This document shows positions 1 to 64,000 of a stretch of 64,000 bases of DNA, piece after piece. Under the pieces are notes generated by a model. It ran no database searches. It was given only the letters and a program-made list of their open reading frames with translations, and had not been told where the DNA came from. Each line of letters begins with the position of its first letter. Within the stretch, counting starts at the first letter, position 1. The stretch is taken from positions 34,752 to 98,751 of the forward strand of contig JAAYCL010000044.1 in the NCBI GenBank assembly GCA_012729785.1, in the 5' to 3' direction. The position numbers were made by a program, and so were the translations under genes. The DNA is from Chlamydiota bacterium (GTDB taxonomy: Bacteria; Auribacterota; Tritonobacteria; UBA1439).

Positions 1-339
1 CCTGAGCAGCCGCGCGGCTGCGGAGCTTCTGGGGTTGGGGGCGAAGAAGAAGTGGAAGAGGGAGGGGCGCGGGCCCCGGAGGAGGAGACGCGCGAAGAGG
101 CGGAGGTTCTCGGAGAGGGCGGGGGCGAACGACCCGGCGTCGCGGTAGATCGCCTCCTCCGCGGCGTGCGGCAGTCCGAGCGTCGTGTTGCGCGGAACGA
201 AGACCCTGAACCGCTCGCCGGGAAGGTGGGTGACGATGTCGCGGGCGAGGTTCTTGCCGCTGTCGTTCCAGGGCGGGGCGAGCGGCTTGGAGACGATCGC
301 GATCTCGCGGCCGCGGTCCGCCCGGGGGCTCCTGTTCAT
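1..339 (-). CDS. Partial CDS (N-terminal ~113 aa; 3' end beyond window start) of a glycosyltransferase-like protein
   Basis: ATG at 339..337 overlaps the TGA stop of the downstream-coordinate GT4 gene (ATGA). Translation MNRSPRADRGREIAIVSKPLAPPWNDSGKNLARDIVTHL... is open to position 1 and resembles a GT-B N-terminal domain. Confidence 0.5.
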   Translation of the reverse strand, partial: MNRSPRADRGREIAIVSKPLAPPWNDSGKNLARDIVTHLPGERFRVFVPRNTTLGLPHAAEEAIYRDAGSFAPALSENLRLFARLLLRGPRPSLFHFFFAPNPRSSAAARLLR

Positions 340-1529
340 TCCGTCCTTTCAGTGCAGCGCCTGCATTCCCTCAATAACGCCGCGTACCGGTCCGCGACTG
401 CGGCGACGGCATAGGGACGCGCGGAGAGGCGGGCGCCCTCCGAGAGCCGGTCGCACAGGGGGCGGTCTCCCCGGAGTCTCTCGACGGCCGTCCTGAGGGC
501 CGCCTCGTCGCCCGGCGGCACGAGGAGGCCGTTCACCCCGTCCGCGACAAGCTCGCCGAGCCCCCCCGACGCGGCGGCGACGACCGGTTTCCCCGCGGCG
601 AGCGCCTCGAGCACGCCGACCGGCATCCCCTCGGTCCTCACTCCCGCGAGCACGCGCGAGGGCGCCGCCACTATATCACAGAGGGCGAGCAAATCAAGCC
701 TGCGCGCCCTGTCGACGAACCCCTCGAAGCGCATGTCGACGCCCAGACCGCGCGCGAGCCGTTCGATTTCCGCGCGGCACGGTCCGTCCCCCGCGGCGAC
801 GAGGAGGGTATCGGGGAGCCCCGCGAGCGCCCGCACGAGCAGGTCGAGCCCTTTGATCTCCACGAACCGCCCGGTGAAGAGGACGACGAATTTCTTGCCG
901 ATCCGTTCGCGCGCCCTGAGCGCCGCGCGCCCGCCGCGCGGAGAGAAGAACTCCTTGCACACGCCCATCGGGGCGAGGGGGATGTCGGCGGGCGCGCGCC
1001 CGAGCGGCGCCGCGATCCGGGAGCGGGTCGCCGCGCTCACCGCGGCGACCCGCGTCGTGGTTCCGAACGCCCCCCGGAGGAGGCGGAGCGTCATACCGGG
1101 GGGGGCGGAATGGGCTGTGACGAGATGGGGTTTGCCCAGGAGGCGCGCCGCCGTAGCCCCGGCGAACCCGGCGGGGAAAAGCCAGTGCGACCAGAGGAGG
1201 TCGCTCCGCCGCGCTTCCCGGATCGCCGCGGTGATCAAGGTCATGGCGAACGGGGGGATGAGGAGGCGACGAAGCGGGTGCAGGCGGAGGTTCTCCTCGA
1301 TCCCAGCCCCGTAGGCGAGGCGCTGGAGACGGCGGGGGATGCAGTACGTGAACGGCGTCACGGCGATCCCGGGCTCTTCGGGAAGGCGCCTGGATGCGCG
1401 GTCCGCGGGGACCAGGACGGTGAAGGCGAATCCCCGAAAGACGAGCTCCCGGCAGAGGTCGCGGATGAAGGTGCCGGCGATATCCCCTTCGAAGCGCGGG
1501 TAGGAGGAGGTGAGGAGGCAGATGTGCAT
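336..1529 (-). CDS. GT4-family (GT-B fold) glycosyltransferase
   Basis: 397-aa ORF. N-terminus MHICLLTSSYPRFEGDIAGTF and C-terminal EGMPVGVLEALAAGKPVVAAASGGLGELV are typical GT4 retaining glycosyltransferase motifs. Confidence 0.85.
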   Translation of the reverse strand: MHICLLTSSYPRFEGDIAGTFIRDLCRELVFRGFAFTVLVPADRASRRLPEEPGIAVTPFTYCIPRRLQRLAYGAGIEENLRLHPLRRLLIPPFAMTLITAAIREARRSDLLWSHWLFPAGFAGATAARLLGKPHLVTAHSAPPGMTLRLLRGAFGTTTRVAAVSAATRSRIAAPLGRAPADIPLAPMGVCKEFFSPRGGRAALRARERIGKKFVVLFTGRFVEIKGLDLLVRALAGLPDTLLVAAGDGPCRAEIERLARGLGVDMRFEGFVDRARRLDLLALCDIVAAPSRVLAGVRTEGMPVGVLEALAAGKPVVAAASGGLGELVADGVNGLLVPPGDEAALRTAVERLRGDRPLCDRLSEGARLSARPYAVAAVADRYAALLRECRRCTERTE

Positions 1530-1553
1530 GGGACCTGTCTCGAATTTGAGATC

Positions 1554-2330
1554 TCAGATATGAGAATTCGGTTCCGGGCCCTCTTTTCCGGGCGGGCGGG
1601 CGGCCCCCCGGAGGAAGCCGCTCAGCATCCTCCGGACGGCGCACCGAGCCAGGATAAACGCCATCTTGACGGCGTAGGAGGGGATCCATATCCCGGACGT
1701 CTCGTCCGCGTAGACCGCCTTGACCGGCACCTCGACGATTGTAAGGCCGCGCAGGACGAGTCCGCAGAGCATCTCATTCGGGTACCCGTAGCCGTCGCGG
1801 TACGGAAGGTCGGCCAACGCCCGCAGCGCCGCCGGGCCCGCGGCGGTGTACCCGCACTGAGAGTCCCGTATCCCCGGGTGCCCCACGGCGAGGCGCGTGA
1901 GGGCGCTCAGGAGACGGTTGCCGAACCGCCTCACCGGCGGCATCGGGCGCGCCAGGATCGGATCGGCGAGGCGGTTCCCCTTGCTGTAGTCGGCCCCGCC
2001 CACGGCGACCGGGTCGAGGAGGCGAGGGAGATCGGCCGGGTCCGCCTGCGCGTCGCCCGGCATCACGACGGCGACGGCGGCTCCGCACTCGATCGCCTTT
2101 CGATAGCCGGTCCGGATGGCCGCCCCGACGCCGCGCCGTTTTGCGTGCCGGACGAGCAGGAGGCGTTTGTCCGCGCGCGCGGCCGCCCGGGCCGCCGTCG
2201 CATCGGTCGAGCCGTCGTCCACGACGACGATACGGTCCACGAACGGCGGCATCCCGCCGACGACCCTCTCGATGAGGCGTTCCTCGTTGTGCGCCGGCAC
2301 GACCGCCGCGATCCGCATCCCCCGGTACAT
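1554..2330 (-). CDS. GT2-family glycosyltransferase (DPM1/polyprenyl-phosphate sugar synthase-like)
   Basis: 258-aa ORF. AAVVPAHNEERLIERVV...VVVDDGSTDAT matches the GT-A DxD region. Confidence 0.85.
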   Translation of the reverse strand: MYRGMRIAAVVPAHNEERLIERVVGGMPPFVDRIVVVDDGSTDATAARAAARADKRLLLVRHAKRRGVGAAIRTGYRKAIECGAAVAVVMPGDAQADPADLPRLLDPVAVGGADYSKGNRLADPILARPMPPVRRFGNRLLSALTRLAVGHPGIRDSQCGYTAAGPAALRALADLPYRDGYGYPNEMLCGLVLRGLTIVEVPVKAVYADETSGIWIPSYAVKMAFILARCAVRRMLSGFLRGAARPPGKEGPEPNSHI

Positions 2331-2503
2331 GGGGGGCAGTATAGCACAAGGCGGCCGCGCAGCCGTGCCGGTCAGGTCTCCGGTTGCTTCGGTGTGCCGG
2401 TCCTATGGGACCTATGGGAAGAGCGGCGGTGCCCGACGAAGGCCGGGCGGCCACCCGATACGTCTCGAACCGTTTTTCGGCTTCCGCGTCGTCGGCGGGT
2501 GTG

Positions 2504-2512
2504 CGATAATCC
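2504..2512 (+). promoter_or_regulatory. Candidate extended -10 element (TGcGATAAT) upstream of the GT-C/NHL gene
   Basis: TGnGATAAT lies 37 nt upstream of ATG 2549. The RBS GGAGGAG sits 5 nt before the ATG. Confidence 0.3.
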
Positions 2513-2548
2513 GGCACCTGGACGCATTCGCCTATAGCGGAGGAGCAG

Positions 2549-5401
2549 ATGAGTCGCCCGGCCCCCGTCGAACAGAGCCCCGCCCCCGAGAAAGGGTACG
2601 TGACGATACGCCTGGACTGGTTCCGCGTCGTATTCGCCGCGATACTCGCCTTTACCGTCGTGACCCGTTTTTACGGCCTCTCCCTGAAACCGTTTCACCA
2701 CGACGAGAGCCTCTACGCGACCTACTCCTGGTACCTGTTCGAGGGGAGGGGGTACAAGTACGACCCGATGATGCACGGCCCCTTCATGTTCTACCTCGAC
2801 GCCCTCCTCTTCACCCTCTTCGGGGTCGGGGACTTCGTCGCCCGGATGGGCGCGGCGCTCTTCGGTGTGGGGCTCGTCTGGTGCGCCTGGCTGTTCCGAA
2901 AAGAGCTCGGGAAGGCGGGCGCCCTCTCGGCGGCCGCGCTCTTCGCGGTCTCCCCGACGTTCATGTACTTCTCCCGCTTCTTCCGCGAGGATGTCTTCGT
3001 CGCCTTCTGGGCCCTCCTCTCCGTGGGGCTCTTCGTGAATCGACTGCGTGCCGGCTCGAGGGGGTGGCTCTACGGGGCCTCGGCGGCCTTCTCCCTGATG
3101 TTCTGCGTCAAGGAGAACTCGTACATGTTCCTGGCCATCTTCGTTTCGTTCTGGGCTTTCATGCTCCTCTTCGAACGGTGCTTCGGGCGCGCCGCCCTCC
3201 CGGGAACGCCGTGCGCCGCGGGGGGGGGGCGCCGCCTCCTCGGCCTCCTCGACACCGTCGTGGCGCTCGGCATCTTCTTCGCGATCTTCTATCTGTTCTT
3301 CACCTCCTTTTTCCGCAACCCGCCCGGCTTCATCGACGGCCTCTACCGGAAGTCGCTCGGCTACTGGATGCACCAGGACAAGATCCAGCGCATCAAGGGC
3401 CCGTTCACCTACTTCTGCCCGATCGCCGCGACCTACGAGCTCCCCCTGCTGGCCGTCCTCTTCGCCGGCGTCGTCGCCACCCTCAGGCGCCATCGTCTCT
3501 CCCTCGCCGTCATGGCCGGTTCGAGCGCCGTCGCCCTTCCGCTGATGTGCCTCTGGAACCGGCCCCTGCCGGTCGCGTGGGACACGCTGTTCCACATGAC
3601 GAGCACGCTCCACGTCGTCTTCGCCCTCTACGTGTTCGCCCTCGGGATGGCGGCCACCTGCACCTGCCTTCGGGAGGGGAGGCGCTTCGCCGCCTTCGTC
3701 TCCTACTGGAGCTGGACCAGCCTCCTGCTCTACTCGTACGCGGGGGAGAAGGTCCCCTGGCTCCTGATGCACGTGCTGATGCCGATGGTGCTCTGGGCGG
3801 GCGTCTTGTTGGGCGACTTCTTCGCCTCGGAGCGGTTCCGGCGGAACACGAACGCGTACGCGGCGCTCCTCGGGGTCGGGCTCCTCCTCTTCCTGCAGGC
3901 CTCGCTCCGGCTCTGCTTCGTCAACGAGGCCAACCCGGTCGAGTGCATGGTCTACACCCAGACCTCCACGGACATCCAGAAGACGCTGCGGATCATCAAC
4001 GCCCTCGCCGAGGAGACCGGGAAGGGGCTGCAGCTCCCGATCGGCATCCAGGGCGAGTCCACCTGGCCGTACACCTGGTACCTCCGCGACTACAAGGACT
4101 GGTTCCATCCGGGAACCTTCACCGCGCCGAGCAAGATGGTCGTGGCGGTGGACTGGGACAAGCGCCGGGACTTCAGCGCGGTCCTCGAGCCGCACTACCG
4201 GGAGACGCGGATGAAGCTCAGGGAGTGGTGGGTGCCGAGCCCGCTGGGCTCCCTGAAGAGCCCCGGGCCGGGGTGGGCCGAGCGCGTCTTCGGCCGGCGG
4301 CCGTTCTCGGTCTTCATCGCGGACTCCTCCCACCGGCTCCGGGCGCTGCTGCGGTACTACTTCAGCCGGCAGGTCTGGAGCGTCCTCGGCTCGCAGGATA
4401 TCGCCTTCTACGTGCGGCGGGACCTCCTCGGCGAGGCGCCCGGCCCCGTTTCCGCCGCGGAGGCGCCGCAGGCGCCCGCGGTGGCCAAGGAGTATGCGGT
4501 GATCGGGACGACGTCCCCCGACGCCGTCTTCGGTGAGCGGGGAAGCGCCGCGGGCCGCTTCGACGAGCCTCGTGGCATCTGGGCGGACGCAACCGGTGCC
4601 ATCTACGTCGCCGACACCAAGAATCACCGCTGGCAGAAGCTCGACGCGCAGGGGAAGCCCCTCCTCACGGTCGGGAAGCCGGGGAGCGGCCCCGCGGAGT
4701 TCAAGGAGCCGATGGGGATCGCCGTCGACGGCGACGGATTCGTCTACGTCGCCGACACCTGGAATCACCGCATCCAGAAGTTCGACCGGGAGGGGAGATT
4801 CGTCAAGGAGTGGGGCGGCGGCGCGGGCGGCTTCTGGGCTCCGAAAGGCATGGCGTTCGACCGGGAGGGGAACCTGTACGTGGTCGATACGGGGCGGCAC
4901 CGGGTCCAGAAGTTCACGTCCGGCGGCTCCTACCTGCTGCACTGGGGTGACCAGGGGGAGGGGCCGGGAGAGTTCAGGGAACCGGTGGGGATCGTCGTGG
5001 TTTCAGGCGAAGCCGCCGCGGCGGCCGGCGACGATACGAAACAAACGCCCGGGGATGCGGTCCTGGTCGCCGATACCGCCAACAAGCGCGTGCAGAGATT
5101 CGACACGAAGGGGAGGTTCCTCGGGCAGTTCCGCGTCCTCGGGTGGGAGGAGTACTACACCGAGCCGTTCGCCGCGGCGGACTCCGCGGGAAGAATCTGG
5201 CTCACCGACAGCCGGAACAACCGCATCCAGATCTTCAGCCCCGACGGGGTGCTCCAGGCCCTCTGGTCGGCGAAGGGGTTCAAGCCGGGCGACTTCAACG
5301 TCCCGACCGGCATCTTCATCGCCGACGGACGCGTCTACGTCAGCGATACCCACAACCACCGCGTGCAGGTGTTCGCCGAGAAACGGGTCTGCCGGAGGTA
5401 G
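2549..5401 (+). CDS. Polytopic GT-C-type membrane glycosyltransferase (PMT_2/ArnT-like N-terminus) fused to a C-terminal six-bladed NHL-repeat beta-propeller
   Basis: 950 aa. N-terminus has multiple TM helices and an HHDESLYATYSW loop motif. C-terminus has six NHL repeats: VYVADTKNHRWQK, VYVADTWNHRIQKF, LYVVDTGRHRVQKF, VLVADTANKRVQRF, IWLTDSRNNRIQIF, VYVSDTHNHRVQVF. Confidence 0.85.
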   Translation: MSRPAPVEQSPAPEKGYVTIRLDWFRVVFAAILAFTVVTRFYGLSLKPFHHDESLYATYSWYLFEGRGYKYDPMMHGPFMFYLDALLFTLFGVGDFVARMGAALFGVGLVWCAWLFRKELGKAGALSAAALFAVSPTFMYFSRFFREDVFVAFWALLSVGLFVNRLRAGSRGWLYGASAAFSLMFCVKENSYMFLAIFVSFWAFMLLFERCFGRAALPGTPCAAGGGRRLLGLLDTVVALGIFFAIFYLFFTSFFRNPPGFIDGLYRKSLGYWMHQDKIQRIKGPFTYFCPIAATYELPLLAVLFAGVVATLRRHRLSLAVMAGSSAVALPLMCLWNRPLPVAWDTLFHMTSTLHVVFALYVFALGMAATCTCLREGRRFAAFVSYWSWTSLLLYSYAGEKVPWLLMHVLMPMVLWAGVLLGDFFASERFRRNTNAYAALLGVGLLLFLQASLRLCFVNEANPVECMVYTQTSTDIQKTLRIINALAEETGKGLQLPIGIQGESTWPYTWYLRDYKDWFHPGTFTAPSKMVVAVDWDKRRDFSAVLEPHYRETRMKLREWWVPSPLGSLKSPGPGWAERVFGRRPFSVFIADSSHRLRALLRYYFSRQVWSVLGSQDIAFYVRRDLLGEAPGPVSAAEAPQAPAVAKEYAVIGTTSPDAVFGERGSAAGRFDEPRGIWADATGAIYVADTKNHRWQKLDAQGKPLLTVGKPGSGPAEFKEPMGIAVDGDGFVYVADTWNHRIQKFDREGRFVKEWGGGAGGFWAPKGMAFDREGNLYVVDTGRHRVQKFTSGGSYLLHWGDQGEGPGEFREPVGIVVVSGEAAAAAGDDTKQTPGDAVLVADTANKRVQRFDTKGRFLGQFRVLGWEEYYTEPFAAADSAGRIWLTDSRNNRIQIFSPDGVLQALWSAKGFKPGDFNVPTGIFIADGRVYVSDTHNHRVQVFAEKRVCRR

Positions 5402-5475
5402 GAGCGCCGCGCCCGTTTCCGCCGGCGAACGCGCAGCGCGGCGGGGCCCCTCCGGCCCGAAGGCGGATCGAAACC

Positions 5476-7227
5476 ATGACCGTAGTGCGCACCGTCGTTT
5501 TGGCGCAGCCGCCGCTCCCGGCGAACGAGCGACACAAGCGGGTGCTCCCCCTGGGGCTCGCCTACCTGGCCGCCTACGCCCGCGATCGAATCCCCGGGCT
5601 GCGCGTGCGGATCGTCGACGGCCAGGCGTGCAAGCTCACCGTCCCCCAGATCGCCGAGCAGGTGCGGGCGGAGGATCCTGGGGTTGTCGGCATCACCTAC
5701 TGGACCTGCCAGGCCCCCGCGGCGCACCTCCTCTCCCGGTTGCTCCGCGAGACGGCGCCGGGCGCCGCGATCGTGCACGGGGGGATCCATCCGACCATCT
5801 ATCCCTCCGCGGCGCTCGAGACGGCGGACTACTGCATCATGCACGAGGGAGAGGAGACGTTCGTAGAGCTCCTCCGTCTGCTCGCCGGGGAGGGGCGGGG
5901 GCCTGAGGGGATCGCGGGCCTCGCCTGGAGGGACGGCCGGGAGCCGCGCGTCAACCCGCCGCGGCCGTTCATCGCCGACCTCGACGCGCTCCCGTTCCCC
6001 GCGTGGGATCTCCTGCCGATGGACCGGTACGACTCGCCGCTCCACGTTGTCGGCGGCCGGCGGCTCCCCATCGTCGGTTCCCGAGGCTGCCCCTACGGCT
6101 GCACCTACTGCGGCTCCCCCTTGATGTGGGGCCGCCGCGTCAGGTGGCGCAGCCCGGAAAACATCCTCGCCGAGATGAAGGCCGCGATCGCCGCGCTCGG
6201 CCTCACGCAGTTCCATTTCTGGGACGACAACCTGATGCTCGACCGCCGCCATGTCGAGCGGCTCTGCCGTCTGATCATCGAGGAGCGGCTCGCCGTGCGG
6301 TGGACCGGTCTGACGCGCGCCTCCCATATCGCGCGCAACGGGGATCTGATGGGACTCCTGAAACAGGCAGGGTGCATCGGCCTGGAGGTGGGGATCGAGA
6401 GCGCGAACCCGGAGACGTTCTCGCAGATCGACAAAGACGAGGATTTGCAGGTCATCAGGGAGGTGGCGCACCTCCACAAGGCGCACGGGATGTCCCCCCT
6501 CTTCACCTACATGGCGTGCAACCCGGGGGAGACGATCTCCGGGTATTACGCCCAGGCGCGGTTCATCGACGAGCTTGTCGCGGGGCTCCCGTGGTACGCG
6601 CACTTTCACCCGATGCCCTTCCCGCTCTACACGGGGCAGTTCGCGACCCCCCATATGGGGACGAAGCTCCACGACGAGGCGCCGAAGCTCGGGATGGTGC
6701 TGGCGGAGCGGCTCGAGGAGTACCACCACCATCGGATCAACTTCGTGCCGAACTCGCTCCTCGACGACATACCCGCCCGCAACATCCGGGCGCTCGACCT
6801 GTACCAGTACCGGCTCTGCCGTTACGCCCTCTGGTACTCCTTCTGGGACGACTTCAACGCGGCGGTGCCCCGGGACCGGCAGCGGGAGACGCTGGCGCGG
6901 TACCGGGATTTTCTCTCCTTTTTCTGGAGACTGTGCGACGGCAGGAATACCATCCGCCAAATCGCCGCCGCCGCCGGCCGCAGGGCGGGCGTGGAACCGC
7001 GGCAGGCGGTGCGGTTCGCCGCTTTTACGGCGCTCATCCTCGGGCAGACCGGGGTGATCGTTTCGGCGATCCACGACGCGGGGAGGAGACGGCCGGTGGT
7101 TGCGGTGGCGACGCCGGCCCAGGTCGAGGGCTGCCTCACGCCGGCCGGGGGCGAGATGCCGCCCCCGTCCGCCGCGCGCCGGGTCGCCGACGAGGCCGTA
7201 CGGCTCCTGCGGCGGTTTCTCGGATAG
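5476..7227 (+). CDS. Cobalamin-binding (class B) radical SAM protein
   Basis: 583 aa from ATG 5476. Has a B12-binding-like N-terminus (VVLAQPPLPANERHKRVLPLGLAYLAAY) and a radical SAM CxxxCxxC motif (GSRGCPYGCTYCGSP). Confidence 0.85.
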   Translation: MTVVRTVVLAQPPLPANERHKRVLPLGLAYLAAYARDRIPGLRVRIVDGQACKLTVPQIAEQVRAEDPGVVGITYWTCQAPAAHLLSRLLRETAPGAAIVHGGIHPTIYPSAALETADYCIMHEGEETFVELLRLLAGEGRGPEGIAGLAWRDGREPRVNPPRPFIADLDALPFPAWDLLPMDRYDSPLHVVGGRRLPIVGSRGCPYGCTYCGSPLMWGRRVRWRSPENILAEMKAAIAALGLTQFHFWDDNLMLDRRHVERLCRLIIEERLAVRWTGLTRASHIARNGDLMGLLKQAGCIGLEVGIESANPETFSQIDKDEDLQVIREVAHLHKAHGMSPLFTYMACNPGETISGYYAQARFIDELVAGLPWYAHFHPMPFPLYTGQFATPHMGTKLHDEAPKLGMVLAERLEEYHHHRINFVPNSLLDDIPARNIRALDLYQYRLCRYALWYSFWDDFNAAVPRDRQRETLARYRDFLSFFWRLCDGRNTIRQIAAAAGRRAGVEPRQAVRFAAFTALILGQTGVIVSAIHDAGRRRPVVAVATPAQVEGCLTPAGGEMPPPSAARRVADEAVRLLRRFLG

Positions 7228-7252
7228 GAATCGGGACAGAAGGGGGGGCGGG

Positions 7253-8284
7253 GTGGCGTCCTTGAAGAAGCTCTATCAGTACCACACCTATCGGGGGGCC
7301 TTCCAGCTCGTCAGGATGCTCGCGCCTGGATGCGGGGCGGAGCGCGGAGTGTGCACCGCAGGCCGCCCCCCCGACGGCGTATCGCCCTCCCGCGATTACC
7401 GCGCGATGCTTGTGCGCCTTATGCGGTTCAACCTCGCCTACGGGGCTGAGCGCCTCCAGCCCATCCACTACGTGCGGTATATCGAATACGCCCTCGCCGG
7501 GGCCCTCGCGGACATAGGGGAGGGGATGCGCGTGCTCGACGTGGGGAGCGGGGGATCGCTTCTCCCCGCTTTTCTGCTCTCCCTCGGGGCGACGGTGTAC
7601 AGCACCGATATCGACGCCGGCGTGCGGTTTCAACCGAAGATATGCCGCCTCAACAAGTTGCTCCGGGAGAGGGATCTCGAGAGGCTGCGGGTCGAGATCA
7701 GGGACATGCGACGCACCGGCTATCCCGAAGGGTATTTCGACAGGGTGATACTGCTCTCGATGGTGGAGCATATCCACTACGGCGACGATTCCGTCGCGAT
7801 GAAGGAAGCCGCGCGCATCCTCAAGCCCGGGGGAAAAATCTTTCTCACCTTCGATGTCGCACGGGACGCCCACGAGCTCATCTACCAGGGGCGCTACTAT
7901 TATGGCTTCACCATGGACGACATCAGGGGGATACAGGACGAGGTGCGCAAGGATCCGTCGCGCCGCCTCCAGGAGGATTTCATTACGCTCAAGGAGGGAT
8001 ACAACCCAGGCTACACGCGCTTCTACAACGAACGCACGATGATGGAATCCCTCGTCGCCCCGTCGGGTCTGGAGCTCGTCGAACACGGTTATTTCGGGGA
8101 CCACACCTTCGTGATCAGGGCCTTTTTCGACAGGAGGGGGATCGTCGAGTATCTCCACTGGATCCAGCCGATCCTCGCGTTGCTCATCTACCGAAGATAC
8201 GCCGGTGCGAACGAGCTGAGCGAGAAGCCGGGCGCAATCGGGTACTGTGTCCTGCAAAAGCCGTCCGCGCCCCCCGGGGCATAG
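7253..8284 (+). CDS. Class I SAM-dependent methyltransferase
   Basis: GTG 7253 is preceded by AGGGGGGGCGGG. Motif I VLDVGSGGSLLPAFL and a post-I acidic TDID are present, plus KPGGKIFLTF. Confidence 0.75.
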   Translation: MASLKKLYQYHTYRGAFQLVRMLAPGCGAERGVCTAGRPPDGVSPSRDYRAMLVRLMRFNLAYGAERLQPIHYVRYIEYALAGALADIGEGMRVLDVGSGGSLLPAFLLSLGATVYSTDIDAGVRFQPKICRLNKLLRERDLERLRVEIRDMRRTGYPEGYFDRVILLSMVEHIHYGDDSVAMKEAARILKPGGKIFLTFDVARDAHELIYQGRYYYGFTMDDIRGIQDEVRKDPSRRLQEDFITLKEGYNPGYTRFYNERTMMESLVAPSGLELVEHGYFGDHTFVIRAFFDRRGIVEYLHWIQPILALLIYRRYAGANELSEKPGAIGYCVLQKPSAPPGA

Positions 8285-8301
8285 AGAACGCTCCACGCCT
8301 G

Positions 8302-8310
8302 TGCTATACT
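8302..8310 (+). promoter_or_regulatory. Candidate extended -10 element TGcTATACT upstream of wzm
   Basis: Lies in the 63-nt intergenic region, 38 nt upstream of ATG 8348. Confidence 0.3.
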
Positions 8311-8347
8311 GTGATCCTGTGTTCCCTGGGTACGTCGACAAGGGGGA

Positions 8348-9208
8348 ATGTGCGTGAGGGCGCTCTCGCGGCTGAAGTCCCTGTGCACCGTGCACCGGGA
8401 ACTGCTCTTCCACCTGGCGTTGAAGAACCTGAAGGTGCAGTACAAGTACGCCTTCCTCGGATTCCTCTGGGCGTTCTTCGTGCCGCTCTGCATGGCGCTG
8501 GTCTTCTGGTTCCTCTTCGCCTTCCTCTGGCAGCGGCCGATACCGCCCCTCTCCATCGTGACGGCCCTCTTCGTCTGGCAGTTCGTCAATATGAGCATCG
8601 CGAGCTCCACGACCTCCATCATCGACAACGCGGGCCTGCTCAAGAAGGTCTACATCCCGCGGGAGATCGTCCCCCTTTCGATCGTGCTGTCGAACTTCAT
8701 CAACTTCCTCCTGTCGCTCGTGGTGCTGGTCGTGCTGGTCCTGATCTACACCACCTTCAAGGCGGGTCACCCGATCCTCCCCGTACAGATCCTTTTGCTC
8801 CCCCCGCTGGTCGTGGTGACGTTCCTGATGACGTCGGGGTTCGTGCTGATCACCTCGTCCCTCCAGGTGCTCTACCGGGACGTGAAGTACATCGTGGAGA
8901 TCGCCCTCCTGATCATCTTCTATCTTTCCGGCGCCTTCTACGAGGTGGACCTGATCGCCGCCGGCGCCGCCAGGAAAGGGATTCCGTGGCTCGTGCACCT
9001 GTTCATGTTGAACCCGATCTACGACCTGTTCGCGATGTACCGGATCGTCCTTCTTCCCTCCGCCATCTCGGAGATGACGGTGGACATCTCGCGGTACTAC
9101 CCGGTCTGGCTTGTGGTCTCCCAGACCGTCGTGTTCAGCGTTCTCCTCTTCGTCGCCGCCTACCGGATGTTTCTGCGGAGGGAAGTCGACCTGGTCGACC
9201 TGATTTGA
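8348..9208 (+). CDS. wzm: ABC-2 type polysaccharide export permease (Wzm/TagG-like)
   Basis: 286 aa with 6 predicted TM helices. LKNLKVQYKYAFLGFLWAFFVPL is the ABC-2 permease signature. The RBS is AAGGGGGAATG. Confidence 0.85.
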   Translation: MCVRALSRLKSLCTVHRELLFHLALKNLKVQYKYAFLGFLWAFFVPLCMALVFWFLFAFLWQRPIPPLSIVTALFVWQFVNMSIASSTTSIIDNAGLLKKVYIPREIVPLSIVLSNFINFLLSLVVLVVLVLIYTTFKAGHPILPVQILLLPPLVVVTFLMTSGFVLITSSLQVLYRDVKYIVEIALLIIFYLSGAFYEVDLIAAGAARKGIPWLVHLFMLNPIYDLFAMYRIVLLPSAISEMTVDISRYYPVWLVVSQTVVFSVLLFVAAYRMFLRREVDLVDLI

Positions 9209-9212
9209 CCCC

Positions 9213-11513
9213 ATGAGCCACAGTATTGAAGTCAAGAATCTCCGGAAGAAGTACCGGGTCTACTTCGAGAAGCCGGCGCTCATCCGCAACATCCTCCCGT
9301 TCCTCGTCTCCCAGGGGAAGGCGCAGGAGTTTTGGGCGCTGGACGGCGTATCCTTCTCGATGCAGAAGGGGGAGTGCGTGGGGATCATCGGCCCCAACGG
9401 CTCGGGGAAGAGCACCATCCTGAGCATCCTCGCGGGGGTCTCCGCGCCCACGGAGGGCGAGGTCTCGATCAGCGGGAGGGTTTCCTCGCTCCTCTCGCTG
9501 GGAGCCGGGTTCAACTTCGAGCTCACCGGGCAGGAGAACGTCTACCTGAACGGCGCCATCCTCGGCCTCTCGAAAACGCAGATCGACGCCATCTACGACG
9601 ACATCGTGGCGTACGCCGACCTCGGGAGGTTCATGAACGCCAAGCTCTCGACCTACTCCTCGGGGATGAACATGCGCCTGGGCTTCGCCATCGCCGTGAT
9701 GGTGCCGTTCGACGTCCTCTTGATGGACGAGATCCTCGCCGTCGGCGACCTCTCCTTCCAGACGAAATGCTTCCGGACGATGCGGAAGTTCTGGGAGGAC
9801 GAGGGAAAGACGGTCATCTTCGTCTCTCACGACCTCGTCAAGATCGAGGAGATCTGCTCGAGCGTCCTCTGGTTCGAGCACGGCAAAATCGAGGCGATGG
9901 GCGCGCCGGAGGAGGTCATCGAGGCGTACCGGGAGCGCTACCGTGAGAAGCTCGCGCTCGGCCCCGCGGTGAAGCGGCAGGCGCGCGCCGAGGTCCCGGT
10001 GCTCGTGACCGTGGACGCCGCGAGGGAGCTCCGGCGGATCCCGGAGACGATCTTCGGAAGCAACGTCGACATCTTCAGCGACGGGTGCATCGTGTATGAC
10101 GGGAAGCGGCGGCAGGCAAACCGGATGGCCCACGCATGGATCGCGCCGCTCGGTTTCACATTGTTCAGATACCCCGGGATGTTCCATGCGGACTATTTTC
10201 ACTGGCGTGAGGCGGTCGGCGAGGAGCGCCTCCCGCAGGTGTGCGGCACCTCCTCCTCGAAATCCACGCTGCCGCCCACCTTCGGCCCCGCGGAGTTCCT
10301 CGATATGTGCACCACGCTCGCCGCGGCGCCGATGGTCACGCTGAACGCGGGGACGGGCACAGCGGAGGAGGCGGCGGCATGGGTCTCGTGGATCCGGGAG
10401 CGTTACCGGGGGCCGCTCCACCTCGAAATCGGGCACGAGCTCTACTACGACGAGTTCCATCCCCTCGGGGCCGACTTCCCCTGGACTCCCGCTCGCTACG
10501 CGGGAGCCGTGGAGGAGTTCTCGCGCGCCGTGCGGGCAGTGGACGGCGAGGCGAGGATCGGCGCGCAGTGCTGCATCGAGAACGGGGCGTTCACGCGTTA
10601 CCGCGACCCCCGCTGGAACGAGGCGCTCCTCGCGCTCCCACCAGGAACGTTCGATTTCCTCTCTCTGCACCACGCCTCCCTCCCCATCCTGAACATCACC
10701 GGAGACTACCGCACCCCCGCCGACGCCGAGACCTACGGTACGCTTCTCGCAGCCCCGGCCTTCGTCGAGGCGAGCCTGGCGGCGCTGGCGGCGCAGGCGG
10801 CGCGCGCGGGCCGGGCCGGCATCCCCATCGCCCTGAGCGAGTACGGCTGCTTCTTCACGAGCGTGCCGAACATCGTCCACGGGACCCACGCGGTGCACGA
10901 CCGCTGCTCCGACTCGGTGGAGTGGGGGAGGAACCACACGCTCGCCGCCGCCCTATACGAGGCAGGCGTCCTCCACGCCTGCCTCAGGCGGCCGGAGGTG
11001 CAGATCGCGGCGCGCATGACCCTCTTCCATACGCTCTTCTCCAGTGTGGCGGACTTGCGTCGCCAAGCCCGCCACCCGCAGTACCTCGTGCACGAACTTC
11101 TCGACAGATTCGCGGGCAAGACGCTGGTCCCCTCGCGGGTGGAGACGAAGCGGATCGCGACCCCGGCGCTGGGCTTCGTGCCGGCGCTGCGCGATCTCCC
11201 GATCTGCGAGGCGGTGGCGGTGAAGGATGCCGGAGGGGGAAAGATCGCCCTCTCCCTGATCAACCGCAGCCTGGACAGTCCCATCAGCGTCCGGCTCGAC
11301 CTGAACGGCTTCGCGGCGCGCTTCTGCACCGTCAGGACCGTCTCCGCCGAGAGCCCGGAGTGCGACCACACCCTCCCCGGCCCCGGCCAGGTGGCGATGG
11401 GGCAGCAGACCTATCGCACGGAGGGGATGCGGGGAGGGGACGGGTTGCTGCGCTATCTCCTTCCGCGGCACTCGCTGAGCGTGATCTCCTTTTCCGACGA
11501 GGACTGGATCTGA
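9213..11513 (+). CDS. wzt: ABC transporter ATP-binding protein (Wzt/TagH-like NBD) fused to a ~500-aa glycoside-hydrolase-like (clan GH-A TIM-barrel-like) C-terminal domain
   Basis: Walker A GPNGSGKST, signature LSTYSSGMNMRL and Walker B LLMDEILAVGD lie in the first ~250 aa. The C-terminus contains LEIGHELYYDE and IALSEYGCFF, reminiscent of GH-A acid/base and nucleophile glutamates. Confidence 0.85.
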   Translation: MSHSIEVKNLRKKYRVYFEKPALIRNILPFLVSQGKAQEFWALDGVSFSMQKGECVGIIGPNGSGKSTILSILAGVSAPTEGEVSISGRVSSLLSLGAGFNFELTGQENVYLNGAILGLSKTQIDAIYDDIVAYADLGRFMNAKLSTYSSGMNMRLGFAIAVMVPFDVLLMDEILAVGDLSFQTKCFRTMRKFWEDEGKTVIFVSHDLVKIEEICSSVLWFEHGKIEAMGAPEEVIEAYRERYREKLALGPAVKRQARAEVPVLVTVDAARELRRIPETIFGSNVDIFSDGCIVYDGKRRQANRMAHAWIAPLGFTLFRYPGMFHADYFHWREAVGEERLPQVCGTSSSKSTLPPTFGPAEFLDMCTTLAAAPMVTLNAGTGTAEEAAAWVSWIRERYRGPLHLEIGHELYYDEFHPLGADFPWTPARYAGAVEEFSRAVRAVDGEARIGAQCCIENGAFTRYRDPRWNEALLALPPGTFDFLSLHHASLPILNITGDYRTPADAETYGTLLAAPAFVEASLAALAAQAARAGRAGIPIALSEYGCFFTSVPNIVHGTHAVHDRCSDSVEWGRNHTLAAALYEAGVLHACLRRPEVQIAARMTLFHTLFSSVADLRRQARHPQYLVHELLDRFAGKTLVPSRVETKRIATPALGFVPALRDLPICEAVAVKDAGGGKIALSLINRSLDSPISVRLDLNGFAARFCTVRTVSAESPECDHTLPGPGQVAMGQQTYRTEGMRGGDGLLRYLLPRHSLSVISFSDEDWI

Positions 11514-11547
11514 TCCTTGCGGGCCGGAGCGGCGGCCCGCACCCCCC

Positions 11548-12765
11548 ATGGACCATCGCGACGAACATCGGCTCGCAGGGATAACCGGCGGGTCCCGCGC
11601 CCTCTGCGGGCCCGAACAGATCCATCTCGATCTCACCAACGCGTGCACACTGCGCTGCCTCTGCTGCTGGCACCGCTCGCCGCTCCTTGCCGCAGGGGAT
11701 ATTCCCCCCCACTGGTCGCCGGACCACCGTCTCTCGTACGAGACGGCCCTCGGCGTCATCGAGGACGCGGCGGCGATGGGGGTTCGGCGGATCATATTCA
11801 GCGGCGGGGGCGACCCCCTCTGCCACCCCCGCACGATGGACCTGCTCCGGGCCGCGGCGGAGAGGGGGCTGGAGACCACCCTCATCACCAACCTCGTTGT
11901 CGCCGGGGCGGAGACGATCCGAACGCTTGTCGAGGCGCGCCTCGGCAGGCTGGCGGTGAGTCTGTGGGCCGGCGACGAAAAGACGTACGCCGTGATGCAT
12001 CCGGGCGCGTCTTTCGGGACCTTCGGGAGGATCGTGGGGCTGCTCCGGGGCCTCGGGGCCCCCCTCCCTCCGGGACGCGGGCCGCAGCTCATCCTGACGC
12101 ACGTGCTGTGCGCGCGCAACGCCGGGAATATCGAGGCGATGGTGCGCCTTGCCGTGGAGCTCGGCGCGGGCCAGATCTGGTTCCAGCCGACGGATGTGGA
12201 GACGCCGCGTCTGAAGCCGCTCCTGCTGGGCCGGGCGGAGATCGCGGCCGTCGTCGCGTCGCTCGAAAACTGCGCCGCACGGTTCCGCCCCCTCCTGCGG
12301 CCCGGGCAGGAGGGGCTTCTCGACTTCAGCCTGCTCCTCGGAAAGCTTTCCAACAGCAGGGCCCACGAAGGGGTCTTCCACTCCGACGTGATCGACACGA
12401 TGCCCTGCTACATGGGTTGGTACGAGAGCCGGATACTCGCCAACGGCGACGTGGTTCCGTGCTGCAAGGCGGACCGTCTTCCGCTCGGTTCTGTGCGCGA
12501 GCGGCGCTTCCGCGACATATGGTTCTCGCCTGCGTACGACGAGTTCCGGAGGCGGGCGCTGACCCTCTCCAAGTCGGACCCGTACTTCGCGAAGATCCGG
12601 TGCGGGAAGTTCTGCGACGACTGGTGGCTGAATGCCATCGTCCACCGGTCGTACCTCGGCAGCCGCGCGCGGCCCGGCGGGAGGGACCGGCGCGGGCCGG
12701 CCAAACGGATCCTCTCCGCGTTTCTCAAACTGGCGGGTCGGCGGGGCGGGGAGGGGGGGGCGTGA
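11548..12765 (+). CDS. Radical SAM / SPASM-domain protein
   Basis: 405 aa with CxxxCxxC (LTNACTLRCLCC). The C-terminal Cys cluster (CYMGW...VVPCC...KIRCGKFC) is SPASM-like. Confidence 0.85.
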   Translation: MDHRDEHRLAGITGGSRALCGPEQIHLDLTNACTLRCLCCWHRSPLLAAGDIPPHWSPDHRLSYETALGVIEDAAAMGVRRIIFSGGGDPLCHPRTMDLLRAAAERGLETTLITNLVVAGAETIRTLVEARLGRLAVSLWAGDEKTYAVMHPGASFGTFGRIVGLLRGLGAPLPPGRGPQLILTHVLCARNAGNIEAMVRLAVELGAGQIWFQPTDVETPRLKPLLLGRAEIAAVVASLENCAARFRPLLRPGQEGLLDFSLLLGKLSNSRAHEGVFHSDVIDTMPCYMGWYESRILANGDVVPCCKADRLPLGSVRERRFRDIWFSPAYDEFRRRALTLSKSDPYFAKIRCGKFCDDWWLNAIVHRSYLGSRARPGGRDRRGPAKRILSAFLKLAGRRGGEGGA

Positions 12766-13907
12766 AGGTCGTCTTCATCGGGCTCAGCGGCTATGACCAT
12801 CCGTACGTGCGGGTGCGCTGCCACAACTTCGCGAAGCTGCTCAGGGAACGGGGGGTCGAGGCGGAGGTGCTCTCCTTCAAGGAGGCATTCTCCCCCTCGG
12901 TCGCGGACGACGGGATGCTCCGCCTCCGCGACCCGCAGAAGCTCGGGCAGACCCTGAGGGCGCTGTGCCGGCTGGCGGGGAAGCGGCGGGCGATCCTTTA
13001 CGTTCAGAAGGCGCACTGGCATGCGGCGGCGCCGTTCATCCTCCGGAGGTTGCGGCTCAACCGGTTCGTCCTCGACTACGACGATTGGGATCTCGACCGG
13101 TCGCCGTTCTTCGACCGGAAGCGGATGAACCGGCTGCTGTTCGGGGCCGACGGCGTGGAGCCGATCACGCGGCGGGTGGCCGCCGCGGCGGACGCGGTGG
13201 TGGCGTCCAGCGGGCCTCTCCTCGAGCTCATGCGGCGGTACAACCCCGCCGCGTTTCTCGTCCCGACCGGCGTCGACGAGAAGAGGTTCAGGAGGACGGG
13301 ACCTCCCCCCGAAGGCCCCGTCACCGCGGTCTGGTGCGGGAAGGTATGGGGGCGAGTGATCTACGAGAACCTCCGTTTTTGCGTCGACTGCGTGCTCGAT
13401 GCGCGGCGCGTCCATCCGTCCCTGCGGTTTGTCGTCGCCGGGGACGGCGCGTGGATGGGGAGGATCGAAGAGTATGTCCGGGAGCGGGGCGCGGGCGGTG
13501 TCGAGTTCGCCGGATGGATACACCCCGACCGGATGTCCGATTTCCTCTCGCGGGCGCACATAGGGCTCCTCCCGCTGGTCCCCGACGCCGAAAACTCCGA
13601 TTGGATGCGGTGCAAGAGCCCGACAAAGCTTTTCGAGTACATGGCCATGGAGATCCCCACCGTGGCCAGCAGGTACGGGGAGGCGGTATCCATCGTCGCC
13701 GACGGGCAGGAGGCGTTCCTCGCCTCGGAGAGGGGGGAGTTCGCCGCGAAGCTGGCCGCGCTCGCCGGGGACGCGGGCCTCAGGCGAGCGATGGGCTCGC
13801 GGGCTCGGCGAAGGGTGGAGGAGAGATACTGCCATCGGGTGATGGGGGACGCCCTGCTGGAGGCGGTCGAGTGCGCGGCCGGCCTCCGCGGTCGCCTCGG
13901 AGGCTGA
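12762..13907 (+). CDS. GT4-family glycosyltransferase
   Basis: GTG 12762 overlaps the upstream stop (GTGA). The C-terminal EIPTVASRYGEAVSIVADGQEAFL and overall GT-B layout match GT4. Confidence 0.8.
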   Translation: MKVVFIGLSGYDHPYVRVRCHNFAKLLRERGVEAEVLSFKEAFSPSVADDGMLRLRDPQKLGQTLRALCRLAGKRRAILYVQKAHWHAAAPFILRRLRLNRFVLDYDDWDLDRSPFFDRKRMNRLLFGADGVEPITRRVAAAADAVVASSGPLLELMRRYNPAAFLVPTGVDEKRFRRTGPPPEGPVTAVWCGKVWGRVIYENLRFCVDCVLDARRVHPSLRFVVAGDGAWMGRIEEYVRERGAGGVEFAGWIHPDRMSDFLSRAHIGLLPLVPDAENSDWMRCKSPTKLFEYMAMEIPTVASRYGEAVSIVADGQEAFLASERGEFAAKLAALAGDAGLRRAMGSRARRRVEERYCHRVMGDALLEAVECAAGLRGRLGG

Positions 13908-13984
13908 AATGGCGGGACGGAAGCCGCGCGGGTGTGGTATCATCCGCTCGTGCATGGCGGCGGCCCGCGCAAGGGGGGGCAGGA

Positions 13985-15547
13985 GTGAAAAGTCCGCGTG
14001 AACATGACGCAGTCTCGCCGGGCGGCCGCGGAACCGCACTGACGCTCTGCATCTGTTGCCTGCTGGTCGCGTACGGAAGTTTCTTTATCCTGCTCGACTA
14101 TCTCCAACCGTTTGCCGGCGTGTGGCGCAATCCGATCTCGGTGGAAACGCTCACCTTTGCGCAGACGGGGAAGAACCTCGCGCGAGGCAGAGGGTTCACC
14201 ACCGAGTGGATCCTCCCCGCAGCCCTGCGCTACGCGCAATCCTTGGCGCGGGTGCCCGATCTGTATAATCCGCCACTTTACCCGGCCCTTCTCGGGGTCT
14301 TCTTTGCCGTGTTCGGCGTTCATTTCCACTCCATACTCCTCTGCACGGGGGTGTTGTTTCTGGCAACCGGGGTGTGCATCTATTTCTTCGCACGAGACGC
14401 ATTCGGTCCCTATGCGGCGATAGCCGCGGCGGCACTCTTCCTCTCCAGCGCGCCGATGCGCTGGTACGTCATCAAGGGCGAGAACATAGCCCTGCTGGTG
14501 TTGTTAATGACGCTGCTGTTCTGGAAACTCTACAAAAGCCGGATGAGCGCCCCGCGGGACGCCATGCTGATCGGCGCGCTGGCCGGCATGTGCTATCTCA
14601 CCGCGTACCCGTACTGGGTCCTGCTGCTTCCCCTCTGCGCCTCCTGCCTCGCCTCTTCCGGGGAGCGGAGGGGCGGGAACGTCCTTGCGTTGCTCGGCGG
14701 ATTCTGCGCCGTCTCGGCGTGCTGGTGGCTCCGCAACGCCATCGTCACGGGGAATCCGTTCTTCACGCTCCGCCTGGGGGCCGGGATATACGGAAAGGCG
14801 TTCACATCCGCGCTCGAGTCGGTCCTCAAGAGCGTTGGGGACGTGCTCGCCCCGGGGGCCCGGATAAGAAACCTGCGATGGCAATCCGGCACCCTGGTCA
14901 CGATGTACGGCAACTGGCTGATCGTTCTCCTCATCGCCGCCGCCTTTTGGAAATGCGATGACGCGCGGATGCAGTGGACGCGGCGGGTGCTGTACGTTTC
15001 CTGGGCGGCGATCTGGATCCTCGTGGGAAGCTGGACGTCTGTCATCGGTCCCCTGGCGGCCCTCCCGTTCCTGCCCCTCGCGTGTATCATCGTATCGGGT
15101 TTCATGTTCCGCATCGCGACTGCGGTAAACCTTCGGCGCGTTTCCATCTGTATCGCCATCACGGCGGCACTGGTCGTCGTCAACACCGCTCCCCTCCCGT
15201 TCTGGATCTACCAGGGGGCGGCGCCCTACGAATGGCCCGCCAGCGCCTACCTCGACACGGTCCCGAAAGAAAAGGTCTTCTTCTCCGACATGGCGCTGCA
15301 AATCGCGTGGCTCAAGGACAGGCCGGCGGTCGAGATGCCGATGGATGCCGGGGAGTGCGCGAAGGTCGCCTCGATGGCTCCCGGTGGCGTGGCGGTGTAC
15401 ATGTCCCAGGACTTCGGCGACGAGTACGGGGCCTCCTCGGCCTTCTGGCTCGGGATCCACGCCGCGGCGCGAAACGGCGTTCTGAGCCGCACCTTGCCGG
15501 CGCGACGCGGGGAGTTGTTCGGGGACGGGGAATACCTCTTCTACTGA
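13985..15547 (+). CDS. Polytopic membrane protein, PMT_2/GT-C-like glycosyltransferase paralog
   Basis: GTG 13985, about 520 aa and 10 or more TM helices. The loop ETLTFAQTGKNLARGRGF resembles the EYHWLAKNLCRGRG motif of the 17439 gene. Confidence 0.6.
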   Translation: MKSPREHDAVSPGGRGTALTLCICCLLVAYGSFFILLDYLQPFAGVWRNPISVETLTFAQTGKNLARGRGFTTEWILPAALRYAQSLARVPDLYNPPLYPALLGVFFAVFGVHFHSILLCTGVLFLATGVCIYFFARDAFGPYAAIAAAALFLSSAPMRWYVIKGENIALLVLLMTLLFWKLYKSRMSAPRDAMLIGALAGMCYLTAYPYWVLLLPLCASCLASSGERRGGNVLALLGGFCAVSACWWLRNAIVTGNPFFTLRLGAGIYGKAFTSALESVLKSVGDVLAPGARIRNLRWQSGTLVTMYGNWLIVLLIAAAFWKCDDARMQWTRRVLYVSWAAIWILVGSWTSVIGPLAALPFLPLACIIVSGFMFRIATAVNLRRVSICIAITAALVVVNTAPLPFWIYQGAAPYEWPASAYLDTVPKEKVFFSDMALQIAWLKDRPAVEMPMDAGECAKVASMAPGGVAVYMSQDFGDEYGASSAFWLGIHAAARNGVLSRTLPARRGELFGDGEYLFY

Positions 15548-15578
15548 GGGGCGTCAATTCCACTCCGTCTTTGTGAGC

Positions 15579-16196
15579 ATGTCGCCTTCGATACGGCTTT
15601 GCAGGGTCTACCTTTCGCTGCTGCTGTGCATCGGCGCCGCCTTCGCGTTCGTGAACGCGGCCGGCTACGCGGCGAGACGCTATTGGATCCCTTCCCGCGT
15701 CAGATTCGCCGTGATCGAGGATTTCCTCTTCTCCATCAAGGCGGGGGATGCCGGGCACGCCATCGAGCTTCTGTCTCCCGAGACGACCGTCGTGACGGAC
15801 GAGGAGGGGGAGATCATCGGGCTTGCCGAGGGGGACTATTTTTGCTCCCTTCGCGAGCTCGCCCGCTGCGCCATCGATGATGAGTATCCAGAGGGGCAGA
15901 TGTTGAGAAATGGCGCTTTCCTGAAGGTGATCAGCCGCCGCGCGGTCTCCCTCGTCTCCGCCGATACGCCCTTCCCGTGGAACGGGACAGAGTACCTGCG
16001 CAGGAGCCGCCGGGAGAAGATCCACACGGTGACCGCCCATCTGCGCGAGAAGATCGGCGACGACAGGAGCTGGATATTCGGCCTCACCGAGCTCGAACGG
16101 CTCACGAAGGCGCGCCTGATTCCTGAAAGGATGCCCCCCCCCGTGGAGAGGGCGCGCGTGCTTTCAGGGATCGAAAGACAGATGGCGCATGACTGA
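15579..16196 (+). CDS. Hypothetical secreted protein (N-terminal signal peptide)
   Basis: ATG 15579. Hydrophobic N-terminus SIRLCRVYLSLLLCIGAAFAFVNA. No recognisable domain. Confidence 0.5.
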   Translation: MSPSIRLCRVYLSLLLCIGAAFAFVNAAGYAARRYWIPSRVRFAVIEDFLFSIKAGDAGHAIELLSPETTVVTDEEGEIIGLAEGDYFCSLRELARCAIDDEYPEGQMLRNGAFLKVISRRAVSLVSADTPFPWNGTEYLRRSRREKIHTVTAHLREKIGDDRSWIFGLTELERLTKARLIPERMPPPVERARVLSGIERQMAHD

Positions 16197-17307
16197 ACCG
16201 GAGAAGAGCGGTATTCCCACCCTCCACAAGTTTCTCATCGCAGCCCTGGTCTGTATCGCCGCCTTTGGCCTGCTGGAGAACGTCGCGCGTTTCTGCGAGG
16301 TCGAGGTGTACGACCCCTACTCCCTGAAACAGCAGTTCGCGGGGGACAGCGGGCACGGCGATTTTCTCGACCTCCATAGCAAGTTTATACGCGACCCGGA
16401 TCTGTTCTGGAAGATCAGGCCGCATTTCGGCCCCCTCTCCTACAACCATATCTCGGCCACGATGTACACGGAGACCACGAATTCGCGCGGTTTCCGCGGG
16501 AGCGAGGAATACGGTTCGAAGCCGGACGGCGTCTATAGGATCGTCTGCCTGGGGGATTCATGGACCTACGGGGTTATGGTCAACGACCATGAGACGTATC
16601 CGGCGCAGCTCTGCCAAGTGCTCAACGCCGAGTCGTCCCCTCGCCGCTTCGAGGTGCTGAATCTCGGATGCGTTGGCTACAGCTCGTACCAGGGGAAGGT
16701 ACTGCTCGCCAAGTACATCCGGCAGCTCGCCCCCGACCTGGTTACGATATGCTTCGGCGGCAATGACGCGAGACGGTCGAGGCTCTTTTCCGACAGGGAG
16801 CAGCCCCGGATAGGGGAATGGGTCATCCTTGTCCAGTCCATGCTCGGCAAGAGTCGGTTCTATCAAGTTTTCAGGAACCAACTTCTTGGGATAAAGAAAA
16901 GGGCGTCGTTGGGACGGGAGGGCGCCGCGCCGATTCAAGAGTGGCCGCAGCGGGTTTCCCCGGACGACTACGAGGCGAACATGAGGGAGATCATCTCCCT
17001 CGCGCGGCAGAACAACTGCGCGGTTGTCTTCCTCTTCTATCTCGGGACATGCCCCTGCAGGGACAGGCTCGAGAAACTCTCCGCGGAGACGGGTATTCCC
17101 CTTGTGGATGTCAACGAGATCCTGTGCAAGAACCCCGACTACGCGGTTAAGGATCTCTCGATCGATTACCCCCGGGATACCCACCCGAACGCGAGGGGAT
17201 ATTCGCTGATCGCCCGAAAACTGGAGGAGGTGGTGCGCGAGGTGGCCGACGGGAACCCCTACCCGGCTGCCCCCGCGCCGCCCCCCGAGAACAATCGCCG
17301 CCGCTGA
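16189..17307 (+). CDS. SGNH/GDSL-family hydrolase (probable glycan O-acyl esterase/transferase)
   Basis: Block I VCLGDSWTYG and a later GGND block. Has an N-terminal TM anchor and an 8-nt overlap with the upstream gene. Confidence 0.8.
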   Translation: MTEPEKSGIPTLHKFLIAALVCIAAFGLLENVARFCEVEVYDPYSLKQQFAGDSGHGDFLDLHSKFIRDPDLFWKIRPHFGPLSYNHISATMYTETTNSRGFRGSEEYGSKPDGVYRIVCLGDSWTYGVMVNDHETYPAQLCQVLNAESSPRRFEVLNLGCVGYSSYQGKVLLAKYIRQLAPDLVTICFGGNDARRSRLFSDREQPRIGEWVILVQSMLGKSRFYQVFRNQLLGIKKRASLGREGAAPIQEWPQRVSPDDYEANMREIISLARQNNCAVVFLFYLGTCPCRDRLEKLSAETGIPLVDVNEILCKNPDYAVKDLSIDYPRDTHPNARGYSLIARKLEEVVREVADGNPYPAAPAPPPENNRRR

Positions 17308-17438
17308 TCCCTCGGGTGTGCGCTCACCCGCCTTGCGGGAGGGGCCTGTCGGGAGGCTACACCGGGAGCGCGTGCATCGCTGCATCGCTGGTGGTATACT
17401 CGCGCGGATCAGGACCGCCCCATCGGGAGAAGGCATCC

Positions 17439-19517
17439 GTGAACCGCCTGAGCATCTATCTCCTTTTCCTTGTCCTCGGCTTCGTCGCGGCGTTGGCCGT
17501 GCGGATCTCCTTCACCGACGACCTGTCGGGGATGGACCTCTCCTGCGGCAACTACGACGGGATGGAGTACCACTGGCTCGCCAAGAATCTTTGCCGGGGC
17601 AGGGGCCTGCGCACCTTCTCGGAGGGCGGGTTCGACTATCGACTGCTCCGCCCCCCGGGCTACCCGCTCTTCATCGCCGCGGTGTACTGCATCTCGGGGA
17701 TGCAATTCCTCCACCTCAGGATCGCGGACGCCGTGCTCTCCGCCCTCAGCGCCGTTCTGGCCGCGCTCATCGCGCGCGAGCTCGCAGGGAGGAAGGCCGC
17801 CTGCATCGCCCTTCTCCTCGCGGCGCTCTACCGCCCGGCGGCCTTCTTCGCCACGCGCATCTTCTCGGAGAACCTCTTTTGCTTCCTGATGCTGCTCTCC
17901 CTCCTGCTCCTGATCCGCCGCGGGAACAGGCCGTGGGCATGCCTCATCGCGGGGGCGCTGTCGGGCGGGCTTGTGTTGACGAGGCCGGTGTGGCTCGGGG
18001 TGTTCCCATTCGTTCTCGCGTGGGTCGCCGCGGCGCGGGGCCGGCGGATCGTGCGGTCGGCGTGCCTCCTGCTCGGCCTTGCGGCGGCGACGGCGCCGTG
18101 GGCGGCCTACTGCCGCCTGACGCTCGGCATGCCGGTTTCCCCTGTCATCTTCTCGTCGTTGCGGGGCCTGTACAACACCTGGCTGGCCTACAACCCCGAG
18201 GCGGGCGATTTCACGCAGCGAGGGCCCGAGGAGGGGCGGGAACTGGAGCACGAGTGGGCGCAGTTGATGGCCCTTCGATTCAGGTATTGGCGGATGCCGG
18301 AGGCGGAGTACCTGGCGGCCGTCTCCGCGGAGACGTCGCGTTTCTTCCGGGCGGATCCGCGGCGGTGCCTCTCGCTCGGCGTGAAGAGGGTGTACCGCGC
18401 GTGGCTCGGTTCCGGCCTGCTTGACGGCCAGGGCACCGTCCTCCCCGACACGGGTGAGAATCCGTACGGGATCATATACTGGAAGAGACGGATCTTCGAT
18501 CCGGCCGTGTACCTCGGCGACACGGAGATCATCGAGCAGCTCCCGTTCAGCAGGGAACTCCGCATCCTCGGCGTCCGCGTCCCGCTGCTCTCCTTCGAAG
18601 GGGCATTCTACCTCATGGCCCTCGCCCTCCTCGCCTGCGCGGCGCTCAATGCGCGGCATCTCGCGGGGAAGACAGGAGAGGCGGTGCGAAGGTATTCCCT
18701 CTTCGTGCTGGTTGCCGCGGGGTACACGGCCGCCAACACGATCTCCGTCACCATGCAGCGATTTCGCTTCCCGCTGGAATACCTTATGATCGTCGTCGCC
18801 GGGGCGGGGATCGCCTGCGCGCTCTCGCCGCTCTTCCGCTTTGTATGCGCGGGGCTTCGAACCCTCGGATTCCGGATCGCCGGCGAGCCGGAAGGCCCCC
18901 CCCGTCGGTTGGCGTGTCGAGTCGCGCCGAACGCAGCCCTGCTCGCCGGGGCGGCCGTCGCGGCGGCGCTCGCCGCGAGGTGCTCGTGGAATCTTCACGG
19001 TTTCCGCGAGGCGGTGAGGGCGCAGTGCGCCGTGCGCGTTTCGGATGCCGACATCGAGGCCCGGATGGGTCGGGGCGCGCGGGAGGGGGGAGGCGGGCCG
19101 GGGTACAGGGAGGTCTGGAAGCGGCAGGTGGAGGGCGCCGGAAACCTCGGCGGGATATTGGGAAAGGAGATCCTATGGCGGGGCGAGGCCACGTGGATTA
19201 ACCCCCCCTCCCGGGCCGATTTCCAGGGCGAATACTACCTCCGTTCGGCGCAGGCGAGGTTCGTGTCGGAGATGGAGAACCCCGGCTTCTTCATGCTGAT
19301 CGTGGATTCCTACCGCGACCCAGACTCCATCGGCTCGGGAAGGGCGGTCGTCGTTGCGCCCGGTGGAACGGTCGAACGGCTTGCGGAGGGGGACCACATA
19401 GCCGTGCTCGGCAGGCTCGGGGGCACCGATTTTGTCGAGGGATCGATCATCGTATGCGCCGAGGAGATTCTTGTTTTGAGCGGAGGGCGCGCGCCACTCG
19501 GAGGGGAGCGCGGGTAG
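17439..19517 (+). CDS. GT-C membrane glycosyltransferase, PMT_2 (GT39/GT83-like) family
   Basis: GTG 17439 follows GGGAGAAGG. YDGMEYHWLAKNLCRGRGLRTF...PPGYPLFIAAVY is the first-loop DE/YH motif, with multiple TM helices. The C-terminal ~200 aa are soluble. Confidence 0.75.
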   Translation: MNRLSIYLLFLVLGFVAALAVRISFTDDLSGMDLSCGNYDGMEYHWLAKNLCRGRGLRTFSEGGFDYRLLRPPGYPLFIAAVYCISGMQFLHLRIADAVLSALSAVLAALIARELAGRKAACIALLLAALYRPAAFFATRIFSENLFCFLMLLSLLLLIRRGNRPWACLIAGALSGGLVLTRPVWLGVFPFVLAWVAAARGRRIVRSACLLLGLAAATAPWAAYCRLTLGMPVSPVIFSSLRGLYNTWLAYNPEAGDFTQRGPEEGRELEHEWAQLMALRFRYWRMPEAEYLAAVSAETSRFFRADPRRCLSLGVKRVYRAWLGSGLLDGQGTVLPDTGENPYGIIYWKRRIFDPAVYLGDTEIIEQLPFSRELRILGVRVPLLSFEGAFYLMALALLACAALNARHLAGKTGEAVRRYSLFVLVAAGYTAANTISVTMQRFRFPLEYLMIVVAGAGIACALSPLFRFVCAGLRTLGFRIAGEPEGPPRRLACRVAPNAALLAGAAVAAALAARCSWNLHGFREAVRAQCAVRVSDADIEARMGRGAREGGGGPGYREVWKRQVEGAGNLGGILGKEILWRGEATWINPPSRADFQGEYYLRSAQARFVSEMENPGFFMLIVDSYRDPDSIGSGRAVVVAPGGTVERLAEGDHIAVLGRLGGTDFVEGSIIVCAEEILVLSGGRAPLGGERG

Positions 19518-19518
19518 T

Positions 19519-21687
19519 ATGAACACGACAGCGAGAAGACACGCATGCCTCCTCCTCCTCCTCGTTCTGGTGGTGCTGTGCCATGCCCTCTGCAATTGGC
19601 GCTACCTCGCCGGCGATCTCTATCCCCAGCAGAAGGACGTTGCGGCGCACCTCAAGGTGTGCACGAAGTATCTCCTCCAGTCGAGGGACGCGATCCGCAG
19701 CGGCGCACCCCTGCTGGAGCGCTTCACGAGACTCGCCTCGCTCTTCCACCAGGAGAGCATACCGGTGGAGCACATATGGATTTGGCCCCGTCTTACCTAC
19801 GTGGTGACCGCGCCAGCTGCGGCCATCTGGGGTCTGACGCCGCGGGTGATCATCCTCTCGAACATCGTCTGGCTTGCGGTACTGCTCCTGTCGGTTTTCT
19901 CCATCGGATCGCGGTGCATGAGCCCCGAAGCGGGATTCATGGCGGCGCTCATCACCTCGTTGTTTCCCGCGACCTACGGCCTCTCAAGGAATTACGGTCT
20001 CGACTTCTCCCTGATGGGGATTGCCGCGCTCGCCGTCTACTGGCTTATCAGGACGGAGGCCTTTTCCCGGAGGGCTCCGTCGATCGTCTTCGGTTGCGTG
20101 TTCGGCATCGGGCTTCTGGTGAAGGTGCAGCTTCTCATCTTCCTCTGCGGCCCGCTCCTCTTCGCGCTCGTGTGCGGGTGGCGTCGGTCGCGCGATCGGG
20201 GGATCACCGCCGGGAGGGTGTTCGCGAACGTCGCGCTCGCGGGTCTCGCCGCGCTGCTTCTCTCGATTCCATTCTGGTGGGGAAACATCGACAACATCGC
20301 GGCGGTGTTCATCCGGCACGCCGAGGCGCGCGACGGCATCGACCCGCACCACCTCTCCGTGCCCGTGATGAGCGCCCGATACTTCGCATACTACCTCGTG
20401 GCGGCGATCGTCTACGTTTCGCCGCCGCTGTTCGCGCTCGGGGTTCTGCTCCTCCCGGTGTTCATCCTCTCCCGCTTCAAGGCGAGGGCGGTCGTACTCC
20501 TCTGGGCTCTTGTGCCGTACGCGATGTTCACCCTCATCGAGTTGAAGTACTCCGTATTCTATCTGTCGAGCCTCCCCGCGGTCGGCGTGGTCATCGGTGC
20601 GGGGCTCGCGTCCCTCAGGACGAGGGCGCTGAAGTACTTTCTGTGTGCCGCCGCCGCTGGGTGGGGCCTCATCCACTTTCTGCAACTCTCGTTCGCCGTT
20701 GGCCCTCCGCCATACAGAGGTTGCAGGCCGTATTCGAGCGATGCTTTGCGTGCGGACGGCTACCCCGTTTGGGCGCACCCGGCCTTCCCCAACAACCTGG
20801 AGAGGGTCGCGCGGAGGTTTATCGAAGAGATCGGCTCCCACGAACGAGGGAACAGGTATGTGCGGATCGGCGTCTGCGAATTCGAGTATTCGAACAAGGA
20901 TTACCTGCTCGTCGACTCGCTCGAATACTTCATGGAGTCGGTGAATCCCGCTGTCTATGTGTTCCGGAGCCACTTTTCAACCGACTCGTTCCTGGAGTGC
21001 ATGGACAGTTTCAACTACCTCGTTGTCCTGGAGGAGGGAGACAAGCCTATGCCGGACTTCCGGCGGTTTGAGGAGTACTTCAGCAACGGCAGCGGCGCCT
21101 CTCTCTGCGCGAAGTATCTGAATGGTCCCGCGACCCTCGCGCGACTCATCGAGAGCTACCGAAGGTACGAACTCCTCGACCGCGAGCTATTGTACCCTGA
21201 CGGCGTCAGCGCGTTCCTGATGCGAAAGCCCCCCTTCCCCGTGGAGGACGACGCCGTCATCCCCGCCGCGCATCTGGTGAGCGCCAACGTCTTCATCGCC
21301 TGGCCCCGGATCGGCGTGGACGAACGGCTGCGGCGCCCTCCGACGATCGGCGACTACGACGTCCTCTTCCCGTACGACCTCGAGTTCCCGCTCGTGCCGC
21401 CCGCCCGCCGGGACCCGTCCGAGCCCTACTTCGCCCGGTACCGCCTCTCCTTTGAGCGGGGAGGGACGTACGCGCTTTCCATCAAACTCAAGGATCGGGA
21501 GGCGTCGCCTCCTCGTGCCTCCGTGAACGGGAAGCCCGTCATCGGACGCCATCCGCGGGAAGCGAACGGCGGGATGAAGCGCATCGGATCGTTCCGCGTT
21601 CAGGCGGGGGTGGGCGAGGTGGAGCTCCTCGGGGACGAGTATTTTTCCGTCACAGAGCAGCTTCGAATCACGAGGGAGGGGGAGTAG
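19519..21687 (+). CDS. Polytopic membrane protein with large C-terminal soluble domain (GT-C-like)
   Basis: 722 aa. The ATG overlaps the previous stop (TAGTATG). About 11 TM helices in the first 400 aa. Confidence 0.7.
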   Translation: MNTTARRHACLLLLLVLVVLCHALCNWRYLAGDLYPQQKDVAAHLKVCTKYLLQSRDAIRSGAPLLERFTRLASLFHQESIPVEHIWIWPRLTYVVTAPAAAIWGLTPRVIILSNIVWLAVLLLSVFSIGSRCMSPEAGFMAALITSLFPATYGLSRNYGLDFSLMGIAALAVYWLIRTEAFSRRAPSIVFGCVFGIGLLVKVQLLIFLCGPLLFALVCGWRRSRDRGITAGRVFANVALAGLAALLLSIPFWWGNIDNIAAVFIRHAEARDGIDPHHLSVPVMSARYFAYYLVAAIVYVSPPLFALGVLLLPVFILSRFKARAVVLLWALVPYAMFTLIELKYSVFYLSSLPAVGVVIGAGLASLRTRALKYFLCAAAAGWGLIHFLQLSFAVGPPPYRGCRPYSSDALRADGYPVWAHPAFPNNLERVARRFIEEIGSHERGNRYVRIGVCEFEYSNKDYLLVDSLEYFMESVNPAVYVFRSHFSTDSFLECMDSFNYLVVLEEGDKPMPDFRRFEEYFSNGSGASLCAKYLNGPATLARLIESYRRYELLDRELLYPDGVSAFLMRKPPFPVEDDAVIPAAHLVSANVFIAWPRIGVDERLRRPPTIGDYDVLFPYDLEFPLVPPARRDPSEPYFARYRLSFERGGTYALSIKLKDREASPPRASVNGKPVIGRHPREANGGMKRIGSFRVQAGVGEVELLGDEYFSVTEQLRITREGE

Positions 21688-21723
21688 TTCCCGGCGATCC
21701 GCCTGTGGGGGTATGGCGCACGA

Positions 21724-23376
21724 TCACTGGCTTCCCTGCCGCGGCGGGTTCATGATCCTCTCGGAGTATTCGATGCACCTCTGCCGCCACCGCTCAAGCT
21801 CTCCCATCTCATCGGCTGGATCGAACGTCCGCTCGCGTTCCTCCGGCGTGGGAAGGTCGAGGTCCGCGGGCGTCATGAGAGGGTAGCGCCGCCGGTAGTC
21901 GGTATAGAGGCCGGGGTCGCATGCTGTGGAGAGATCCTTTCTGAACTGGCGCAGCACCGCCTCCCGCTGCGCGACGAGCGGGCCGGGAGCGAACGGTTTC
22001 TGCGCGCGCCACATATCCGGTGCGCCGATGATGTAGGCGCGGAATGCCATCATCAGGTAGAAATTCCACAGCACGAGGATGACGACGGCCGCTCTCAGGG
22101 CGAGCCAAGCCGCCCTCCCGCGCCGCGCGAGCATGAAGACGACCGACAGGCCGTACGCGAACACGAACGTGTAGTCGGACTGGTACCGCGCGCCGAACGA
22201 ATTGCCCATGTGCCACCCCGGAAAGCAGCCCGAGAACCATACGTCCGCGAGAAGGATGTAGCAGCAGATCCACGGCCACGGCGACGCGCGCCCTTCCCGC
22301 CTGATCCCCAGGATCATTCCCGCCGTGGCGACCAGTGCGAGGGGCGTCCAGACGAAGAGCCCGCAGAGGGGACTGAACAGCACATGGAGGAAAAACTTTG
22401 AGTACGGGTACAGGGGTTCCCTGAAGCGCCCGTAGGTGTTGAGCAGCCACTCGCCGTACATGGACCGCCACACGAGCATTTGCGGGAGAAACCCGATGAT
22501 GTACCCCGCGCCGATGACGCCGAGGGAGGAGAGCGCGCTGGGCCGGAAGCCCCGCCCGATGCCCGTCCCTTCGCGCGCGCGCCGCCACCCCTCGTGGACA
22601 CACGCGATGAGGGGGACGGGCATGATCAGCAGATTGTTGAACCTGATCGAACAGCAGACCCCCCCGGAAATCCCGACCAGAAGCGGCAGGAGAGGGCGAA
22701 AGGTGCCCCCCGCGCGCCCTTTCAGGTCCTCGTGCCACCGGGCGCAGAGGAGGAGGTAGAGAGTGACCCCTGCGAACGAGATGACGTGCGTCCAGGCGTT
22801 CTGGAAGATGAGGTAGAAGCCGAGGGAGAGGCCGAGGACCGTGGCCGCCACCGCCGCGGCGGCGACCTTCGGGGGCCTTCCGAGCCGCCGGAGCAGTGCG
22901 TACCCGGCTGCGATCCCGGCGAACGACCAGGAGAGCATCCCGAGCTTGTACGCCCAGAGGTAGACCGCCGCGAACCGGTGCACCTCCGGGCCCCCGCACG
23001 ATTCGTAGAGCGACGCCGCAAGCCGGGCGGCGAGGAGGAACGGGAGGGTCAGGAGCGCGGTCCCGAAACCGACCTTCGAGTGCATCGGCATGTCGGGCTG
23101 GGCGAAATAGTCGCCGTAGTAGAGGCCGTTCATTAATTTCCCTACAGGGCCGAAGGCGATGAACCTGAACTGGTCGGTGAGGTCCGCGTCCCCGTCGAAC
23201 GCGAGCGAGTGGGCGAAGGCGTAGTAGAACGCCTCGTCCGACCACTGCAAAAACGGAACGACGACCTCCGCGTTGCGTCTCTCGAGGAAGTTGAGGAGGT
23301 CGATATGGGCGACGGCGGCAAAGAGGAGCGCGAGAACTACCCCCGCACCCCGTTTCTCCGTGAGCCAGCGGGCCAT
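21724..23376 (-). CDS. Polytopic membrane protein, PMT_2/GT-C-like
   Basis: Loop motif QWSDEAFYYAFAHSLAFDGD (DE..Y..A), then about 12 TM helices. Start set at MARW (23376) because the extended -10 TGcTATGAT encompasses the alternative ATG at 23409. The alternative start 23409 remains possible. Confidence 0.6.
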   Translation of the reverse strand: MARWLTEKRGAGVVLALLFAAVAHIDLLNFLERRNAEVVVPFLQWSDEAFYYAFAHSLAFDGDADLTDQFRFIAFGPVGKLMNGLYYGDYFAQPDMPMHSKVGFGTALLTLPFLLAARLAASLYESCGGPEVHRFAAVYLWAYKLGMLSWSFAGIAAGYALLRRLGRPPKVAAAAVAATVLGLSLGFYLIFQNAWTHVISFAGVTLYLLLCARWHEDLKGRAGGTFRPLLPLLVGISGGVCCSIRFNNLLIMPVPLIACVHEGWRRAREGTGIGRGFRPSALSSLGVIGAGYIIGFLPQMLVWRSMYGEWLLNTYGRFREPLYPYSKFFLHVLFSPLCGLFVWTPLALVATAGMILGIRREGRASPWPWICCYILLADVWFSGCFPGWHMGNSFGARYQSDYTFVFAYGLSVVFMLARRGRAAWLALRAAVVILVLWNFYLMMAFRAYIIGAPDMWRAQKPFAPGPLVAQREAVLRQFRKDLSTACDPGLYTDYRRRYPLMTPADLDLPTPEERERTFDPADEMGELERWRQRCIEYSERIMNPPRQGSQ

Positions 23377-23404
23377 GATGTCCAATCCCCTAAGGCAGGG
23401 CCTT

Positions 23405-23413
23405 ATCATAGCA
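23405..23413 (-). promoter_or_regulatory. Candidate extended -10 (TGcTATGAT on minus strand) for the 21724..23376 gene
   Basis: Revcomp of 23405-23413 is TGCTATGAT. It lies ~29 nt upstream of ATG 23376, with AGGGGATT RBS-like sequence in between. Confidence 0.3.
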
Positions 23414-23465
23414 CACAGCCGGTGCTACATTAAGGGCCGGGTCAATGGCTGCGGTTGCGGCCCGA

Positions 23466-23474
23466 TGGTATACT
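23466..23474 (+). promoter_or_regulatory. Candidate extended -10 (TGgTATACT) giving a leaderless or short-leader transcript of the ARH-family gene
   Basis: The -10 ends 6 nt before ATG 23481. Confidence 0.3.
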
Positions 23475-23480
23475 GTTCGC

Positions 23481-25682
23481 ATGAGACGGTCCACGCGTGT
23501 GCTCTGCCTCCTCCTGTTCGTCGGGGGTTTTCTCGCCGCGCCCCCTCCCACCGGATGCGCCGGCGCGAAAACGTTCTCCATCTCCAGGTCCGACTATCTC
23601 GAGAAGGTGCACGGCTGGTGGATGGGGAAGCTGATCGGCGTGACGCTCGGGGGGCCGTTCGAGTTCCGCATGCCCTGGCCGCCGAAGGAGGTCACGGGCT
23701 ACGTCTTCGACGCCCCCGTAGCCGATTACTTCGGCGACAACGACGACCTGTACGTCGGCATGGCGTACCTGCTCGCCCTCGATCGGCACGGGGCCGGGGT
23801 GACGCAGGTACAGATGGCAGCCGAGTTTTTCCGCCGTCTGGAGCCGCGACGCCTCTGGATGGCGAATCAGCGCGCGTATATGAACCTCGCCGCCGGGCTC
23901 GCCCCTCCGAAGACCGGCCACCCGGTTTTCAACGAATGCTCCTGGGCAATCGACGCGCAGATAGAAAACGACGTCTGGGGCGTCGTCTGTCCCGGGATGA
24001 TCGACACCGCCTGCCGTTATGCCGACCTCGCCGCGCATGTCACCAACCACGCCGACGGGGCGTACGGCGGTCTCTTCACGGCGGCACTGGCGAGCGGCGC
24101 CTTCGCGGAACGCGATGTCGAAACGCTCGTCGAAACGGCGCTCGCGAAACTGCCCCCCTCCTGCGACTACGCGGAGGCCGTGCGGGACGTCATCGCATGG
24201 CATCGGGAGGAACCCGGCGACTGGAAGAAGACGCGGGAGCGGATCCGGAGTAAGTGGCAGGTGGAGAGGGGGCACAGGGACGAGTCGGCGGTGGTCAACG
24301 GCGCGGCCGTCGTGACGGCGCTGCTCTATGGCGGCGGTGATTTCGATACAACCGTCAGGATAGGGACAATGGCGGGGTGGGATACCGATTGCAACGCGGC
24401 GTCGGCGGGGGGGATCCTCGGGATCATCCTCGGTGCCAAAGGGATCCCGCCACAATGGAACATCTTCCACGACCGCTACAAGAATATCTCGCTTCGAAAC
24501 CTCCCGATGTGGATGACGATCACGGGGCTCGCCGAGTGGACCGCCGCGCTCGGGGAGAGGACGATTGCCGCGCACGGCGGGCGGCTCGACGGCGACCGCC
24601 TCGTGATCCCGCGGAGGAAGCCGGCCACCCCGTGTGCGGCGGGGACGTCCGTGCCCGGCGGTCCGCGCCGGGATGAGGAGTGGAATCCCCTCCGCGTCGA
24701 GAAGCTCGCGCTCGACCTTCGGCTCTGGAATCCCGATCTGGATCTTTGGAACTGCATCGCCGACGGGACGACGGGTCTGAGCCGGGAGTTCAAGGGGAAA
24801 CGGCACGTCTTCAGGACGGTCCCGGGCCCGACGCAGGGGCCGTGCGTGCTGATCTTTCCGGACGTCGCCCCTCCAGATGGGCGAGAGGAGATTTTGCTGG
24901 AGATCTCCGCGTGCAGCGGCGACGCCCCCTGGGACCTCTCCGTGGCGGCGGGGGAGAGGGAATTGGGGCGCGTCAGAGTGGGGAAGGAAGCCCCGGCGGG
25001 GTTTCGGGCGACCACGATTGTGCCGCGCCGCGGCGAGGATATCATCCTGTACCCGGCGGAGGACGGCTCCACCTACCTCGACCAGAAGCTCACCCGCCTC
25101 GCCCAGCCGTCGCCGTCATTCAACCCGGCGGCGAAACCCGTCCCGCTCCGCATCCGCTCCGCGCAGAACAATGTGAACCTCTTCAGATATGGCGGGAAGT
25201 GCCCTCCGGGCAAGCCCGAGATACGCGCGTACTACATCCTCACGGAGTGGACGGACAGCCCCTATCCCGTCGCCTGGCTCTCCCCCGGCGACCCACATCC
25301 GTACGGCTGCTACTGGCCGAAGGAACACGTCCCCGACCTCCCCCTCCAGGAGCCCAAGCAGATCAAGTTGAGGATACAGGCCGAAGAGGAACTTCCCGCC
25401 ATACCCGAGGGGGGAAAGTTCGTCCTCGTGCACGATGAGGGCAACGCGACGGTGATCTCGCTTCCGCGGGTATCCACGAAGCCGACGCCGTGGCACCGGC
25501 TGCGCTTCGATCTCACGCCGTACCTGGCGTTGCGGCCGCGGGTCGAGGTCCGGAGCACGCCGGCCGTCGGGGAAGGGAGGGGGGAGGCGTTCTGGGAGTA
25601 CGTCAGGATTGTCAGGAGGCCCGTCTCCACCGTGGACGGCGGCGCAAACGGTCAAACCCCTTCCGACCGCCGGCAGAGGTAG
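23481..25682 (+). CDS. ADP-ribosylglycohydrolase-family protein (secreted/lipoprotein) with ~350-aa C-terminal extension
   Basis: Signal peptide with possible lipobox (LLFVGGFLAAPPPTGC). The ARH signature GWDTDCNAASAGGILG and a GDNDDLY acidic cluster are present. Confidence 0.75.
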   Translation: MRRSTRVLCLLLFVGGFLAAPPPTGCAGAKTFSISRSDYLEKVHGWWMGKLIGVTLGGPFEFRMPWPPKEVTGYVFDAPVADYFGDNDDLYVGMAYLLALDRHGAGVTQVQMAAEFFRRLEPRRLWMANQRAYMNLAAGLAPPKTGHPVFNECSWAIDAQIENDVWGVVCPGMIDTACRYADLAAHVTNHADGAYGGLFTAALASGAFAERDVETLVETALAKLPPSCDYAEAVRDVIAWHREEPGDWKKTRERIRSKWQVERGHRDESAVVNGAAVVTALLYGGGDFDTTVRIGTMAGWDTDCNAASAGGILGIILGAKGIPPQWNIFHDRYKNISLRNLPMWMTITGLAEWTAALGERTIAAHGGRLDGDRLVIPRRKPATPCAAGTSVPGGPRRDEEWNPLRVEKLALDLRLWNPDLDLWNCIADGTTGLSREFKGKRHVFRTVPGPTQGPCVLIFPDVAPPDGREEILLEISACSGDAPWDLSVAAGERELGRVRVGKEAPAGFRATTIVPRRGEDIILYPAEDGSTYLDQKLTRLAQPSPSFNPAAKPVPLRIRSAQNNVNLFRYGGKCPPGKPEIRAYYILTEWTDSPYPVAWLSPGDPHPYGCYWPKEHVPDLPLQEPKQIKLRIQAEEELPAIPEGGKFVLVHDEGNATVISLPRVSTKPTPWHRLRFDLTPYLALRPRVEVRSTPAVGEGRGEAFWEYVRIVRRPVSTVDGGANGQTPSDRRQR

Positions 25683-26746
25683 CAGACGCCGGCCCTCTCC
25701 CCGATCTGCGCGAGCCGTGCCCGGGTGCAGATCGCACGCGCGCTCGTGTAGAAGTCGTTGTTCCAGATGGCGCCGAAGCGCTCCTTCCGAAGATCGCCGA
25801 AGACGGCCTGCGGAAAGTTCGGGTAGTAGCAGCAGGGCGAGACGCTCCCGTCGCAGTTGATCGACGCCGATCGGTACAGCCAGGGACAGACCCGTTTGGC
25901 CCGCTCCGCGCGCAGGTCGACGCCCGCCTCCAGGTCATACTGGCGGTAGCGGGGGATCGTGGAGACCCACTTCTCGAGCAGGTCCCTCCTCGACGGATCG
26001 ATGTTCCCGACGGGGGTGAAGGTCAGGTAATCCACCCCGATCTCCCGCGCCGTTTTTCGGGCAAGGTCGATCTGGTGTTCGTTGTGCCGCATCACGATGA
26101 ACTTCCACTCCACCAGCGGCGCGCGGCGGCGGAGCCGCCGCTTCTTCTCCACGATCCGCACGATGTTCTCCCTGACGAGCCCGAAGTCCCCGCCGACGCG
26201 AAACTCCGCGTACGCCTGCTGATCCGCCCCGTCGAGCGAGACCTCCAGGTAGTCGAGGCCCGACTCGACGACCTCCTCCGCGAAGCCGTCCTTTGCGATG
26301 TTCAGGTTGGAGCTGATCATGGTGCCGAGGTTTCGTTCCCGCGCGTACCGTATCATCCGAAAGATGTCCGCGGCGAGGAACGGTTCCCCCTGCCCGTAGA
26401 GAAGGACGCAGAAGAGAAAGGGGGCGAGCTCGTCGATGAGCTGCGCGTACAGGTCGAACGGCATCGAGCCGAGCACCGCCTTCTCCGCGCCCTTCACCTG
26501 GCAGTAGCCGGTGACCTGGGGGCAGAGCGGGCAGCGCAGATTGCAGCGGTTCGTCGGCTCCACCTTGATGAAGTACGGGAGACCGCGGAGCGTGCGCCTC
26601 CGCAGCAGCATCTCCGCCTCCACGAGGGCGATGTTGCGCAGCTTGGCGGGGGTCATGTGGCGCAGCGCGAGCCGGAGGAGGACCTTCAGCTTCCGCACGT
26701 CCTCCTGGACGTTCAACTGCACCGGATTCAATCGGTGTATCCGCAT
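25652..26746 (-). CDS. Radical SAM / SPASM-domain protein
   Basis: CxxxCxxC (EPTNRCNLRCPLC). SPASM-like C-terminus CPWLYRSASINCDGSVSPCC...CTRARLAQ...CYLC. Confidence 0.85.
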   Translation of the reverse strand: MRIHRLNPVQLNVQEDVRKLKVLLRLALRHMTPAKLRNIALVEAEMLLRRRTLRGLPYFIKVEPTNRCNLRCPLCPQVTGYCQVKGAEKAVLGSMPFDLYAQLIDELAPFLFCVLLYGQGEPFLAADIFRMIRYARERNLGTMISSNLNIAKDGFAEEVVESGLDYLEVSLDGADQQAYAEFRVGGDFGLVRENIVRIVEKKRRLRRRAPLVEWKFIVMRHNEHQIDLARKTAREIGVDYLTFTPVGNIDPSRRDLLEKWVSTIPRYRQYDLEAGVDLRAERAKRVCPWLYRSASINCDGSVSPCCYYPNFPQAVFGDLRKERFGAIWNNDFYTSARAICTRARLAQIGERAGVCYLCRRSEGV

Positions 26747-26770
26747 GGGGCGTGCCCGGCGCCGTCCGCC

Positions 26771-28186
26771 TTAGATCCTTCGCAGGTAGAGGAGGCCCTT
26801 CAGGAGGACGACGATGTCGTTGAGCGATCGGATCCGGCGGATCGAGCGCCAGATGTAGCGGGGGCGGATGTAGAAGCGGCGGTACGCCCGACGGTACATT
26901 CTTCGCGCGTCCGCGGCCGTGAAGCCATCGGTCTCGTAGTGGGGCGTCGCGCCGAGAAAATCGAGCTTCGTGACGTCATCGCCGATGAGCGACCGGCCGT
27001 GTTTCTTCACCCACGTCCAGAGCGCCGTTCCCGGGAGCGGCGTGCTCATGGTGAACTGCGCGTAGGTCGGGTCGAGCCGTATGGCGAAGTCGATGGTTTT
27101 GCGCATCGTCTCGACCGTGTCGAACGGGTGGCCGATCATGAAGAAGCCGATCGTCTCCATCCCCGCCCTCTTCGCCGCGGCGAAGGCCCGTTCGACCTGC
27201 GCCGTGGTGATCTCCTTGCCGATTTTCCTGAGGACCTCGTCGTCCCCGGACTCGATGCCGAAGGCGACCTCGTAGCAGCCCGCCCGCTTCATCATTTTCA
27301 GCAGCTCGTCGTCGATGAGGTCCACGCGCGTCCCGTTCCCGAGACGCCAGGCGAAACGGAGGCCGCTCGCGGACACGCGGTCGCAGAATTCCGCGACCCG
27401 GTTCCGGTCCAGCGTGAAGGCGTCGTCCAGGATCGATATCTCCTCCACCCTGAAGCGCTCCACGAGCTCCCGCACCTCCCCCATGACGTTGTCCATGCTC
27501 CGGTACCGGAGGTTCCTGCCGAAGGGGCGGAAGCAGAACATGCACTTGCCGGGACATCCCCTGCTCGTCACGAGCGTGGCAAAACGCTTCCTCCCGGTGT
27601 GGATCGTCTGATAGCGGTCGAGGGGGAGGAGGTGACGGGCCGGGAACGGGATCGAATCCAGGTCGCGGATGAGCGGCCGGTCGGGGGTGTGCACGACCTC
27701 CCCCTTGTCCCTGAAGGAGATGCCCGGGACATCGCGCCAGCCCGCCGTTCCCCGCCCCAGACGCGCCATCAGATCCAGGATGGTCTCCTCTCCCTCGCCG
27801 CGCACGCATATATCCGCCCCTCCGCGCTCGAGCGCCTCCTCGGGGGCGATCGTGGGGTGCGGGCCTCCGAAGATGAGGAGCGGCGGGCGGGGGAGGGCCT
27901 TCACGCCGTCGGCGAGTTCGCGGGCCGCCGCGAGCATGGAGGTCATCATTGTGGCGCCGACGGCGGCGGGCTGTTTCTCTCGGACGACGGCGAGGATATC
28001 CTTCAGGGACATCCCGAGCCCGTTGGCGTCGAGGAGCTCGAACGGGATGCCGGATCGCTCGAGCACCGCGGCCACGTACGCCAGGCCCAGGGGCGCCTCG
28101 GCGCAGCCGGCGTGGTAGAACGGGATGTTAACGAGGAACAACCCCGGCGTGCCGCCTGCCGCAGCCCCGTGTCCGTTTCGGGTCAT
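26771..28186 (-). CDS. Cobalamin-binding (class B) radical SAM protein
   Basis: Start ATG 28186 (MTRNGHG...). B12-domain-like N-terminus GLAYVAAVLERSGIPFELLD. Radical SAM motif TSRGCPGKCMFC. Confidence 0.8.
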   Translation of the reverse strand: MTRNGHGAAAGGTPGLFLVNIPFYHAGCAEAPLGLAYVAAVLERSGIPFELLDANGLGMSLKDILAVVREKQPAAVGATMMTSMLAAARELADGVKALPRPPLLIFGGPHPTIAPEEALERGGADICVRGEGEETILDLMARLGRGTAGWRDVPGISFRDKGEVVHTPDRPLIRDLDSIPFPARHLLPLDRYQTIHTGRKRFATLVTSRGCPGKCMFCFRPFGRNLRYRSMDNVMGEVRELVERFRVEEISILDDAFTLDRNRVAEFCDRVSASGLRFAWRLGNGTRVDLIDDELLKMMKRAGCYEVAFGIESGDDEVLRKIGKEITTAQVERAFAAAKRAGMETIGFFMIGHPFDTVETMRKTIDFAIRLDPTYAQFTMSTPLPGTALWTWVKKHGRSLIGDDVTKLDFLGATPHYETDGFTAADARRMYRRAYRRFYIRPRYIWRSIRRIRSLNDIVVLLKGLLYLRRI

Positions 28187-28248
28187 GGAGAGTGCCTTCG
28201 CGACGTCGTTGGACAGCCATGGTATCCGCTTCGAACGCAATCCGCAAG

Positions 28249-28276
28249 TGCATTGTCCCGGCTTGCATTGTCCCGG
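28249..28276. repeat. Tandem direct repeat TGCATTGTCCCGG x2 (3-nt spacer) in the 5' region of the minus-strand B12-rSAM gene
   Basis: Read directly: copies at 28249-28261 and 28264-28276. Confidence 0.6.
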
Positions 28277-28305
28277 GTCGACGCATCCCCATCGATGGGA
28301 ACTGC

Positions 28306-29331
28306 TCAATCGTTGCGGCGTTTCCCCGCGAGGATCTTCGAGAACCCCTCGATTTCGCCGACCCCGTAGCCGAGGTGCGTGAGAAGGAGGGCGGCGAAGA
28401 CGAGGGGGATGCGGGCGGGGCGACGCGCCCGGATGGAGGCGAGGCAGGCCGTAACGGCCATCGCGGGGAGGTAGACGAGGGGGAGAAGAAGCGGGCGCCA
28501 GAGGAGCCCCAGCGGCGAGAAGGCGAGGCCGAGGAGGAGGAGGAGGGGGGCGAGGTAGTGGAGGTTCAGCATCGCGGGCTCCCGGACGAGGAGCACCCCG
28601 CGCGCCCTGCCGTAGCGCCGCATGTTGCGCCACCAGGAGAGGGGGGTCGACCGGTACCGGTGATAGACGACCGGGAGGGGGGAATAGAGAAGTTTTCTTC
28701 CCGAGGTGAGGATGCGGTAGGAGAAATCGGCATCCTCCCCCTCGTTTTCTAGGCGGTCGTCGAAAAAGCCGATGCGATCGAAGAGACCCCGCTCGTAGAT
28801 GACGTTCAACGAGGGGAGGTCGTCGACGAATCTCTCCCGAGGGTGGCACATCCCCGTCACCCGGCCGCCGCTCCCGACCCAGGTGTTGAGGGCGAGTTTC
28901 AGCGCTTCCACGAACGGGGGGCTCCCCTCGGGGATGAGGCTGGGGCCGCCGACCGCGGCGACACGCGCGTCCCTCTCCCGCGCCTCGCGGAATACCGCCG
29001 CGAGGGAGGAAAGCCACCGGGGAGCGGCGACGCAGTCGGCGTCGATGAAGGCGACGAATGGGGCGCGGGATTCCCGTACGCCGGTGTTGCGGGCGACGGC
29101 CGTCCCCTTTCTCGGTTCGACGACGACGCGGATGCACGGGTGGCGCAGGGCGCGGGCGCGGGCGATCTCCAGGGTGCCGTCGCTGGAATCCCCGTCCACC
29201 ACGATCACCTCGAAGGAGCCCGAAGAAAACTCCTGTCCCGCGACGGAATCCAGGCACGCGGCGATGTTGTTTCGCTCGTTATAGCAGACGACGACCACGG
29301 AGAGATCGAGCGCGCGGGGCGTGTCGGTCAC
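28306..29331 (-). CDS. GT2-family glycosyltransferase with C-terminal TM segments
   Basis: LSVVVVCYNERNNIAACL...VVDGDSSDGT...FIDADC are the GT-A DxD motifs. Hydrophobic C-terminus. Confidence 0.85.
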   Translation of the reverse strand: MTDTPRALDLSVVVVCYNERNNIAACLDSVAGQEFSSGSFEVIVVDGDSSDGTLEIARARALRHPCIRVVVEPRKGTAVARNTGVRESRAPFVAFIDADCVAAPRWLSSLAAVFREARERDARVAAVGGPSLIPEGSPPFVEALKLALNTWVGSGGRVTGMCHPRERFVDDLPSLNVIYERGLFDRIGFFDDRLENEGEDADFSYRILTSGRKLLYSPLPVVYHRYRSTPLSWWRNMRRYGRARGVLLVREPAMLNLHYLAPLLLLLGLAFSPLGLLWRPLLLPLVYLPAMAVTACLASIRARRPARIPLVFAALLLTHLGYGVGEIEGFSKILAGKRRND

Positions 29332-29350
29332 GGCTGCCCTCCCTGCCCGG

Positions 29351-30802
29351 TCAGCGGCGCCGCCTCAGGCCGCGCGCGAGGTACGCGGCGTAGCGCCGGG
29401 CCGACCGCAGATTCCTTCTCCCCTCCGACGGCCTGAGGGCCGACTGGACGAGCTTACGGGCGAGGTAACGAGGGTTGAAGTGGTAGGAGCGGTACGCCCG
29501 TTCGCAGAACCGCTCCATCTCCTCCATCGAGATGCCGGGGAGCGACAGCGGACTCGCGTGGGAGAGGGAGGGGCTCATCCACTTCGAATAGTCCTCGGTC
29601 AGCAGGTAGCCGTGCGCCTTCGCCCACGCGTACGCCTCGGTCCCCGGGTAGACGATGAGCGGGTAGAACTGGAAGCTGTCGCAGGCCAGCTCCTTCGCGA
29701 AGCGGAGGCTCTCCGCCATCGTCTCCCGCGTCTCGCCGGGGTTTCCGACCATGATGCAGCCGTGGACGAGGATACCCGCCCGGCGCGCGTTTTTCACGAA
29801 GGCGCGGGACTGTTCCAGACGCAGCCCCTTCTTCATCCTGTTCAGGAGCTCCTGGCTCCCGCTCTCGAACCCGACGGTCACCAGCCGGCACCCGGCCTCC
29901 TTCATGGCGGCGAGCGTCTCGTACTCCAGGTCCGCGCGCACGTTCGTGTACCATTTCAGCCGGTTCCTCTGCCCGACGAGGAGCTCGCAGATCCTCCGCG
30001 CCCTCCCGCGATCCACGGTGAACGTGTCGTCCTCGAGGCCGATCTCCCGGGCCTCGGGGAGATTCGCCGCGATGAAGGCGAACTCGGCGGCCACGTTCTC
30101 CGGGCTTCGAGGACGGAACCTCCGCCCGTGAAACGTCTGGGGGTAGACGCAGAAGAAGCAGCGCTGCGGGCAGCCGCGCGCGCTTATGATCTGGACGACC
30201 GGGTAGTCCGCGGCGGCGAAGTAGTAGTCGCGGATATCGAGGTGTTTCCGGTAGGTTTCGCTGACGAACGGGAGCTCGTCGAGATCTTCGATGAGGGGGC
30301 GGGGGGCCGTGCGGAGGCAGATGCCGCCCCGCCGTATGCAGAGGCCGGCCACCCCCGCCGGATCGCCGCCGGCCTTCAGACGGCGCGCGAGGTCGCGGAG
30401 CGTGTAGTCGTATTCCCCGAGCGCGACGGCGTCGACCCGGGGGGCGAGCGCGAGCGTCTCCTCGGGGAGGGCGGTGGGGTGCGTGCCCGTCAGGACGACG
30501 AACGCGCGGGGGAGGGTCTCCTTGAGGGACTCGGCCACCTCCGCGTCGTTGTAGATGCTGGGGGTGCTGGTGTCGCAGACGACGATGTCGGGGGAGAAGT
30601 CCGCGGCCCGCGAGAGAACCTCCCCCCGCGCGAAGCCCCGGGCGGGGGCGTCGAGGAGCAGGCAGTCGAAGCCGTCCTTTTCCAGCACACCGGTCGCCGC
30701 GGCGAGCCAGAACGGGTAGTAGAGCGTCCCACCCTTCGTCACCGCGGGGCTTCGTTGCGACCTGGAGAACCGCGGGTGGAATGGGGGGTTCAGCACCAGC
30801 AC
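29351..30802 (-). CDS. Cobalamin-binding (class B) radical SAM protein
   Basis: GTG 30802 lies 2 nt after the stop of the upstream GT2. N-terminus KVLVLNPPFHP is typical of the B12-binding domain. Radical SAM motif ISARGCPQRCFFC. Confidence 0.8.
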   Translation of the reverse strand: MLVLNPPFHPRFSRSQRSPAVTKGGTLYYPFWLAAATGVLEKDGFDCLLLDAPARGFARGEVLSRAADFSPDIVVCDTSTPSIYNDAEVAESLKETLPRAFVVLTGTHPTALPEETLALAPRVDAVALGEYDYTLRDLARRLKAGGDPAGVAGLCIRRGGICLRTAPRPLIEDLDELPFVSETYRKHLDIRDYYFAAADYPVVQIISARGCPQRCFFCVYPQTFHGRRFRPRSPENVAAEFAFIAANLPEAREIGLEDDTFTVDRGRARRICELLVGQRNRLKWYTNVRADLEYETLAAMKEAGCRLVTVGFESGSQELLNRMKKGLRLEQSRAFVKNARRAGILVHGCIMVGNPGETRETMAESLRFAKELACDSFQFYPLIVYPGTEAYAWAKAHGYLLTEDYSKWMSPSLSHASPLSLPGISMEEMERFCERAYRSYHFNPRYLARKLVQSALRPSEGRRNLRSARRYAAYLARGLRRRR

Positions 30803-30804
30803 CT

Positions 30805-31980
30805 TCAGAGCTGGCCCCTCCGTTTCATGTCGAGCATGCTGAGGAAGAACGAGGAGAAGAAGGTCTGGATGCCGATGATCATCAGGGCCGCCGCAAGCGC
30901 GGCCCTGTTGAGCTCCACGACGGTGATGCTGAAACGGACCTTCACCGCGGTGTGGAAGACATACGCGTCGATGCCGAAGCCGACGAGGAATACGACGCTG
31001 CCGAGCAGCAGGCCTCTCTCCAGACTGAAGCGGCGGTAGAAGCGCGTGATGAACCGTGCGTCGTCCTCGAACTGCGCCTCGTAGGAGTAGGTCTTCGCGT
31101 ACAGGCCGAGCAGGATGATCTGGAAACCCAGGATGGCCAGGACGGTTCCAGCGAGCGAAAAGTGGGTCCCGTAGCCGTGGCCGCCGATCCAGACAAGGCC
31201 GCCGGTGAGCCCGAGGAGCGGGATGAAACCGAGGGCCATGAAGACCGCCCCGGGGACGAAGAACAGGTAGGTGGGGCTGTACATCAGCATGAAGCGCAGG
31301 TGGCGGTAGCCGTCGCTGAAGGTCCTGAGGTGGGGCCTCCCGCTGCGCCCGTCCCGGTGGAGGGTGATCGGTATCTCGGCGATCCGCATCTTGGCCTTGC
31401 ACGCCTTCACGATCATCTCGGAGGCGAACTCCATACCGACGGTTTTGAGGCGGAGCCTGCGGTACGCCTCCTTGGTGAGCGAGCGCATGCCGCAGTGGGC
31501 GTCGGAGACGCGGCCGCCGAAGAAAAGCCGCAGCATCCAGGACAGCACCGGATTACCGAGGTACCGGTGGAGCCAGGGCATCGCCCCCGGTTCGATGGAG
31601 CCCTTGAACCGGGAGCCCATGACCATGTCGAATCCCTGCTGCAACGGGGTGACGAAGCGCCCGACCTCCGACCAGTCGTAGCTGTCGTCGGAGTCGGCCA
31701 TGACGATGTGCCTTCCGCGCGCCTCATCCAGCCCTCGGAGGTAGGCGCTTCCGTACCCCTTGACCGGCTCGCGGACCACGCGGGCTCCGCGCGCGGCGGC
31801 GATCTCCGCGGATCGGTCGGTGGAGCCGTTGTCGACGACGATGACCTCCCAGGGCAGGTTCAGGCGCGTGAGGGCGCGCACCGCCTTCTCCACGCATGTC
31901 CCGATGGTCTCCTCCTCGTTCAGGCACGGCATGACCGCGGAGACCTCAATTTCGCCACGCCTTCCTGCGTCGCTGTTCAA
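30805..31980 (-). CDS. GT2-family glycosyltransferase with C-terminal membrane domain (DPM1/GtrB-like)
   Basis: VSAVMPCLNEEETI...VVDNGSTDRS...MADSDDSYD, followed by a C-terminal domain of 4 TM helices. Confidence 0.85.
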   Translation of the reverse strand: MNSDAGRRGEIEVSAVMPCLNEEETIGTCVEKAVRALTRLNLPWEVIVVDNGSTDRSAEIAAARGARVVREPVKGYGSAYLRGLDEARGRHIVMADSDDSYDWSEVGRFVTPLQQGFDMVMGSRFKGSIEPGAMPWLHRYLGNPVLSWMLRLFFGGRVSDAHCGMRSLTKEAYRRLRLKTVGMEFASEMIVKACKAKMRIAEIPITLHRDGRSGRPHLRTFSDGYRHLRFMLMYSPTYLFFVPGAVFMALGFIPLLGLTGGLVWIGGHGYGTHFSLAGTVLAILGFQIILLGLYAKTYSYEAQFEDDARFITRFYRRFSLERGLLLGSVVFLVGFGIDAYVFHTAVKVRFSITVVELNRAALAAALMIIGIQTFFSSFFLSMLDMKRRGQL

Positions 31981-32138
31981 TGGCGTTCTCGCTTTCTGTG
32001 CGCACGGCGCCGCCCGCGTGCCCGCCGACCCCGTCGCACAAAGATACTACAAACGGCGGCGCGGCGCAATGCGGATAAGGCCATGACGGGGTTCCGGGAA
32101 TGCCCTCTCCACGCCTGTGGCACGCGGTCGCCATATCA

Positions 32139-32164
32139 CGCGGCGTCATGTCGCGCGGCGTCAT
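32139..32164. repeat. Direct repeat CGCGGCGTCAT x2 (4-nt spacer) abutting the -35 box
   Basis: Copies at 32139-32149 and 32154-32164. The second ends in the TTGACA hexamer. Confidence 0.55.
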
Positions 32165-32193
32165 TGACAGGGCGTTCTTGTGTGCGCAATAAT
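32164..32193 (+). promoter_or_regulatory. Sigma70-like promoter: TTGACA -35, 18-nt spacer, AATAAT -10
   Basis: TTGACA 32164-32169; AATAAT 32188-32193. Lies ~57 nt upstream of ATG 32250 (RBS GAGGAG). It is the only perfect -35 hexamer noticed in the intergenic regions. Confidence 0.5.
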
Positions 32194-32249
32194 GCTGTCT
32201 TTGGGCGTGTTCTCCCGGCGCGCATGAGAGGCACGAGGAGTCTCCGTTG

Positions 32250-33494
32250 ATGGGCAGGCGGGCAAGAAGAACGGCGATCTCGTGCGCCTGCGTTCTCCTC
32301 CTCTACTTCGTCTGCGAACTGGTCTCCGTTGCCGGCATGCGGCTCGCCGATCTCAGGCGCGGGTATAGGCTGGAGTTCGGGGTGCCCGTGCTTGATGAGG
32401 AGCGGATGCGGGAGCTCCGGGCGCTGCTCGCGTCCGGGGACGGCGCCCGCGGCATGATCGTGCACGACCCCGACCTGGGATGGAGACTCCGGCCCGGGTA
32501 TTCGGGGGGGGGGCAGCGCACCAACGCCGCCGGCCTCGTGGCGACCCGGGAATACGATCAACGCCCCGCCCCGGGAACGGCGAGGATCGCGGCGTTCGGC
32601 GACTCGTTCACGCAGTGCGTCGTGCCGAACGAGGCGACCTGGGAACAACTGCTCGAGGAATCCTGCCGGGGCATAGAGGTGTTGAATTTCGGCGTCAGCG
32701 CCTACGGCCCCGACCAGGCGTACCTCCGCTACGCGCGCGAGGGGCGGAAGTATCATCCGGGGATCGTGCTCATCGGCTATATGACGGAGAACCTCGCGCG
32801 GCTGGTCAATGTCTTCAGGCCGTACGCGGACCCGATGAATGCCCCCCTCGCGAAGCCCCGGTTCACGCGTGCGGAGGGGCCCCTCGAACTGGTCCCGAAC
32901 CCCCTGGCTGACAGGAATGCCCTCATGGAGCTCCTGTCGTTGAACGAAAACCCCGCGCTCCGGGACCGCCTCGGCCGGCACGATAACTACTACCGGAGGT
33001 ATTATTACCGGCGTCCCCCGCGGCTGGTGCGCTATTCGCCGCTCGCGCGGCTCGCCTTCAGCGTTTTTCTGGTGGGGGACTGGAAGCTGCGGGACCTGAC
33101 CATGACGAACATCCACGCCGCGGACGGCCGCTACAACACCGGGTCGGAGGCGTACCGCCTCCTCGAAGCGCTGCTGCTCCAATGGACGGGGGAGATCGTG
33201 CGCGACGGCGCCGTTCCGGTCGTGCTCGTCTTTCCGCAACGATCCGACATCGAGCGGTGGCGCGGGGGAGAGGGGATGAAGCAGTACGAGCCGCTCCTTG
33301 AGTTTTTGCAGGGGGCGCGGATCGCCTGCATCGATCTTATGGATGCGTTCCCGCCCCGCGAGACGGCCGAGGCGTTCACCGCGGATGGCCACTACAGCGC
33401 GCTCGGCAACCGCCTCGTCGCCGCCCGTGTCGGCGAGGCGCTGGTGCGCCGGGGGCTTGTCGCGGGGCCGTGCCAAGGGATGGGGATGCCGTGA
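32250..33494 (+). CDS. SGNH/GDSL-family hydrolase
   Basis: Block I IAAFGDSFTQC. N-terminal TM anchor. Paralog of the 16189 gene. Confidence 0.8.
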   Translation: MGRRARRTAISCACVLLLYFVCELVSVAGMRLADLRRGYRLEFGVPVLDEERMRELRALLASGDGARGMIVHDPDLGWRLRPGYSGGGQRTNAAGLVATREYDQRPAPGTARIAAFGDSFTQCVVPNEATWEQLLEESCRGIEVLNFGVSAYGPDQAYLRYAREGRKYHPGIVLIGYMTENLARLVNVFRPYADPMNAPLAKPRFTRAEGPLELVPNPLADRNALMELLSLNENPALRDRLGRHDNYYRRYYYRRPPRLVRYSPLARLAFSVFLVGDWKLRDLTMTNIHAADGRYNTGSEAYRLLEALLLQWTGEIVRDGAVPVVLVFPQRSDIERWRGGEGMKQYEPLLEFLQGARIACIDLMDAFPPRETAEAFTADGHYSALGNRLVAARVGEALVRRGLVAGPCQGMGMP

Positions 33495-35173
33495 CGAAGG
33501 CCGGCGCACAACTCACGATGCTCCTCCTCACCGTCGTCGTCGGGGCGGCGATCCTGGCGCCGTATGTGGGGTACCAGGATGTTTTGGACCAGTCGGATCG
33601 CGGGCGGGACCTCTACTGCTTCAAGAAGACGATGGACGGCGCAACGGTCTACAGGGACTACTGGTGGATTTACGGGCCGGCCATGCCGTACTACTACAGC
33701 TTGTTCTACCGGGCGATGGGCGTGAGCGTGCGGAGCGTGCTGGCCGGACAGTGCGTCCTGCTGCTCCTCTGCGGCGTCCTGATCTTCCTGACGGCGGCGC
33801 TTTTCGTTTCGCCGGGCTGCGCCTGTCTCGCCTCGGTCGTCTTCTGGGTGTATTACCCGGATTTTCCCCACACCTACGTCTATACGGGCGCCGTCGCCTG
33901 CATGCTGCTCGCCCTCTACTTCCTTGTCCGTTACATCCGCCGCCCGGGGCTCCCGTCCCTCCTCCTCTGCGCCGCGGCCGCGGCGGTCGCCGGCATGGTC
34001 AAGCTCAATATCGGGGCGGCCCTCTTCTGCGCCTCGCTCGCCGCCGCCTTTGTCGCGGACCTCCTGCGGGAGGGGCTCTGCGGCCTCGGGGGCAGGCTGC
34101 GGCGCTACGCCGCCTCCGCCTCCCTCTTCGGCGGGGGGATTGTCCTCGGCTACCTGCCGTTCACCCGGGGGTTGCCGGGGGTCGTCAGGTCCCAGTCGTT
34201 CCCCTTCTCGAACCCGCAGCGCTCCTCCCTGCCGCCGCTCCTCCCCCGCCTCCGGGGAATCGCGGAGATCGCCGCCGAGCAGTTTTCTCTGGACTGGCGC
34301 TACCCCCTCCTGCTCGCGGTGTGCCTGGCGTGTCTCGCGCGGGGGCTCTGGCTGATCGCGCGGAACAGGCCGATTGCCGCGCCCCGTTCCGAGCTCGGCG
34401 CCGCGATGATCGCCTTTCTGCTCATCGCCCTCTTCTCGATTCACGAATACTTCATGAACATCTTTGCGATTTACTATCAGCTGATCTGGGCCTTCCCCCC
34501 CCTCTACCTCCTCTTCGTCCTCGCCGTGTGGACGGGAACGCGCGGCCTCCCCGCTCTTGCGCGCCGGGCGGTCGCGGCACTGGTCGTTGTCTGCGCGGCG
34601 ACGAGCCTCGCCTCGACCGCGCAAACGATACGGCGCTCCATGGTCCCCGCGCAGCACCTGGGATTCGCGAGGGGCGGGGTGTACCTGAACCCCGCCAACA
34701 ATCCGCCGGAGTGGCTCGCGACCGTCCGGGGCGCCGTGGATTATCTGATGCGCAACGTCGGGAAAGATGAGAAGATAGCCGCGTTTCCCTACGATACCCT
34801 TTACTGCTTCCTGAGTGAGCGCGACAGCGCCATCCGCCAGCAGGAGATTCTGGCGCTGAGCCATCCCACCGAGGAGCAGGAGCGGGAGATCATCGCGTCG
34901 ATGGAGCGGCAGAACGTGAGGTGGGCGGTGCTCTCCAACCTGTATCGCACCACGGAGCCCGGGAAGGGCGCCGGCTTCGGCCTCGTCTGCTGCCGCACGC
35001 TTAGCGGGTATCTCGAGGAGCATTTCGACATCGCGTCGGTTTTCGGGCCGTGGCGCACCGACCCGCCGTGGTGGATCGAGGGGCACGGGGTGGCGATTCT
35101 CCGGAGAAGGGAAATCCCCGGCAGGGAGACGCTCTTCTGGTGGGGGAGCGCAAGGAGGGTGACGGTAAAATGA
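33491..35173 (+). CDS. Polytopic membrane protein with C-terminal soluble domain (unassigned family)
   Basis: GTG 33491 overlaps the upstream stop (GTGA). About 11 TM helices. Alternative ATG at 33518. Confidence 0.6.
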   Translation: MTKAGAQLTMLLLTVVVGAAILAPYVGYQDVLDQSDRGRDLYCFKKTMDGATVYRDYWWIYGPAMPYYYSLFYRAMGVSVRSVLAGQCVLLLLCGVLIFLTAALFVSPGCACLASVVFWVYYPDFPHTYVYTGAVACMLLALYFLVRYIRRPGLPSLLLCAAAAAVAGMVKLNIGAALFCASLAAAFVADLLREGLCGLGGRLRRYAASASLFGGGIVLGYLPFTRGLPGVVRSQSFPFSNPQRSSLPPLLPRLRGIAEIAAEQFSLDWRYPLLLAVCLACLARGLWLIARNRPIAAPRSELGAAMIAFLLIALFSIHEYFMNIFAIYYQLIWAFPPLYLLFVLAVWTGTRGLPALARRAVAALVVVCAATSLASTAQTIRRSMVPAQHLGFARGGVYLNPANNPPEWLATVRGAVDYLMRNVGKDEKIAAFPYDTLYCFLSERDSAIRQQEILALSHPTEEQEREIIASMERQNVRWAVLSNLYRTTEPGKGAGFGLVCCRTLSGYLEEHFDIASVFGPWRTDPPWWIEGHGVAILRRREIPGRETLFWWGSARRVTVK

Positions 35174-36288
35174 AGGTGCTGATACGCCCCGCCCGCTACG
35201 ACGCCATCGGCGGCCCTATCGAGGAGATCCTCGACTCGTTTTCGCTTCGATGGAAGGGGGCGCGGGTCCTCGTCAAGCCGAACGTGCTCGGGCCGTGGAC
35301 CGCGGATGCGGGCGTCACCACGCACCCGTCCGTGGTCGCGGCGCTCGTGCGCGCCCTTGCGGCGCGCGGCGTTGGGAAAATCATGGTGGGGGACAACCCC
35401 GGTCTTCGCGGCTACGCTGAGAACGAGCGCTGCTTCAGGACCTGCGGTCTGATGGAGGCGGCGGGGGGGCAGTACGTCAACCTTGGGAGGAGCCCGGTCA
35501 AGGTGAAATTCAACTCCCGCTATGCCTCCGAGGTCACCGTCTCGAAGGAGGTGCTCGACTGCGATATCCTCGTCTCGGTCCCCAAGTTCAAGACGCACGC
35601 CCTCACCATGCTCACGGGCGCGGTGAAGAACACCTACGGCTACATCGTGGGGGCGGAGAAGGCGCTCCTTCACGCCGCGGCGACCTCCCCCGAGAGGTTC
35701 GGCGAGGTCGTGGCGGATGTCTACGCCGTGCGCCCCCCGGACCTGTCGATCATGGACGCGGTGGTCTGCATGGAGGGGAAGGGGCCGTCGGGCGGGGCGC
35801 TTCGGCAGGCGGGGAAGCTGATCGCCTCGGATAACGCCGTCTGCCTCGACGCCGTGATGTGCTCCATGGCGGGCGTCGCGCCCGAGAAGATCCCCACGCT
35901 CAGGATCGCCCACGCGCGCGGGTTCGGGGAGATCGACCTCTCGAAAATCGAGGTGGATGGCCCTCTCGAACCGATCAGGGATTTCTCGATGCCGGGCACC
36001 TTCACGGCCGGACTCTTCGGATACATCATCCATCGTTTCGTCTTCCCCCGGCTCCGCACGAAGCCGCGGTTCAATATGCGCACATGCACCAGGTGCAAGG
36101 CCTGCTACGAGCTGTGCCCCGTGAAGGCGATCTCCTGGGACGACGGGCCGGTGCTCAAGCGGGAGAAATGCATCTCCTGCTTCTGCTGCATGGAGAGCTG
36201 CCCCTCCAACGCCGTGGAGCTGAGGGGCGTGCTCTACAAGGTCAGGGATGCCCTGACGAAAAGGACCGCCGGCGGCCCCTGCGGGTGA
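35170..36288 (+). CDS. DUF362-domain protein with C-terminal 2x[4Fe-4S] ferredoxin-type motifs
   Basis: ATGA overlap with the upstream gene. DUF362-like core (VLVKPNVLGPW...ILVSVPKFKTHALTMLTGAVKN). The C-terminal motifs are CTRCKACYELCP and CISCFCCMESCP. Confidence 0.75.
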   Translation: MKVLIRPARYDAIGGPIEEILDSFSLRWKGARVLVKPNVLGPWTADAGVTTHPSVVAALVRALAARGVGKIMVGDNPGLRGYAENERCFRTCGLMEAAGGQYVNLGRSPVKVKFNSRYASEVTVSKEVLDCDILVSVPKFKTHALTMLTGAVKNTYGYIVGAEKALLHAAATSPERFGEVVADVYAVRPPDLSIMDAVVCMEGKGPSGGALRQAGKLIASDNAVCLDAVMCSMAGVAPEKIPTLRIAHARGFGEIDLSKIEVDGPLEPIRDFSMPGTFTAGLFGYIIHRFVFPRLRTKPRFNMRTCTRCKACYELCPVKAISWDDGPVLKREKCISCFCCMESCPSNAVELRGVLYKVRDALTKRTAGGPCG

Positions 36289-36377
36289 GCGCATCGGCTG
36301 GGCCCGGTTCACCCTGCGCCACCGGGAGACGCATCAGAAGAGCCGGTGCCCGGGTAGCGCATGGTCCCCCAAACGAA

Positions 36378-37844
36378 ATGAAGATTCTTTTGCTGCAGCC
36401 GAGATTTACCTATTCGCGCTATATGCAGATCGCAGTGGAGATGCCGCTGGGCCTCTGCTCCCTCGCGGCGGTCGCCCGGCAGCGCGGCCACACGGTGGTG
36501 ATTGTCGACTGTCTCGCGGAGGGGGTTGCGAACGCGGTGAGGGAGGGTGACCTCACCACCTACGGCCTCCCGGATGAGGAGATCGAAAGAAGAATCAACG
36601 AGTTCCACCCCGACCTGGTCGGAGTGAGCTGCCTCTTCAGCGCGCAGTACGGGAACGCACGCCGGCTCTGCGAGCTCACGAAACGCGTGGCGCCGCGCGC
36701 CATCACGGTGATGGGCGGGATGCACCCCACGGTCAAGCCCCGCGAGGTTCTGTCCGAGGAGTCGGTGGATTTCATCTTCCAGGGCGAGTCCGACATCACC
36801 TTCTCCGACTTCGCCGACGCCCTGGAGCGCGGAGACGGGTACGGCGACATCGACGGTCTCGGCTACAAGCGGGATGGGGTCCTCGTGATCAACAGGAAGG
36901 AGCACTTCATCGCGGACCTCGACGCCCTCCCGTTCCCCGCCAGGGATCTGCTGAAGGTCGACTGCTACTACCGGGCGGCGCGGGCACACGGCTTTGTCTT
37001 GACGCACAGTAAGAACATGAATCTGATCACCAGCCGCGGCTGCCCGGCGCGGTGCATCTTCTGCACCATCTTCCTCGTATGGGGAAGGCGGTTCAGGGCG
37101 CGGAGCCCCGAGAACGTCCTCGCGGAGCTCGAGCAGATGAAACGGGATTTCGGGGTCCGGCACGTGCAGTTTGAGGACGACAACCTGACATACGACATCG
37201 GCCGCGCAAAGAGGATCTTCAGGGGGATGATCGACCGGCGTCTGGGCCTCGCGTGGAACACCCCCAACGGTGTCGCGCTCTGGTCGCTGGACGAGGAGGC
37301 GCTCGATCTGATGAAACGGGCCGGGTGCTACTACGTCAAGTTTGCCATCGAATCCGGGAACCAGCGGGTGCTCTCCCGGGTGATAAAGAAGCCCCAGGAC
37401 CTTGCGCGCGCCCGGCGACTCATCGAGTATGCGCGCTCCCTGGGGATGATGGTCGGCTCGTTCTTTGTGGTGGGCCTCCCCGGGGAGACGAGGGAGGAGA
37501 TGCAGGATTCGTTCGACTTCCGGTACACGACACGGCTGGACTACACCGTCTACATCGCCGCCAAACCGGAGCACGGGACCGAGCTCCGGCGGCTGTGCGA
37601 AGAAAAGGGGTATCTCCGGAAGCACACCGACCTGGAACTCGAGGGGGGCGAGGGGTTCATCGAGACGCCGGAGTTTACGCCCGAGTGGCTCAGAAACAAG
37701 ATCGCACGGGAAAACAAGCGATACCTGCGCTTCCTCATCACACACCAGCCGGGCACCCTCCTCTCGCTCGGGTGGCTTATCTTCAAGCGGGACCCGCTGA
37801 TCGTCGTGAAACACCTTGCGCACACGCTGGGGTTGACAAGATGA
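36378..37844 (+). CDS. Cobalamin-binding (class B) radical SAM protein
   Basis: MKILLLQPRF... (B12-binding domain), then TSRGCPARCIFC. Confidence 0.85.
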   Translation: MKILLLQPRFTYSRYMQIAVEMPLGLCSLAAVARQRGHTVVIVDCLAEGVANAVREGDLTTYGLPDEEIERRINEFHPDLVGVSCLFSAQYGNARRLCELTKRVAPRAITVMGGMHPTVKPREVLSEESVDFIFQGESDITFSDFADALERGDGYGDIDGLGYKRDGVLVINRKEHFIADLDALPFPARDLLKVDCYYRAARAHGFVLTHSKNMNLITSRGCPARCIFCTIFLVWGRRFRARSPENVLAELEQMKRDFGVRHVQFEDDNLTYDIGRAKRIFRGMIDRRLGLAWNTPNGVALWSLDEEALDLMKRAGCYYVKFAIESGNQRVLSRVIKKPQDLARARRLIEYARSLGMMVGSFFVVGLPGETREEMQDSFDFRYTTRLDYTVYIAAKPEHGTELRRLCEEKGYLRKHTDLELEGGEGFIETPEFTPEWLRNKIARENKRYLRFLITHQPGTLLSLGWLIFKRDPLIVVKHLAHTLGLTR

Positions 37845-37959
37845 CGCCGCACCGTGAGAGAATGAGGCTCCGTCGCGGCTTTTGCCGCGGGTGCCTCCCC
37901 CGGCGCGATCGAGGAGGCACGGCGGTCTGGGCGGCCGTTGCGCCTGGAGGGTGGACTCG

Positions 37960-39081
37960 ATGAACGAGTGTGTCCTGCACCGGCCCGGAGCCGGGGGCGA
38001 GGTGGCCGTCGTCGCCGCGCGCAAGGCGTGCCGTTACCACCGGCCCGGGGAGTCGTATCCGGCCGTTCGGATGACGCCGGACGGGCTCTGTCCATTTGCG
38101 TTCCATCTCCTCTATCCCGACTGCCTTGCCATGCTGAGCAGGGGAAGATACCCGGTGGAGGGGGGGAGGGAGATTTGCCGCCTCCAGTGCCCGTTCGCGG
38201 GCGAGGGGGTCGAGTTCGGCGTGTTCCGGATCCCGCGGAAACGGACCTTTTTCGGGAAACTGGAACTCCTCGCCAGGAAGACCGCGGACCTCTTCACGCC
38301 GGTCGAACTGCTCGAATACGGTATCGCCATCGAGGTGACCAAGGCGGGCGCCGGTTGTCCACATAAGTACCGGGCGGGGGACATGTTCGAGATGAACATC
38401 AAGGGGAAGAAGGAACTGTGTCCCGCGGCATTCTACACGATCTTGCCCTTTTATCCGGCCGCGCCCCATGGGGAGAAGGGGGCGGGCCTCTGCATCTCGT
38501 GCGCCGACTACTGCACGGATATCGTCTTCTCCCTCGGCGGCGGGGATCCCGGATCCTTCTTCGGGGAATGCGATGCGTACGGGGACATCGCGGTGCGGGT
38601 GGAGGGGGCGCGCGGGGGAGGAACGGGGAGCCCGCGGGAAGGAACCGAATATCCCGTGAACGCCCTCATCGACGCGATGCGCATCCCCTGCTTTTCCGCG
38701 CTCGCGGCCGCATTCCCCTATATGCGCACGCTGGAGCGCGGGGGCTCGCTCGGGTTTCTCACCCGCGACAGGGATGCGGCGGGGATCCAGTGCCCGAACC
38801 CGTCGGTTCGCGTGCGGATGTTCGTCCGCCGGGACCGGGCGACAGGAAGCTTTCGGCTGGACGTGCACGGCCGCGACGGCGTCTGCCCGAAAAATCTCCA
38901 ACCGGGCAGGAGCTATCCGCTGCCGCCGCTGGAGGGGGGGGCGCTCCCCCTTCGGCTCCTCGCGACTCTCTATCCGTATATCATGCGTCTGAAAGCGGAT
39001 GCCGCCGGGGCGCCGCGCACGGTGCGCTGTCCGGTCGAAGCCGGCGCGGCGGATGTGCGGGTATTCCGGGGGAGGGGATAG
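37960..39081 (+). CDS. Cys-rich protein composed of four tandem TIGR04076-like repeats
   Basis: Repeated motif pairs: LCPFAFHLLYP...CRLQCPFAGEGVEFGVFRIPR; CPHKYRAGDMFEM...LCPAAFYTILPFY...CISCADYCTDIVFSLG; IPCFSALAAAFPYM...IQCPNPSVRVRMFVRR; LRLLATLYPYIM...VRCPVEAGAADVRVFR. These match my recollection of the TIGR04076 family motif (C.HAF.SLLP...QCPDP...V.F), which I cannot verify here. Confidence 0.6.
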   Translation: MNECVLHRPGAGGEVAVVAARKACRYHRPGESYPAVRMTPDGLCPFAFHLLYPDCLAMLSRGRYPVEGGREICRLQCPFAGEGVEFGVFRIPRKRTFFGKLELLARKTADLFTPVELLEYGIAIEVTKAGAGCPHKYRAGDMFEMNIKGKKELCPAAFYTILPFYPAAPHGEKGAGLCISCADYCTDIVFSLGGGDPGSFFGECDAYGDIAVRVEGARGGGTGSPREGTEYPVNALIDAMRIPCFSALAAAFPYMRTLERGGSLGFLTRDRDAAGIQCPNPSVRVRMFVRRDRATGSFRLDVHGRDGVCPKNLQPGRSYPLPPLEGGALPLRLLATLYPYIMRLKADAAGAPRTVRCPVEAGAADVRVFRGRG

Positions 39082-40143
39082 ATGGCCGTGAAAGGGTCTC
39101 TCATCAGGCACGTTCGCACCTTTGGGGCGATCCTGAGATCGCGCCTGCTGCACAGGCGGATACCGGTGATTGCGAATATCCTGATCACGAATCGGTGCAA
39201 CCTCCGGTGCTTCTACTGCTACCCAGATTCGTTCAACCGCGCCCTTGAGGACATGCCGCTCGCCGACTTCAAGAGGATCATCGACCTTGTGCACGCGAAA
39301 GGCTCCCGCGTGGTCGTCCTGCTGGGCGGGGAGCCGCTGATCAGGAAGGATATCGGGGAGTTCATCGGCTACGTGCGCGCGAAAGGGATGGCGTGCGAGG
39401 TCGTGACGAACGGATTCTTCGTCCCGCAGCGCCTCGACGCCCTGAAGAACGCGGACAGCGTCTGCGTGAGCATCGACGGCGACGAGGAGGCGAACGACAA
39501 GAACCGCGGGAAGGGCAGCTTCCGGAAGGCGATGGAGGCGATCGAGCTGCTCCAGGCGAGCGGGATCCACACAAGGATCAAGGCGGTGATCACGAGGAAC
39601 AACCTCCGCTCCATCGACTTCTTGGCCCGCCTCGCGCGGGAGAGGGGGATGGTGCTGATGGCGATCATCCCGACGACCTATGAAGACAGGGTCTATCCGG
39701 ATGGCGTCGCCGCGCAGTGGTTGAGCCAGGAGGAGTACCGCGCCTTCGTCATAAAGCTGATCGGGCTCAAGAAGGACGGCTACCCGATCTTCCACTCCTA
39801 CCGCGCCCTGCGCTACTGCAGGGACTGGCCCTACCCGTACGACGAGATCGTAACGGGGAAGCGCCTGAAGAACGGCGCGCGGGCTATCCCGTGCACGGCA
39901 TGGGAGTACGGCATATTCATCGACGTGGACGGAAGGTTCTTCATGTCGTGCCTTAAGACGTTCGACATCCAGGGGAGGAAGATTCTGGAAACCGATTTCG
40001 ACGACTGGTGGATATCGCAGCGGCGCTTCGGCTGCACCACCTGCGCCCTGCTGCCGAACATCGAGAAGTCGCTCGTCTACAACATGCATCCGGGGGCGCT
40101 GTGGAACATGGTGCGGATGGCCCTCTGGCGCGGGGGCCGGTGA
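39082..40143 (+). CDS. Radical SAM / SPASM-twitch domain protein
   Basis: Starts 1 nt after the TIGR04076-like gene stop. ITNRCNLRCFYCY is the CxxxCxxC motif. C-terminal Cys IPCTAWEYG...FMSC...FGCTTCALLP. Confidence 0.85.
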   Translation: MAVKGSLIRHVRTFGAILRSRLLHRRIPVIANILITNRCNLRCFYCYPDSFNRALEDMPLADFKRIIDLVHAKGSRVVVLLGGEPLIRKDIGEFIGYVRAKGMACEVVTNGFFVPQRLDALKNADSVCVSIDGDEEANDKNRGKGSFRKAMEAIELLQASGIHTRIKAVITRNNLRSIDFLARLARERGMVLMAIIPTTYEDRVYPDGVAAQWLSQEEYRAFVIKLIGLKKDGYPIFHSYRALRYCRDWPYPYDEIVTGKRLKNGARAIPCTAWEYGIFIDVDGRFFMSCLKTFDIQGRKILETDFDDWWISQRRFGCTTCALLPNIEKSLVYNMHPGALWNMVRMALWRGGR

Positions 40144-40150
40144 TCGCCGC

Positions 40151-42178
40151 GTGGAGGGCATCGTCGCCGTGAAAAGAGCACTCGTCGTCATCGCGCTGGC
40201 TGTTCTCGCCGCGCCGGTGGCCTATAATGTCGCCACGTCGTATGTCGGGGATGAAGATCTCTGGCGCCTCGCGCGCAGTCTGGAGTTGACGCTCAAGGAC
40301 GCCCTCCTGCAGAGCAACTACCATGTCCCTGGCTGGAAGCATTTTCGGCCGACGCAGTACGCCGCGTTTTTCCTGCTCGCCCGCCTCTTCGGGAGGGCCG
40401 CATGGGCGTACCATCTCTCGTTCTTCTCCGTCCATGTCCTCAGCGCGGTCTTCCTCTATCTCCTGACCCTCCGGTTGACGCACAACAGGGTGTGCGCCCT
40501 TGTCGCAGGCACCCTGTTCGCCTTCCATCAGGCCAACACGGAGATCCTGTGCGTGCTCGCATCCTTTCATTACCTGCTGTTGGTTTTTTTCTCCATCCTC
40601 ACCCTGTTCTTTCTCGCGCGGCATCTCGATCGGGGTCGCATGTCGGATCATGCGCTCTCGGTCCTGTGGTGCATCCTCGGGCTCCTCTCCGACACCCCGG
40701 GGGTCATTCTCATGCCGTTCGTGCTCCTGCTGGCGGAGTTGTTCTACCCCGCCAAACTGACCCTGCGGAGAAGGATTTGGCTGTACTCGAGCTACGCGGT
40801 CCCTGTGTGCGCCTTTGTATTCGTCCGCCGGCTGCTGGTACCCGCCCCCCTGGTCGGGGCGAGCCATATCGCCGACGTTTCGCATATCATTGCGAACTGC
40901 CGCATGATCGTCCGCGCCGTCTTCCTGCCGTACGACACCATGTGTCACCCCCCGTATGGGGGCGTCTTCCTGGCGTTCTCCGTTTTAATCGGGTGCGCGT
41001 ATGCAGGCGCCTTCCTTCCGTTCATCCGCCGGGGCGGGCTGCGCAACAAGCTCTTTCTCTTCTCCGCTATCTGTTTCTCTCTCTACGTGCTCAGCGCGGG
41101 CAACTTCTTCGGGCACGAGAGGATGTGCAGTATGGCAATCCCGTTCTACGCGCTCCTTATGGCATCGCTGTTCTGCAACGGCTATGAGGACACTGGACGG
41201 CTGTATAGATTCGCCACGAGTGCTCTCTCTGCAATGCTCATGCTGAACAACTACTCCCTTCTGCTTTTGAGGACACATGACTGGGCCAGGGCGGGACAGA
41301 TAAACAAGAAGGTGATGGAGATCTTCGTCCGCGGCTCGGATGAGGCCGCAGGCAGGAAGATCCATACCGTCGGCTTCCACGAGGTCCGGCTCTGGTTCCT
41401 TCGGGGGAAGCCGATCGTCGGTGATGCGGGCGAGATGTACCGCTGGTGCCATTGGTGGAACGGGAAGGATCGCGCGCTCGATGAGACCTATTTCAGGGAG
41501 TGGAGCGGCTACCCGGAGATTCTCCGTGCGTACGCGTACGGTCGGGGGGTGGTGAGGGACGATGATCTGATCGTCGCGCTTGAAAAGCGGAAGGAATACG
41601 GCGTCTACTCGTTCGCCGTGAGGGCCGACCGCGCCGAGAACGCCCTTGTCGGCCGGCGGAAGCACGTCAAGGCGCCGCGCGAGTCGTCCCCCATCAGGGT
41701 CAACTTCCAATGCTTCAACACCCTCTCCATCCCGATGGAGGGTTTCGAGATCGACGAGGGGAGGAGCTACCAGCCCTGGCGGGGGTATGGATGGGACGGG
41801 GAGTTCATCGGGAGGGACGGCATCTGGGACAAGTGGACCGTGGTGGATATCGACCGCAGGAGCGTTTCGGAGCACCTCAGGGACACGTACGTGTTCACCG
41901 ACAGGGGGAAGGCCACCTGGACTATTGACCTCGACAACGGCCCCTATCGCGTGGATCTCGGATGGTGCGATCCGATCTTCCGGAGAGGCCCGCAACGCGT
42001 GGCGATCGAGGGGAAGGTTGTAGCGAGCGCCGGGCCGCTGGAGAGGGACACCCTGTTCTCCGTCGAGAACGTCCCCGTGGAGGTGCGCGACGGGAACCTG
42101 ACCATGGAACTTATGCCCATGCCGCCGGCATCGAGCGCCATCATCAACTACATCATCATAAGAAAAGGCGCCGAGTAG
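40151..42178 (+). CDS. Membrane protein (about 9 TM helices) with ~300-aa C-terminal beta-rich soluble domain
   Basis: GTG 40151 with a hydrophobic N-terminal half. The C-terminal half (WRGYGWDGEFIGRDGIWDKW...) is Trp/Gly-rich and carbohydrate-binding-like. Confidence 0.65.
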   Translation: MEGIVAVKRALVVIALAVLAAPVAYNVATSYVGDEDLWRLARSLELTLKDALLQSNYHVPGWKHFRPTQYAAFFLLARLFGRAAWAYHLSFFSVHVLSAVFLYLLTLRLTHNRVCALVAGTLFAFHQANTEILCVLASFHYLLLVFFSILTLFFLARHLDRGRMSDHALSVLWCILGLLSDTPGVILMPFVLLLAELFYPAKLTLRRRIWLYSSYAVPVCAFVFVRRLLVPAPLVGASHIADVSHIIANCRMIVRAVFLPYDTMCHPPYGGVFLAFSVLIGCAYAGAFLPFIRRGGLRNKLFLFSAICFSLYVLSAGNFFGHERMCSMAIPFYALLMASLFCNGYEDTGRLYRFATSALSAMLMLNNYSLLLLRTHDWARAGQINKKVMEIFVRGSDEAAGRKIHTVGFHEVRLWFLRGKPIVGDAGEMYRWCHWWNGKDRALDETYFREWSGYPEILRAYAYGRGVVRDDDLIVALEKRKEYGVYSFAVRADRAENALVGRRKHVKAPRESSPIRVNFQCFNTLSIPMEGFEIDEGRSYQPWRGYGWDGEFIGRDGIWDKWTVVDIDRRSVSEHLRDTYVFTDRGKATWTIDLDNGPYRVDLGWCDPIFRRGPQRVAIEGKVVASAGPLERDTLFSVENVPVEVRDGNLTMELMPMPPASSAIINYIIIRKGAE

Positions 42179-42237
42179 GTGCGGCGCGGACCGGATATGC
42201 GCCCGTTGAAACTTGTTCAGAACGCGAGGCGGACACA

Positions 42238-43776
42238 GTGACCGGACCCATCGCGCTCTTCTCCGTCAGCGACCTTCGAAATATCGCCGAATTCGGAACA
42301 ATATTCATCAAGAACGGTTGGCGGGTGGTGGCCACGCCGGACGCCTACGGCGCCCTCAGGACCGCCGGCATCCCCGCGGTCTGCATCGACGAGTTCACGG
42401 GCACCGTGGAACGGTACTCGTTTCCCCCCACGCTCCATCCGAAGGTGGAGGCGGCGCTGACCGCGCCGGGATCGGGGGAGCGCATAGAACTCGTGTACGA
42501 CATCCCGTATCCCCTCGCGCAGGGGAACGACGTGGGCGGGATGACGCTGCTCGCGCTGGCGGTGAAGGGGGGGCGCATCGCCGTGTCGGCGCACGAGGAT
42601 ATGGCCCGTGTCGCGGCGATGGTGAAGGAGCGCGGCGCCGTCCGCGCCGACGAGCGGGAGCGCCTCGCCGCGAAGGCGCTGCGTCTCATCGAAGGCCACT
42701 ATGGCGCCCTTCTCGACCGAACGGAAATACCTCCTCGCGCCGGCATCCGCGGCGTCGAGCAGACGCGGCTCGCCCACGGTGAGAACCCCTACCAGGAACC
42801 CGCCTCCCTGTTCGCCGCATGCCCCGGCAACGACGACCCGCTCGCCCTGCATCGGTTCGAACGGATTTCCGGAGAGACGCCGTGTTTCACCAACATGGCC
42901 GACCTCGACAGTGTCGTCGCCACCCTGTGCCGTCTCGCCGGGGCCTACCGGCGGCTCGGCGGCGGCCTCCCGCACATCGCCGTGGCGGCCAAGCACGGCA
43001 ACGCCTGCGGCCTGTCGGCGGACCGGACGGACCCGCTCGAGGCCATCGAGGGGGCGCTCTGGGGCGACCCGGCGGCGGTCTGGGGGGGGGAGGTCGTCGT
43101 CACCTTCGAACTGGACGGCGCGCGCGCCGAGCGTCTCCTGCGGAGCGCGCGGAGAGGGGAACTCCACGGGAGCCCCGGCTGGATGCTCGACGTCGTCGCC
43201 GCCCCGGCGTTCTCGGGCGATGCGGTCGAGATTCTCGGGAAGAGGGCGCGGCGGAAGCTGTTTCTGAACCCCGCCCTCGCCGATCCACCCCCCCCGGCGG
43301 ACCGTTGGAGCTATCGGGGCGTCAGGGGCGGCTTCCTCAGGCAGCCGCACCCGTCCTACCTTCTCGACCTCGGCGAGTTGGAGTGGCCCTCGGGGATGTT
43401 CGACGCGGCGTCGCTCGACGACCTTCTCATCGCCTGGGCGGCCGCGTACACCTCGAATCACGGAGGGAACGAGGTGGCGCTCTCCGCAAACCGGGCGCTC
43501 ATCGGCGTCGGCGGAGGCCCCTCCACCGTCGCGGCAACCGAGACCGCCGTCGCGCGGGCGCATGCGCACGGGCACGCCACGGCGGGCGCGGCGTTCGCCG
43601 CCGACGCCTTCTTCCCGTTCACCGATGCGCCGCGGCTCCTCGCCGCGGCGGGGTGCGCCTGCGGCCTCGTCCCCCGGGGCGGGCAAAACGAGGGGGAGGT
43701 CCGCTCCTTCTTCTCCACGCACGGCGTCAGGGTCGGCTATCTCCCGGAGCGGTGCCGGGGATTCTGCAGGCACTAG
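42238..43776 (+). CDS. Divergent PurH-like protein (MGS-like domain + AICAR-transformylase-like domain)
   Basis: N-terminus ALFSVSDLRNIAEFGTIFIKNGWRVVATPDAYGALRTAGIPAVCIDEFTG resembles an MGS domain. C-terminus AFAADAFFPFTDAP...GLVPRGGQNEGEV...FSTHGVRVGYLPERCRGFCRH resembles the PurH C-terminus (SDAFFPF...GG.RD.EV...TG.RHFRH). Confidence 0.6.
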   Translation: MTGPIALFSVSDLRNIAEFGTIFIKNGWRVVATPDAYGALRTAGIPAVCIDEFTGTVERYSFPPTLHPKVEAALTAPGSGERIELVYDIPYPLAQGNDVGGMTLLALAVKGGRIAVSAHEDMARVAAMVKERGAVRADERERLAAKALRLIEGHYGALLDRTEIPPRAGIRGVEQTRLAHGENPYQEPASLFAACPGNDDPLALHRFERISGETPCFTNMADLDSVVATLCRLAGAYRRLGGGLPHIAVAAKHGNACGLSADRTDPLEAIEGALWGDPAAVWGGEVVVTFELDGARAERLLRSARRGELHGSPGWMLDVVAAPAFSGDAVEILGKRARRKLFLNPALADPPPPADRWSYRGVRGGFLRQPHPSYLLDLGELEWPSGMFDAASLDDLLIAWAAAYTSNHGGNEVALSANRALIGVGGGPSTVAATETAVARAHAHGHATAGAAFAADAFFPFTDAPRLLAAAGCACGLVPRGGQNEGEVRSFFSTHGVRVGYLPERCRGFCRH

Positions 43777-43835
43777 GGACGGGGTGGCGGGTGGCGCGAG
43801 GTAGATGCTATACTTGCGCGTCCGGAGGGTTGATC

Positions 43836-44771
43836 ATGATGAAGGTTCTCTTGACCGGGGGGGCGGGGTATATCGGCTCGGTGCTCACCGGGCGCCTTCT
43901 CGCGCGCGGGATGGACGTCGCCGTCGTGGACAAGCTCATCTACCGCCAGACCAGCCTGCTTCAGTACTTCGACAACCCGCGCTTCTCCTTCGTCAACGGC
44001 GACGTGCGGGACGAGCGGCTGATGCGGGACCTCGTCCGGGACAGGGACGTCATCCTCCCCCTCGCGGCCATTGTGGGCGCGCCTGCCTGCGCGCGGGACC
44101 CGGAGTCGAGCACGTCCATCAATCTGCACGCGGTGGCGATGCTCGCCAAGATCAGTTCCGCGGGCCAGGCGGTGATCTACCCCACCACGAACAGCGGCTA
44201 CGGGACGACCTCCGGCGAGGAGTTCTGCACCGAGGAGACCCCGCTCGCCCCCATCTCCCTCTACGGCAGGGACAAGGTGGAGGCGGAGCGGATCCTGCTC
44301 GAGCGGGGCAATGCCGTCACGCTGCGCTTCGCGACCGTCTTCGGCGTGTCGCCGCGGATGCGGCTGGACCTCCTGGTCAACGACTTCACCTTCCGCGCGG
44401 TGCGGGATCGCTTCCTGGTGATCTTCGAGAAGCAGTTCAAGCGCAACTTCCTGCACGTCCTGGACGCCGCGGACTGCTTCGTCTTCTGCATCGAACAGTT
44501 CGCGCAGATGAAGGGCGAACCGTACAACGTCGGCCTCAACGAGGCGAACATCTCCAAGGAGGAGCTCGCCCTCGCGATCAAGAGGCGGGTCCCCGAACTG
44601 TACATCCACTTCGCGGAGGTCGGCTCGGACCCCGACAAGAGAAACTACGTCGTCTCGAACGACAAGATCAACAGGAAGGGGTTTGTGGCGTCCCACGGCC
44701 TGGACGAGGGCATCCGGCAGCTCATCCGGGCGTACGCGATGATCGGGAAATCCGAGATGTACAACTGCTGA
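43836..44771 (+). CDS. NAD-dependent sugar epimerase/dehydratase (SDR family)
   Basis: MMKVLLTGGAGYIGSVL Rossmann motif. 311 aa. RBS GGAGGG. Confidence 0.85.
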   Translation: MMKVLLTGGAGYIGSVLTGRLLARGMDVAVVDKLIYRQTSLLQYFDNPRFSFVNGDVRDERLMRDLVRDRDVILPLAAIVGAPACARDPESSTSINLHAVAMLAKISSAGQAVIYPTTNSGYGTTSGEEFCTEETPLAPISLYGRDKVEAERILLERGNAVTLRFATVFGVSPRMRLDLLVNDFTFRAVRDRFLVIFEKQFKRNFLHVLDAADCFVFCIEQFAQMKGEPYNVGLNEANISKEELALAIKRRVPELYIHFAEVGSDPDKRNYVVSNDKINRKGFVASHGLDEGIRQLIRAYAMIGKSEMYNC

Positions 44772-44785
44772 AGGCGGGGGGAACG

Positions 44786-45751
44786 ATGGCCGATCGGATG
44801 GATCTGAGAGGGAAGAGGATCCTCGTGGCGGGCGCGGACGGTTTTCTCGCGCACCACGTGCTCGCGGAACTCGAGAAGCGGGGGGCGCGCGACGTCGTTC
44901 AAGCGGACCGGCGCGACTGCGACCTCCGCGAGCAGGCCGATGTCCGCCGGCTTCTCGCGGAGGCGAAACCGCAGGTCGTGGTGAATCTCGCCGGCCTCGT
45001 GGGCGGGATCCTGGTGAACACCCAGCGGCCCGCCGAGTTCTTCTACGACAATCTGACGGCGGGCACCCTGCTGATGCACGAATCGTGGCGGGCGGGGGTG
45101 GAGAAGTACGCGGCCTGCATGTGCGGCTGCTCCTATCCGGACACGGGTTCTCCGCTGATCTCCGAGGCGATGCTCTGGGACGGCCCCCCGCAGCGGAACT
45201 CGGCCCCGTACGGAAGCGCCAAGCGTCTCCTCCCCGTGCAGGCGGAGGCATACCGGCGCCAGTACGGGTTCCGCGCGATTGTCCTCGTCCCGGGAAACAT
45301 CTACGGTCCCCACGAGAACTTCAGTCTCAACGACGCGCACGTCATCCCCTCCCTCATCAGGAAGTTCTACGAGGCGCGGAGGGGCGGGGCGCCCCGGGTC
45401 ACGGTCTGGGGGTCGGGGAGCCCCGTCCGCGACTTCGTCTATGCCGGCGACGCCGCGGAGGCGATCGTCCTCGCCCTGGAGACGTACGACGGGGCCGAGA
45501 TCGTCAACATCTCCTCCGGCACCGCGACCTCGGTGCGGGAGCTCGTACAACTCATCGCCGAACTGTTCAATTACCGGGGGGAGATCGTCTGGGATGCCTC
45601 CAAGCCCGACGGGCAGGCGCGCAAGATCTTCGACACCGCCCGGATGCGCCTCCTCCTCGGCTACGAGTGCAGGACTACGCTACGCGAGGGGCTGGAAAAG
45701 ACCATCGCCTGGCTCGAGGAGAACTATCCGCGGGGGACCGTGCGGCTGTGA
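44786..45751 (+). CDS. GDP-L-fucose synthase-like (Fcl/GMER family) 3,5-epimerase/4-reductase
   Basis: ILVAGADGFLAHHV...VVNLAGLVGGILVN...CSYPDTGSPLISE is the Fcl-like pattern. Confidence 0.8.
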   Translation: MADRMDLRGKRILVAGADGFLAHHVLAELEKRGARDVVQADRRDCDLREQADVRRLLAEAKPQVVVNLAGLVGGILVNTQRPAEFFYDNLTAGTLLMHESWRAGVEKYAACMCGCSYPDTGSPLISEAMLWDGPPQRNSAPYGSAKRLLPVQAEAYRRQYGFRAIVLVPGNIYGPHENFSLNDAHVIPSLIRKFYEARRGGAPRVTVWGSGSPVRDFVYAGDAAEAIVLALETYDGAEIVNISSGTATSVRELVQLIAELFNYRGEIVWDASKPDGQARKIFDTARMRLLLGYECRTTLREGLEKTIAWLEENYPRGTVRL

Positions 45752-46509
45752 TCCTCATCCTCGGCGCGCGGGGGTTCGTCGGCTCGGCGTTCTGCGCGGC
45801 GTGCGCGGCGGCGGGTCTGGATTTCCAGGGAGTGGACCTCGACGACTACGACGGCGCGCGCGGCGCCCGCTGCGATCTGTTGATCAACGCCGACGGGAAC
45901 TCGAAGAAGTATCTCGCCGAGAAGGAACCGGCTCGGGACTTCCGGCTCTCCGTCTTGAGCGTAATGGACAGCATCGCGGATTTCTCCTTCCGCAGGTATC
46001 TCTATATCTCGTCCACGGCGGTCTATCCCGACCCGTCCGATCCGCGGCGCACCGCCGAAGACGCCGTCCTCGACCCTGCCGCGCAGTCCCGCTACGGCTT
46101 CCACAAGCGCCTCGCCGAGGAGCTGGTCGTGAAATACTGTCCCGACTGGCTCATCCTCCGGCTCGGCGGGATGGTGGGGGAGGGGATGCGCAAGGGGCCT
46201 ATCCACGACATCCTGACGGGGGCGCCGCTTTGGGTCGGCACCAAGTCGAGGTTTCAGTTCATCCACACGCGCGACGTGGCCCGCATCGCCCTTCGGATGC
46301 TCGCGGAGGGGAGCGGACAAGAGATCTTCAATGTCTGCGGAAGGGGGACCGTCACGCTCGCCGAGGTGCAGGGGATGGCGGGCCTCGCGGGGGAGAACGA
46401 CCTGCCCGCCGAGGTATGGGACGTCAATACGGACAAGGCCCATCGCCGCTTCGGCCTCCCCTCGACGGAGGATACGGTGCGCGCCTTCATCGCGCGGCGG
46501 CGGTCGTGA
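45748..46509 (+). CDS. Short NAD(P)-binding epimerase/reductase-like protein
   Basis: GTG 45748 overlaps the upstream stop (GTGA). ILILGARGFVGSAF is the Rossmann motif. 253 aa. Confidence 0.65.
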   Translation: MILILGARGFVGSAFCAACAAAGLDFQGVDLDDYDGARGARCDLLINADGNSKKYLAEKEPARDFRLSVLSVMDSIADFSFRRYLYISSTAVYPDPSDPRRTAEDAVLDPAAQSRYGFHKRLAEELVVKYCPDWLILRLGGMVGEGMRKGPIHDILTGAPLWVGTKSRFQFIHTRDVARIALRMLAEGSGQEIFNVCGRGTVTLAEVQGMAGLAGENDLPAEVWDVNTDKAHRRFGLPSTEDTVRAFIARRRS

Positions 46510-47372
46510 TGCAGCCCCAAAGGGGGGATAAAGGGAAGAAACGCGCCGCGGGGAATACGCCCCGATCCTCCCCCCCGCGAGGAGGGTCCGGAAAGGCCGC
46601 GCCTGGCCGTTCCGCGTCCGGGGTATACCCATTTTTCCGGAATGATGTTATCATCCTCGCCGGAGGTTTCGGCAGAAGGCTCGCAGGGGCGCTCGGCGGA
46701 CTCCCCAAGCCGATGGTCGAGGTCGCGGGGCGGCCGTTCCTCGAGTGGGTGCTTCTGTACCTGCGGCGCTTCGGTTTCCTGTCGTTTGTCTTCTCCACCG
46801 GCTACCGCCGCGAGTCGGTGCGGGGGTTCTTCGGCGACGGGAGACGCTGGGGCGTCGAAATCGAGTACGCCGAGGAGGATGCGCCGCGGGGGACCGCGGG
46901 GGCGCTCCATCTGGCCGTCGCCGCCACGCGTTCCGCCGACCTCCTCGTGCTGAACGGCGATTCGCTGTGTTTGTGCGATTTGGGCGAGTTGTATCGGTTC
47001 CACCAGTCCCGCGGCGGGGAGGCGACGATCTGCTGCGTCCGTGTCCGGGACGCCTCCCGGTACGGCGCCGTGGTTTTCGACGAGACGGGTATGATCACGC
47101 GCTTCGCCGAGAAGGGATGCCCGGGCGGCGGCTGGATCAACGCGGGGATCTACTGGATGCGGAGGGGGTTCATCGAGGGGATGCGGGGGCGCGCGCCCCT
47201 CTCGCTCGAGCAGGACATCCTCCCGTGTCGAACGGGGCGGGGGCTGTACGCGTACCGCGCGAACGACCCGTTCATGGACATCGGCACGCACGAGGCGCTC
47301 GCGCGCGCGCCCGGATTTGTGAAGAGAAACAATCTGCCGCGCCTTGCGCGTGCTACCGAGGGGGATGCATGA
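46509..47372 (+). CDS. Sugar-phosphate nucleotidyltransferase (HddC/ManC-like guanylyl/nucleotidyl transferase) with basic ~45-aa N-terminal extension
   Basis: The core VIILAGGFGRRL...LPKPMVEVAGRPFLEW is the NTP-transferase signature. There is no in-frame ATG near the core. The only start is ATG 46509, overlapping the upstream TGA by 1 nt (TGATG), so the start position is uncertain. Confidence 0.7.
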   Translation: MQPQRGDKGKKRAAGNTPRSSPPRGGSGKAAPGRSASGVYPFFRNDVIILAGGFGRRLAGALGGLPKPMVEVAGRPFLEWVLLYLRRFGFLSFVFSTGYRRESVRGFFGDGRRWGVEIEYAEEDAPRGTAGALHLAVAATRSADLLVLNGDSLCLCDLGELYRFHQSRGGEATICCVRVRDASRYGAVVFDETGMITRFAEKGCPGGGWINAGIYWMRRGFIEGMRGRAPLSLEQDILPCRTGRGLYAYRANDPFMDIGTHEALARAPGFVKRNNLPRLARATEGDA

Positions 47373-48358
47373 TCATCTCGCGAACGCCCGTCCGGGTGAG
47401 CTTCCTCGGGGGGGGCTCCGACTACCCGGAGTACTGCCGGGACCATATCGGGATGACCCTGTGCGCCACGATAGACAAGTACTCGTACATCACGGTCAAC
47501 GCGCTGAGCGGCTTCTTCGATCACAGCATCCGCATCAGCTACTCCAGAACGGAGCTCGCGAAAAAACTCGACGAGATCCAACACCCGTCCGTCAGGGAGT
47601 GCCTGCGCAGCATGGGGATCGAGAAGGGGATCGAGGTCCACTACGTCGGGGACCTCCCCGCGCGCACGGGGCTGGGCTCGTCGTCGTCGTTCACCGTGGG
47701 GCTGCTCCATGCCCTCTACGCCCACAAGGGGCGGATGGTCGAGAAGCGCCGCCTCGCCGAGGAGGCGGTACGGGTCGAACGGGAGATGATCGGGGAGAGG
47801 GTCGGTCTCCAGGACCAGTACGCGTGCGCCTTCGGAGGGTTCCTTCACCTGTCGTTCCGCCGGGGGACGGAGGCGGAGGTGCGGCACCTGACGCTGGCGC
47901 CGCAGCGGGTCAAGGCGATACAGGACAGGCTGCTCCTCTTCTACACGGGCCTCCAGCGGACCGCCCACGAGATCCTCGGGGAGCAGATGGAGAAGACCGA
48001 GAGAGGTGACGTGGACCGGCAACTCGAGGCGCTCGCCGCGCTCGTCCCCCGCGGGGCCTCGATCCTCTGCGAGAGCGACGACCTCTCGGAGTTCGGCGCG
48101 CTGCTCCACGAGAACTGGATGCTGAAGCGGGAGCTGTCGAGCGCCATCACCAACAAAACGATCGATGACTGCTACGAGGCGGCCCGGGCGGCGGGCGCCC
48201 TCGGCGGCAAGCTGTGCGGCGCGGGCGGGGGAGGGTTCATCCTCCTCTACGTGGAGCCGTATAACCAGGAAAAGGTCCGCAGGGCTTTGCGATCCCTCCT
48301 GGAGGTCCAGTTCTCGTTCGAGACCGAGGGAAGCACGATCATCTTCTACAGGCCGTAA
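47369..48358 (+). CDS. GHMP-family sugar kinase (D-glycero-D-manno-heptose 7-phosphate kinase HddA-like)
   Basis: ATGA overlap with the upstream gene. PVRVSFLGGGSDYPEY and GLGSSSSFTVGLLHAL are the GHMP motifs. Confidence 0.8.
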   Translation: MIISRTPVRVSFLGGGSDYPEYCRDHIGMTLCATIDKYSYITVNALSGFFDHSIRISYSRTELAKKLDEIQHPSVRECLRSMGIEKGIEVHYVGDLPARTGLGSSSSFTVGLLHALYAHKGRMVEKRRLAEEAVRVEREMIGERVGLQDQYACAFGGFLHLSFRRGTEAEVRHLTLAPQRVKAIQDRLLLFYTGLQRTAHEILGEQMEKTERGDVDRQLEALAALVPRGASILCESDDLSEFGALLHENWMLKRELSSAITNKTIDDCYEAARAAGALGGKLCGAGGGGFILLYVEPYNQEKVRRALRSLLEVQFSFETEGSTIIFYRP

Positions 48359-48372
48359 CGCGGAAGGCGGAT

Positions 48373-49104
48373 ATGGCAGCCAAACCGGCGTTGAGCGTCA
48401 TCATCTCCTGTTTCAATGAGGAGGAGAGCATCGGGGAGTGCCTGCGGAGGACGATGCAGGCCGTCCCCGACGCCGAGATCCTCGTCATCCACGGCGGGAG
48501 CGACAAAACCGCCGACATCGCCGAGGAGATGGCCCGCGGGAACCCGAAGATCACGGTCATCCGGAACCTCGACGACCGGGGAAAGGGGCACGCGATCAAG
48601 GTGGGGATCAGGCGGTCGTCCGCCGACGTGATGGTGCAGTTCGACGCCGACCTCCAGTTCATGCCCGAGGAGATACCGAAGGTCGTCCGGCCGATCCTCG
48701 CCGGCGAGGCGGATTTCTCGTTCGGCGCGCGCTTCATGAAGGAGTCCGACGTGGAGCGGTACGACTTCAGCTTCTTCCGTGTGATGGGCAACCGCATCGT
48801 GAACCGATACGTCAACCTCCTGACCCGGCAGCGGTTCTGCGACATCACGACCGGATTCAAGGCGTGGACGCGGGACGCGATCGAAAGCGTCGCCTTCAAG
48901 GACGACCGGTTTATCTACGAGGCGGAGATCGCGGTCAGGGCGGGGCTCGCGGGGCGCCGGTTCGCCATGGTGCCGATCACCTACTTCAACCGATACGGCG
49001 GCATCTCGGGACACGGGCGCGGGTGGAAGGAGCCGGTGAGCATCATCTGGACCGGCGTCAAGATCCTGATCTTCTCCACGCTGATACGCCTCTCCCTCTG
49101 GTGA
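48373..49104 (+). CDS. GT2-family glycosyltransferase (DPM1-like polyprenyl-phosphate sugar synthase)
   Basis: LSVIISCFNEEESI...DADLQF plus a C-terminal amphipathic or TM tail. Confidence 0.85.
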   Translation: MAAKPALSVIISCFNEEESIGECLRRTMQAVPDAEILVIHGGSDKTADIAEEMARGNPKITVIRNLDDRGKGHAIKVGIRRSSADVMVQFDADLQFMPEEIPKVVRPILAGEADFSFGARFMKESDVERYDFSFFRVMGNRIVNRYVNLLTRQRFCDITTGFKAWTRDAIESVAFKDDRFIYEAEIAVRAGLAGRRFAMVPITYFNRYGGISGHGRGWKEPVSIIWTGVKILIFSTLIRLSLW

Positions 49105-49245
49105 ACGGCTCGGGGGGCGCGGGCATGCGCGCCGCCGCAACCTCAACGGCGGCGTCTTGCTCGACGGGGTGGTGCGAGGTCCCGTTCCTCATAGCTGTTC
49201 TCATCCGCGCTCGTCGCGCTCTTTTTCTTCCTGTGCCTCTCCGGC

Positions 49246-49692
49246 ATGCTGCGTCACGAGATGTGGAGGGACGAGCTCCAGGCGTGGATGATCGCACGGG
49301 ACAGCGCGACGCCGGCCGAGCTGCTGCGCAATGCCCGCCATGAAAGCCATCCGGCCCTCTGGCACGTTCCCCTCTACGGCGTCTCGCGGGCGACCCGCGA
49401 TCCGCGGGGGATGCAATTATTGCACCTGTGCATCGCCACGGGTGCGGTGTGCCTTTTCGTGCGCGCCGCGCCCTTTTCCCGGGTACAGAAAGTCTTGTGC
49501 GCCCTCGGCTACTTCCCCCTCTTCGAGTACGGGATCATCAGTCGGAGCTACTCCCTCGGGATGGCGCTGCTATTCCTCTTCTGCGCGCTCTGCTGCATGC
49601 GCGCGGACATCATCTGGATCGCCTGTACGCTGGCCCTCCTGTGCCAGACGAATCTCATCGGCCTCCTCCTCGCCGTATGCGCCGCGGTGTAG
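49246..49692 (+). pseudogene. Probable remnant (N-terminal ~150 aa) of a PMT_2/GT-C membrane glycosyltransferase
   Basis: MLRHEMWRDELQAWMIARD...HESHPALWHVPLY matches the first-loop motif of the GT-C paralogs, but the ORF stops after 3 TM helices. The in-frame upstream sequence encodes a hydrophobic stretch without a start codon. Confidence 0.4.
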
Positions 49693-49799
49693 TATGTGCT
49701 CGGTCGGGTGCGCGGCGAGCGGCGTTGCGGCGCCTGGATCCGGGTATCCCCCGCGTTGACGCGCATTTCGCTCCGTCGGGCGCGCGCCATATCCGCCGT

Positions 49800-52073
49800 T
49801 CACACCCCCCCGTAGACCTCCAGTTCCGCGATGGTCCAGGGGTAGAGGTTGTCCATCCGGGTGAGGGTCATCCGGATGTAGCGCGCCTTCACGGCGGGGA
49901 AGGAGATCCGGAAGAGCTTCTCCCCCGGGTCCGCGATCAGCCGCTGCGTGAAATCCAGGTACGCCCCCCCGTAGTCGACGGGCGTCCATCTCCTGCCATC
50001 GTTCGAGATCTCCACGCGGGGGTTCTTGGGGCACTCGTTCGCGCTCTTGAGGATCATCCCGATCCCGGCGATCTTTTCGCTACGCCCAAGGTCAAGCTGG
50101 AAGAAGAGGCCTGCAACCTGGTTGTGCCGCGTCGACCATGCCGTCTCCTCCCTGCCGTTGATGGCCAGGGAGGCATCCGACGGGTGCGGGTACGCCGTCG
50201 CCGTCCATCCGTGGCGGGGAAGGGGGGCGCCCGGGGGGATCGCGGGGGCGGAAGGGCCCGGGAGGATCTCGTAGAGGCGGTCGCCGCCGGCCTTCACCCT
50301 GAGGGCCAGTTCGCCACCGAAGCGGTCGAGGCGGTCGAGCGTCGCGCGCCAGTCGTAGGCCGCCTCGGGATGGGCGCGAACAAGCTGCCACTGCCACTCC
50401 AGGCGCGGGAGTCTCCCCACGTGCAGGACGACGTAGCGGACGCCGAGGGAGCGCAGGATGTCGATGGTCTCCCGCGAGGGGAAGCGCTTCATCTGGTCGG
50501 CGATGATCTTGTACTCGGGGTAGGCGAACGCCGTCTGGCCGTTGACGATTCGCCTCCCGTGGAAGGCGGCCCAGTACATCGCGGCGGTATCGAGACCCAA
50601 CGCCCCCCCGATCTCCTCGGGTTCCCAGGGCATCGGGAGTTCGATGACGGGAGCGGTGTCGCGTTGCGCCATCAACCATCGGTATACCGCGGGGGGGTCC
50701 CGGGGCACGCAATAGAACGGTTCACCCCACGTGGTGGGGGGGTAGCTGGCATATTCGATGGTCAGAATCGCGAGGAGCCCGGCGCCGAGCACGCCCCGAC
50801 GGCAGAGACGGGCCGACTGGAGCCGGTCGGCCAGCCACTGCACGCCGAAGCCGGCCATGACGCAGACGTAAATAAGCACGACCATCCCCAGCCCCCCGAG
50901 CGTCCTCAGCGCCGGGAAAAAACGATAGACGAGCATGGAGGGCCCGGGGCAGAGCTTCACCCCCGGCGTGAGACATATCCACGGCCCGAGCGAGAGCAGA
51001 AAGGCGGCGAGGCAGATGGCGAGCGCGAGCGGGGGCATGTACGCGGGGAGGAAACGCGCCGTCTTCCGGGCGGCAAAGAAACCGATGGCGGCGAGGATCC
51101 ACGCCGCCGCGCCGAAGAAGTTGACCTGCCGGGCGTTCAACGAGAATCCCGCGGTAGCCCTGCCGTAGAGGATGTTCCCCGGAGACGGCGAGAGATAACT
51201 CGAGATCGCGGGGCATATCTCCTGCACCGTCTCGGCGTCCCAGGCGACCCGCTCCTCGCCCATCCCCTTCCTGATCGCACGCAGGGGGGCCGTCGCCGCA
51301 GCCAGGCAGAGGGCGAGGAGGGCGAGCATGGCGGCGGCCCTCGCGAGCCCGCCGGGGCCGAGTCGTTTGAGATTGGCGAGGAGGCCGAAGGCGAGCACGG
51401 GAAAGAAGGCGAGGCCCAGGTAGAGCCCCCCCACCATGTCGGAGAGGCACTGGACGAGGTACAGCGCGAGAGAGCCGGCGAGGAGCGTGAAGCCGGGCGC
51501 CCCGCCGCGGGAAAGGCGTTCAGAGAATTTGAAGAGGAGAAGGATGGCGAAGACGACCCAGTAGTTCGTCACGAACGGGGTGTATTGGAAGTTGGCGGTC
51601 CTGACCGGACAGAAGCCGAATATGGCCCCCGAGACGATGGCCGGGAGCTCCCCGCCGGTGAGATGGCGCACAAGGATGTACATCGCGAAAGCGTCGAGGG
51701 CGAGGGTGAGGAGATGGAGGATGTTGTAGGAGCCCACCGGGCTCCGGGTGAGCGCGTAGAGCGGGATGTACGCGAGCCCGACCATGTAGTTGTGAAAGAC
51801 GGAGGGAAGCGTTTGTCGATGCGGATGGTAAAACGGTGCATCGAAGAGGTCCCGGGGATGCCGGAGGACGTTGGCCCTGAAAAACTGGAGCACGGATGCG
51901 AACATGAGCGTGTCGAAGTCGTTGTCGAGCGCCGTGTCCAAATGGAGCGGCAGCGGCCAGGAGAATCCGACCGCGAGCACGATGAACACGCACAGGATGG
52001 CGAATAACCTCATCATATACCCCTTGATGCAGTGCCGGTCCGCCGCGCGCGGAAACGAGAAAACGACGCGCAT
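49800..52073 (-). CDS. Large polytopic membrane protein (YfhO/GT-C-like) fused to a C-terminal F5/8 type C (discoidin/CBM32-like) domain
   Basis: At least 12 TM helices in the N-terminal 400 aa. The C-terminus ...AWSTRHNQVAGLFFQLDLG...ARYIRMTLTR...WTIAELEVYG is the discoidin pattern. The start may be the internal MMRLFAIL. Confidence 0.8.
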   Translation of the reverse strand: MRVVFSFPRAADRHCIKGYMMRLFAILCVFIVLAVGFSWPLPLHLDTALDNDFDTLMFASVLQFFRANVLRHPRDLFDAPFYHPHRQTLPSVFHNYMVGLAYIPLYALTRSPVGSYNILHLLTLALDAFAMYILVRHLTGGELPAIVSGAIFGFCPVRTANFQYTPFVTNYWVVFAILLLFKFSERLSRGGAPGFTLLAGSLALYLVQCLSDMVGGLYLGLAFFPVLAFGLLANLKRLGPGGLARAAAMLALLALCLAAATAPLRAIRKGMGEERVAWDAETVQEICPAISSYLSPSPGNILYGRATAGFSLNARQVNFFGAAAWILAAIGFFAARKTARFLPAYMPPLALAICLAAFLLSLGPWICLTPGVKLCPGPSMLVYRFFPALRTLGGLGMVVLIYVCVMAGFGVQWLADRLQSARLCRRGVLGAGLLAILTIEYASYPPTTWGEPFYCVPRDPPAVYRWLMAQRDTAPVIELPMPWEPEEIGGALGLDTAAMYWAAFHGRRIVNGQTAFAYPEYKIIADQMKRFPSRETIDILRSLGVRYVVLHVGRLPRLEWQWQLVRAHPEAAYDWRATLDRLDRFGGELALRVKAGGDRLYEILPGPSAPAIPPGAPLPRHGWTATAYPHPSDASLAINGREETAWSTRHNQVAGLFFQLDLGRSEKIAGIGMILKSANECPKNPRVEISNDGRRWTPVDYGGAYLDFTQRLIADPGEKLFRISFPAVKARYIRMTLTRMDNLYPWTIAELEVYGGV

Positions 52074-52190
52074 CGCCCGCGGGGGAATGGCGCACCTGTT
52101 TTCCCGGAATGTCTCTCGCAGATGATGGTGAGGCGCCCCTGCGGCGGTCTCCGCCCGCAGAAGTTAATCAAGAAACGGAGGGCAAGTCAA

Positions 52191-52214
52191 TCTGCGACAG
52201 CGTCTGCGACAGCG
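52191..52214. repeat. Perfect tandem 12-nt direct repeat TCTGCGACAGCG x2 flanked by GTCAA/TCAAT
   Basis: Copies at 52191-52202 and 52203-52214, in the 480-nt divergent intergenic region. Confidence 0.6.
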
Positions 52215-52430
52215 TCAATGCGCGGCATGAACACGAAACACAACCGCCGCTGCAAAAGCGATATCCGGCGGCCTGCGCAGTCGCCCGCGGATTCAGGATT
52301 TGCACTTTCAGCGTGTTTGTTCTTTAGTATACTTGCCCCCGCGCTGCGTCGCCGTCGGGTGCCCCGCTCGTGTGATACGGCAGCGCTAAATCCGGCTTGG
52401 CCCCGGTTTGTCTAACTTCTCTGCCGCGAG

Positions 52431-52441
52431 TATACTATAAT
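52431..52441 (+). promoter_or_regulatory. Candidate -10 region TATACTATAAT (consensus TATAAT at 52436-52441) for the downstream radical SAM operon
   Basis: Perfect TATAAT lies ~133 nt upstream of ATG 52575 in the lowest-GC stretch of the window. The -35 (TAACTT) is weak. Confidence 0.35.
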
Positions 52442-52574
52442 CGTTTTCGCATCCTTGCGTGCACACCGGCGCAGTGGCGTTTTTGTAAACTTTTGCGCGG
52501 CGCGCCGGACTGCAAGGAGAAGAAGAAGCCCCGCCACCCTCTGATGGCGGGCGTTGCATAACACGTTCTTGTCC

Positions 52575-53633
52575 ATGAAGATACGGCATTTATTTCGGGC
52601 GGGAAAGGCTGTTCTTGAGGAGCGCCTCCTGGGCAGGCGGCGGCCGCTGGCGGTCTGGATCGACATCACCAACCGCTGTCCCGCCGGCTGCGCCTACTGC
52701 GACATCTCCAAGAGCGGGAAGAAGGACATGCCGCTCGAGGGGCTCCTGCGCATCATGGACGAACTCGCGGCTATGGGGTGCGTGCGTCTTCACCTCACCG
52801 GCGGCGACCCCCTCATCAGGGACGATATCGGAGAGATCATCGGGCGCGGGAAAGGAATGGGATTCCTCGTGACCCTTTCCGTCCGCGAACACTTCGTCCG
52901 GAGGCGGCTCGAGGCCCTGAAGAACGCCGATATGGTGTTCCTGAGCTTCGAAGGGCTGAAGGATGTCCACGAGGAGCTCAAAGGTAGGGGGAGCTTCCCC
53001 CTGCTCCTGGATGCGTTCAAGGCGCTCAGGGAGCGCGGGATACGCACGCTCACCACCACGACGCTCACCAGGCGCAACAGGGAGTTCATCCCGTTCATCC
53101 TCGAAACCGCCCGGAACTACGGCTTCGTCACCAACTTCCAGTGCCTTCACTATCCGCTGGGGGCGGCGGGAGGGGGGGGGTTCCGCCGGGAGCACCCGCT
53201 GGCGGAACTGCTCCTCGACGAGGAGGAACACCGCCGCATCGGGAACGAGCTCATCGCCCTGAAACGCTCCGGTGCGCCGATCGCCGACTCGGAGATGTGT
53301 CTCAGGCGCATCTTCATCGACTGGGAGGATCACCGCGCGATTTTTCTCCCGCGCCGGCCCCCGGGGCACCCGCCGTGCCGGGCGGGCCGGCTCTTCTGCC
53401 AGATCGACGTGGAGGGGATCGTCTACCCGTGCGGATCCACTTTCGAACGGGCCCGGAAGGAGCTCTACCTGAACGCCCTCGAGGTCGGGATGCGCAAGGC
53501 GTTCCGCGCCCTCCCCGAAAGCTCCTGCGCGGCGTGCGTGCAGGCGTGCCACGTGGAGCTCAACCTGCTCCTGTCGCTGAATCCGGGAACGATCATGCAC
53601 TGGTGCCGGCAGCTCATCGGAAAGAGGATATGA
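52575..53633 (+). CDS. Radical SAM / SPASM-twitch domain protein
   Basis: ITNRCPAGCAYCD is the CxxxCxxC motif. C-terminal Cys CRAGRLFCQ...CGS...CAACVQAC. Alternative TTG start at 52554. Confidence 0.8.
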   Translation: MKIRHLFRAGKAVLEERLLGRRRPLAVWIDITNRCPAGCAYCDISKSGKKDMPLEGLLRIMDELAAMGCVRLHLTGGDPLIRDDIGEIIGRGKGMGFLVTLSVREHFVRRRLEALKNADMVFLSFEGLKDVHEELKGRGSFPLLLDAFKALRERGIRTLTTTTLTRRNREFIPFILETARNYGFVTNFQCLHYPLGAAGGGGFRREHPLAELLLDEEEHRRIGNELIALKRSGAPIADSEMCLRRIFIDWEDHRAIFLPRRPPGHPPCRAGRLFCQIDVEGIVYPCGSTFERARKELYLNALEVGMRKAFRALPESSCAACVQACHVELNLLLSLNPGTIMHWCRQLIGKRI

Positions 53634-55063
53634 ACGGTTCCGGGAAGCGGAAAAGGGGGCGGGTGGCGCTCGTCAACCTGCCGCAGGTCGTTCCCGACCT
53701 GATGTACACCCCGCGCGTGAGGAAGGCCTACACGGACACGGCGCAGATACTCCCCAACCTCAGCCTCGCCTACCTCGCGGGGCACCTGGAGAAGTCTGGG
53801 TTCGAGGTCTGCTACGTCGAGGCGTTCGCCCTCCGGCTCTCCGCGGAGGAGATCGTCCGGCGGCTCCGAGAATTCGATCCGATCGCGGTGGGGTATAACC
53901 TGATCACGGAGACGTTCCTCGAGTCGCTCGCCTACATCGAGCGGATCAAGCAGGCGTTTCCCGTCCCGGTCATCGTCGGGGGGATGCACCTCTCCCTCTA
54001 CCCCCGCGAGACCCTCTCCCACGAATGCATCGACTACGGAATCGTCGGCGAGGGGTGGAGAAGTTTCCCCCAACTGCTCCATGCGATCGCCCAGGGAGGG
54101 CGGGACGTCGGCGGCATCGACGGTCTGGTACGGAGGGACGACGGAGGGGTGACCTGCGTTCCCCCGACCGCCGACAGCGTCCCGCTCGACCGGGTCCCGT
54201 TCCCGGCGCGCCACCTGCTGCCCAACGAGGCCTACTCGTGCGTGATGTCGAAGCGCCACCCTGTGACGGTGATGATCTCCAGCTACGGCTGCCCGTTCAA
54301 GTGCGCCTACTGCGACGTGGGCACCATCCGCCACCAGATGCGCAGCGCCGAGAGCGTTATCGCCGAGATGGAGGAGTGCAGGAAGCGGCACGGGATCCGC
54401 GAGATATGGTTCCAGGACGAGACGTTCACGCTCAACCCCGGGCGCGTCCAGGCCATCTGCGAGGCGATCCGCCGGAAGAAGCTCGACGTCACCTGGTCGG
54501 TGCGGACGCGCGCGGATCTCGTCTCGCCTGACATGCTCGCGTCGATGAAGGCCGCCGGCTGCTTTAAGATGCACTTCGGCGTCGAATCCGCCGACCCCGA
54601 CGTGCTCTCCCGCCTCGGGCGCTCGATGTCCATCGAGCGGATGCGGGAGGCGTTCTCCTGGGCGCGGGAGGCCGGCATCTCCACGCTCGCGTTCTTCATG
54701 ATAGGAAACCCCGGGGAGGACCGTCCCGCCCTCAAGCGCTCCATCCGGTTCGCGAAAACGATCCCCTGCGACTTCATCCAGGTGAACAAGTTGACCCCGT
54801 GCCCCCCCTCGCGACTGTACAGCCAGGTGGTGAAGGAGACGGGGAGGGACTTCTGGGCGGAGTACACCCTCGGCAGACGCGGGGCGATCGCGGAGATGGG
54901 GAACTACTTTTCCGTCTTCCCCCCTGGCGAGCTCGACCGCCGGCAGAAACAATTCTTCAGGGCGTTTTACTACCGGCCCTCGTACGTGGCCCGCAGGCTC
55001 CTCGCTGTCCGCTCGTGGCACGAGTTCGCGACGCTCGCCAGGGCGGCTCTCTCGATCCGATAG
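53630..55063 (+). CDS. Cobalamin-binding (class B) radical SAM protein
   Basis: ATGA overlap with the upstream gene. RVALVNLP...LSLAYLAGHLEKSGFEV (B12-binding domain). SSYGCPFKCAYCD. Confidence 0.85.
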   Translation: MNGSGKRKRGRVALVNLPQVVPDLMYTPRVRKAYTDTAQILPNLSLAYLAGHLEKSGFEVCYVEAFALRLSAEEIVRRLREFDPIAVGYNLITETFLESLAYIERIKQAFPVPVIVGGMHLSLYPRETLSHECIDYGIVGEGWRSFPQLLHAIAQGGRDVGGIDGLVRRDDGGVTCVPPTADSVPLDRVPFPARHLLPNEAYSCVMSKRHPVTVMISSYGCPFKCAYCDVGTIRHQMRSAESVIAEMEECRKRHGIREIWFQDETFTLNPGRVQAICEAIRRKKLDVTWSVRTRADLVSPDMLASMKAAGCFKMHFGVESADPDVLSRLGRSMSIERMREAFSWAREAGISTLAFFMIGNPGEDRPALKRSIRFAKTIPCDFIQVNKLTPCPPSRLYSQVVKETGRDFWAEYTLGRRGAIAEMGNYFSVFPPGELDRRQKQFFRAFYYRPSYVARRLLAVRSWHEFATLARAALSIR

Positions 55064-55069
55064 GCGCCG

Positions 55070-56161
55070 ATGAGGAAAAAGTACTCCCGTGTGCTCATCC
55101 GCCGGTTGCGCTCCGGCCGCCCGCTCCGGGCGTTCCGACAGGCGGTGAACGCCCTCGCCGTGATCGGGTCGGCCTGGAGGGGGAGGACGTTCTGCGCCCC
55201 GATCTCGGCCACCCTCGCGCTCACCTACCGCTGCACCCAGCGCTGTGCGATGTGTAACTTCCCGCAGCGGGTGCGAAGGGGTGCCGAAGAGATCCCCGGA
55301 GAGAGGGCGAAGGAGATCATCGGGGAACTGGCCAGGATGGGGGCGTACGGCGTCTCCTTCTACGGCGGCGAGCCGCTTTTGAGGAGCGACATCGTCGAGC
55401 TCGCGGCGGTCGCCCACCGCGCGGGGCTGACCGTGCACATACCCACCAACGGGATGCTGCTGACGGACTCCGTTGCGCGCGCGCTCGTCGAAGCCGGCGT
55501 CGATCTGATCACCCTCTCGATGGACGGGGCGACGCCGGAGATGCACGACCGGCAGCGCGGCGTGCCGGGCGCCTTTGCACGCCTGGGCGAGGCCGTCCGC
55601 AACGTCCTCTCCGCCCGGCGCCTGCTCGGCCGGGGCTGCCACTGCGCCCTCGCGGCCACGCTCACCGAGGGGAACGTTGATGACGTCGCGGGGATCGTGA
55701 ATGCCGCCCGCCGGCTCGGGGCGGACACCCTCTCGGTTTTCGAGGCGCAGGATCTCGGCGGCCTGTCGCAACCGTCCGCGGCGGAACGGGCGGCGTCGCT
55801 GCTGCGCGCCAACGAGCGGTTGCGCGAAGAGAAGATGCGTCTGCCCGACTTCATCGACAACTCCGAGGCGTACCTCGACTACTGCAGGCGGCTCTTCTCG
55901 GGGGAGAGGCCCGTTCTCAGGTGTTTCGCCCCGTACACCGACATCTTCATCGACGCGTATGAGGACGTCTACGCGTGCAACTATTTCTTCGGGATGGCGC
56001 AGCCGGTCGGGAACCTGGGAGGGGGGAGTGTGCGGGAGTTCTGGCGCTCAACTGCGTATGATTCCGCGCGGAGGGAGCTGAAGGGCTGCGCCGCGTGCAA
56101 CTACATGTGCCATCGGGAACTGAGCCTCATGTTCAACAGGGCGTCCCCGTCCGCCGTATGA
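55070..56161 (+). CDS. Radical SAM / SPASM domain protein
   Basis: LTYRCTQRCAMCN is the CxxxCxxC motif. C-terminal Cys VLRCFAP...VYACNYF...CAACNYMC. Confidence 0.85.
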   Translation: MRKKYSRVLIRRLRSGRPLRAFRQAVNALAVIGSAWRGRTFCAPISATLALTYRCTQRCAMCNFPQRVRRGAEEIPGERAKEIIGELARMGAYGVSFYGGEPLLRSDIVELAAVAHRAGLTVHIPTNGMLLTDSVARALVEAGVDLITLSMDGATPEMHDRQRGVPGAFARLGEAVRNVLSARRLLGRGCHCALAATLTEGNVDDVAGIVNAARRLGADTLSVFEAQDLGGLSQPSAAERAASLLRANERLREEKMRLPDFIDNSEAYLDYCRRLFSGERPVLRCFAPYTDIFIDAYEDVYACNYFFGMAQPVGNLGGGSVREFWRSTAYDSARRELKGCAACNYMCHRELSLMFNRASPSAV

Positions 56162-56192
56162 TACAATATCGTGTTCCCGTACAGCCATTCCG

Positions 56193-57566
56193 ATGAAGAT
56201 CGCGCTCGTTTTCCCGCGGTTGAATTCTAGGTCGGGGGACCCGCCCCTCGGGCTTGGGTACCTCGCCTCCAACCTGCCCGCAGACCTCGGGGCGCGGGTG
56301 ACCCTCGTGGACGGGACGTTCCTCAAATCGGCGGAGGAATTTCACGCCAGGCTCGAAGAGACTCGCCCCGACCTCGCGGGCATCTACTTCGACACGATGA
56401 GCTACGAACGCGGGATCGAGGCTGCCAGGCGGGCGAGGGCGATGGGGGCGTTCGTGGTGGCCGGGGGCCCGCACGCGACGGTCCTCCCCGAGACACTCGT
56501 GGATCATGCGGACATCGTGGTGCTGGGCGAGGGTGAGCGGACCTTCGCCGAGGTCGTCCGGGCCTCGGCGTCCCGCGATCTGAAGGGGGTACGGGGCATC
56601 TGCTACCGGGAGGGAGGCCGGATCGTCACGAGCGCACCCCGCGAGCCGGTCGCGGATTTGGACGCCTTGGAGTTCCCGGACCGGCGCCTGTTCGATATGG
56701 AGAGGTACACGGCGACCTGGCACTACCTCGACATCCTCGGGATGAAGATCAGGGGGACGACGGTCGTCGCCTCCCGGGGCTGCCCCTTCCGGTGCACCTA
56801 CTGCCAGCCCACGCTGGTGAAGCTGTTCGGCAGCCGGCTGAGGATGCGGAGCCCGTCGAACATCGTCGCGGAGATCGCGGGGCTGAAGCAAGACCACGGC
56901 ATCAGGGGGATCTTCTTCCACGACGACACGCTGACGGCGAACCGGCGCTGGCTCGAGGAGCTCTGCGACCGCCTCATCGCGGACCGGCTCGATATCCTGT
57001 GGGCGTGCAACACGCGGGCCGACATCACCGATGACGCGACGTTCCGGAAGATGCACGAGGCGGGCGTCCGGTATCTCCACATCGGCGCCGAGTCGGGCAG
57101 CCAGCGGATACTCGACGACGTCTACAAAAAGCGGATACGCCTCGAGAACATCAAGACGACCATCGCCGCGGCGAGGCGGGCGGGGATCAGGGCGGGCTGC
57201 TTTTTCATGCTCGGCGCCCCGACGGAGACAAGGGAGGAGCTCCGCAGGACCATACGATTCGCCTCCTCGCTCGACATAGACGAGGCGACGTTCAACATCG
57301 CTACCCCCCTCCCCGGGACATACCTGTTCGACATGGTGACGGAGCTCGGCTACAAAATCAGCGACAACTACACGGATTTCAACTACTATTCACGCAGGGC
57401 GTTCGAGGACCCGAACATAGACACCCGGACGCTGAAGAGATTCCAGCGGAAGGCCCTCTTCAGCTTCTACCTGCGGCCCCGGCGCTGGGGGTACATCCTG
57501 CGGCATTTCGTGTCGCCCGGGGGCATCCCGAAGCTCGTCACCAAGGTCAGGAGATTCTTCCGATGA
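56193..57566 (+). CDS. Cobalamin-binding (class B) radical SAM protein
   Basis: MKIALVFPRL...LGLGYLASNL; ASRGCPFRCTYCQ. Confidence 0.85.
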   Translation: MKIALVFPRLNSRSGDPPLGLGYLASNLPADLGARVTLVDGTFLKSAEEFHARLEETRPDLAGIYFDTMSYERGIEAARRARAMGAFVVAGGPHATVLPETLVDHADIVVLGEGERTFAEVVRASASRDLKGVRGICYREGGRIVTSAPREPVADLDALEFPDRRLFDMERYTATWHYLDILGMKIRGTTVVASRGCPFRCTYCQPTLVKLFGSRLRMRSPSNIVAEIAGLKQDHGIRGIFFHDDTLTANRRWLEELCDRLIADRLDILWACNTRADITDDATFRKMHEAGVRYLHIGAESGSQRILDDVYKKRIRLENIKTTIAAARRAGIRAGCFFMLGAPTETREELRRTIRFASSLDIDEATFNIATPLPGTYLFDMVTELGYKISDNYTDFNYYSRRAFEDPNIDTRTLKRFQRKALFSFYLRPRRWGYILRHFVSPGGIPKLVTKVRRFFR

Positions 57567-59008
57567 AGGTTAAGTTCGTCAACGCAACCCTCGGGGGCGA
57601 CTACAGCGCGCTCGACATCGCCATCACCTGCCTGGCCACCTACCTGAACGAGAGGACGCCGCATCGCGCCACGATTACGGACCTGACGTTCAGGCGGAGG
57701 GTGTGGAAAGAAAAGCTGCTGGCCGACATCGACCGGGATGCGCCGGACCTGATCGGCATCTCCGCCAACACGATGTACATGCAGTACGTGAAGGAGGTCA
57801 TCGCGCACATCGCGCGGCACCGCAACCTCCCGGTTATCCTCGGCGGCTACCACGCGTCGCTCAAACCCGAGGAGACGCTCTCGCTTCCCGGCGTGGACGC
57901 CCTTTTCATCGGAGACGGGGAGCTCACCCTCGCCGACTATCTAAACCGCCTCGAGGGGGGCGGGGACGTCTCGCAGATCCCCGGCGTCTGGACGAAGCGC
58001 AACGGAACCATCGTCAAGACCGGCCGGGGGTGTTTCATCAAGGAGATCGACAGTCTCCCGATCCCCAACTGGGACCTCTGGGAGGATCTGGACCTCTACT
58101 TCTACTTCCTGGGGATGCTCTACATCATCGGCACGCGCGGCTGCCCGTTCAAGTGCACCTACTGCGACGCGCACGGCATCTCGGAGGCGGTGGAGGGGCA
58201 GTACTACCGGGTGCGGGACCCGGTCAGCTACGCGCAGGAGATCGCCTTTCAGTGGGAGAAATATAAGCACCGGAACATGCGGCTCGCCCAGCTCTTCGAC
58301 CAGATCCCCACCGCCAGCATCGCGTGGCTGCGTCCGTTCTGCGAGTCCTACATGCAGACGAGCGCCTGGGGAAAACTGCGGTACAGCATGTTCGCCCGCA
58401 TCGACCAGCTCGACGAGGAGAAGCTGGAGCTGCTGGGCAAGTCGGGGTGCGCCCTCCTGCGCGTCGGGATCGAGTCCGGGAACGACTTCATCCGCAACGA
58501 GGTCTACGGCAAGCATATCTCCCGGGAGAAGATTAAGGAGATCTTCAGGATCGCCAAGGCGAACGGCATCGGCTTCACGGCGTTCAACATCCTCGGGGGC
58601 CCCGCCGAAACCCCGGCGACGCTGCGGGACACCATCCGGCTCGCCATGGAGCTCGACGCGAACCGGACCGCCTTTTTCATCTACAAGCCGTTCACCGAGG
58701 AGGGATGCCGGCAGATCTACCAGTACGGCGGATGGATAGACGATGCGCGGTGGAAGGCGGCCGACAACATCACCTTCGGCGCCGTGGTCGAATCGAAGAA
58801 GCTAAGGGTCAGGACGGTGGAACGGTACCAGAAAATCGCCTACTTCCTCACCTTCGGCAGACGCCTGCTCAGGATGATCCTGCGCCAGAAGCTACGGTAC
58901 TTCAGGAACCTCTTCGTCTACCTCCGGCGGGGGTGGCGGTACGGCCTGCACTTCGGCTACACGATGATCTACTACCACATCTACGGCTACGACAACGTCG
59001 ACAAATGA
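57563..59008 (+). CDS. Cobalamin-binding (class B) radical SAM protein
   Basis: ATGA overlap with the upstream gene. GTRGCPFKCTYCD. Confidence 0.85.
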   Translation: MKVKFVNATLGGDYSALDIAITCLATYLNERTPHRATITDLTFRRRVWKEKLLADIDRDAPDLIGISANTMYMQYVKEVIAHIARHRNLPVILGGYHASLKPEETLSLPGVDALFIGDGELTLADYLNRLEGGGDVSQIPGVWTKRNGTIVKTGRGCFIKEIDSLPIPNWDLWEDLDLYFYFLGMLYIIGTRGCPFKCTYCDAHGISEAVEGQYYRVRDPVSYAQEIAFQWEKYKHRNMRLAQLFDQIPTASIAWLRPFCESYMQTSAWGKLRYSMFARIDQLDEEKLELLGKSGCALLRVGIESGNDFIRNEVYGKHISREKIKEIFRIAKANGIGFTAFNILGGPAETPATLRDTIRLAMELDANRTAFFIYKPFTEEGCRQIYQYGGWIDDARWKAADNITFGAVVESKKLRVRTVERYQKIAYFLTFGRRLLRMILRQKLRYFRNLFVYLRRGWRYGLHFGYTMIYYHIYGYDNVDK

Positions 59009-60429
59009 GGATTGCCTTCGTCCACAGCTTCCCCCAGGAATACCACGGCATCATGTACCTCGCCGCGGCGCTCAAGGCCGCGGGGCACGAGTGCGAGGTG
59101 TTCGTCACCTCGCTCGAGAAGAACATCCTCGGGGAGCTCGCCCGTTTCGCCCCCCGCCTCGTGGGTTTCTCCTGCACCACCGGCGAGCACCTCGCGATGG
59201 CGCGCCTTGCCGGACGGGTCAGGCGGGAGCTCGGCGCGATGACCGTCTTCGGCGGAGCGCACGCGACCGTCTGCCCCGAGATCGTCGAGCACGAGGGCGT
59301 GGACGCCGTCTGCGTCGGGGAGGGGGAGGACGCCCTCTGCGAGCTCGCGGCGGTCCTGGAGCGGAACGGAGAGATCGCCGAAATCAGGAACCTTTGGGTC
59401 AAGCGCGGCGGCGCCGTGGTGAAGAACGAACCCAGGCCGCTGCGGGAGGATCTCGAGAGCCTCCCCCGGCCCGACTGGTCCCTGTACTACAAGTACCGGT
59501 TCCTCCGCGAGAAGACGACGAAGACGTTCATCGGGAGCCGTGGGTGCCCGTTCCGCTGCACCTTCTGCACGGACCCGTATTTCCAGTCGCTCTACCGCGG
59601 GAAGGGGAGGTACCTCAGGATGCGGGCTCCGCGGAGCTTCGCCGCGGAGATACGGGAGCAGAAGGAGATCCTGCGCTTCGACACGGTCACCTTCGACGAC
59701 GAGGTCTTCGTCTGGAACAGGGACTGGCTGCGCGAGTTCCTCCCTCTCTATCGCAGGGAGGTCGGCCTCCCGTTCTTCTGCGGCGTCAGGGCGGACACCC
59801 TGACCGAGGAGATCGTGGGCGAGTTGCGCGAGGCCGGCTGCTACGGGATGTCGTTCGGCGTCGAGAGCGGGAGCGAATTCGTCCGGAACGAAATAGGGGG
59901 GAAGGGGATCAGCAACGAGCAGATCGTCTCGGCGGCCCGGTGGGTGAAGGCGCGGGGGATCATTTTGAGGACGACCAGCATGTTCTGCATGCCGGGCGAG
60001 ACCCCCGCGCGGGCCTGGGAGACCGTGCGCCTCAACGTCGACTGCCGGGTCGACCACCCGTTCGCCTACGTCTACCAGCCCCTCCCGAAGACCGGGATGT
60101 ACGACTACGCCAAGGCGCGCGGCTACCTCGGCGACGGGTTCAACTTCGACCGGCTCGAGCCGCTCCACCTCGGCGACAATCCTTTGCGGCTGGAGAGGAA
60201 GGGGGAAATCCTGAACATCCAGAAGCTCTTTTACCTCGCGGTCCGCCACCCGCGCCTCATCCCCCTGCTGCGGCTCCTCGTGAAACTCCCCCCGAACCCG
60301 CTCTTCAACGGAATCTTCAAGATCTGCCTGGTGAGGAACTACTCGCGCTACAAGAAACTGGGCCTGCGCAAGACCCTCGCGATCGCCCTGAAGACGCGCG
60401 GTATCGCGCAGGAGGTCGAACCGCTATGA
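59005..60429 (+). CDS. Cobalamin-binding (class B) radical SAM protein
   Basis: ATGA overlap with the upstream gene. MRIAFVHSFPQEYHGIMYLAAALKAAGHE; GSRGCPFRCTFCT. Confidence 0.85.
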   Translation: MRIAFVHSFPQEYHGIMYLAAALKAAGHECEVFVTSLEKNILGELARFAPRLVGFSCTTGEHLAMARLAGRVRRELGAMTVFGGAHATVCPEIVEHEGVDAVCVGEGEDALCELAAVLERNGEIAEIRNLWVKRGGAVVKNEPRPLREDLESLPRPDWSLYYKYRFLREKTTKTFIGSRGCPFRCTFCTDPYFQSLYRGKGRYLRMRAPRSFAAEIREQKEILRFDTVTFDDEVFVWNRDWLREFLPLYRREVGLPFFCGVRADTLTEEIVGELREAGCYGMSFGVESGSEFVRNEIGGKGISNEQIVSAARWVKARGIILRTTSMFCMPGETPARAWETVRLNVDCRVDHPFAYVYQPLPKTGMYDYAKARGYLGDGFNFDRLEPLHLGDNPLRLERKGEILNIQKLFYLAVRHPRLIPLLRLLVKLPPNPLFNGIFKICLVRNYSRYKKLGLRKTLAIALKTRGIAQEVEPL

Positions 60430-61706
60430 CGGTTGAACGGTGCGACGCGATCGTGCTCGGGGGAGGGCCCGCCGGCCTCGCCGCCGCGGATCGTCTGGCG
60501 GAGGGGGGGATGCGGGTCGTCCTTCTCGAGGCGGACACGGAGCTCGGCGGCCTGGCGAAATCGTTCCGGCAGGACGGGAAGTGGATCCCGATCACCTACC
60601 ACCACGTCATGGGGATCGACACCGCCACCCACCGGTTCCTGAAAAGGTTCGGTTTGTGGGAATCGATGGTCTGGAAGAGCATCAAGGTCGTCTTCTGGTT
60701 CCACGGGAAGGCGTACCCGCTCGTGCAGCCGTGGCACATCCTCGGCTTCGCCCCGCTCACCCCCCTGGAACGGCTCCGCCTCGTCCGTTTCGGCGTGGTC
60801 TGCTATTTCAAGAAGAACTGGCACGCGTTCGACGCGGTCAGGAGCGACGAATGGATCGAGCGGATGCTCGGCGGGAGGGCGCGGAAGGCGATCTTCGAGC
60901 CGCTCGCCGAGATGGAGTTCGGGACGCCCCTCTCCGCGGTGAGCAGCGGCTGGCTCGGCTACCGCCTCCACGAGAGCGCCCGGAACAGGTCCAGCTACGG
61001 CTACCCGTCCAAGGACCTGAAGGCGCTCATCGACGGGATCGCCGCGGCCGTCGAGAAGAAGGGCGGGCGCATCATGCGGGGGGTCGAGGCGGTCCGGGTG
61101 GGGCGGGGGACGGTGGAGGCCGTCGGCCCGAACGGGACGCGGCACCGCCTGGAGTCGCCGAGGATCGTCAGCGCCGTCCCGCCGGAGATACTGCTGCGCA
61201 TACACGAGGAGCCGGGGCGGCTGGATCCGGAACTCTCCACGATCCGCTACCGCCCCCTCATCTGCATGTGCTTCGGCTCGCGCCACCTCATCTCGCCGCA
61301 CTACTGGAACGTCTTCATGGAGCCGGTCCTCCGTTTCGGGGGCATCTTCAACCACACCGCCCTCTTCCCGGAGGGGGGGGCGCACGGGGAATATGTCTAC
61401 TACCTGTTCAGCTACGCCGACGAGGAATCCCCCCTCTACCGGACCTCCGAGGAGGAACTCGCGGCGATCTACCTCGAGGACATCCGCACCGTCTGCCCGA
61501 AATTCGACTATCTTTGGCGGAGGATATTCAAGATACCGTACAGCACGCCCCGGTACGGCCTCGGGTACAAAAACCCGCCCGTCGAGAGCGTCTACCCCGG
61601 CCTCTTCTTCGCCGGTGTGTACCGCAGGTACCCCTGCACCAGGACGATGCACACGGCGCTGCTGAGCGGCTGCGAGACGGCGGCGGCGGTTCTGAAGAAG
61701 GGGTGA
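60426..61706 (+). CDS. FAD/NAD(P)-binding oxidoreductase (amine-oxidase/phytoene-desaturase-like fold)
   Basis: ATGA overlap with the upstream gene. DAIVLGGGPAGLAAADRLAEGGMRVVLLEA is the dinucleotide-binding GxGxxG motif. Confidence 0.8.
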   Translation: MTVERCDAIVLGGGPAGLAAADRLAEGGMRVVLLEADTELGGLAKSFRQDGKWIPITYHHVMGIDTATHRFLKRFGLWESMVWKSIKVVFWFHGKAYPLVQPWHILGFAPLTPLERLRLVRFGVVCYFKKNWHAFDAVRSDEWIERMLGGRARKAIFEPLAEMEFGTPLSAVSSGWLGYRLHESARNRSSYGYPSKDLKALIDGIAAAVEKKGGRIMRGVEAVRVGRGTVEAVGPNGTRHRLESPRIVSAVPPEILLRIHEEPGRLDPELSTIRYRPLICMCFGSRHLISPHYWNVFMEPVLRFGGIFNHTALFPEGGAHGEYVYYLFSYADEESPLYRTSEEELAAIYLEDIRTVCPKFDYLWRRIFKIPYSTPRYGLGYKNPPVESVYPGLFFAGVYRRYPCTRTMHTALLSGCETAAAVLKKG

Positions 61707-61710
61707 GCGG

Positions 61711-62466
61711 ATGGAACGGCCCCCGCCTGCGCCGTCGAATGTGCCGCCGGGGAAACGGATCCTGATCGTCATCCCCGTCTACAACGAGCGGGAGAACATC
61801 GTCGGCCTGCTTGACCAGCTCCTCGCCATCCCGCCCGCCCTCGACGTCCTCCTCATCGAGGACAACTCCCCGGACGGCACGGGGGCGGTCGTGGACGCCT
61901 ACAGCCGGGAGAATCCCCGCGTCGCGGTCATACACCGGCCCGGAAAACTCGGCCTCGGCACCGCCTACGTCCGCGGGTTCGCCTACGCCATCGGGAACGG
62001 GTACGACTACGTCATCGAGATGGACGCCGACAACTCCCACGACCCCAAGTACATAGCCCCGTTCATCGAGGCGATCGAGGGATACGACCTCGTGATCGGC
62101 TCCCGTTATCTGAAGGGGGTGAGCTCGGTCAACTGGCCGTTCTGGCGCCTCGTGATGAGCTACCTCGCCAACAAGTACGTGCGCTTCGTGTCGGGGATGC
62201 CGTACACCGACTGCACCGGGGGCTACAAGATCATCTCCCGCCGTGCGCTCGAGGCGATCGACCTCCGCGAGGTGAAGTCCAACTCCTTTTCGTTCCAGTT
62301 CGAGCTTCTCTACCGGATGCACGCGAAGGGGATGCGGATCAGGGAGATTCCCATCATCTTCTACGAGCGCGCCATCGGGAAGTCCAAGATGGACAAGAAG
62401 ACGTTCTTCGAGGCGCTTTTGAAGGTAATCCAGCTCCGCCTGAAGCGTGCGCGTGGGCGGCTCTGA
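61711..62466 (+). CDS. GT2-family polyprenyl-phosphate sugar synthase (Dpm1/Ppm1-like)
   Basis: ILIVIPVYNERENI...LLIEDNSPDGT...VIEMDADNSHDP is the classic DPM1-type pattern. 251 aa. Confidence 0.85.
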   Translation: MERPPPAPSNVPPGKRILIVIPVYNERENIVGLLDQLLAIPPALDVLLIEDNSPDGTGAVVDAYSRENPRVAVIHRPGKLGLGTAYVRGFAYAIGNGYDYVIEMDADNSHDPKYIAPFIEAIEGYDLVIGSRYLKGVSSVNWPFWRLVMSYLANKYVRFVSGMPYTDCTGGYKIISRRALEAIDLREVKSNSFSFQFELLYRMHAKGMRIREIPIIFYERAIGKSKMDKKTFFEALLKVIQLRLKRARGRL

Positions 62467-62469
62467 GAG

Positions 62470-62820
62470 ATGAAGACGCCGTCCTCTTCGCGCGAAAAGG
62501 CTTTTCGTGGCGCGCGTCCCGCGCCGAAACGCTTGCTGAAGACGCTCGGCGAGGTCGCGGCAATCCTCGGGATAGCTCTCCTCGTGGTGTTCCTCTTCTT
62601 GCATGTGCCCATGAACGCCGATTCATATGTTCCCTACACCAACCTCGCGTGGGAGCACTTCATGTCCATGTCGATTGGGGCGTGGAGTACATCAAGGCGC
62701 TCTACGGGAACCGGGACCAGTGCAACGTGGCGGCGTGGCCGATGGATTCCGACGAGGTCGTGCGGAGGGTGTGCGACATCTGCCGGCAGACAGGCAGAAC
62801 GCCGATGTTCATACGGATGA
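62470..62820 (+). CDS. Hypothetical small membrane-anchored protein, probably frameshifted into ORF 62649..63080
   Basis: The N-terminus (MKTPSSS...ILGIALLVVFLFLHVPMNADSYVPYTNLAWEHF) looks genuine. The rest of this frame is GC-driven junk, while the overlapping frame from about 62660 looks protein-like. Confidence 0.35.
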   Translation: MKTPSSSREKAFRGARPAPKRLLKTLGEVAAILGIALLVVFLFLHVPMNADSYVPYTNLAWEHFMSMSIGAWSTSRRSTGTGTSATWRRGRWIPTRSCGGCATSAGRQAERRCSYG

Positions 62821-62986
62821 AGGAGCGGTCAGGCACCGACCTCGCGTTTTTGAAGAGGAACTTCTGGGGGCTCGTGCCGATGCAACTCGACTGCGATGCC
62901 GGCGCGTGGGAGATCTGGTGCCGGCCCGTGAGAAGGTGGAGGAGATACTCGCACGGGGGATACGGCGCGGCCCCCGGGACCGCACA

Positions 62987-63691
62987 CTACCCGCGCAGCC
63001 GGTACTTCAGGAGCGCGCAGAAGATCCTCGGCACGTCCCGCCAACTTATCTTCTTTCCCTGGTCGAAGCGCCGCGGGTAGTACCTGACGGGGACCTCATG
63101 GATGCGGTGCCCGCGCTTGAGGAGCTTGGCCGCGATTTCCACCTCGATGCCGAAGCCGTCGGATTTGATGTCGAGTGACCGGAAGATGTCCGTTCTGATG
63201 AGTTTGTAGCCGATCATGACGTCCGTGACGGTGGCGGTGAAGAGGACGTTGACCAAGAAATTGAGGGCGAGCCCCGCGAGGAACACCGCCCTGTCGGCCG
63301 ACGATCCCTGGACGGCGTGGTGGTAGTCGTAGTTGATCATCCGGGTCCCGAAGACGACGTCCGAGACCCCCTCCCGCACGGGCTCCAGCAAAAAACGATA
63401 GTCGTCGGGGTCGAGCTCCAGATCGGCGTCCTGGATGATGACGTAGTCGCCGGTCGCGTGCGCGAGGCCGGTCCGTATCGCCGCCCCCTTTCCGCTGTTG
63501 CGCTCGTGGCGGACGATCGTCGCCTTCCCCTGCAGCGCATCGCGGGCGAGATCCCCGGAGCCGTCGGTCGAGCAGTCGTCCACGACGATGAGTTCCTTCT
63601 CGGCGGGGATCTGCACCGCGAGGACCTTCCGCGCGATATCGAGGATCGTGCTTTTCTCGTTGTAGCAGGGGATGATGATGCTGAGTTTCAT
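62987..63691 (-). CDS. GT2-family glycosyltransferase (DPM1-like)
   Basis: [14 protein letters not shown]...[10 protein letters not shown]...IIQDADLE. 234 aa. Confidence 0.85.
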
Positions 63692-63698
63692 CGGTTCC

Positions 63699-64000
63699 TT
63701 ACGCGCCGAAATCGACCGAGAGGGCCAGCCCCTCGGCGCCGCGCAGTTGTTCGGCTATTGTAACCGTCCTGAGCCCGCAGTCAAGGATAAGCTCCCGGGT
63801 GACGGGCCCGTAACGCGTCCCGAGGAAACCGTACGGATGCACGCAGAGGACCCTCCCGGGGAGAAGGTGGGGGCGGAGGGCGTCTGCGATTTCTTCAGGG
63901 CCGGGCTCGTGCAGGATCAGGGGGACGTCCATAAAGGCGATGCACCGCTCCATCGGGTCCAGCCGGGCGGCGGAGCAGAGCAGCGACGAGGAGTAGGCGA
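63699..64000 (-). CDS. Partial CDS (C-terminal ~100 aa; 5' end beyond window end), hypothetical
   Basis: Open minus-strand frame continues to position 64000 (...[36 protein letters not shown]...). Its stop lies 7 nt from the start of the next GT2 gene. Confidence 0.45.

Follow-up and report, generated by a model that had tools for sequence, protein, structure and literature searches.

The 950 amino acid protein encoded at positions 2549–5401 (+) of the 64-kb window, the whole stretch of DNA analyzed here, combines a GT-C-fold membrane domain of the TIGR03663/Agl23 family with a C-terminal NHL beta-propeller. It is probably a glycosyltransferase that uses a polyprenyl-phosphate-sugar donor to modify an extracytoplasmic acceptor and carries the propeller as a tethered, non-catalytic module. 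Since its architecture is common within the family and already present in public databases, we regard the protein as an unremarkable representative of a little-studied family.

Intact GT-C/NHL fusions are common and widely distributed

The coding sequence is complete and consists of one unbroken ATG-to-stop open reading frame. A Shine-Dalgarno-like GGAGGAG can be read from the sequence at positions 2539–2545 (+), upstream of the ATG at 2549. Third-position GC content is 0.93, a value typical for real genes in the window, and codon bias is even along the whole reading frame. A 100% identical 950 amino acid protein (P0001) is found at NCBI, where it is automatically annotated as a TIGR03663 family protein. 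In addition, 17 collinear orthologues with 58–82% identity and 98–100% query coverage were identified in independent NCBI, ENA, JGI and Logan assemblies.

To investigate how common the fusion is, we searched with the membrane domain only. The resulting profile detects 2521 clusters (50% identity) at E ≤ 1e-30, and a C-terminal NHL domain is present on 60 of the best 150 family representatives (ca. 40%) from the membrane-domain-only search. A scan of species-representative genomes yielded 581 or more related loci. Among the best 80 of these, the majority match the query nearly end to end, in at least six phyla. Full-length GT-C/NHL fusions were found in Chloroflexota, Acidobacteriota, Binatia, Myxococcales and Omnitrophota. 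The description of the fusion as a rare architecture in the initial annotation therefore does not hold. An apparent 2553 amino acid giant fusion in locus L034 was discarded as a probably over-extended reading frame, its N-terminal ca. 1,700 residues having no Pfam match. Literature searches returned nothing on the combination of GT-C and NHL domains and nothing relevant on TIGR03663 or DUF2298.

An artefactual fusion could arise from a frameshift, from a chimeric assembly or from the misreading of two genes as a single one. We found no point in support of such an origin, and its probability is negligible. Orthologue comparison, codon bias and the AF2 model revealed no frameshift or assembly join between the GT-C and NHL halves, one of the outcomes that the initial annotation had named as fatal to its own reading. 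The identical protein and the full-length collinear orthologues come from independent assemblies and pipelines, the same architecture recurs in most of the best 80 species-representative loci, codon bias is uniform and AF2 models all three domains confidently. The artefact reading is thus already refuted. The domain limits originally proposed, ca. 640 residues followed by ca. 310, proved accurate.

The membrane domain is predicted to adopt a GT-C fold with conserved residues on its outer face

The polytopic membrane domain spans amino acids 24–459 (2618–3925, +) and comprises 13 transmembrane helices arranged in a GT-C fold, as assigned by DSSP on the AF2 model. The protein matches the NCBIfam model TIGR03663 ("Agl23") with 333.4 bits vs. 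a cut-off of 126.25, covering profile positions 3–431 of 435 and extending to amino acid 516 of the protein, while Pfam PMT_2 matches at amino acids 76–211 with 54.1 bits vs. a cut-off of 26.1. Pfam PMT (PF02366) does not match the 950 amino acid protein, MIR and TPR domains are absent, and none of the ArnT-specific NCBIfam models is reached.

The full-length AF2 model has a mean pLDDT of 88.4 and a pTM of 0.72. As full-length Foldseek searches were swamped by NHL matches, a second model of amino acids 1–640 was built (pTM 0.84). With this model, every match with a probability of at least 0.99 is a GT-C enzyme, the best being ArnT (E = 3.5e-7) and the others STT3, Pmt4, PglB, ALG9, AftD and Emb. 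For MurJ and MATE structures, all matches had E > 0.5 and probabilities of at most 0.1, and the MOP-superfamily flippase fold (MurJ, Wzx, Rft1; MOP/MATE-like) was rejected in this comparison. Whole-protein sequence searches against the PDB returned NHL domains only, and a membrane-domain profile was needed to reach ArnT (5ezm, E = 1.4e-4). The initial annotation as a PMT_2/ArnT-like GT-C membrane glycosyltransferase is supported by the PMT_2 score and the modeled fold. Its GT-C call was correct but missed the specific family, TIGR03663, which is named after the archaeal Agl23. The domain search and AlphaFold model that it had proposed were both carried out and support the GT-C as well as the NHL assignment.

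ArnT of Cupriavidus metallidurans (GT83, PDB 5ezm/5f15) represents the best structural and profile match. The two proteins have in common a GT-C fold, a pair of acidic residues in periplasmic loop 1 and, at the C-terminus, an alpha/beta domain in the periplasm. In contrast, identity is only ca. 15% with TM-scores of 0.43–0.49, and ArnT modifies lipid A and lacks a propeller. The published ArnT structure possesses 13 transmembrane helices in an N-in topology. For the window protein, helix count, loop Lys and Arg counts and GT-C homology lead us to deduce an N-in, C-out topology with 13 helices. This topology would place the propeller outside the cytoplasm, which upholds the periplasmic location first suggested for it.

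The HHDESLY loop motif noted in the initial annotation is present at amino acids 50–56 (2696–2716, +) in the first outward loop, where D52-E53 represents a putative catalytic acidic pair. Among 254 aligned family members, D52 and E53 are conserved without exception and H51 is conserved in 248. In the family-profile alignment, HHDE lies opposite the PDE of ArnT (GPDEGRY). H76 is likewise near-invariant (253/254) and G77 invariant (254/254), so that the conserved residues of loop 1 comprise H50-H51-D52-E53-S54 and H76-G77-P78. Other conserved positions are R99 (251/255), R143 (255/255) with D148, K188, E400/K401 and, in the long loop 4, Y272-W273-Q276-R281, with W273 found in 252 and R281 in 251 of 254 members. 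In the 13-helix model, all of these residues are placed in outward-facing loops or at the outer ends of helices. The TIGR03663 family description specifies an invariant DE dipeptide, an HGP tripeptide and two arginines. D52, E53, H76, G77, P78, R99 and R143 are all present in the window protein, invariant or nearly so. The membrane domain is followed by an extracytoplasmic alpha/beta domain at amino acids 460–630 (3926–4438, +), delimited by secondary structure in the AF2 model. This domain is family-wide, being found in fused and unfused members alike, and contains the invariant residues W506, P507, W510 and W560.

A six-bladed NHL propeller is attached through a non-conserved linker

A linker at amino acids 631–655 (4439–4513, +) connects the alpha/beta domain to the propeller. 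It has low pLDDT (<50 at amino acids 635–641) and shows 0–14% identity to distant fused homologues. The six-bladed NHL beta-propeller follows at amino acids 656–945 (4514–5383, +). Pfam NHL matches with E = 7.7e-45 (149.2 bits vs. a cut-off of 20) in five scored stretches, and the NHL motif proposed in the initial annotation occurs in six copies at amino acids 686–698, 733–745, 777–789, 839–851, 884–896 and 930–942. The strands of the AF2 model form six groups, and Foldseek comparison of the modeled propeller with solved six-bladed NHL structures gives target-normalized TM-scores of 0.85–0.89. The six repeats originally read from the sequence are thus confirmed. Searching the PDB with phmmer identified the NHL domain of Thin (6d69, E = 5.9e-52), with TRIM71 and PknD also matched. 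The scytonemin-associated NHL PEP-CTERM protein ScyF was considered and rejected, its model reaching 182.4 bits vs. an NCBIfam equivalog cut-off of 350 and matching NHL blades only.

The propeller itself could be an enzyme of the lyase, lactonase or amidating-lyase type, which would make the protein bifunctional. Weak overlapping Pfam matches to SGL (44.8 bits), Vgb_lyase (22.7 vs. a cut-off of 50) and Phytase-like domains, together with PDB sequence matches to the PAL domain of peptidylglycine alpha-amidating monooxygenase (E ca. 1e-9 to 1e-8), point in this direction. However, these matches span one or two blades only and fall within the same beta-propeller superfamily, whereas those to the non-catalytic propellers of Thin, TRIM71 and PknD are much stronger. 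In a comparison of 108 distant fused homologues, the conserved positions proved to be those of the canonical structural repeat together with a few tryptophans specific to individual blades, and no pattern of conserved His or Asp residues typical of a metal site was apparent. We consider a catalytic propeller very improbable. The same structural repeat motif mostly explains why NHL identity exceeds that of the transmembrane domain in distant homologues, and a conserved ligand was consequently not deduced from this difference.

In one complete unfused relative, whose transmembrane domain is 56% identical, no NHL gene lies nearby. This relative, the non-conserved low-pLDDT linker and the mainly structural nature of the conserved NHL positions suggest that the propeller is an accessory tethered module. 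An acceptor- or protein-binding role, as put forward in the initial annotation, is plausible. The PknD sensor of Mycobacterium tuberculosis (PDB 1rwi, E = 4.9e-22) also carries an extracellular six-bladed NHL propeller tethered to a membrane-anchored enzyme, although there it is joined to a Ser/Thr kinase via a single transmembrane helix. In PMT/TMTC protein O-mannosyltransferases, MIR or TPR repeats on the lumenal or extracytoplasmic side are attached to a GT-C core and engage the acceptor. Pmt4 and Pmt1/2 are among the structural matches to the window protein, which differs in having an NHL propeller on a flexible linker in place of MIR or TPR repeats. AftD/Emb arabinosyltransferases possess large extracytoplasmic C-terminal binding modules and act on exported polysaccharide. 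Their GT-C core is also found among the Foldseek matches, but the fold match is much weaker (E ca. 5e-3 or worse) and the modules are CBM-type beta-sandwiches.

The gene is part of a Wzm/Wzt glycan island

The window contains a Wzm/Wzt glycan island that encodes GT2 and GT4 glycosyltransferases, methyltransferases, radical SAM enzymes and three further PMT_2 proteins, and is partly syntenic in relatives at 58–77% identity. No tRNA genes were found in the window. Divergently transcribed from the fusion gene is a 258 amino acid GT2 (1554–2330, −; Pfam Glycos_transf_2) whose best NCBIfam matches are AglJ, PpgS and a dolichyl-phosphate hexose transferase, all below their cut-offs. Being most similar to polyprenyl-phosphate-sugar synthases, it is a candidate for the maker of the lipid-linked donor. 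Downstream lies a B12-binding radical SAM enzyme (5476–7227, +) that is syntenic in close relatives. Its start was placed by aligning it to the orthologue in L001, with which it shares 80% identity. An ABC exporter for a glycan is formed by the Wzm permease (8348–9208, +) and a Wzt ATPase with a C-terminal beta-sandwich extension (9213–11513, +), and this pair is syntenic in locus L001. Distant fused homologues are found in non-glycan neighborhoods, which suggests that the Wzm/Wzt link may be clade-specific.

A DUF2298 (TIGR03662) gene is located within 6 kb in 33 of 86 related loci, indicating a frequent association rather than a strict requirement, and tblastn identified no homologue in the 64-kb window. 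In several related loci, a neighboring membrane protein of 1600–1800 amino acids also ends in an NHL propeller. Unbiased clustering of flanking reading frames across the 86 loci was confounded by spurious long reading frames in high-GC DNA.

A transferase function is favored over a flippase function

In the proposed transferase mechanism, a polyprenyl-phosphate-linked sugar, probably made by the divergent 258 amino acid GT2, would serve as donor, comparable to the ArnT donor, a lipid-phosphate-sugar made by the neighboring GT2 ArnC. D52 and E53 would act like the loop 1 acidic residues of ArnT and PMT as the sugar is moved from the lipid donor to an extracytoplasmic acceptor. The enzyme may work with the three other GT-C enzymes on the Wzm/Wzt-exported glycan, or on an envelope protein. 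The tethered propeller would have a non-catalytic binding or scaffolding function, keeping either the acceptor or a partner protein close to the active site. Close relatives lack the propeller. Counting against the transferase reading, the neighboring GT2 scores far below the polyprenyl-phosphate-sugar synthase equivalog cut-offs, and the non-glycan neighborhoods of distant fused homologues also speak against it.

Alternatively, the protein could primarily be a flippase or scramblase for polyprenyl-phosphate- or diphosphate-linked sugars, as proposed for the archaeal Agl23. It would then supply outer-leaflet donors to the three GT-C enzymes encoded alongside it in the island, with the NHL propeller docking it to them. 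TIGR03663 carries the NCBIfam name 'flippase activity-associated protein Agl23', and no GtrA-type flippase was matched among those window reading frames that were scanned against Pfam. Experimental work within the family is confined to Agl23 of Haloarcula hispanica, which has been put forward as a putative hexose-phosphate-dolichol flippase; the purified protein flips M5GN2-PP-Dol or -Phy in proteoliposomes and Agl23 rescues yeast rft1-delta (PMC11182771). The window protein resembles Agl23 through their shared NCBIfam family, a likeness drawn through the model score (333 bits vs. 126), and Agl23, too, spans the membrane several times and acts on polyprenyl-phosphate-linked sugars as part of a pathway for surface glycans (PMC11182771). 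However, Agl23 is an archaeal protein regarded as a putative flippase, and transferase activity has not been reported for it, while the window protein comes from a bacterium and ends in an NHL propeller. The GT-C fold of the latter is unlike that of known lipid-linked-sugar flippases, and the residues conserved in the family are located on the outer side and correspond to those of a GT-C active site. Neither this conservation nor the outward alpha/beta and NHL domains are obviously needed for scrambling. The build-up of lipid-linked hexose in a mutant would be equally expected if a consuming transferase were lost. Judged by residue conservation, the outward invariant or nearly invariant residues fit a polyprenyl-phosphate-sugar transferase better than the flippase label derived from archaeal Agl23. 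A primarily flippase function is thus unlikely, though the two activities are not mutually exclusive.

Implications for the TIGR03663 family

The invariant active site of GT-C type, located on the outer face, and the NHL domain on ca. 40% of the best 150 representatives point to a transferase with a tethered binding module, in a large family whose sole experimental label is "flippase-associated". We tentatively raise the possibility that TIGR03663 proteins are GT-C transferases, not flippases, and that the NHL-tailed form is the core of a widespread extracytoplasmic glycosylation machine in Chloroflexota, Acidobacteriota, Binatia and PVC-related bacteria, with a DUF2298 membrane protein as its frequent partner. 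If so, the propellers would capture a conserved envelope protein or glycan acceptor, or join the two membrane enzymes. This family-level picture leads to a concrete mutational and biochemical test of flippase versus transferase function, in which the NHL domain would provide a handle for acceptor pull-down.

The fusion gene and its orthologues

The 950-aa ORF at window position 2549-5401 (+) runs unbroken from ATG to stop, is preceded by GGAGGAG at 2539-2545, as read from the sequence, and has a third-position GC of 0.93, typical of real genes in this stretch (window GC 66%). A 100% identical 950-aa protein, auto-annotated as "TIGR03663 family protein", is already deposited at NCBI. The protein belongs to a kind that is known but has been little characterised, and our literature search turned up no paper describing the form fused to NHL. 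Independent NCBI, ENA, JGI and Logan assemblies contain seventeen collinear orthologues (58-82% identity at 98-100% query coverage), those with a named source being Candidatus Aureabacteria MAGs and one MAG labelled Chlamydiota, and more distant full-length GT-C and NHL fusions are present in many phyla. No sign of a frameshift or assembly join between the two halves was detected in the comparison of orthologues and independent assemblies, and the fusion is genuine. Domain searches with Pfam recovered both PMT_2 and NHL, and the domains and coordinates in the initial annotation proved correct far beyond chance by Pfam, motif and PDB-sequence matches. Its observation is confirmed and its interpretation partly supported.

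The membrane domain adopts a GT-C fold with conserved residues predicted to face outward

Pfam PMT_2 matches at aa 76-211 with 54.1 bits (cut-off 26.1) and the NCBIfam family TIGR03663, "flippase activity-associated protein Agl23", with 333.4 bits (cut-off 126.25). AF2 models were obtained for the full protein (48 homologues, mean pLDDT 88.4, pTM 0.72) and for aa 1-640 alone (pTM 0.84). Using the second model in Foldseek, all matches at probability >=0.99 are GT-C glycosyltransferases without exception, the best being ArnT at 3.5e-7 and others including STT3/OST, Pmt4, PglB, ALG9, Pmt1-2, AftD, Emb, AftA and AftB. A MOP-flippase fold was not found in this search, MurJ and MATE transporters appearing just at E>0.5 and probability <=0.1. 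The protein passes tests for both the GT-C fold and TIGR03663 membership, and the GT-C assignment first made from sequence stands.

The predicted layout, derived from helices, hydropathy and loop charges, consists of a cytoplasmic segment comprising the first 23 residues and thirteen TM helices (24-41, 95-116, 121-141, 147-168, 171-185, 191-212, 233-251, 298-312, 316-335, 353-375, 379-397, 403-426 and 434-458). Two short helices lie in outward loop 1 (aa 42-94), while outward loop 4 is a long one, spanning aa 252-297. The K+R content is 23% (14/62 residues) in cytoplasmic loops versus 11% (14/131) in outward loops. Helix layout and loop charges place the residues past aa 459 outside the cytoplasm, namely an alpha/beta domain common to the whole family (aa 460-630), a low-pLDDT linker with 0-14% identity to distant homologues (aa 631-655) and the six-bladed NHL propeller (aa 656-945). 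This predicted topology, which also draws on homology to ArnT, agrees with the periplasmic propeller initially proposed.

A profile of 31 N-terminal domains matches the ArnT sequence (5ezm) at E=1.4e-4 and aligns HHDE of the HHDESLY motif (aa 50-56) with P-D-E of ArnT periplasmic loop 1. Across ~254 diverse family members, D52, E53 and G77 are each conserved in 254/254 and H76 in 253/254, together with R143 (255/255), R99 (251/255), W273 (252/254), R281 (251/254) and, in the alpha/beta domain, W506 (248/253), P507 (248/252) and W510 (251/253); position 148 is D or E in 255/255. These near-invariant residues sit in outward loops, at outer helix ends or in the outward alpha/beta domain, as expected of a GT-C active site on the non-cytoplasmic side.

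The C-terminal domain is a six-bladed NHL propeller

The Pfam NHL match (E=7.7e-45), six copies of the NHL motif noted initially (aa 686-698, 733-745, 777-789, 839-851, 884-896 and 930-942) and target-normalised TM-scores of 0.85-0.89 for the modelled propeller on solved NHL propellers all agree with six blades, and the protein passed our test for this fold. Among PDB sequences, phmmer finds the NHL domains of Thin (5.9e-52), TRIM71, TRIM2/3 and Brat, as well as M. tuberculosis PknD through its extracellular sensor domain (4.9e-22). PknD sets a bacterial precedent for an NHL propeller held outside the cell on a membrane enzyme. The protein falls short of the NCBIfam model for ScyF (182 bits, cut-off 350). 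Blade 4 carries a low-complexity insert, SGEAAAAAGDDTKQTPGDA (aa 818-836, window 5000-5056, pLDDT ~56), missing from the family consensus.

NHL-fused GT-C proteins are a standard form of the family

When a profile restricted to the membrane domain, containing no NHL sequence, was run against 1.84 billion cluster representatives, it matched 2521 proteins at E<=1e-30. Of the 150 best representatives, 60 carry the propeller according to a local NHL HMM; 61 of the 150 are >=800 aa, and 59 of those have it. In a one-genome-per-species scan, at least 581 related loci were found and most of the best 80 cover the query from residue ~20 to ~945, in Binatia, Acidobacteriota (Thermoanaerobaculia), Myxococcales, Omnitrophota, FCPU426, Chloroflexota (Anaerolineae, Roseiflexus, Chloroflexus, Caldilinea, Dehalococcoidia) and others. 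The fusion is therefore a standard form of the family, and the rarity initially ascribed to it does not hold. The NHL domain is not obligatory, as judged from the sequence of P0020, a related protein encoded by a complete 611-aa gene, with a TM domain 56% identical and neither an NHL domain nor an NHL gene nearby. On a rough NJ tree of 254 members at least 34 changes of NHL state are counted, a figure inflated by truncated proteins and tree error, versus ~85 with shuffled states. Against distant fused homologues the NHL domain (window 4514-5383) is 44-50% identical and the TM domain (2618-3925) 31-41%, and the closest TM-domain relatives beyond the window's own clade are unfused. This pattern could stem from constraint on the repeat motif, or from exchange or loss of domains in the family.

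For distant fused homologues, the neighbourhood is either unrelated or places the gene beside DUF2298/TIGR03662; a DUF2298 homologue is found within 6 kb in 33/86 loci and is absent from the 64-kb window. In many distant loci the adjoining gene encodes a very large protein also ending in an NHL propeller (L003 11039-18724, L025 2005-6981, L034 1630-6840, L036 926-5884; downstream ORFs in L044, L050, L051 and L084). The neighbour in CSSED10-310 (L003) is called as a 1776-aa PMT_2, DUF2298 and NHL protein, and an adjoining ~1640-aa ORF in Thermoanaerobaculia likewise ends in an NHL propeller.

The fusion gene lies in an apparent glycan-biosynthesis island

The whole window (1-64000) appears to be one glycan-biosynthesis island. 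Upstream and divergent are a GT4 (336-1529) and a 258-aa GT2 (1554-2330); in NCBIfam this GT2 comes closest to polyprenyl-phosphate-sugar synthases, namely AglJ, PpgS and dolichyl-P-hexose transferase, with every score below its cut-off. On the downstream side, a gene for a B12-binding radical SAM enzyme (5476-7227) is followed by those for a SAM methyltransferase, Wzm (8348-9208), Wzt (9213-11513) and a radical SAM/SPASM enzyme. A related locus, L001 (77% identical), shares the gene order that leads from the fusion through B12 radical SAM, Wzm and Wzt to radical SAM/SPASM, and alignment to the L001 orthologue set the start of the B12 enzyme. Looser synteny is seen in L006 and L007, where B12 radical SAM enzymes occur with GT2s and further PMT_2 genes. 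The ~500 aa C-terminal extension of Wzt, conserved in L001, weakly matches an Alpha-L-AF_C-like beta-sandwich and, by analogy with some O-antigen Wzt proteins, may recognize glycan termini.

The window encodes four PMT_2 GT-C proteins (2549-5401, about 13.9k-15547, 17316-19517 and 19519-21687), four GT2s of ~250 aa (1554-2330, 48265-49104, 61696-62466 and 62987-63754) and two larger GT2s (28306-29331 and 30805-32046). Radical SAM genes are unusually dense, with at least eight (5476-7227, 11548-12765, 25652-26746, 26771-29257, 39082-40143, 52545-53633, 55064-56161 and 56124-57566) including three B12-binding and three SPASM-type, which suggests sugars heavily tailored by radical SAM chemistry, for example methylation or epimerisation. 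Mid-island (23445-25682) lies a gene for a 745-aa protein in which an ADP-ribosylglycohydrolase domain is recognised (1.2e-43). In close relatives, other PMT_2 GT-C proteins belonging to the same island end in different modules, Golvesin_C or PA14 (L001 2344-5010; L006 1-2243), and joining binding modules to GT-C enzymes thus looks like a general habit among these organisms.

The protein probably functions as an outward-facing transferase

The reading with the best support, which we consider probable, is that of a GT-C transferase facing outward. Its sugar would come from a polyprenyl-phosphate carrier, which the neighbouring GT2 probably charges, and would be passed to a glycan that is exported or to a protein of the envelope. 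D52/E53 in loop 1 would form the catalytic and acceptor-activating pair, and the propeller, held on a flexible tether, would serve for binding or scaffolding. The analysis shows the fold, the motifs, the gene context and the reasoning on topology; donor, acceptor and the propeller's role are inferred. Together with the GT2, the protein would presumably resemble ArnC/ArnT or GtrB/GtrC-type pairs. GT-C enzymes with appended acceptor-binding modules include PMT with MIR, TMTC with TPR and AftD/Emb with CBMs; the 950-aa protein similarly combines a GT-C core with an appended module, here an NHL propeller.

The main alternative, a flippase like Agl23, seems unlikely to us. H. hispanica Agl23, described as a putative hexose-P-dolichol flippase, rescues yeast rft1-delta and, when purified, flips M5GN2-PP-Dol in liposomes (PMC11182771). 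In the 950-aa protein, the GT-C fold, together with invariant residues on the outer face and domains outside the cytoplasm, argues for selection on catalysis beyond scrambling; transferase and flippase activities could also coexist in one protein. It is very improbable that the NHL domain is itself catalytic, as its similarities to SGL, Vgb_lyase and PAL are partial and weak and the positions conserved in 108 distant homologues correspond to the structural repeat motif and a small number of residues specific to individual blades, among them W738 and W866. Overall, the most useful outcome is an argument at the level of the family, in that "Agl23-like" proteins look like transferases, along with the recurring association of TIGR03663, DUF2298 and NHL.

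Follow-up and report, generated by a model that had tools for sequence, protein, structure and literature searches.

The window, i.e., the whole 64-kb stretch of DNA analyzed here, comes from a metagenome-assembled genome (MAG) of the PVC superphylum (Auribacterota/"Chlamydiota"), and its host is an uncultured anaerobic bacterium of this superphylum. Gene calling by codon usage finds 48 genes (features in Table 1), with the start of one of them (52554 or 52575) taken from public gene calls (52575). The Pfam inventory comprises 6 GT2 and 2 GT4 glycosyltransferases, Wzm, Wzt, 3 SDR epimerase/dehydratases, an NTP transferase, and a GHMP kinase besides 13 radical SAM (rSAM) enzymes, and these families are the ones with which the original prediction had described the rSAM genes as interleaved (GT2, GT4, and GT-C glycosyltransferases, a Wzm/Wzt exporter, and NDP-sugar genes). 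Five of the GT2s are DPMS/AglJ-like (e.g., GT2_c with 155 bits to NCBIfam AglJ, below cut-off), while 4 PMT_2 (GT-C) proteins above and 2 below the Pfam cut-off amount, with 2 further polytopic proteins, to 6 to 8 GT-C-like enzymes. No cobalamin riboswitch or any other Rfam element was found in the window.

Table 1. Features of the window, with positions counted from its first nucleotide.
Feature	Position	Strand	Basis
GT-C (PMT_2) membrane glycosyltransferase fused to NHL beta-propeller	2549..5401	+	Pfam, TM prediction
B1, B12-binding-domain rSAM, 583 aa, helical C-terminal extension; 5' of methyltransferase and Wzm/Wzt	5476..7227	+	PF02310, PF04055
Class I SAM methyltransferase, 343 aa; candidate chain-end or O-methyl modifier	7253..8284	+	Pfam Methyltransf_11/25/23
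Wzm permease	8348..9208	+	Pfam ABC2_membrane
Wzt ATPase; ~500 aa C-terminal extension, beta-sandwich at end	9213..11513	+	Pfam ABC_tran, Alpha-L-AF_C
rA, rSAM with SPASM, 405 aa, in exporter block	11548..12765	+	PF04055, PF13186
GT4_b glycosyltransferase	12762..13907	+	Pfam Glyco_trans_1_4
Five other PMT_2-type proteins	13985..15547, 17439..19517, 19519..21687, 33491..35173, 40151..42178		Pfam, TM prediction
Two further polytopic membrane proteins	21724..23409, 49800..52073	both -	TM prediction
rB, rSAM with SPASM, 359 aa; last in operon GT2_c-B3-GT2_b-B2-rB	25652..26731	-	Pfam
B2, B12-binding-domain rSAM, 456 aa	26771..28141	-	Pfam
GT2_b, membrane-anchored GT2, 341 aa, 3 C-terminal TM segments	28306..29331	-	Pfam, TM prediction
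B3, HpnJ-like B12-binding-domain rSAM, 483 aa; module A core	29351..30802	-	Pfam
GT2_c, AglJ/DPMS-like GT2, C-terminal TM domain	30805..31980	-	Pfam; GT2_TM_C in public gene calls
DUF362 + 2x[4Fe-4S] ferredoxin protein; candidate electron donor for rSAM clusters	35140..36288	+	Pfam DUF362, Fer4
B4, B12-binding-domain rSAM, 488 aa	36378..37844	+	Pfam
rC, rSAM, 353 aa, twitch-like C-terminal Cys set	39082..40143	+	PF04055, Fer4_12; no SPASM match
Nucleotide-sugar block including three SDR epimerase/dehydratase/reductases	43830..48358	+	Pfam
NTP transferase, nucleotide-sugar block	46713..47372	+	Pfam
GHMP kinase, HddA-like	47369..48358	+	Pfam
Promoter-like site upstream of rD (weak evidence)	52408..52436
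rD, rSAM, about 352-359 aa, SPASM-like CxxCxxxC tail; first of rD-B5-rE-B6-B7-B8-FADox-GT2_e operon	52575..53633	+	PF04055
B5, B12-binding-domain rSAM, 477 aa	53630..55063	+	Pfam
rE, rSAM with SPASM, 363 aa	55070..56161	+	Pfam
B6, B12-binding-domain rSAM, 457 aa; module B	56193..57566	+	Pfam
B7, B12-binding-domain rSAM, 481 aa; module B core	57563..59008	+	Pfam
B8, B12-binding-domain rSAM, 474 aa	59005..60429	+	Pfam
FADox, FAD-dependent oxidoreductase, amine-oxidase/phytoene-desaturase fold; module B	60426..61706	+	Pfam Amino_oxidase, full length
GT2_e, polyprenyl-phosphate sugar synthase-like GT2, 241 aa; module B	61741..62466	+	Pfam

The stop codon of rA overlaps the start of GT4_b (gap -4), and the same overlap of -4 recurs in the tail operon at rD-B5, throughout B6-B7-B8, and at B8-FADox, with spacers of 6 bp from B5 to rE, 31 bp from rE to B6, and 34 bp from FADox to GT2_e. 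For sugar activation, a GDP-heptose or 6-deoxy-heptose type of route seems likely from the nucleotide-sugar block, though only tentatively so because the window lacks GmhA and GmhB, and the HddA-like and Fcl-like NCBIfam scores (HddA, 133 bits; GDP-L-fucose synthase, 260 bits) lie below the equivalog cut-offs.

The gene cluster extends beyond the window at both ends, with a Wzx-type flippase gene in the left flank and, just beyond the right end, GT2_f, a polysaccharide deacetylase, a methyltransferase, and a 14th B12-type rSAM. The original prediction placed the rSAM genes in a single glycan locus, but this locus is larger than the window and has at least a 14th rSAM outside it. The window is probably the middle part of a supercluster of more than 85 kb for cell-envelope glycan biosynthesis.

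Thirteen divergent radical SAM enzymes

All 13 rSAM enzymes of the original prediction fall on called genes with a PF04055 match in each, and the positions 26771 and 29351 (class B) and 25652 (SPASM) are the low ends of minus-strand genes. The class-B architecture proposed for 8 of them is found in all 8 (8/8), with PF02310 (B12-binding; E 4.5e-14 to 1.9e-23) followed by PF04055 (Radical_SAM; E 4.7e-16 to 1.9e-27), both above the curated Pfam cut-offs, yet "cobalamin-binding" is here a domain call, and a B12-like domain is no proof of cobalamin use. The other 5, which are shorter, match PF04055 at E 3.7e-11 to 1.1e-25. Their assignment as SPASM/twitch enzymes holds for the 3 with PF13186 above cut-off (11548, 25652, and 55070), while this domain was not detected by Pfam at 39082 and 52575. 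These 2 proteins have C-terminal cysteine groups only (C318xxC321 plus three upstream cysteines in one, C325xxC328xxxC332 plus three upstream in the other), which makes the label reasonable but unproven. Each of the 13 proteins carries exactly one CxxxCxxC motif, and all are predicted to be soluble with zero transmembrane segments.

The rSAM genes, all intact, constitute 27% of the called genes (13/48). In genomes of anaerobes, rSAM enzymes make up roughly 1% to 2% of genes, so that about 0.5 to 1 would be expected among 48 genes. This excess is not the result of tandem or otherwise recent duplication, since pairwise identity among the paralogs is only 20% to 34%, a divergence that also implies 13 different jobs. 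No curated, characterized family includes any of the 13, as no NCBIfam family cut-off is reached (0/13): B3 scores 376 bits over its full length against TIGR03471 HpnJ (cut-off 577.6) and is only 36% to 37% identical to bona fide HpnJ, B2 also matches HpnJ best (213 bits versus 577.6), and the best match of B4 is the Sden_1168 P-methyltransferase family (254 bits versus 575).

None of the papers searched describes such rSAM-rich glycan loci, in line with the earlier claim of an undescribed pathway type, but the density of rSAM genes is not unique: loci of Brocadiaceae, Scalindua, Omnitrophota, and Desulfobacterota hold 7 to 8 of them per 21 kb compared to at most 7 in our window. The window is one rich example of a widespread, uncharacterized locus type.

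Cassettes shared with other phyla

The locus is a mosaic of three cassettes—modules A, B, and C—that also circulate among other phyla. Module A joins a GT2 to the HpnJ-like rSAM B3, which has more than 4277 homologs and, at 47% to 80% identity, orthologs in 80 GTDB species-level genomes of more than 15 phyla. At 48 of these 80 loci, the B3 ortholog has a GT2 within 400 bp; 71 have a GT2 anywhere in the locus, 75 have a glycosyltransferase of some kind, and 39 have at least one further rSAM. GT2_b is a conserved partner of B3, with homologs (≥40% identity, ≥80% of its length) in 17 loci fetched for a B3 ortholog, and 14 loci have a GHMP kinase homolog (41% to 47%) beside the B3 ortholog. Dehalococcoidia have a two-gene unit in which GT2 and rSAM overlap by 4 bp. 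The B3-type rSAM adjoins a small GT2 and DUF2304 in Patescibacteria, Pseudodesulfovibrio, and plasmid 1 of Lawsonia intracellularis, a cultured pathogen, the last being a small version of the locus type (B3 ortholog with 51% to 52% identity). SIS and HAD genes lie alongside in Patescibacteria and Lawsonia, a GHMP kinase at all three, and an NTP transferase in Patescibacteria and Pseudodesulfovibrio alone. The GDP-heptose route has genes of these types. Orthologs of rB are found at L010/L011 (75% to 87%) and in Auribacterota (L066; 48%), B4 homologs (41% to 42%) adjoin B3 orthologs in Omnitrophota and Planctomycetia (L067, L071, and L073), and an rD ortholog (61%) adjoins a B5 ortholog (68%) at L065. 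Homologs of the DUF362-ferredoxin protein also occur near B3 or B7 orthologs (L019/L092, L054, L107, and L128).

Module B comprises the DPMS-like GT2_e, FADox, and the rSAM pair B6/B7, whose orthologs (38% to 62% identity) are adjacent both in Elusimicrobiota, surrounded by housekeeping genes, and in Omnitrophota, within a glycan cluster. At L095 and L096, B6 orthologs (46% to 49%) lie directly 5' of B7 orthologs, accompanied by those of FADox (38% to 41%) and GT2_e (47% to 48%). Among 38 informative metagenome loci, B6 adjoins B7 in 26, while 24 contain a GT2 and 14 the flavoprotein, and a B6/B7-type pair stands alone in Woesearchaeota. The best 120 of 575 B7 homologs are full length, 50% to 63% identical, and from outside its own lineage (Planctomycetota, Elusimicrobiota, Omnitrophota, Bacteroidota, Woesearchaeota, and Nanoarchaeota). 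FADox matches PRK07233 (264 bits, cut-off 252). Of the solved structures, dolichol-P-mannose synthase 5MLZ is nearest to GT2_e (E 1.2e-29 over the full length), ahead of ArnC and GtrB.

Module C links a B1-type rSAM to Wzm/Wzt, rA, and a GT4. At L165, orthologs (44% to 66%) of B1, Wzm (66%), Wzt (44%), rA (50%), GT4_b (45%), GT2_a, and GT4_a all lie in one block, and two B1 homologs with 55% to 56% identity (P0394 and P0395, one of them at L165) are fused to a GT2 domain.

At least 6 of the 13 rSAMs fall in these three modules, which recur as orthologous sets beside glycosyltransferases in unrelated phyla. Together with the GT2 fusion, this recurrence supports a functional tie between the rSAM genes and glycan assembly that goes beyond mere proximity. 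For B8 and rE, and for B2 and rC outside close relatives, the link to glycans comes only from their position in this genome, because the fetched loci hold no ortholog with ≥40% identity; beyond this organism's lineage, B8 lacks close orthologs (≤32% identity in fetched loci). The recurring modules suggest that cell-surface sugars are edited chemically in a way not yet studied.

Possible pathway, alternatives, and known relatives

Our favored reading, which we hold to be probable, is an envelope-glycan supercluster in which radical enzymes tailor sugars that are lipid-linked, nucleotide-linked, or nascent. In the substrate class, site of action, and chemistry that we infer, the GHMP kinase, nucleotidyltransferase, and SDR enzymes would activate sugars in the cytoplasm, and DPMS/ArnC-like GT2s would load polyprenyl phosphate with sugars, or GT2/GT4 enzymes would extend a lipid-linked chain. 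The 13 soluble rSAMs may work at this cytoplasmic stage by abstracting hydrogen atoms from unactivated carbons of lipid-linked, nucleotide-linked, or nascent-chain sugars, with electrons probably provided by the DUF362-ferredoxin protein. Possible outcomes are C-methylation, 1,2-diol dehydration (deoxygenation), ring contraction or carbocycle formation, epimerization, and oxidation. Wzm/Wzt would then export the main chain, while tailored polyprenyl-P-sugars would be flipped and transferred outside the membrane by the many GT-C enzymes. The substrate could be a sugar or a polyprenyl lipid, lipid-linked or nucleotide-linked.

It seems unlikely that the rSAMs and FADox instead modify the hydrocarbon of a polyprenyl carrier or glycolipid (by methylation, cyclization, desaturation, or saturation), with the GT2s merely glycosylating this lipid. 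Many characterized class-B rSAMs do target isoprenoids or other lipids, e.g., HpnP and HpnR (PMC9204698) and the ladderane candidate Kuste2803 (PMC2649909), but TIGR04072 ("lipid biosynthesis B12 rSAM") scores only 88 to 121 bits compared to a cut-off of 360, and neither fatty-acid synthase nor polyprenyl synthase, squalene cyclase, or ACP genes are present in the window and flanks. Though the nearest family of B3 is a hopanoid-pathway enzyme, the proposed target of HpnJ is the sugar head group and not the hopanoid (PMC9204698). Lipid-chain tailoring is possible for module B because FADox shares its fold with phytoene and squalene desaturases (90 bits to HpnE, below cut-off) and lipid-candidate clusters of Kuenenia, like those of Desulfotalea, join an rSAM to a phytoene-dehydrogenase-like protein, a glycosyltransferase, and a deacetylase-like protein (PMC2649909); however, sugar-activation genes (GHMP kinase, NTP transferase, SIS, and HAD) accompany module A, and B1-type rSAMs occur as fusions with a GT2 domain.

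All sugar-modifying rSAM relatives found (AprD4, BlsE, and DesII, plus GenK by review) come from antibiotic pathways, but an rSAM-tailored oligosaccharide or aminoglycoside-like metabolite, as in gentamicin, apramycin, or blasticidin, is a distinctly improbable product given the envelope glycan machinery of the locus, with its Wzm/Wzt with carbohydrate-binding-type tail, Wzx-type flippase, and numerous GT-C-like and DPMS/AglJ-like enzymes. The 2-deoxy-scyllo-inosose synthase, aminotransferase, and resistance genes of aminoglycoside clusters are absent among the window genes (Pfam), and the modules occur in genome-reduced CPR bacteria, DPANN archaea, and the plasmid of an obligate intracellular pathogen. 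We give very little credence to maturation of a peptide (RiPP) or later glycosylated surface protein, for which SPASM and several B12 rSAMs are best known: the top NCBIfam matches include PqqE, mycofactocin and sactipeptide maturases, and ApyD, but far below family cut-offs and mainly through the common rSAM core. The closest family to GT2_b is the mycofactocin glycosyltransferase MftF (144 bits versus 280), and the PqqD/RRE match of the B1 C-terminal part is sub-threshold (18 bits versus 23.4) in a region that is modeled as helical and without RRE match. None of the small ORFs in the intergenic gaps is plausible as a precursor peptide (all are low in third-position GC and lack a ribosome-binding context), and the locus encodes neither a protease nor a leader peptidase nor an RRE protein.

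The observation behind the original prediction, 13 rSAM genes within a glycan locus, is confirmed and its interpretation partly supported: the tie to glycan assembly stands, but extensive C-methylation is not established, as the nearest characterized relatives include the non-methylases HpnJ and AprD4. The nearest characterized relatives—HpnJ, AprD4, BlsE, DesII, and viperin—act on sugars or lipid-linked sugars. HpnJ, whose function rests on a knockout (PMC13459092), is proposed to catalyze ring contraction of hopanoid-linked glucosamine (PMC9204698). The paromamine diol dehydratase AprD4 is the top sequence match of B1 and B3 and the best fold match of the B1 AlphaFold2 model (pLDDT 92.5; 6FD2, TM 0.72), followed by TsrM, MgmA, CysS, TokK, and OxsB, so that the closest solved structure is a sugar diol dehydratase. 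BlsE, SkfB, PqqE, and viperin are the solved structures nearest to rC, and PqqE, BlsE, SkfB, Tes, and DesII those nearest to rE, though most of the resemblance to BlsE, DesII, and viperin is that of a generic rSAM core. In the right flank, the grouping of GT2_f with the deacetylase, the methyltransferase, and the 14th rSAM follows the logic of ArnC/ArnD. HpnI/HpnK/HpnJ are organized in this way, too (PMC13459092).

Radical SAM genes and glycan machinery of the window

Because the window has a G+C content of about 66% and abundant shadow ORFs, we based gene calling on codon usage, using a log-odds model whose training set was the longest high-GC3 ORFs. The resulting 48 genes adjoin at short or overlapping junctions, and 13 of them encode radical SAM (rSAM) enzymes, far above the roughly 1% to 2% of genes that this superfamily contributes to anaerobe genomes. 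All gene coordinates of the original prediction match called genes (13/13 rSAMs), and the class B architecture that it had assigned to eight of them holds for every one: B1 to B8 combine a B12-binding Rossmann domain with an rSAM core carrying CxxxCxxC, both Pfam domains scoring over their cut-offs. The five shorter enzymes rA to rE had been called SPASM/twitch proteins, which stands for the rSAM domain in 5/5 and for the SPASM domain in rA, rB, and rE; in rC and rD, PF13186 was undetected by Pfam, but C-terminal CxxC or CxxCxxxC groups and upstream Cys residues are kept.

Radical SAM genes and other features of the window discussed in the text
Feature	Coordinates	Strand	Domains and remarks
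PMT_2-NHL protein	2549-5401	+	unusual fusion of a PMT_2 (GT-C) membrane domain with an extracytoplasmic binding domain (NHL beta-propeller)
B1	5476-7227	+	PF02310 then PF04055, over curated cut-offs
rA	11548-12765	+	N-terminal PF04055; PF13186 SPASM over cut-off
ADP-ribosylglycohydrolase-family protein	23481-25682	+	733 aa; N-terminal signal or lipoprotein-like sequence; C-terminal half without assignment
rB	25652-26731	-	N-terminal PF04055; PF13186 SPASM over cut-off
B2	26771-28141	-	PF02310 then PF04055, over curated cut-offs
GT2_b	28306-29331	-	glycosyltransferase
B3	29351-30802	-	PF02310 then PF04055, over curated cut-offs
DUF362-ferredoxin protein	35140-36288	+	DUF362 fused to 2x[4Fe-4S] ferredoxin, within an rSAM-rich operon
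B4	36378-37844	+	PF02310 then PF04055, over curated cut-offs
TIGR04076-repeat protein	37951-39081	+	376 aa; two TIGR04076 domain copies; several conserved Cys-Pro motifs; no Pfam match
rC	39082-40143	+	N-terminal PF04055; no PF13186; C-terminal Cys group
PurH-like protein	42238-43776	+	divergent; AICAR transformylase/IMP cyclohydrolase fold, 155 bits vs 402 cut-off
Discoidin-domain membrane protein	49800-52073	-	unusual fusion of about 7 TM segments (no Pfam match) with an extracytoplasmic binding domain (F5/8 type C, discoidin)
rD	52554 or 52575-53633	+	N-terminal PF04055; no PF13186; C-terminal Cys group
B5	53630-55063	+	PF02310 then PF04055, over curated cut-offs
rE	55070-56161	+	N-terminal PF04055; PF13186 SPASM over cut-off
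B6	56193-57566	+	PF02310 then PF04055, over curated cut-offs
B7	57563-59008	+	PF02310 then PF04055, over curated cut-offs
B8	59005-60429	+	PF02310 then PF04055, over curated cut-offs
FADox	60426-61706	+	FAD oxidoreductase
GT2_e	61741-62466	+	glycosyltransferase

Exactly one CxxxCxxC motif is found in each of the 13 proteins (as CPxxCxxC in B1 to B8), and TM prediction gave no membrane segment in any of them. Their pairwise identity is only 20% to 34%, which rules out recent tandem duplication as the source of the excess and makes them 13 different enzymes. None reaches a curated NCBIfam cut-off, so no specific name can be given to any; names therefore cannot decide whether the rSAM genes are truly linked to glycan assembly, while comparative genomics can.

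The glycan machinery around these genes comprises six GT2 and two GT4 glycosyltransferases (Pfam). For five of the GT2s, the best NCBIfam models are AglJ, dolichyl-P-hexose, and PpgS, all under equivalog cut-offs, and among solved structures GT2_e best matches dolichol-P-mannose synthase 5MLZ over its full length (E 1.2e-29), followed by ArnC and GtrB. These polyprenyl-phosphate sugar synthase-type GT2s share the locus with six PMT_2/GT-C proteins (four over cut-off, one fused to an NHL propeller) and two other polytopic membrane proteins; a GtrA-type flippase was not recognized in the window. PF01061 and PF00005 identify a Wzm/Wzt pair as used in ABC-transporter-dependent export, preceded by a class I methyltransferase gene, and the Alpha-L-AF_C-type beta-sandwich at the Wzt C-terminus (29 to 30 bits vs a cut-off of 27) presumably serves in glycan recognition. 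Two GDSL/SGNH proteins and a sugar-activation block of three SDR enzymes (one GDP-fucose-synthase-like), an NTP transferase, and an HddA-like GHMP kinase complete the set. The GHMP kinase scores 133 bits against the HddA model (cut-off 600), and the window holds no SIS or HAD gene, though both accompany B3 orthologs in Patescibacteria, in another fetched locus (L008), and on a Lawsonia plasmid. With HddA-like and HddC-like genes in the window and SIS and HAD genes in related loci, we tentatively suggest a route to GDP-D-glycero-alpha-D-manno-heptose; every score is under its equivalog cut-off.

Several genes were less expected in such a setting, namely those for the DUF362-ferredoxin, TIGR04076-repeat, PurH-like, and exported ADP-ribosylglycohydrolase-family proteins and for the flavoprotein FADox. 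In the close relatives L010 and L011, the TIGR04076-repeat gene, which separates B4 from rC in the window, is retained along with rC (51% to 66% identity), and the ADP-ribosylglycohydrolase-family gene is likewise kept beside module A genes. The PurH-like gene sits in the middle of a glycan operon beside GT-C and SDR genes, an odd place for a purine enzyme, and its product might transfer a formyl or another group to a sugar. Homologs of the DUF362-ferredoxin protein occur near B3 or B7 orthologs in Dehalococcoidaceae (L019/L092), Elusimicrobia (L054), and two further loci (L107, L128). The flavoprotein FADox passes NCBIfam PRK07233; against solved structures, just its generic FAD-binding N-terminus matched, which is uninformative. 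Relaxed Pfam scans found nothing new in the unassigned proteins at 15573-16196, 21724-23409, 37951-39081, and 49246-49692, in the ORF after GT2_e (a DUF2304 candidate), or in the tails of B1, Wzt, and the ADP-ribosylglycohydrolase-like protein.

The cluster runs past both window ends. A contig reaching beyond the right end (L090, 6977-9993) continues with GT2_f, a Polysacc_deac_1 deacetylase, a class I methyltransferase, and a 14th rSAM (B12-type, 528 aa)—an arrangement that would fit the pattern of ArnC/ArnD and HpnI/HpnK/HpnJ—and then with more large proteins without Pfam matches. On the left flank lie a GT4, methyltransferases, a Wzx-type flippase, and another PMT_2 protein. Exact copies of the window proteins in the same gene order are found on many metagenome contigs, one of them 1.74 Mb long, and together with the labels of identical or near-identical proteins this points to an uncultured bacterium of the PVC superphylum, abundant across many metagenome samples. 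The source label is inconsistent, with identical proteins of one NCBI MAG (NLW95152-NLW95189) assigned to a "Chlamydiae/Chlamydiota bacterium" and 90%-identity cluster mates to "Candidatus Aureabacteria/Auribacterota".

Cassettes recurring in other genomes

The window breaks into cassettes that recur in other genomes: module A (GT2_b and B3), module B (GT2_e, FADox, B6, and B7), and module C (B1, Wzm/Wzt, rA, and GT4). The comparison of gene neighborhoods proposed in the original prediction thus found all three beside glycosyltransferases in other phyla.

In module A, the rSAM B3 aligns end to end with the HpnJ model TIGR03471, yet its 376 bits remain under the cut-off of 577.6, as do the scores of B2 (213 bits), B6 (184 bits), and, lower still, the other class B rSAMs. 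Annotated HpnJ proteins of Burkholderiaceae are only 36% to 37% identical to B3, and TIGRFAM HpnJ matches are limited to hopanoid producers, i.e., genomes with SHC and HpnH, so that B3 represents a separate, uncharacterized sister family; its homologs number in the thousands and keep 50% to 64% identity across phyla. An assignment to HpnJ proper was rejected on this score and on gene context: the hopanoid genes SHC, HpnH, HpnI, and HpnK are absent from window and flanks, and the GT2 partner of B3 gave no HpnI match at E<=1e-10 (NCBIfam).

For B3 orthologs we used one genome per species and searched six-frame ORFs of 80 loci with all window proteins. These loci come from Chloroflexota/Dehalococcoidia, Omnitrophota, anammox and other Planctomycetota, Magnetococcales, Desulfobacterota, and Patescibacteria, as well as Dependentiae, Elusimicrobia, Chlamydiota, Acidobacteriota, Firmicutes, Bacteroidota, and others. 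In 48/80 loci, a GT2 gene is found no more than 400 bp from the B3 ortholog, and 71/80 have one anywhere in the fetched stretch; any glycosyltransferase is present in 75/80, and 39/80 carry further rSAM genes, up to seven. In Dehalococcoidaceae, GT2 and B3-type rSAM are a two-gene pair with a 4-bp overlap. A Patescibacteria contig, a Pseudodesulfovibrio MAG, and a third MAG embed module A in larger glycan gene sets with GT2, NTP transferase/HAD, GHMP kinase, SIS, methyltransferases, several B12-type and SPASM rSAMs, and PMT_2; only the first two of these loci have DUF2304 beside the GT2. GHMP-kinase homologs (41% to 47%) occur in 14 B3 loci, B4 homologs (41% to 42%) adjoin B3 orthologs in Omnitrophota and Planctomycetia, and orthologs of rD and B5 (61% and 68%) are found together in one locus (L065).

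The cultured pathogen Lawsonia intracellularis also has a B3 ortholog (51% to 52% identity), encoded on its 27-kb plasmid 1 (NC_008012.1). Most of this plasmid (5151-23714) is a module-A-type glycan gene set: GT2s, GalE, a GT2 with DUF2304, SIS, two rSAMs, five class I methyltransferases, a HAD/NTP-transferase protein, a GHMP kinase (42% to that of the window), DUF6077, and DUF2142. These genes have generic annotation only, and all three L. intracellularis plasmid records contain the B3-type match. Plasmid searches gave one weak match with B1 and none with B7.

Module B closes an operon of the order rD, B5, rE, B6, B7, B8, FADox, GT2_e, with stop/start overlaps at rD/B5, B6/B7, B7/B8, and B8/FADox and 6 to 34 bp at the other junctions. 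Among the best 120 of 575 matches, full-length B7 homologs of 50% to 63% identity are found in Planctomycetota, Elusimicrobiota, Omnitrophota, and Bacteroidota and in the DPANN archaea Woesearchaeota and Nanoarchaeota. Orthologs of FADox, B6, GT2_e, and B7 form one group flanked by housekeeping genes in an Elusimicrobiota MAG (41%, 49%, 47%, and 62%) and lie within a Wzx/GT2/GT4 cluster with further rSAMs on an Omnitrophota contig (38%, 47%, 48%, and 58%). In a Woesearchaeota MAG, B7 (58%) and a B6-like gene (37%) have other rSAMs and a DegT aminotransferase as neighbors. A metagenome scan added 68 loci, of which we counted the 38 with at least 4 kb of flank: the B7 ortholog has B6 as its neighbor in 26, 24 contain a GT2, 14 contain the flavoprotein, and 8 combine all three.

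The B1 family of module C has 326 matches, in Auribacterota, Schekmanbacteria, Coatesbacteria, Riflebacteria, and others. In two homologous metagenome proteins (P0394 and P0395, 55% to 56% identical), the B1-type rSAM is fused to a C-terminal GT2 domain, and the genes around P0394 are orthologs of Wzm (66%), Wzt with the same tail (44%), GT4_b (45%), rA (50%), GT2_a (59%), and GT4_a (50%). Fusions of HpnJ-like rSAMs to class I methyltransferases (P0068, Pfam-confirmed; P0098, from precomputed domains) and of a B1-family rSAM to a SPASM rSAM (P0488) point the same way. All five fusions can serve as Rosetta-stone evidence, and each offers a test enzyme in a single polypeptide.

Conserved linkage and fusions strongly support the association of these rSAMs with glycan assembly. 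B8 and rE have no ortholog of at least 40% identity in the fetched loci and B2 and rC none outside close relatives, so that for these four the glycan link rests on position.

Proposed role and rival readings

The window thus encodes soluble, intact, and divergent rSAMs in shared operons and conserved linkage with polyprenyl-phosphate-type GT2s, other glycosyltransferases, and an exporter; an rSAM-GT2 fusion exists, and sugar-activation genes travel with module A. We propose that the rSAMs act in the cytoplasm on lipid-linked, nucleotide-linked, or nascent-chain-end sugars, and that the products would then be exported by Wzm/Wzt or flipped and transferred by GT-C enzymes. The DUF362-ferredoxin protein is a candidate reductant and may be a dedicated electron donor of the rSAMs. 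ArnC/ArnD and DprE1/DprE2 are precedents for enzymes acting on polyprenyl- or lipid-linked sugars, and HpnI/HpnK/HpnJ are another for lipid-linked ones (PMC9204698, PMC13459092). The glycan-tailoring role suggested in the original prediction stands as far as the link to glycan assembly is concerned, while chemistry, substrate, and cobalamin use are unproven.

The sugar 1,2-diol dehydratase AprD4 is the closest solved structure by sequence to both B1 and B3, and it is the best fold match (TM 0.72) of the B1 model (pLDDT 92.5), followed by the cobalamin enzymes TsrM, MgmA, CysS, TokK, and OxsB (superposed). Cobalamin binding by B1 to B8 is predicted from the domain call, and AprD4 has the same domain layout yet is not known to use cobalamin. 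An Rfam scan of the whole window found no cobalamin riboswitch or any other Rfam family; Auribacterota MAGs encode cobalamin ABC transporters in a report that leaves rSAM or glycan loci unmentioned (PMC9324843). HpnJ and OxsB are ring-rearranging enzymes, not methylases (PMC9204698). The proteins nearest to rC and rE are BlsE, PqqE, SkfB, viperin, and DesII, mostly via the common rSAM core. C-methylation, deoxygenation, ring contraction, epimerization/oxidation, and decarboxylation are all plausible, and with 13 to 14 divergent enzymes probably several of them are in use.

The most serious rival is that the rSAMs and the flavoprotein tailor a lipid chain. FADox indeed has a phytoene-desaturase/HpnE fold, and lipid-candidate clusters of Kuenenia and Desulfotalea hold a similar mix of families (PMC2649909), but FAS and isoprenoid genes are absent, TIGR04072 scores lie far under the cut-off, and the conserved partners are enzymes that activate and transfer sugars; this reading is improbable. 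A ladderane/TIGR04072 cluster as such was rejected, with scores of only 88 to 121 bits against a cut-off of 360 and no FabF/ACP or other FAS genes. A diffusible glycoside natural product is distinctly unlikely given Wzm/Wzt, Wzx, many GT-C proteins, and DPMS-like GT2s in the locus, and genome-reduced CPR and DPANN organisms, as well as an intracellular pathogen, carry the modules too. There is very little to recommend peptide (RiPP) maturation: no intergenic gap of at least 90 bp holds a credible precursor-like small ORF, the PqqD match in B1 reaches only 17 to 18 bits (cut-off 23.4), and the B1 tail is modeled as helical and has no RRE match, while B1 homologs are fused to GT2 instead. Neither mark of a RiPP system, a precursor gene or an RRE/PqqD domain over cut-off, was found.

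Taken as a whole, rSAM editing of lipid-linked sugars may be a widespread, unrecognized way of diversifying cell-surface glycans, a broad proposal to which we give slightly less than even weight. Its carriers would be anaerobic bacteria, most of them uncultured, and DPANN archaea, and it would be spread as horizontally exchanged cassettes—GT2 with HpnJ-like rSAM, DPMS-like GT2 with flavoprotein and two B12-type rSAMs, and rSAM/GT2 with Wzm/Wzt. The products would be uncatalogued envelope sugars, e.g., C-methylated, deoxygenated, ring-contracted, or carbocyclic ones, and the window would rank with the richest cases, one assembly line bringing together 14 or more distinct radical enzymes. If so, radical-made sugars would feature in the envelope glycans of a large share of uncultured anaerobes, including Dehalococcoidia, anammox bacteria, Omnitrophota, Elusimicrobiota, CPR, and DPANN, and would go unnoticed in current glycan analysis and annotation. 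It would also define no fewer than three new rSAM families, well conserved (50% to 64% identity across phyla) and with a tractable genomic handle on their substrates. The locus is of high interest to specialists in glycobiology and radical enzymology. Compact test systems are the two-gene GT2-rSAM unit of Dehalococcoidia, the four-gene module B of Elusimicrobiota, and the 27-kb Lawsonia plasmid, which makes the question relevant to the surface of a veterinary (pig) pathogen. One lead only is that an example might be found in Kuenenia stuttgartiensis, whose S-layer O-glycan has six sugars bearing as many as five methyl groups at unsolved positions (PMC5088730). Other anammox bacteria (Scalindua and a Brocadiaceae MAG) carry module A loci; Kuenenia is not among the loci retrieved.

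Comparison with known systems

A close parallel is HpnI/HpnK/HpnJ of Burkholderia cenocepacia, where a GT2 puts a sugar on a lipid and, after an optional deacetylase, a B12-binding-domain rSAM rearranges the lipid-linked sugar (PMC9204698, PMC13459092). The full-length alignment of B3 to the HpnJ model, its almost constant position beside a GT2, and the right flank with GT2, deacetylase, methyltransferase, and B12-type rSAM all resemble this branch. Unlike HpnJ, the B3 family is found in Dehalococcoidia, CPR, Omnitrophota, and others with no hopanoid genes nearby. The antibiotic enzymes AprD4 (diol dehydratase), GenK/GenD1 (C-methylases), BlsE (decarboxylase), and DesII use the same architectures on sugar C-H bonds, and AprD4 ranks top for B1 by sequence and fold and for B3 by sequence, with BlsE and DesII among the best for rC and rE. 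However, identity to these enzymes is only about 23% and no family cut-off is reached; the context is that of an envelope glycan (polyprenyl-phosphate GT2s, GT-C, and Wzm/Wzt) rather than an aminoglycoside or nucleoside cluster, with many rSAMs per locus instead of one or two.

The candidate ladderane clusters of anammox bacteria and Desulfotalea also resemble the locus in their family mix: besides a glycosyltransferase and a methyltransferase, they encode several rSAMs, one of which has a B12 domain, together with a flavoprotein resembling phytoene dehydrogenase and a protein resembling deacetylases (PMC2649909). They are, however, defined by FASII genes (FabF paralogues and ACP), which the window lacks. 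The module A loci of anammox genomes themselves hold many rSAMs. Likeness to three-component glycosylation by a GtrB/ArnC-type GT2, flippase, and GT-C lies in five DPMS/AglJ/ArnC-like GT2s and six to eight GT-C-like proteins. Chain-terminated O-polysaccharide systems have Wzm/Wzt with an extended C-terminal domain and an adjacent methyltransferase, as in the window. In neither three-component nor ABC-transporter-dependent glycan systems do we know of, or did we find, rSAM enzymes, whereas here they share operons with GT2s and the exporter.

The enzyme superfamilies and the textbook assembly routes by polyprenyl-phosphate sugars/GT-C and by Wzm/Wzt are already known, and so is radical tailoring of sugars in aminoglycoside and nucleoside antibiotics and at the HpnJ step. 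The component families B3, B6/B7, and B1 are uncharacterized. Neither NCBIfam nor the full-text literature searched contains a description of rSAM-rich envelope glycan loci; what appears new, not having been found described, are multi-rSAM cassettes that are built into envelope glycan assembly and kept across many phyla. The original prediction that a glycan locus with this many rSAMs is not a described type holds to that extent, but their density is not unique to the window: against at most 7 per 21.4 kb here, a Brocadiaceae locus has 8 and loci of Scalindua, Omnitrophota, and two proteobacterial MAGs have 7. The locus ranks among the largest examples, the window holding 13 rSAMs and the whole cluster no fewer than 14.

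Follow-up and report, generated by a model that had tools for sequence, protein, structure and literature searches.

A GH51-derived domain in place of Wzt_C on a Wzt-type ABC ATPase and its possible role as a reader of exported glycans

A Wzt-type ABC ATPase encoded in the 64-kb stretch of DNA analyzed here (the window) carries a C-terminal domain of about 510 residues that derives from glycoside hydrolase family 51 (GH51). The fusion gene (wzt::GH51-like, positions 9213–11513 including the stop codon, + strand) encodes a protein of 766 amino acids. Comparison of the aligned orthologs shows that the fusion has a single origin, that the catalytic constraint on the domain has been lost, and that new conserved residues have been gained. 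This comparative evidence suggests that the domain recognizes the polymer and does not cut it. On balance, we favor the reading that a pseudo-glycosidase has replaced Wzt_C as the reader of the glycan end.

The ATPase domain and its operon

The nucleotide-binding domain (NBD; residues 1–246, positions 9213–9950, + strand) is of the Wzt/TarH type, with an N-terminal insertion (residues ~17–40, gate-helix region) and a C-terminal hinge helix (EVIEAYRERYREK). It harbors the canonical ABC motifs, namely Walker A GPNGSGKST (residues 60–68), the signature YSSGM (148–152), Walker B VLLMDE (168–173), and the H-loop SHD (205–207), and matches Pfam ABC_tran at 7e-20. The best single PDB match is TarH (6jbh, 3e-63, residues 1–247), and Wzt from A. 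aeolicus (6amx, 7k2t) matches residues 5–241 at 1e-60. The match to these solved NBDs runs end to end and includes the gate-helix insertion and the hinge helix. Motifs and structure matches thus bear out the preliminary description, in which this part of the protein was called a Wzt-type ABC ATPase with intact Walker A, signature, and Walker B. In the full-length AlphaFold2 (AF2) model the NBD is confidently predicted, but pLDDT falls below 50 at residues 19–26.

The TagH/Wzt models of NCBIfam match the NBD at 2e-65 to 9e-45. Because the scores stay under all equivalog cut-offs, those of TagH and the galactan exporter Wzt/RfbE among them (221.5 against 538, 190.2 against 320, and 152.8 against 400 bits), the protein is a Wzt-type ATPase that is not assignable to a named exporter. 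The teichoic-acid exporter ATPases TagH/TarH provide the best of these models as well as the best PDB match, but the window protein scores far under the TagH cut-offs and TarH lacks a GH domain. In Bacillus subtilis TagH, the C-terminal extension is unrelated and lies behind a membrane segment, whereas the window protein has no transmembrane segment.

The adjacent ABC-2 type permease expected for a Wzt/TagH-type exporter is encoded by wzm (positions 8348–9208, + strand; Pfam ABC2_membrane, PF01061, 2.5e-11). It matches the galactan Wzm/RfbD model of NCBIfam at 1.2e-18, under the cut-off, and the TarG/Wzm permeases in the PDB at 7e-15 to 3e-6. A wzm gene lies upstream of every fused wzt. In the window, 4 nt separate its TGA from the wzt ATG, and the two genes are probably translationally coupled. 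The gene product appears to serve as ATPase in a type V ABC exporter of the Wzm/Wzt kind for a lipid-linked cell-surface glycan; export of a polyprenyl-linked glycan is suggested by the GT2, GT4, and GT-C genes that surround the fused wzt.

The neighborhood common to all six lineages of fused proteins consists of a B12-binding radical SAM gene, a GT4 gene, wzm, and the fused wzt; a radical SAM/SPASM gene is co-conserved in five of the six. In the window, the B12-binding radical SAM gene was assigned by Pfam (positions 5143–7227, + strand; the actual start codon probably lies beyond 5401). It is also found adjacent, at 53–81% identity, in the loci L001, L002, L007, L010, and L014. Its best PDB match is AprD4 (2.8e-21), and none of the NCBIfam cut-offs is reached. 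The radical SAM/SPASM gene (Pfam; positions 11548–12765, + strand) directly follows the fused wzt and is 49–78% identical in L001, L002, L005, L007, and L016. Directly upstream of wzm lies a class I SAM methyltransferase gene (positions 7100–8284, + strand; Pfam Methyltransf_11, 1.5e-12), the product of which is a candidate capping enzyme. Its ortholog is present in L001 only, and different methyltransferases are found near other fused loci. NCBIfam and PDB searches of the neighboring radical SAM and methyltransferase genes returned no specific function. A tRNA search of the 64-kb window found none, and no housekeeping marker was seen in it.

Structure of the GH51-like domain

The NBD is followed by a flexible linker of ~12 residues (residues ~247–260, positions 9951–9992, + strand; pLDDT below 50 at 251–256) that lacks a transmembrane segment. 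The domain behind it takes on the two-part fold of GH51 enzymes, that is, a (β/α)8 barrel (residues ~261–633, positions 9993–11111, + strand; supported by phmmer, AF2, Foldseek, and profile) and a C-terminal β-sandwich (residues ~634–766, positions 11112–11510, + strand). The first strand (261–268) packs against the β-sandwich in the GH51 fashion. The tail of the sandwich (...SLSVISFSDEDWI) is specific to the fused clade, and its W765 occurs in none of 70 free-standing relatives.

Homology to GH51 is found at several levels. Pfam Alpha-L-AF_C matches residues 560–754 (1.5e-6; 29 bits, cut-off 27), the C-terminal domain matches Thermotoga GH51 structures at 1e-15 in phmmer, and a family profile matches 3ug3 at 3e-92. 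AF2 predicts the domain alone with a pLDDT of 92.9 and a pTM of 0.94, and with this model the top 45 PDB matches in Foldseek are all GH51 (E 2e-30, TM 0.73–0.81), with GH79 next. Identity to the solved GH51 enzymes is only 15–21%. In the full-length model the pTM is 0.71, and the orientation of the domain to the NBD is left unfixed. The initial GH-A-like assignment of the C-terminal ~510 residues therefore holds and can be narrowed to GH51-like; the Pfam and structure-prediction checks that had been proposed for this region yield Alpha-L-AF_C, a GH51-type fold, and no carbohydrate-binding module (CBM).

The claim that a GH fold stands where Wzt proteins have a β-sandwich CBM of ~150 residues is likewise supported. 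PF14524 (Wzt_C) has no match at E ≤ 1 in the Pfam search of the fusion protein. Outside the fused clade, it is found at the same position in 81 of the 120 nearest relatives of the NBD. A Wzt_C hidden in the terminal β-sandwich was considered and ruled out, as this part matches Alpha-L-AF_C instead. Also ruled out was a TagH-like topology with a membrane segment and an extracellular domain, as residues 240–766 contain no transmembrane-like segment (top 19-residue hydropathy, 1.56). Lacking such a segment, the fused domain is predicted to be cytoplasmic.

Catalytic residues in fused and free proteins

The catalytic columns were compared between 12 fused proteins from six lineages and 70 free GH51-like relatives; the NBD screen covered the best 150 of 1641 matches from an exhaustive representative search. 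The free relatives keep the GH51 signature nearly throughout, with N408, E409, T542, E543, and H486 in 70/70, Y489 in 68/70, and E286 in 64/70. The window protein retains both catalytic glutamates, and the two candidates first picked by eye in GHELYYDE and LSEYG align with the GH51 acid/base (E409) and nucleophile (E543), respectively. The acid/base lies in a His408-Glu409 pair (positions 10434–10439, + strand), in a register confirmed by profile alignment to 3ug3. The solved GH51 enzymes have an Asn-Glu pair here, at the end of β4. This Asn is found in no fused protein, where position 408 is His (10/12) or Cys (2/12). A pairwise phmmer alignment of “HPLGADF” with “WGIGNEM,” which would make the acid/base an Asp, was rejected, as the profile and 70-sequence alignments pair EIGHELY with (W)GIGNEMY.

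The nucleophile position at the end of β7 is part of S542-E543 in the window protein (positions 10836–10841, + strand), in place of the Thr-Glu of the free relatives. Across the six fused lineages position 543 reads E, D, E, Q, F, and P. The nucleophile Glu is therefore conserved in two lineages only, that of the window and L015. L014 has an Asp that could act as nucleophile, and one of the four lineages that lost the Glu has lost the acid/base Glu as well. The Q543 variant is seen on nine contigs and the P543 variant in two different sequences. Other parts of the −1 subsite have changed too. The Glu of FGxNxEW is replaced by Asp (E286D), and the Tyr of HxxY is never found at position 489, which is a Ser in the window protein (Y489S). 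The P0013 lineage additionally lacks R319, H486, and several of the His residues typical of the fused clade.

Since both the Asn and the nucleophile have been lost among orthologs that share the operon context, hydrolysis is not the conserved job of the domain. This speaks against the role first proposed for it, that of a hydrolase in chain trimming or chain-length control. In the window's own clade and in L015, where both glutamates are kept, residual or altered hydrolysis is possible.

Residues gained in the fused clade

The fused domains are monophyletic (bootstrap 98/100 in a neighbor-joining tree). In the GH51-like domain the six lineages share 30–55% identity. When the fused loci are compared gene by gene, the domain is 31–64% identical, as against 62–91% for the NBD, and the neighboring enzymes also diverge more slowly than the domain. 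Such faster divergence is as expected for a specificity domain. Conserved residues peculiar to the clade are D286, R339, H408, Y412, H416, R462-Y463-R464, Y544, R573, and R601, and an insertion at 556–564 is conserved as well; residues and insertion sit after β4, β5, β7, and β8. R462-Y463-R464 belong to the loop FTRYRDPRW after β5 (positions 10590–10616, + strand), of which R462 and Y463 occur in all six fused lineages but in none of the 70 free proteins. The insertion (VPNIVHGTHAVHDR, positions 10863–10904, + strand) follows the nucleophile strand β7; its H556, G557, H559, and V561 are conserved in five to six of the six lineages and fall on gaps in 70/70 free relatives. Judged from the strands that they follow, not from coordinates, the new residues would lie on the catalytic face of the barrel. 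Monophyly, own conserved residues, and a conserved insertion together indicate that the domain has not simply decayed.

A profile search of an index of 5.8 billion proteins found no further fused members. Two of the fused proteins, P0012 and P0013, are absent from its results and were recovered by the exhaustive representative search and a metagenome DNA scan.

Proposed mechanism

GH51 enzymes are exo-acting, and their pocket accepts a terminal nonreducing furanoside, which is the geometry required of a cap reader. In the proposed mechanism, the cap-binding jelly roll of Wzt_C would have been replaced by a descendant of such an exo-glycosidase. The free relatives of the domain are mostly secreted, and the fused domain would now be cytoplasmic and tethered via the ~12-residue linker to the hinge helix of the NBD. 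The completed polymer would be bound at its nonreducing end or cap by the remodeled −1 pocket and so be recruited or licensed for export as with the carbohydrate-binding domain (CBD) of Wzt, with no need for cleavage. That the ligand is a glycan terminus and that its binding gates export are both suggested by analogy. The position shared with PF14524 in the NBD relatives supports the analogy with cap reading, and the new residues probably line the former active site. GH51 enzymes are usually hexamers, and the CBDs of Wzt are strand-swapped dimers; the accommodation of a 510-residue domain below an NBD dimer is a difficulty for the mechanism. In characterized systems, Wzt_C binds the chain-terminating cap and is needed for export (PMC9445017; PMC11231755), and a class of pseudo-glycosidases that bind glycans has been documented (PMC7828330).

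A more specific form of the mechanism, which we regard as rather unlikely, links the domain to the co-conserved radical SAM enzymes, of which the B12-dependent one is encoded next to wzm or wzt in each lineage. These cytoplasmic enzymes would install a new kind of chain-terminating cap, for example a terminal sugar that has undergone C-methylation, deoxygenation, or another radical-based modification and may be anionic, which the Arg/His-rich pocket would bind to license export. If so, the radical SAM-made cap and its GH51-derived reader would form an undescribed terminator–reader pair in ABC-dependent glycan assembly.

Alternative explanations

The fused domain might instead be a scaffold or docking platform, for example as a tether between the exporter and the enzymes of the GT4 and radical SAM genes or as a means of oligomerization, or it might bind an anionic ligand other than a glycan, such as a polyprenyl-pyrophosphate head group or a nucleotide. 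We consider this unlikely, though several features fit it. Among the conserved residues specific to the fused proteins, ten are Arg or His (R339, H408, H416, R462, R464, H556, H559, R564, R573, and R601), and every lineage keeps a B12-binding radical SAM gene and a GT4 gene together with the fusion, all but one the SPASM gene as well. In the P0013 lineage the fusion and its context persist despite the loss of most canonical sugar-contact positions; with R319, H486, and several new His residues gone, the pocket of this lineage may be nonfunctional, which would favor a scaffold. The positional analogy to Wzt_C favors cap reading, however, and many barrel-pocket positions in common with the free GH51-like proteins (D327, W331, E361, N378, W468, and D481) are still invariant in all fused lineages. 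Sites rich in Arg and His also fit acidic or phosphorylated caps, and methyl-phosphate and Kdo are known cap types (PMC9445017).

An active, export-coupled glycosidase seems quite improbable. Acting in the cytoplasm, the domain of the window clade would hydrolyze a furanoside or similar residue at the terminus of the lipid-linked glycan, and so trim or proofread the nonreducing end or set the chain length before or during loading into Wzm. All six window-clade sequences and L015 do have both E409 and E543, and the barrel is intact in a high-confidence model. A His-Glu pair in place of Asn-Glu is also found in at least one active family of clan GH-A, GH26. However, retention of both glutamates is weak evidence, because 43% of the columns are invariant within the window clade (chance retention of two residues, p ~0.19). 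The Asn at 408 common to the free proteins is missing, the window clade carries G323M besides E286D and Y489S, and orthologs in the same operon have Gln, Phe, or Pro for the nucleophile, one lineage lacking the acid/base as well. We know of no cytoplasmic glycosidase trimming in ABC-dependent glycan export, and none was found in the literature searched.

That separate wzt and GH51 genes were merged by a frameshift or a chimeric contig, a possibility raised in the preliminary description, can be dismissed with near certainty, as the frame is continuous with no internal stop, GC3 is uniform (0.91, similar to adjacent genes), NBD and GH51-like domain are contiguous and in frame with an identical junction in 18 independently assembled loci of six lineages (from NCBI, ENA, JGI, and Logan assemblies), and no NBD lies beside ~45 other GH51-like loci from the metagenome scan. 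One protein, P0001, which derives from independent assemblies, is 100% identical to the window fusion protein. A homolog with 64–67% identity is labeled “Chlamydiota bacterium,” a label that we treat as uncertain given a GC content of 64%.

Comparison with known systems

The window protein resembles Wzt proteins with Wzt_C (A. aeolicus WzmWzt, 7k2t/8dku; Escherichia coli O9a; Klebsiella pneumoniae O12) in its NBD, which matches full-length A. aeolicus Wzt at 1e-59 to 4e-60, in its Wzm partner, and in the extra domain directly after the hinge helix. The likely shared role, by analogy, is selection of the finished lipid-linked glycan for export. Their extra domain is a jelly roll of ~150 residues, whereas the GH51 barrel and β-sandwich of the fused protein descend from an enzyme and in some lineages still have one or both catalytic glutamates.

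With GH51 α-L-arabinofuranosidases such as Thermotoga maritima Tm-AFase (3ug3/3ug4) and Thermobacillus xylanilyticus AbfD3 (2vrq) the domain shares the two-domain fold and, in the window protein, the placement of both glutamates. It differs by its fusion to an ABC ATPase, its cytoplasmic site, the insertion after β7, the replacement of the Asn by His, E286D, Y489S, T542S, and W544Y, and a nucleophile that is not conserved among orthologs. The nearest sequence relatives of the C-terminal domain form a subfamily of free GH51-like proteins in uncultured bacteria of soil and sediment (P0008–P0011, P0014 and later; 23–35% identity, E down to 1e-54), some of which are annotated “alpha-N-arabinofuranosidase,” for example in a Bryobacterales MAG. 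Both groups have the HxxY and PGG-x-x-x-D variants, which set the subfamily apart from textbook GH51. The free proteins often carry an N-terminal module of ~200 residues, all have GNE and TE, and none lies beside an NBD; a signal-like N terminus is present in 92 of the 130 that start with Met.

PgaB is part of a polysaccharide export machine. Its C-terminal pseudo-esterase, the GH18 lectins YKL-39 and YKL-40, and the inactive trans-sialidase of Trypanosoma cruzi have kept an enzyme fold, lost or altered the catalytic residues, and gained glycan binding (PMC7828330). These proteins belong to other folds and families and lack a fusion to the ATPase of an ABC transporter; for the domain described here, glycan binding is proposed by analogy with them.

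Significance

No published description of a Wzt–glycosidase fusion was found in the literature searched, and an earlier mention in surveys of CBMs linked to ABC transporters is possible. To our knowledge, all structurally characterized cap-reading domains of O-antigen-type ABC exporters are small jelly-roll modules. Automated CAZyme profiling would class the fused genes as arabinofuranosidases and hence among the degraders of plant biomass, to which they almost certainly do not belong. The tight linkage to B12-binding and SPASM radical SAM genes is a hint of unexplored chemistry of glycan modification in uncultured bacteria, for which radical SAM chemistry would suggest an anaerobic lifestyle. 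The nucleophile series E, D, Q, F, and P in one conserved operon is a natural set of variants for the transition from enzyme to lectin. If the proposed reading is right, the reader slot of Wzt would be open to unrelated folds, and a secreted exo-glycosidase could be converted into a cytoplasmic recognition domain.

Domain architecture of the fusion protein

The wzt::GH51 fusion is encoded by one uninterrupted ORF of 766 aa (9213-11513, forward strand), whose third-position GC of 0.91 is like that of the neighboring genes (window GC 66%). Its ATG lies 4 nt past the stop codon of wzm (8348-9208), which encodes an ABC-2 permease matching TarG/Wzm structures. A Wzt/TagH-type ABC ATPase (NBD; Pfam ABC_tran, 7e-20) makes up residues 1-246 and carries Walker A (60-68), the signature YSSGM (148-152), Walker B (168-173), and an H-loop (205-207). 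Over its whole length the NBD can be aligned with TarH (6jbh, 3e-63) and with A. aeolicus (Aquifex aeolicus) Wzt (1e-60), and its best NCBIfam models are teichoic-acid and galactan exporters, with every score under the equivalog cut-off. By structure, the NBD and its partner permease belong to the Wzt transporter family.

Residues ~261-766 (C-domain) are homologous to GH51 α-L-arabinofuranosidases. Thermotoga GH51 enzymes are matched at 1e-15 (phmmer), a C-domain profile including 61 relatives matches GH51 at 3e-92, and the Pfam Alpha-L-AF_C match lies only just over threshold. The AlphaFold2 model takes on a (β/α)8 barrel followed by a β-sandwich (pLDDT 92.9, pTM 0.94), and every one of its best 45 PDB matches by Foldseek belongs to GH51 (E 2e-30 to 8e-24, TM 0.73-0.81), with GH79 next. 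The full-length model is confident within each domain, but pLDDT falls below 50 at residues 251-256 and pTM drops to 0.71; a short flexible linker therefore joins two folded units whose orientation is not fixed in the prediction. No transmembrane-like segment occurs beyond residue 240, so the C-domain is cytoplasmic, as is the NBD.

This position is normally taken by Wzt_C (PF14524), a jelly-roll carbohydrate-binding domain (CBD). In the systems characterized so far, this module binds the cap that terminates the chain at its non-reducing end, and capped O-antigen depends on it for export (PMC9445017; PMC11231755). The nearest NBDs outside the fused clade (identity at most ~52%) mostly belong to 390-445-aa proteins. 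Since PF14524 is present in 81 of the 120 nearest NBD relatives listed and has no Pfam match in the window protein, the GH51-like domain fills the cap-reader slot. The C-domain does not belong to the Wzt_C family; the fusion protein, which shares the transporter family through its NBD and permease, is taken to work like a Wzt with a CBD.

Loss of the catalytic signature

The preliminary description pointed to two candidate catalytic glutamates; by profile and multiple alignments one of these, E409, is homologous to the GH51 acid/base and the other, E543, to the nucleophile. Those alignments were used for the catalytic residues because the pairwise HMMER alignment to Thermotoga GH51, with which they disagree, is shifted in register at the acid/base and was rejected. 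Twelve fused sequences from six lineages were compared with 70 free relatives, which are GH51-like proteins without an NBD (window numbering). Position 408 is Asn in 70/70 free relatives, whereas fused proteins have His (10) or Cys (2) and never Asn. The acid/base 409 is Glu in all 70 and in the fused proteins, except for Asn in the lineage of protein P0013 and locus L018. The nucleophile 543, again Glu in 70/70, is retained in the window clade (the lineage holding the window's own protein) and locus L015, but is Asp in L014, Gln in the P0012 lineage, Phe in L016, and Pro in P0013/L018. Position 542 (Thr in 70/70) is Ser in the window clade and P0012, Thr in L014, L015, and L016, and Gly in P0013/L018. 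Position 486 (His in 70/70) stays His but for Arg in P0013/L018; position 489 (Tyr in 68/70) is Ser, Thr, Glu, or Val, never Tyr; and position 286 (Glu in 64/70) is Asp in 11/12, with Cys in L016. By fold and homology the extra domain belongs to GH51, but it departs from the family's catalytic signature where the Asn of the Asn-Glu pair is replaced and at two other positions in the pocket; it is therefore called GH51-derived rather than a GH51 enzyme.

The Gln variant of the nucleophile occurs on nine contigs and the Pro variant in two different sequences, so the substitutions do not stem from errors in sequencing. Without the nucleophile, a retaining GH-A mechanism cannot operate. Loss of this residue while fusion and gene context were kept indicates that hydrolysis is not the function that selection maintained in the fused clade. 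The hydrolase-like character first suggested for the C-domain is borne out in its GH51 ancestry and in the two glutamates of the window clade, but the catalytic signature is not maintained across the fused clade.

Remodeling of the domain and proposed mechanism

Residues were defined as fused-specific if five or all six of the fused lineages conserve them and few or none of the 70 free relatives have them. They comprise D286, R339, Q342, H408, Y412, D413, H416, the triplet R462-Y463-R464 (R462 and Y463 in 0/70 free relatives), Y499, P502, Y544 (Trp in free relatives), R573, E583, R601, and the C-terminal Trp, W765, together with an insertion around H556-G557-x-H559...R564 that is a gap in 70/70 free relatives. 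Judged by these sequences, the C-domain is remodeled rather than decaying. By model strand positions, the fused-specific residues map at or just past β4, β5, β7, and β8. In clan GH-A the active-site pocket is built on that face of the barrel, where the fused-specific residues would thus lie. Ten of them are Arg or His, a set that might conceivably suit an acidic or phosphorylated ligand; caps known elsewhere include methyl-phosphate and Kdo (PMC9445017). The C-domain also evolves faster than the other parts of the locus: across loci it is 31-64% identical to the window, compared with 62-91% in the NBD, 53-81% in the neighboring B12 radical SAM enzyme, and 49-78% in the SPASM enzyme. A domain that determines specificity would be expected to behave in this way.

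We lean toward a pseudo-glycosidase in which the GH51-derived domain would replace the Wzt cap-binding domain and bind the polymer end for export. GH51 enzymes are exo-acting. A pocket descended from the terminal non-reducing furanoside site would bind the lipid-linked polymer at its finished end and recruit it to Wzm/Wzt; the ATP cycle would then free it, on the model of canonical CBDs, for which such release has been proposed (PMC9445017). Some GH51 enzymes also accept β-D-galactofuranosides (PMC11627007), and pseudo-glycosidases that bind without cutting are a documented class (PMC7828330). Among the free relatives with an initial Met, 92 of 130 have a signal-like hydrophobic N-terminus, so recruitment to the cytoplasm also took the domain away from ancestral substrates.

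The C-domain might instead act as a scaffold or bind a ligand other than a glycan, which we consider unlikely. Still less probable is a trimming or proofreading glycosidase that remains active in the window clade. This clade keeps both catalytic glutamates, but 43% of its C-domain columns are invariant, so that their retention (about p = 0.19) is weak evidence.

Distribution and origin of the fusion

In the protein index, seven clusters at 90% identity have the same architecture (766-771 aa, C-domain identity 62-100%). When 1.84 billion cluster representatives were scanned exhaustively with HMMER, 1641 C-domain relatives emerged; among the best 150, only two more carry a Wzt NBD: P0012 (773 aa, 39%) and P0013 (772 aa, 32%). 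A DNA-pattern scan of metagenome contigs added the fused loci L014, L015, L016, and L018. The NBD lies directly upstream and in frame at 18/18 loci with a C-domain match of at least 31% over its length; the other GH51-like loci from the metagenome scan, roughly 45 in number, have no NBD nearby. In a neighbor-joining tree with the 70 free relatives, the fused C-domains group as a single clade (bootstrap 98/100). The in-frame NBD at 18 loci and the monophyly of the C-domains exclude two genes joined by frameshift or chimeric assembly, the refuting alternative raised earlier, leaving an artifact exceedingly improbable, and by sequence comparison the fusion is real, rare, and old, with a single origin.

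The GH-like domains of the P0012 and P0013 lineages are only 34% identical, and yet both clusters (L007, 322-5439; L010, 523-5827) lie directly downstream of the same uvrB-uvrC-response regulator/HD genes. This shared flank suggests vertical inheritance at a fixed chromosomal site, not recent horizontal transfer. Locus L002 (GCA_037133055.1, JBAXOY010000012.1; GC 64%) comes from a MAG labeled "Chlamydiota bacterium". As 64% GC seems high for Chlamydiota, the label may be wrong or the sign of a deep lineage.

Gene neighborhood

All six lineages share a core of B12-binding radical SAM, GT4, wzm, and fused wzt genes; a radical SAM/SPASM gene is present in 5/6, and SAM methyltransferases are usual nearby. 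In the window, the order is a GT-C/NHL gene (2549-5401), the B12 radical SAM gene (about 5400-7227; longest ORF 5143-7227), a methyltransferase gene (7100-8284), wzm, wzt::GH51, and a SPASM radical SAM gene (11548-12765) before several GT-C (PMT_2) genes. The longest ORFs overlap on the same strand (2549-5401/5143-7227 by 259 nt, 5143-7227/7100-8284 by 128 nt), so the true starts of the B12 radical SAM and methyltransferase genes are probably downstream of those listed; B12 radical SAM homologs are 568-584 aa long, whereas the longest ORF would encode 694 aa. Among solved structures, the B12 enzyme is closest to AprD4, a sugar diol-dehydratase, and none of the radical SAM genes tested scores above a curated NCBIfam cut-off. 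This neighborhood is consistent with an ABC-transporter-dependent pathway: a glycan would be assembled and modified in the cytoplasm and, after export, probably be decorated by GT-C enzymes outside.

Eleven radical SAM genes, six with B12-binding and three with SPASM domains, are interleaved with glycosyltransferases in the 64 kb (5143-7227, 11548-12765, 25652-26770(-), 35835-37844, 39082-40143, 52554-53633, 53141-55063, 55070-56161, 56193-57566, 57563-59008, 58705-60429), which is unusually dense for a glycan-assembly island. Large membrane glycosyltransferases of the GT-C/PMT_2 type are encoded by five genes, two in tandem, at 2549-5401, 12965-15547, 17316-19517, 19519-21687, and 33302-35173. 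The first encodes 950 aa with a C-terminal NHL β-propeller, matches TIGR03663 ("flippase activity-associated protein Agl23", an archaeal-type N-glycosylation family) at 333 bits (cut-off 126), and is conserved at 73-77% in loci L001 and L002. Within the glycan cluster, 23445-25682 encodes 745 aa with an N-terminal ADP-ribosylglycohydrolase domain (1.2e-43) and ~400 C-terminal residues without assignment. A ~757-aa protein (49800-52073(-)) ends in an F5/8 type C (discoidin, galactose-binding-like) domain, and a 537-aa GHMP-kinase protein (46745-48358) has ~300 N-terminal aa without assignment. Long putative ORFs without a Pfam match at E<=1e-3 are 37858-39081, 40151-42178, 42217-43773(-), 43773-45251(-), 45724-46632(-), 15573-16196, and 21724-23409(-), the last with a 69% identical counterpart in L001.

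No description of a Wzt-glycosidase fusion was found in the literature searched; an earlier mention is possible, for example in the main survey of CBMs on ABC transporters. The fusion comes from uncultured bacteria, and the function proposed for it derives from comparative evidence only. To specialists in glycan export a Wzt-GH51 fusion would come as a surprise; it also provides a natural series from enzyme to reader.
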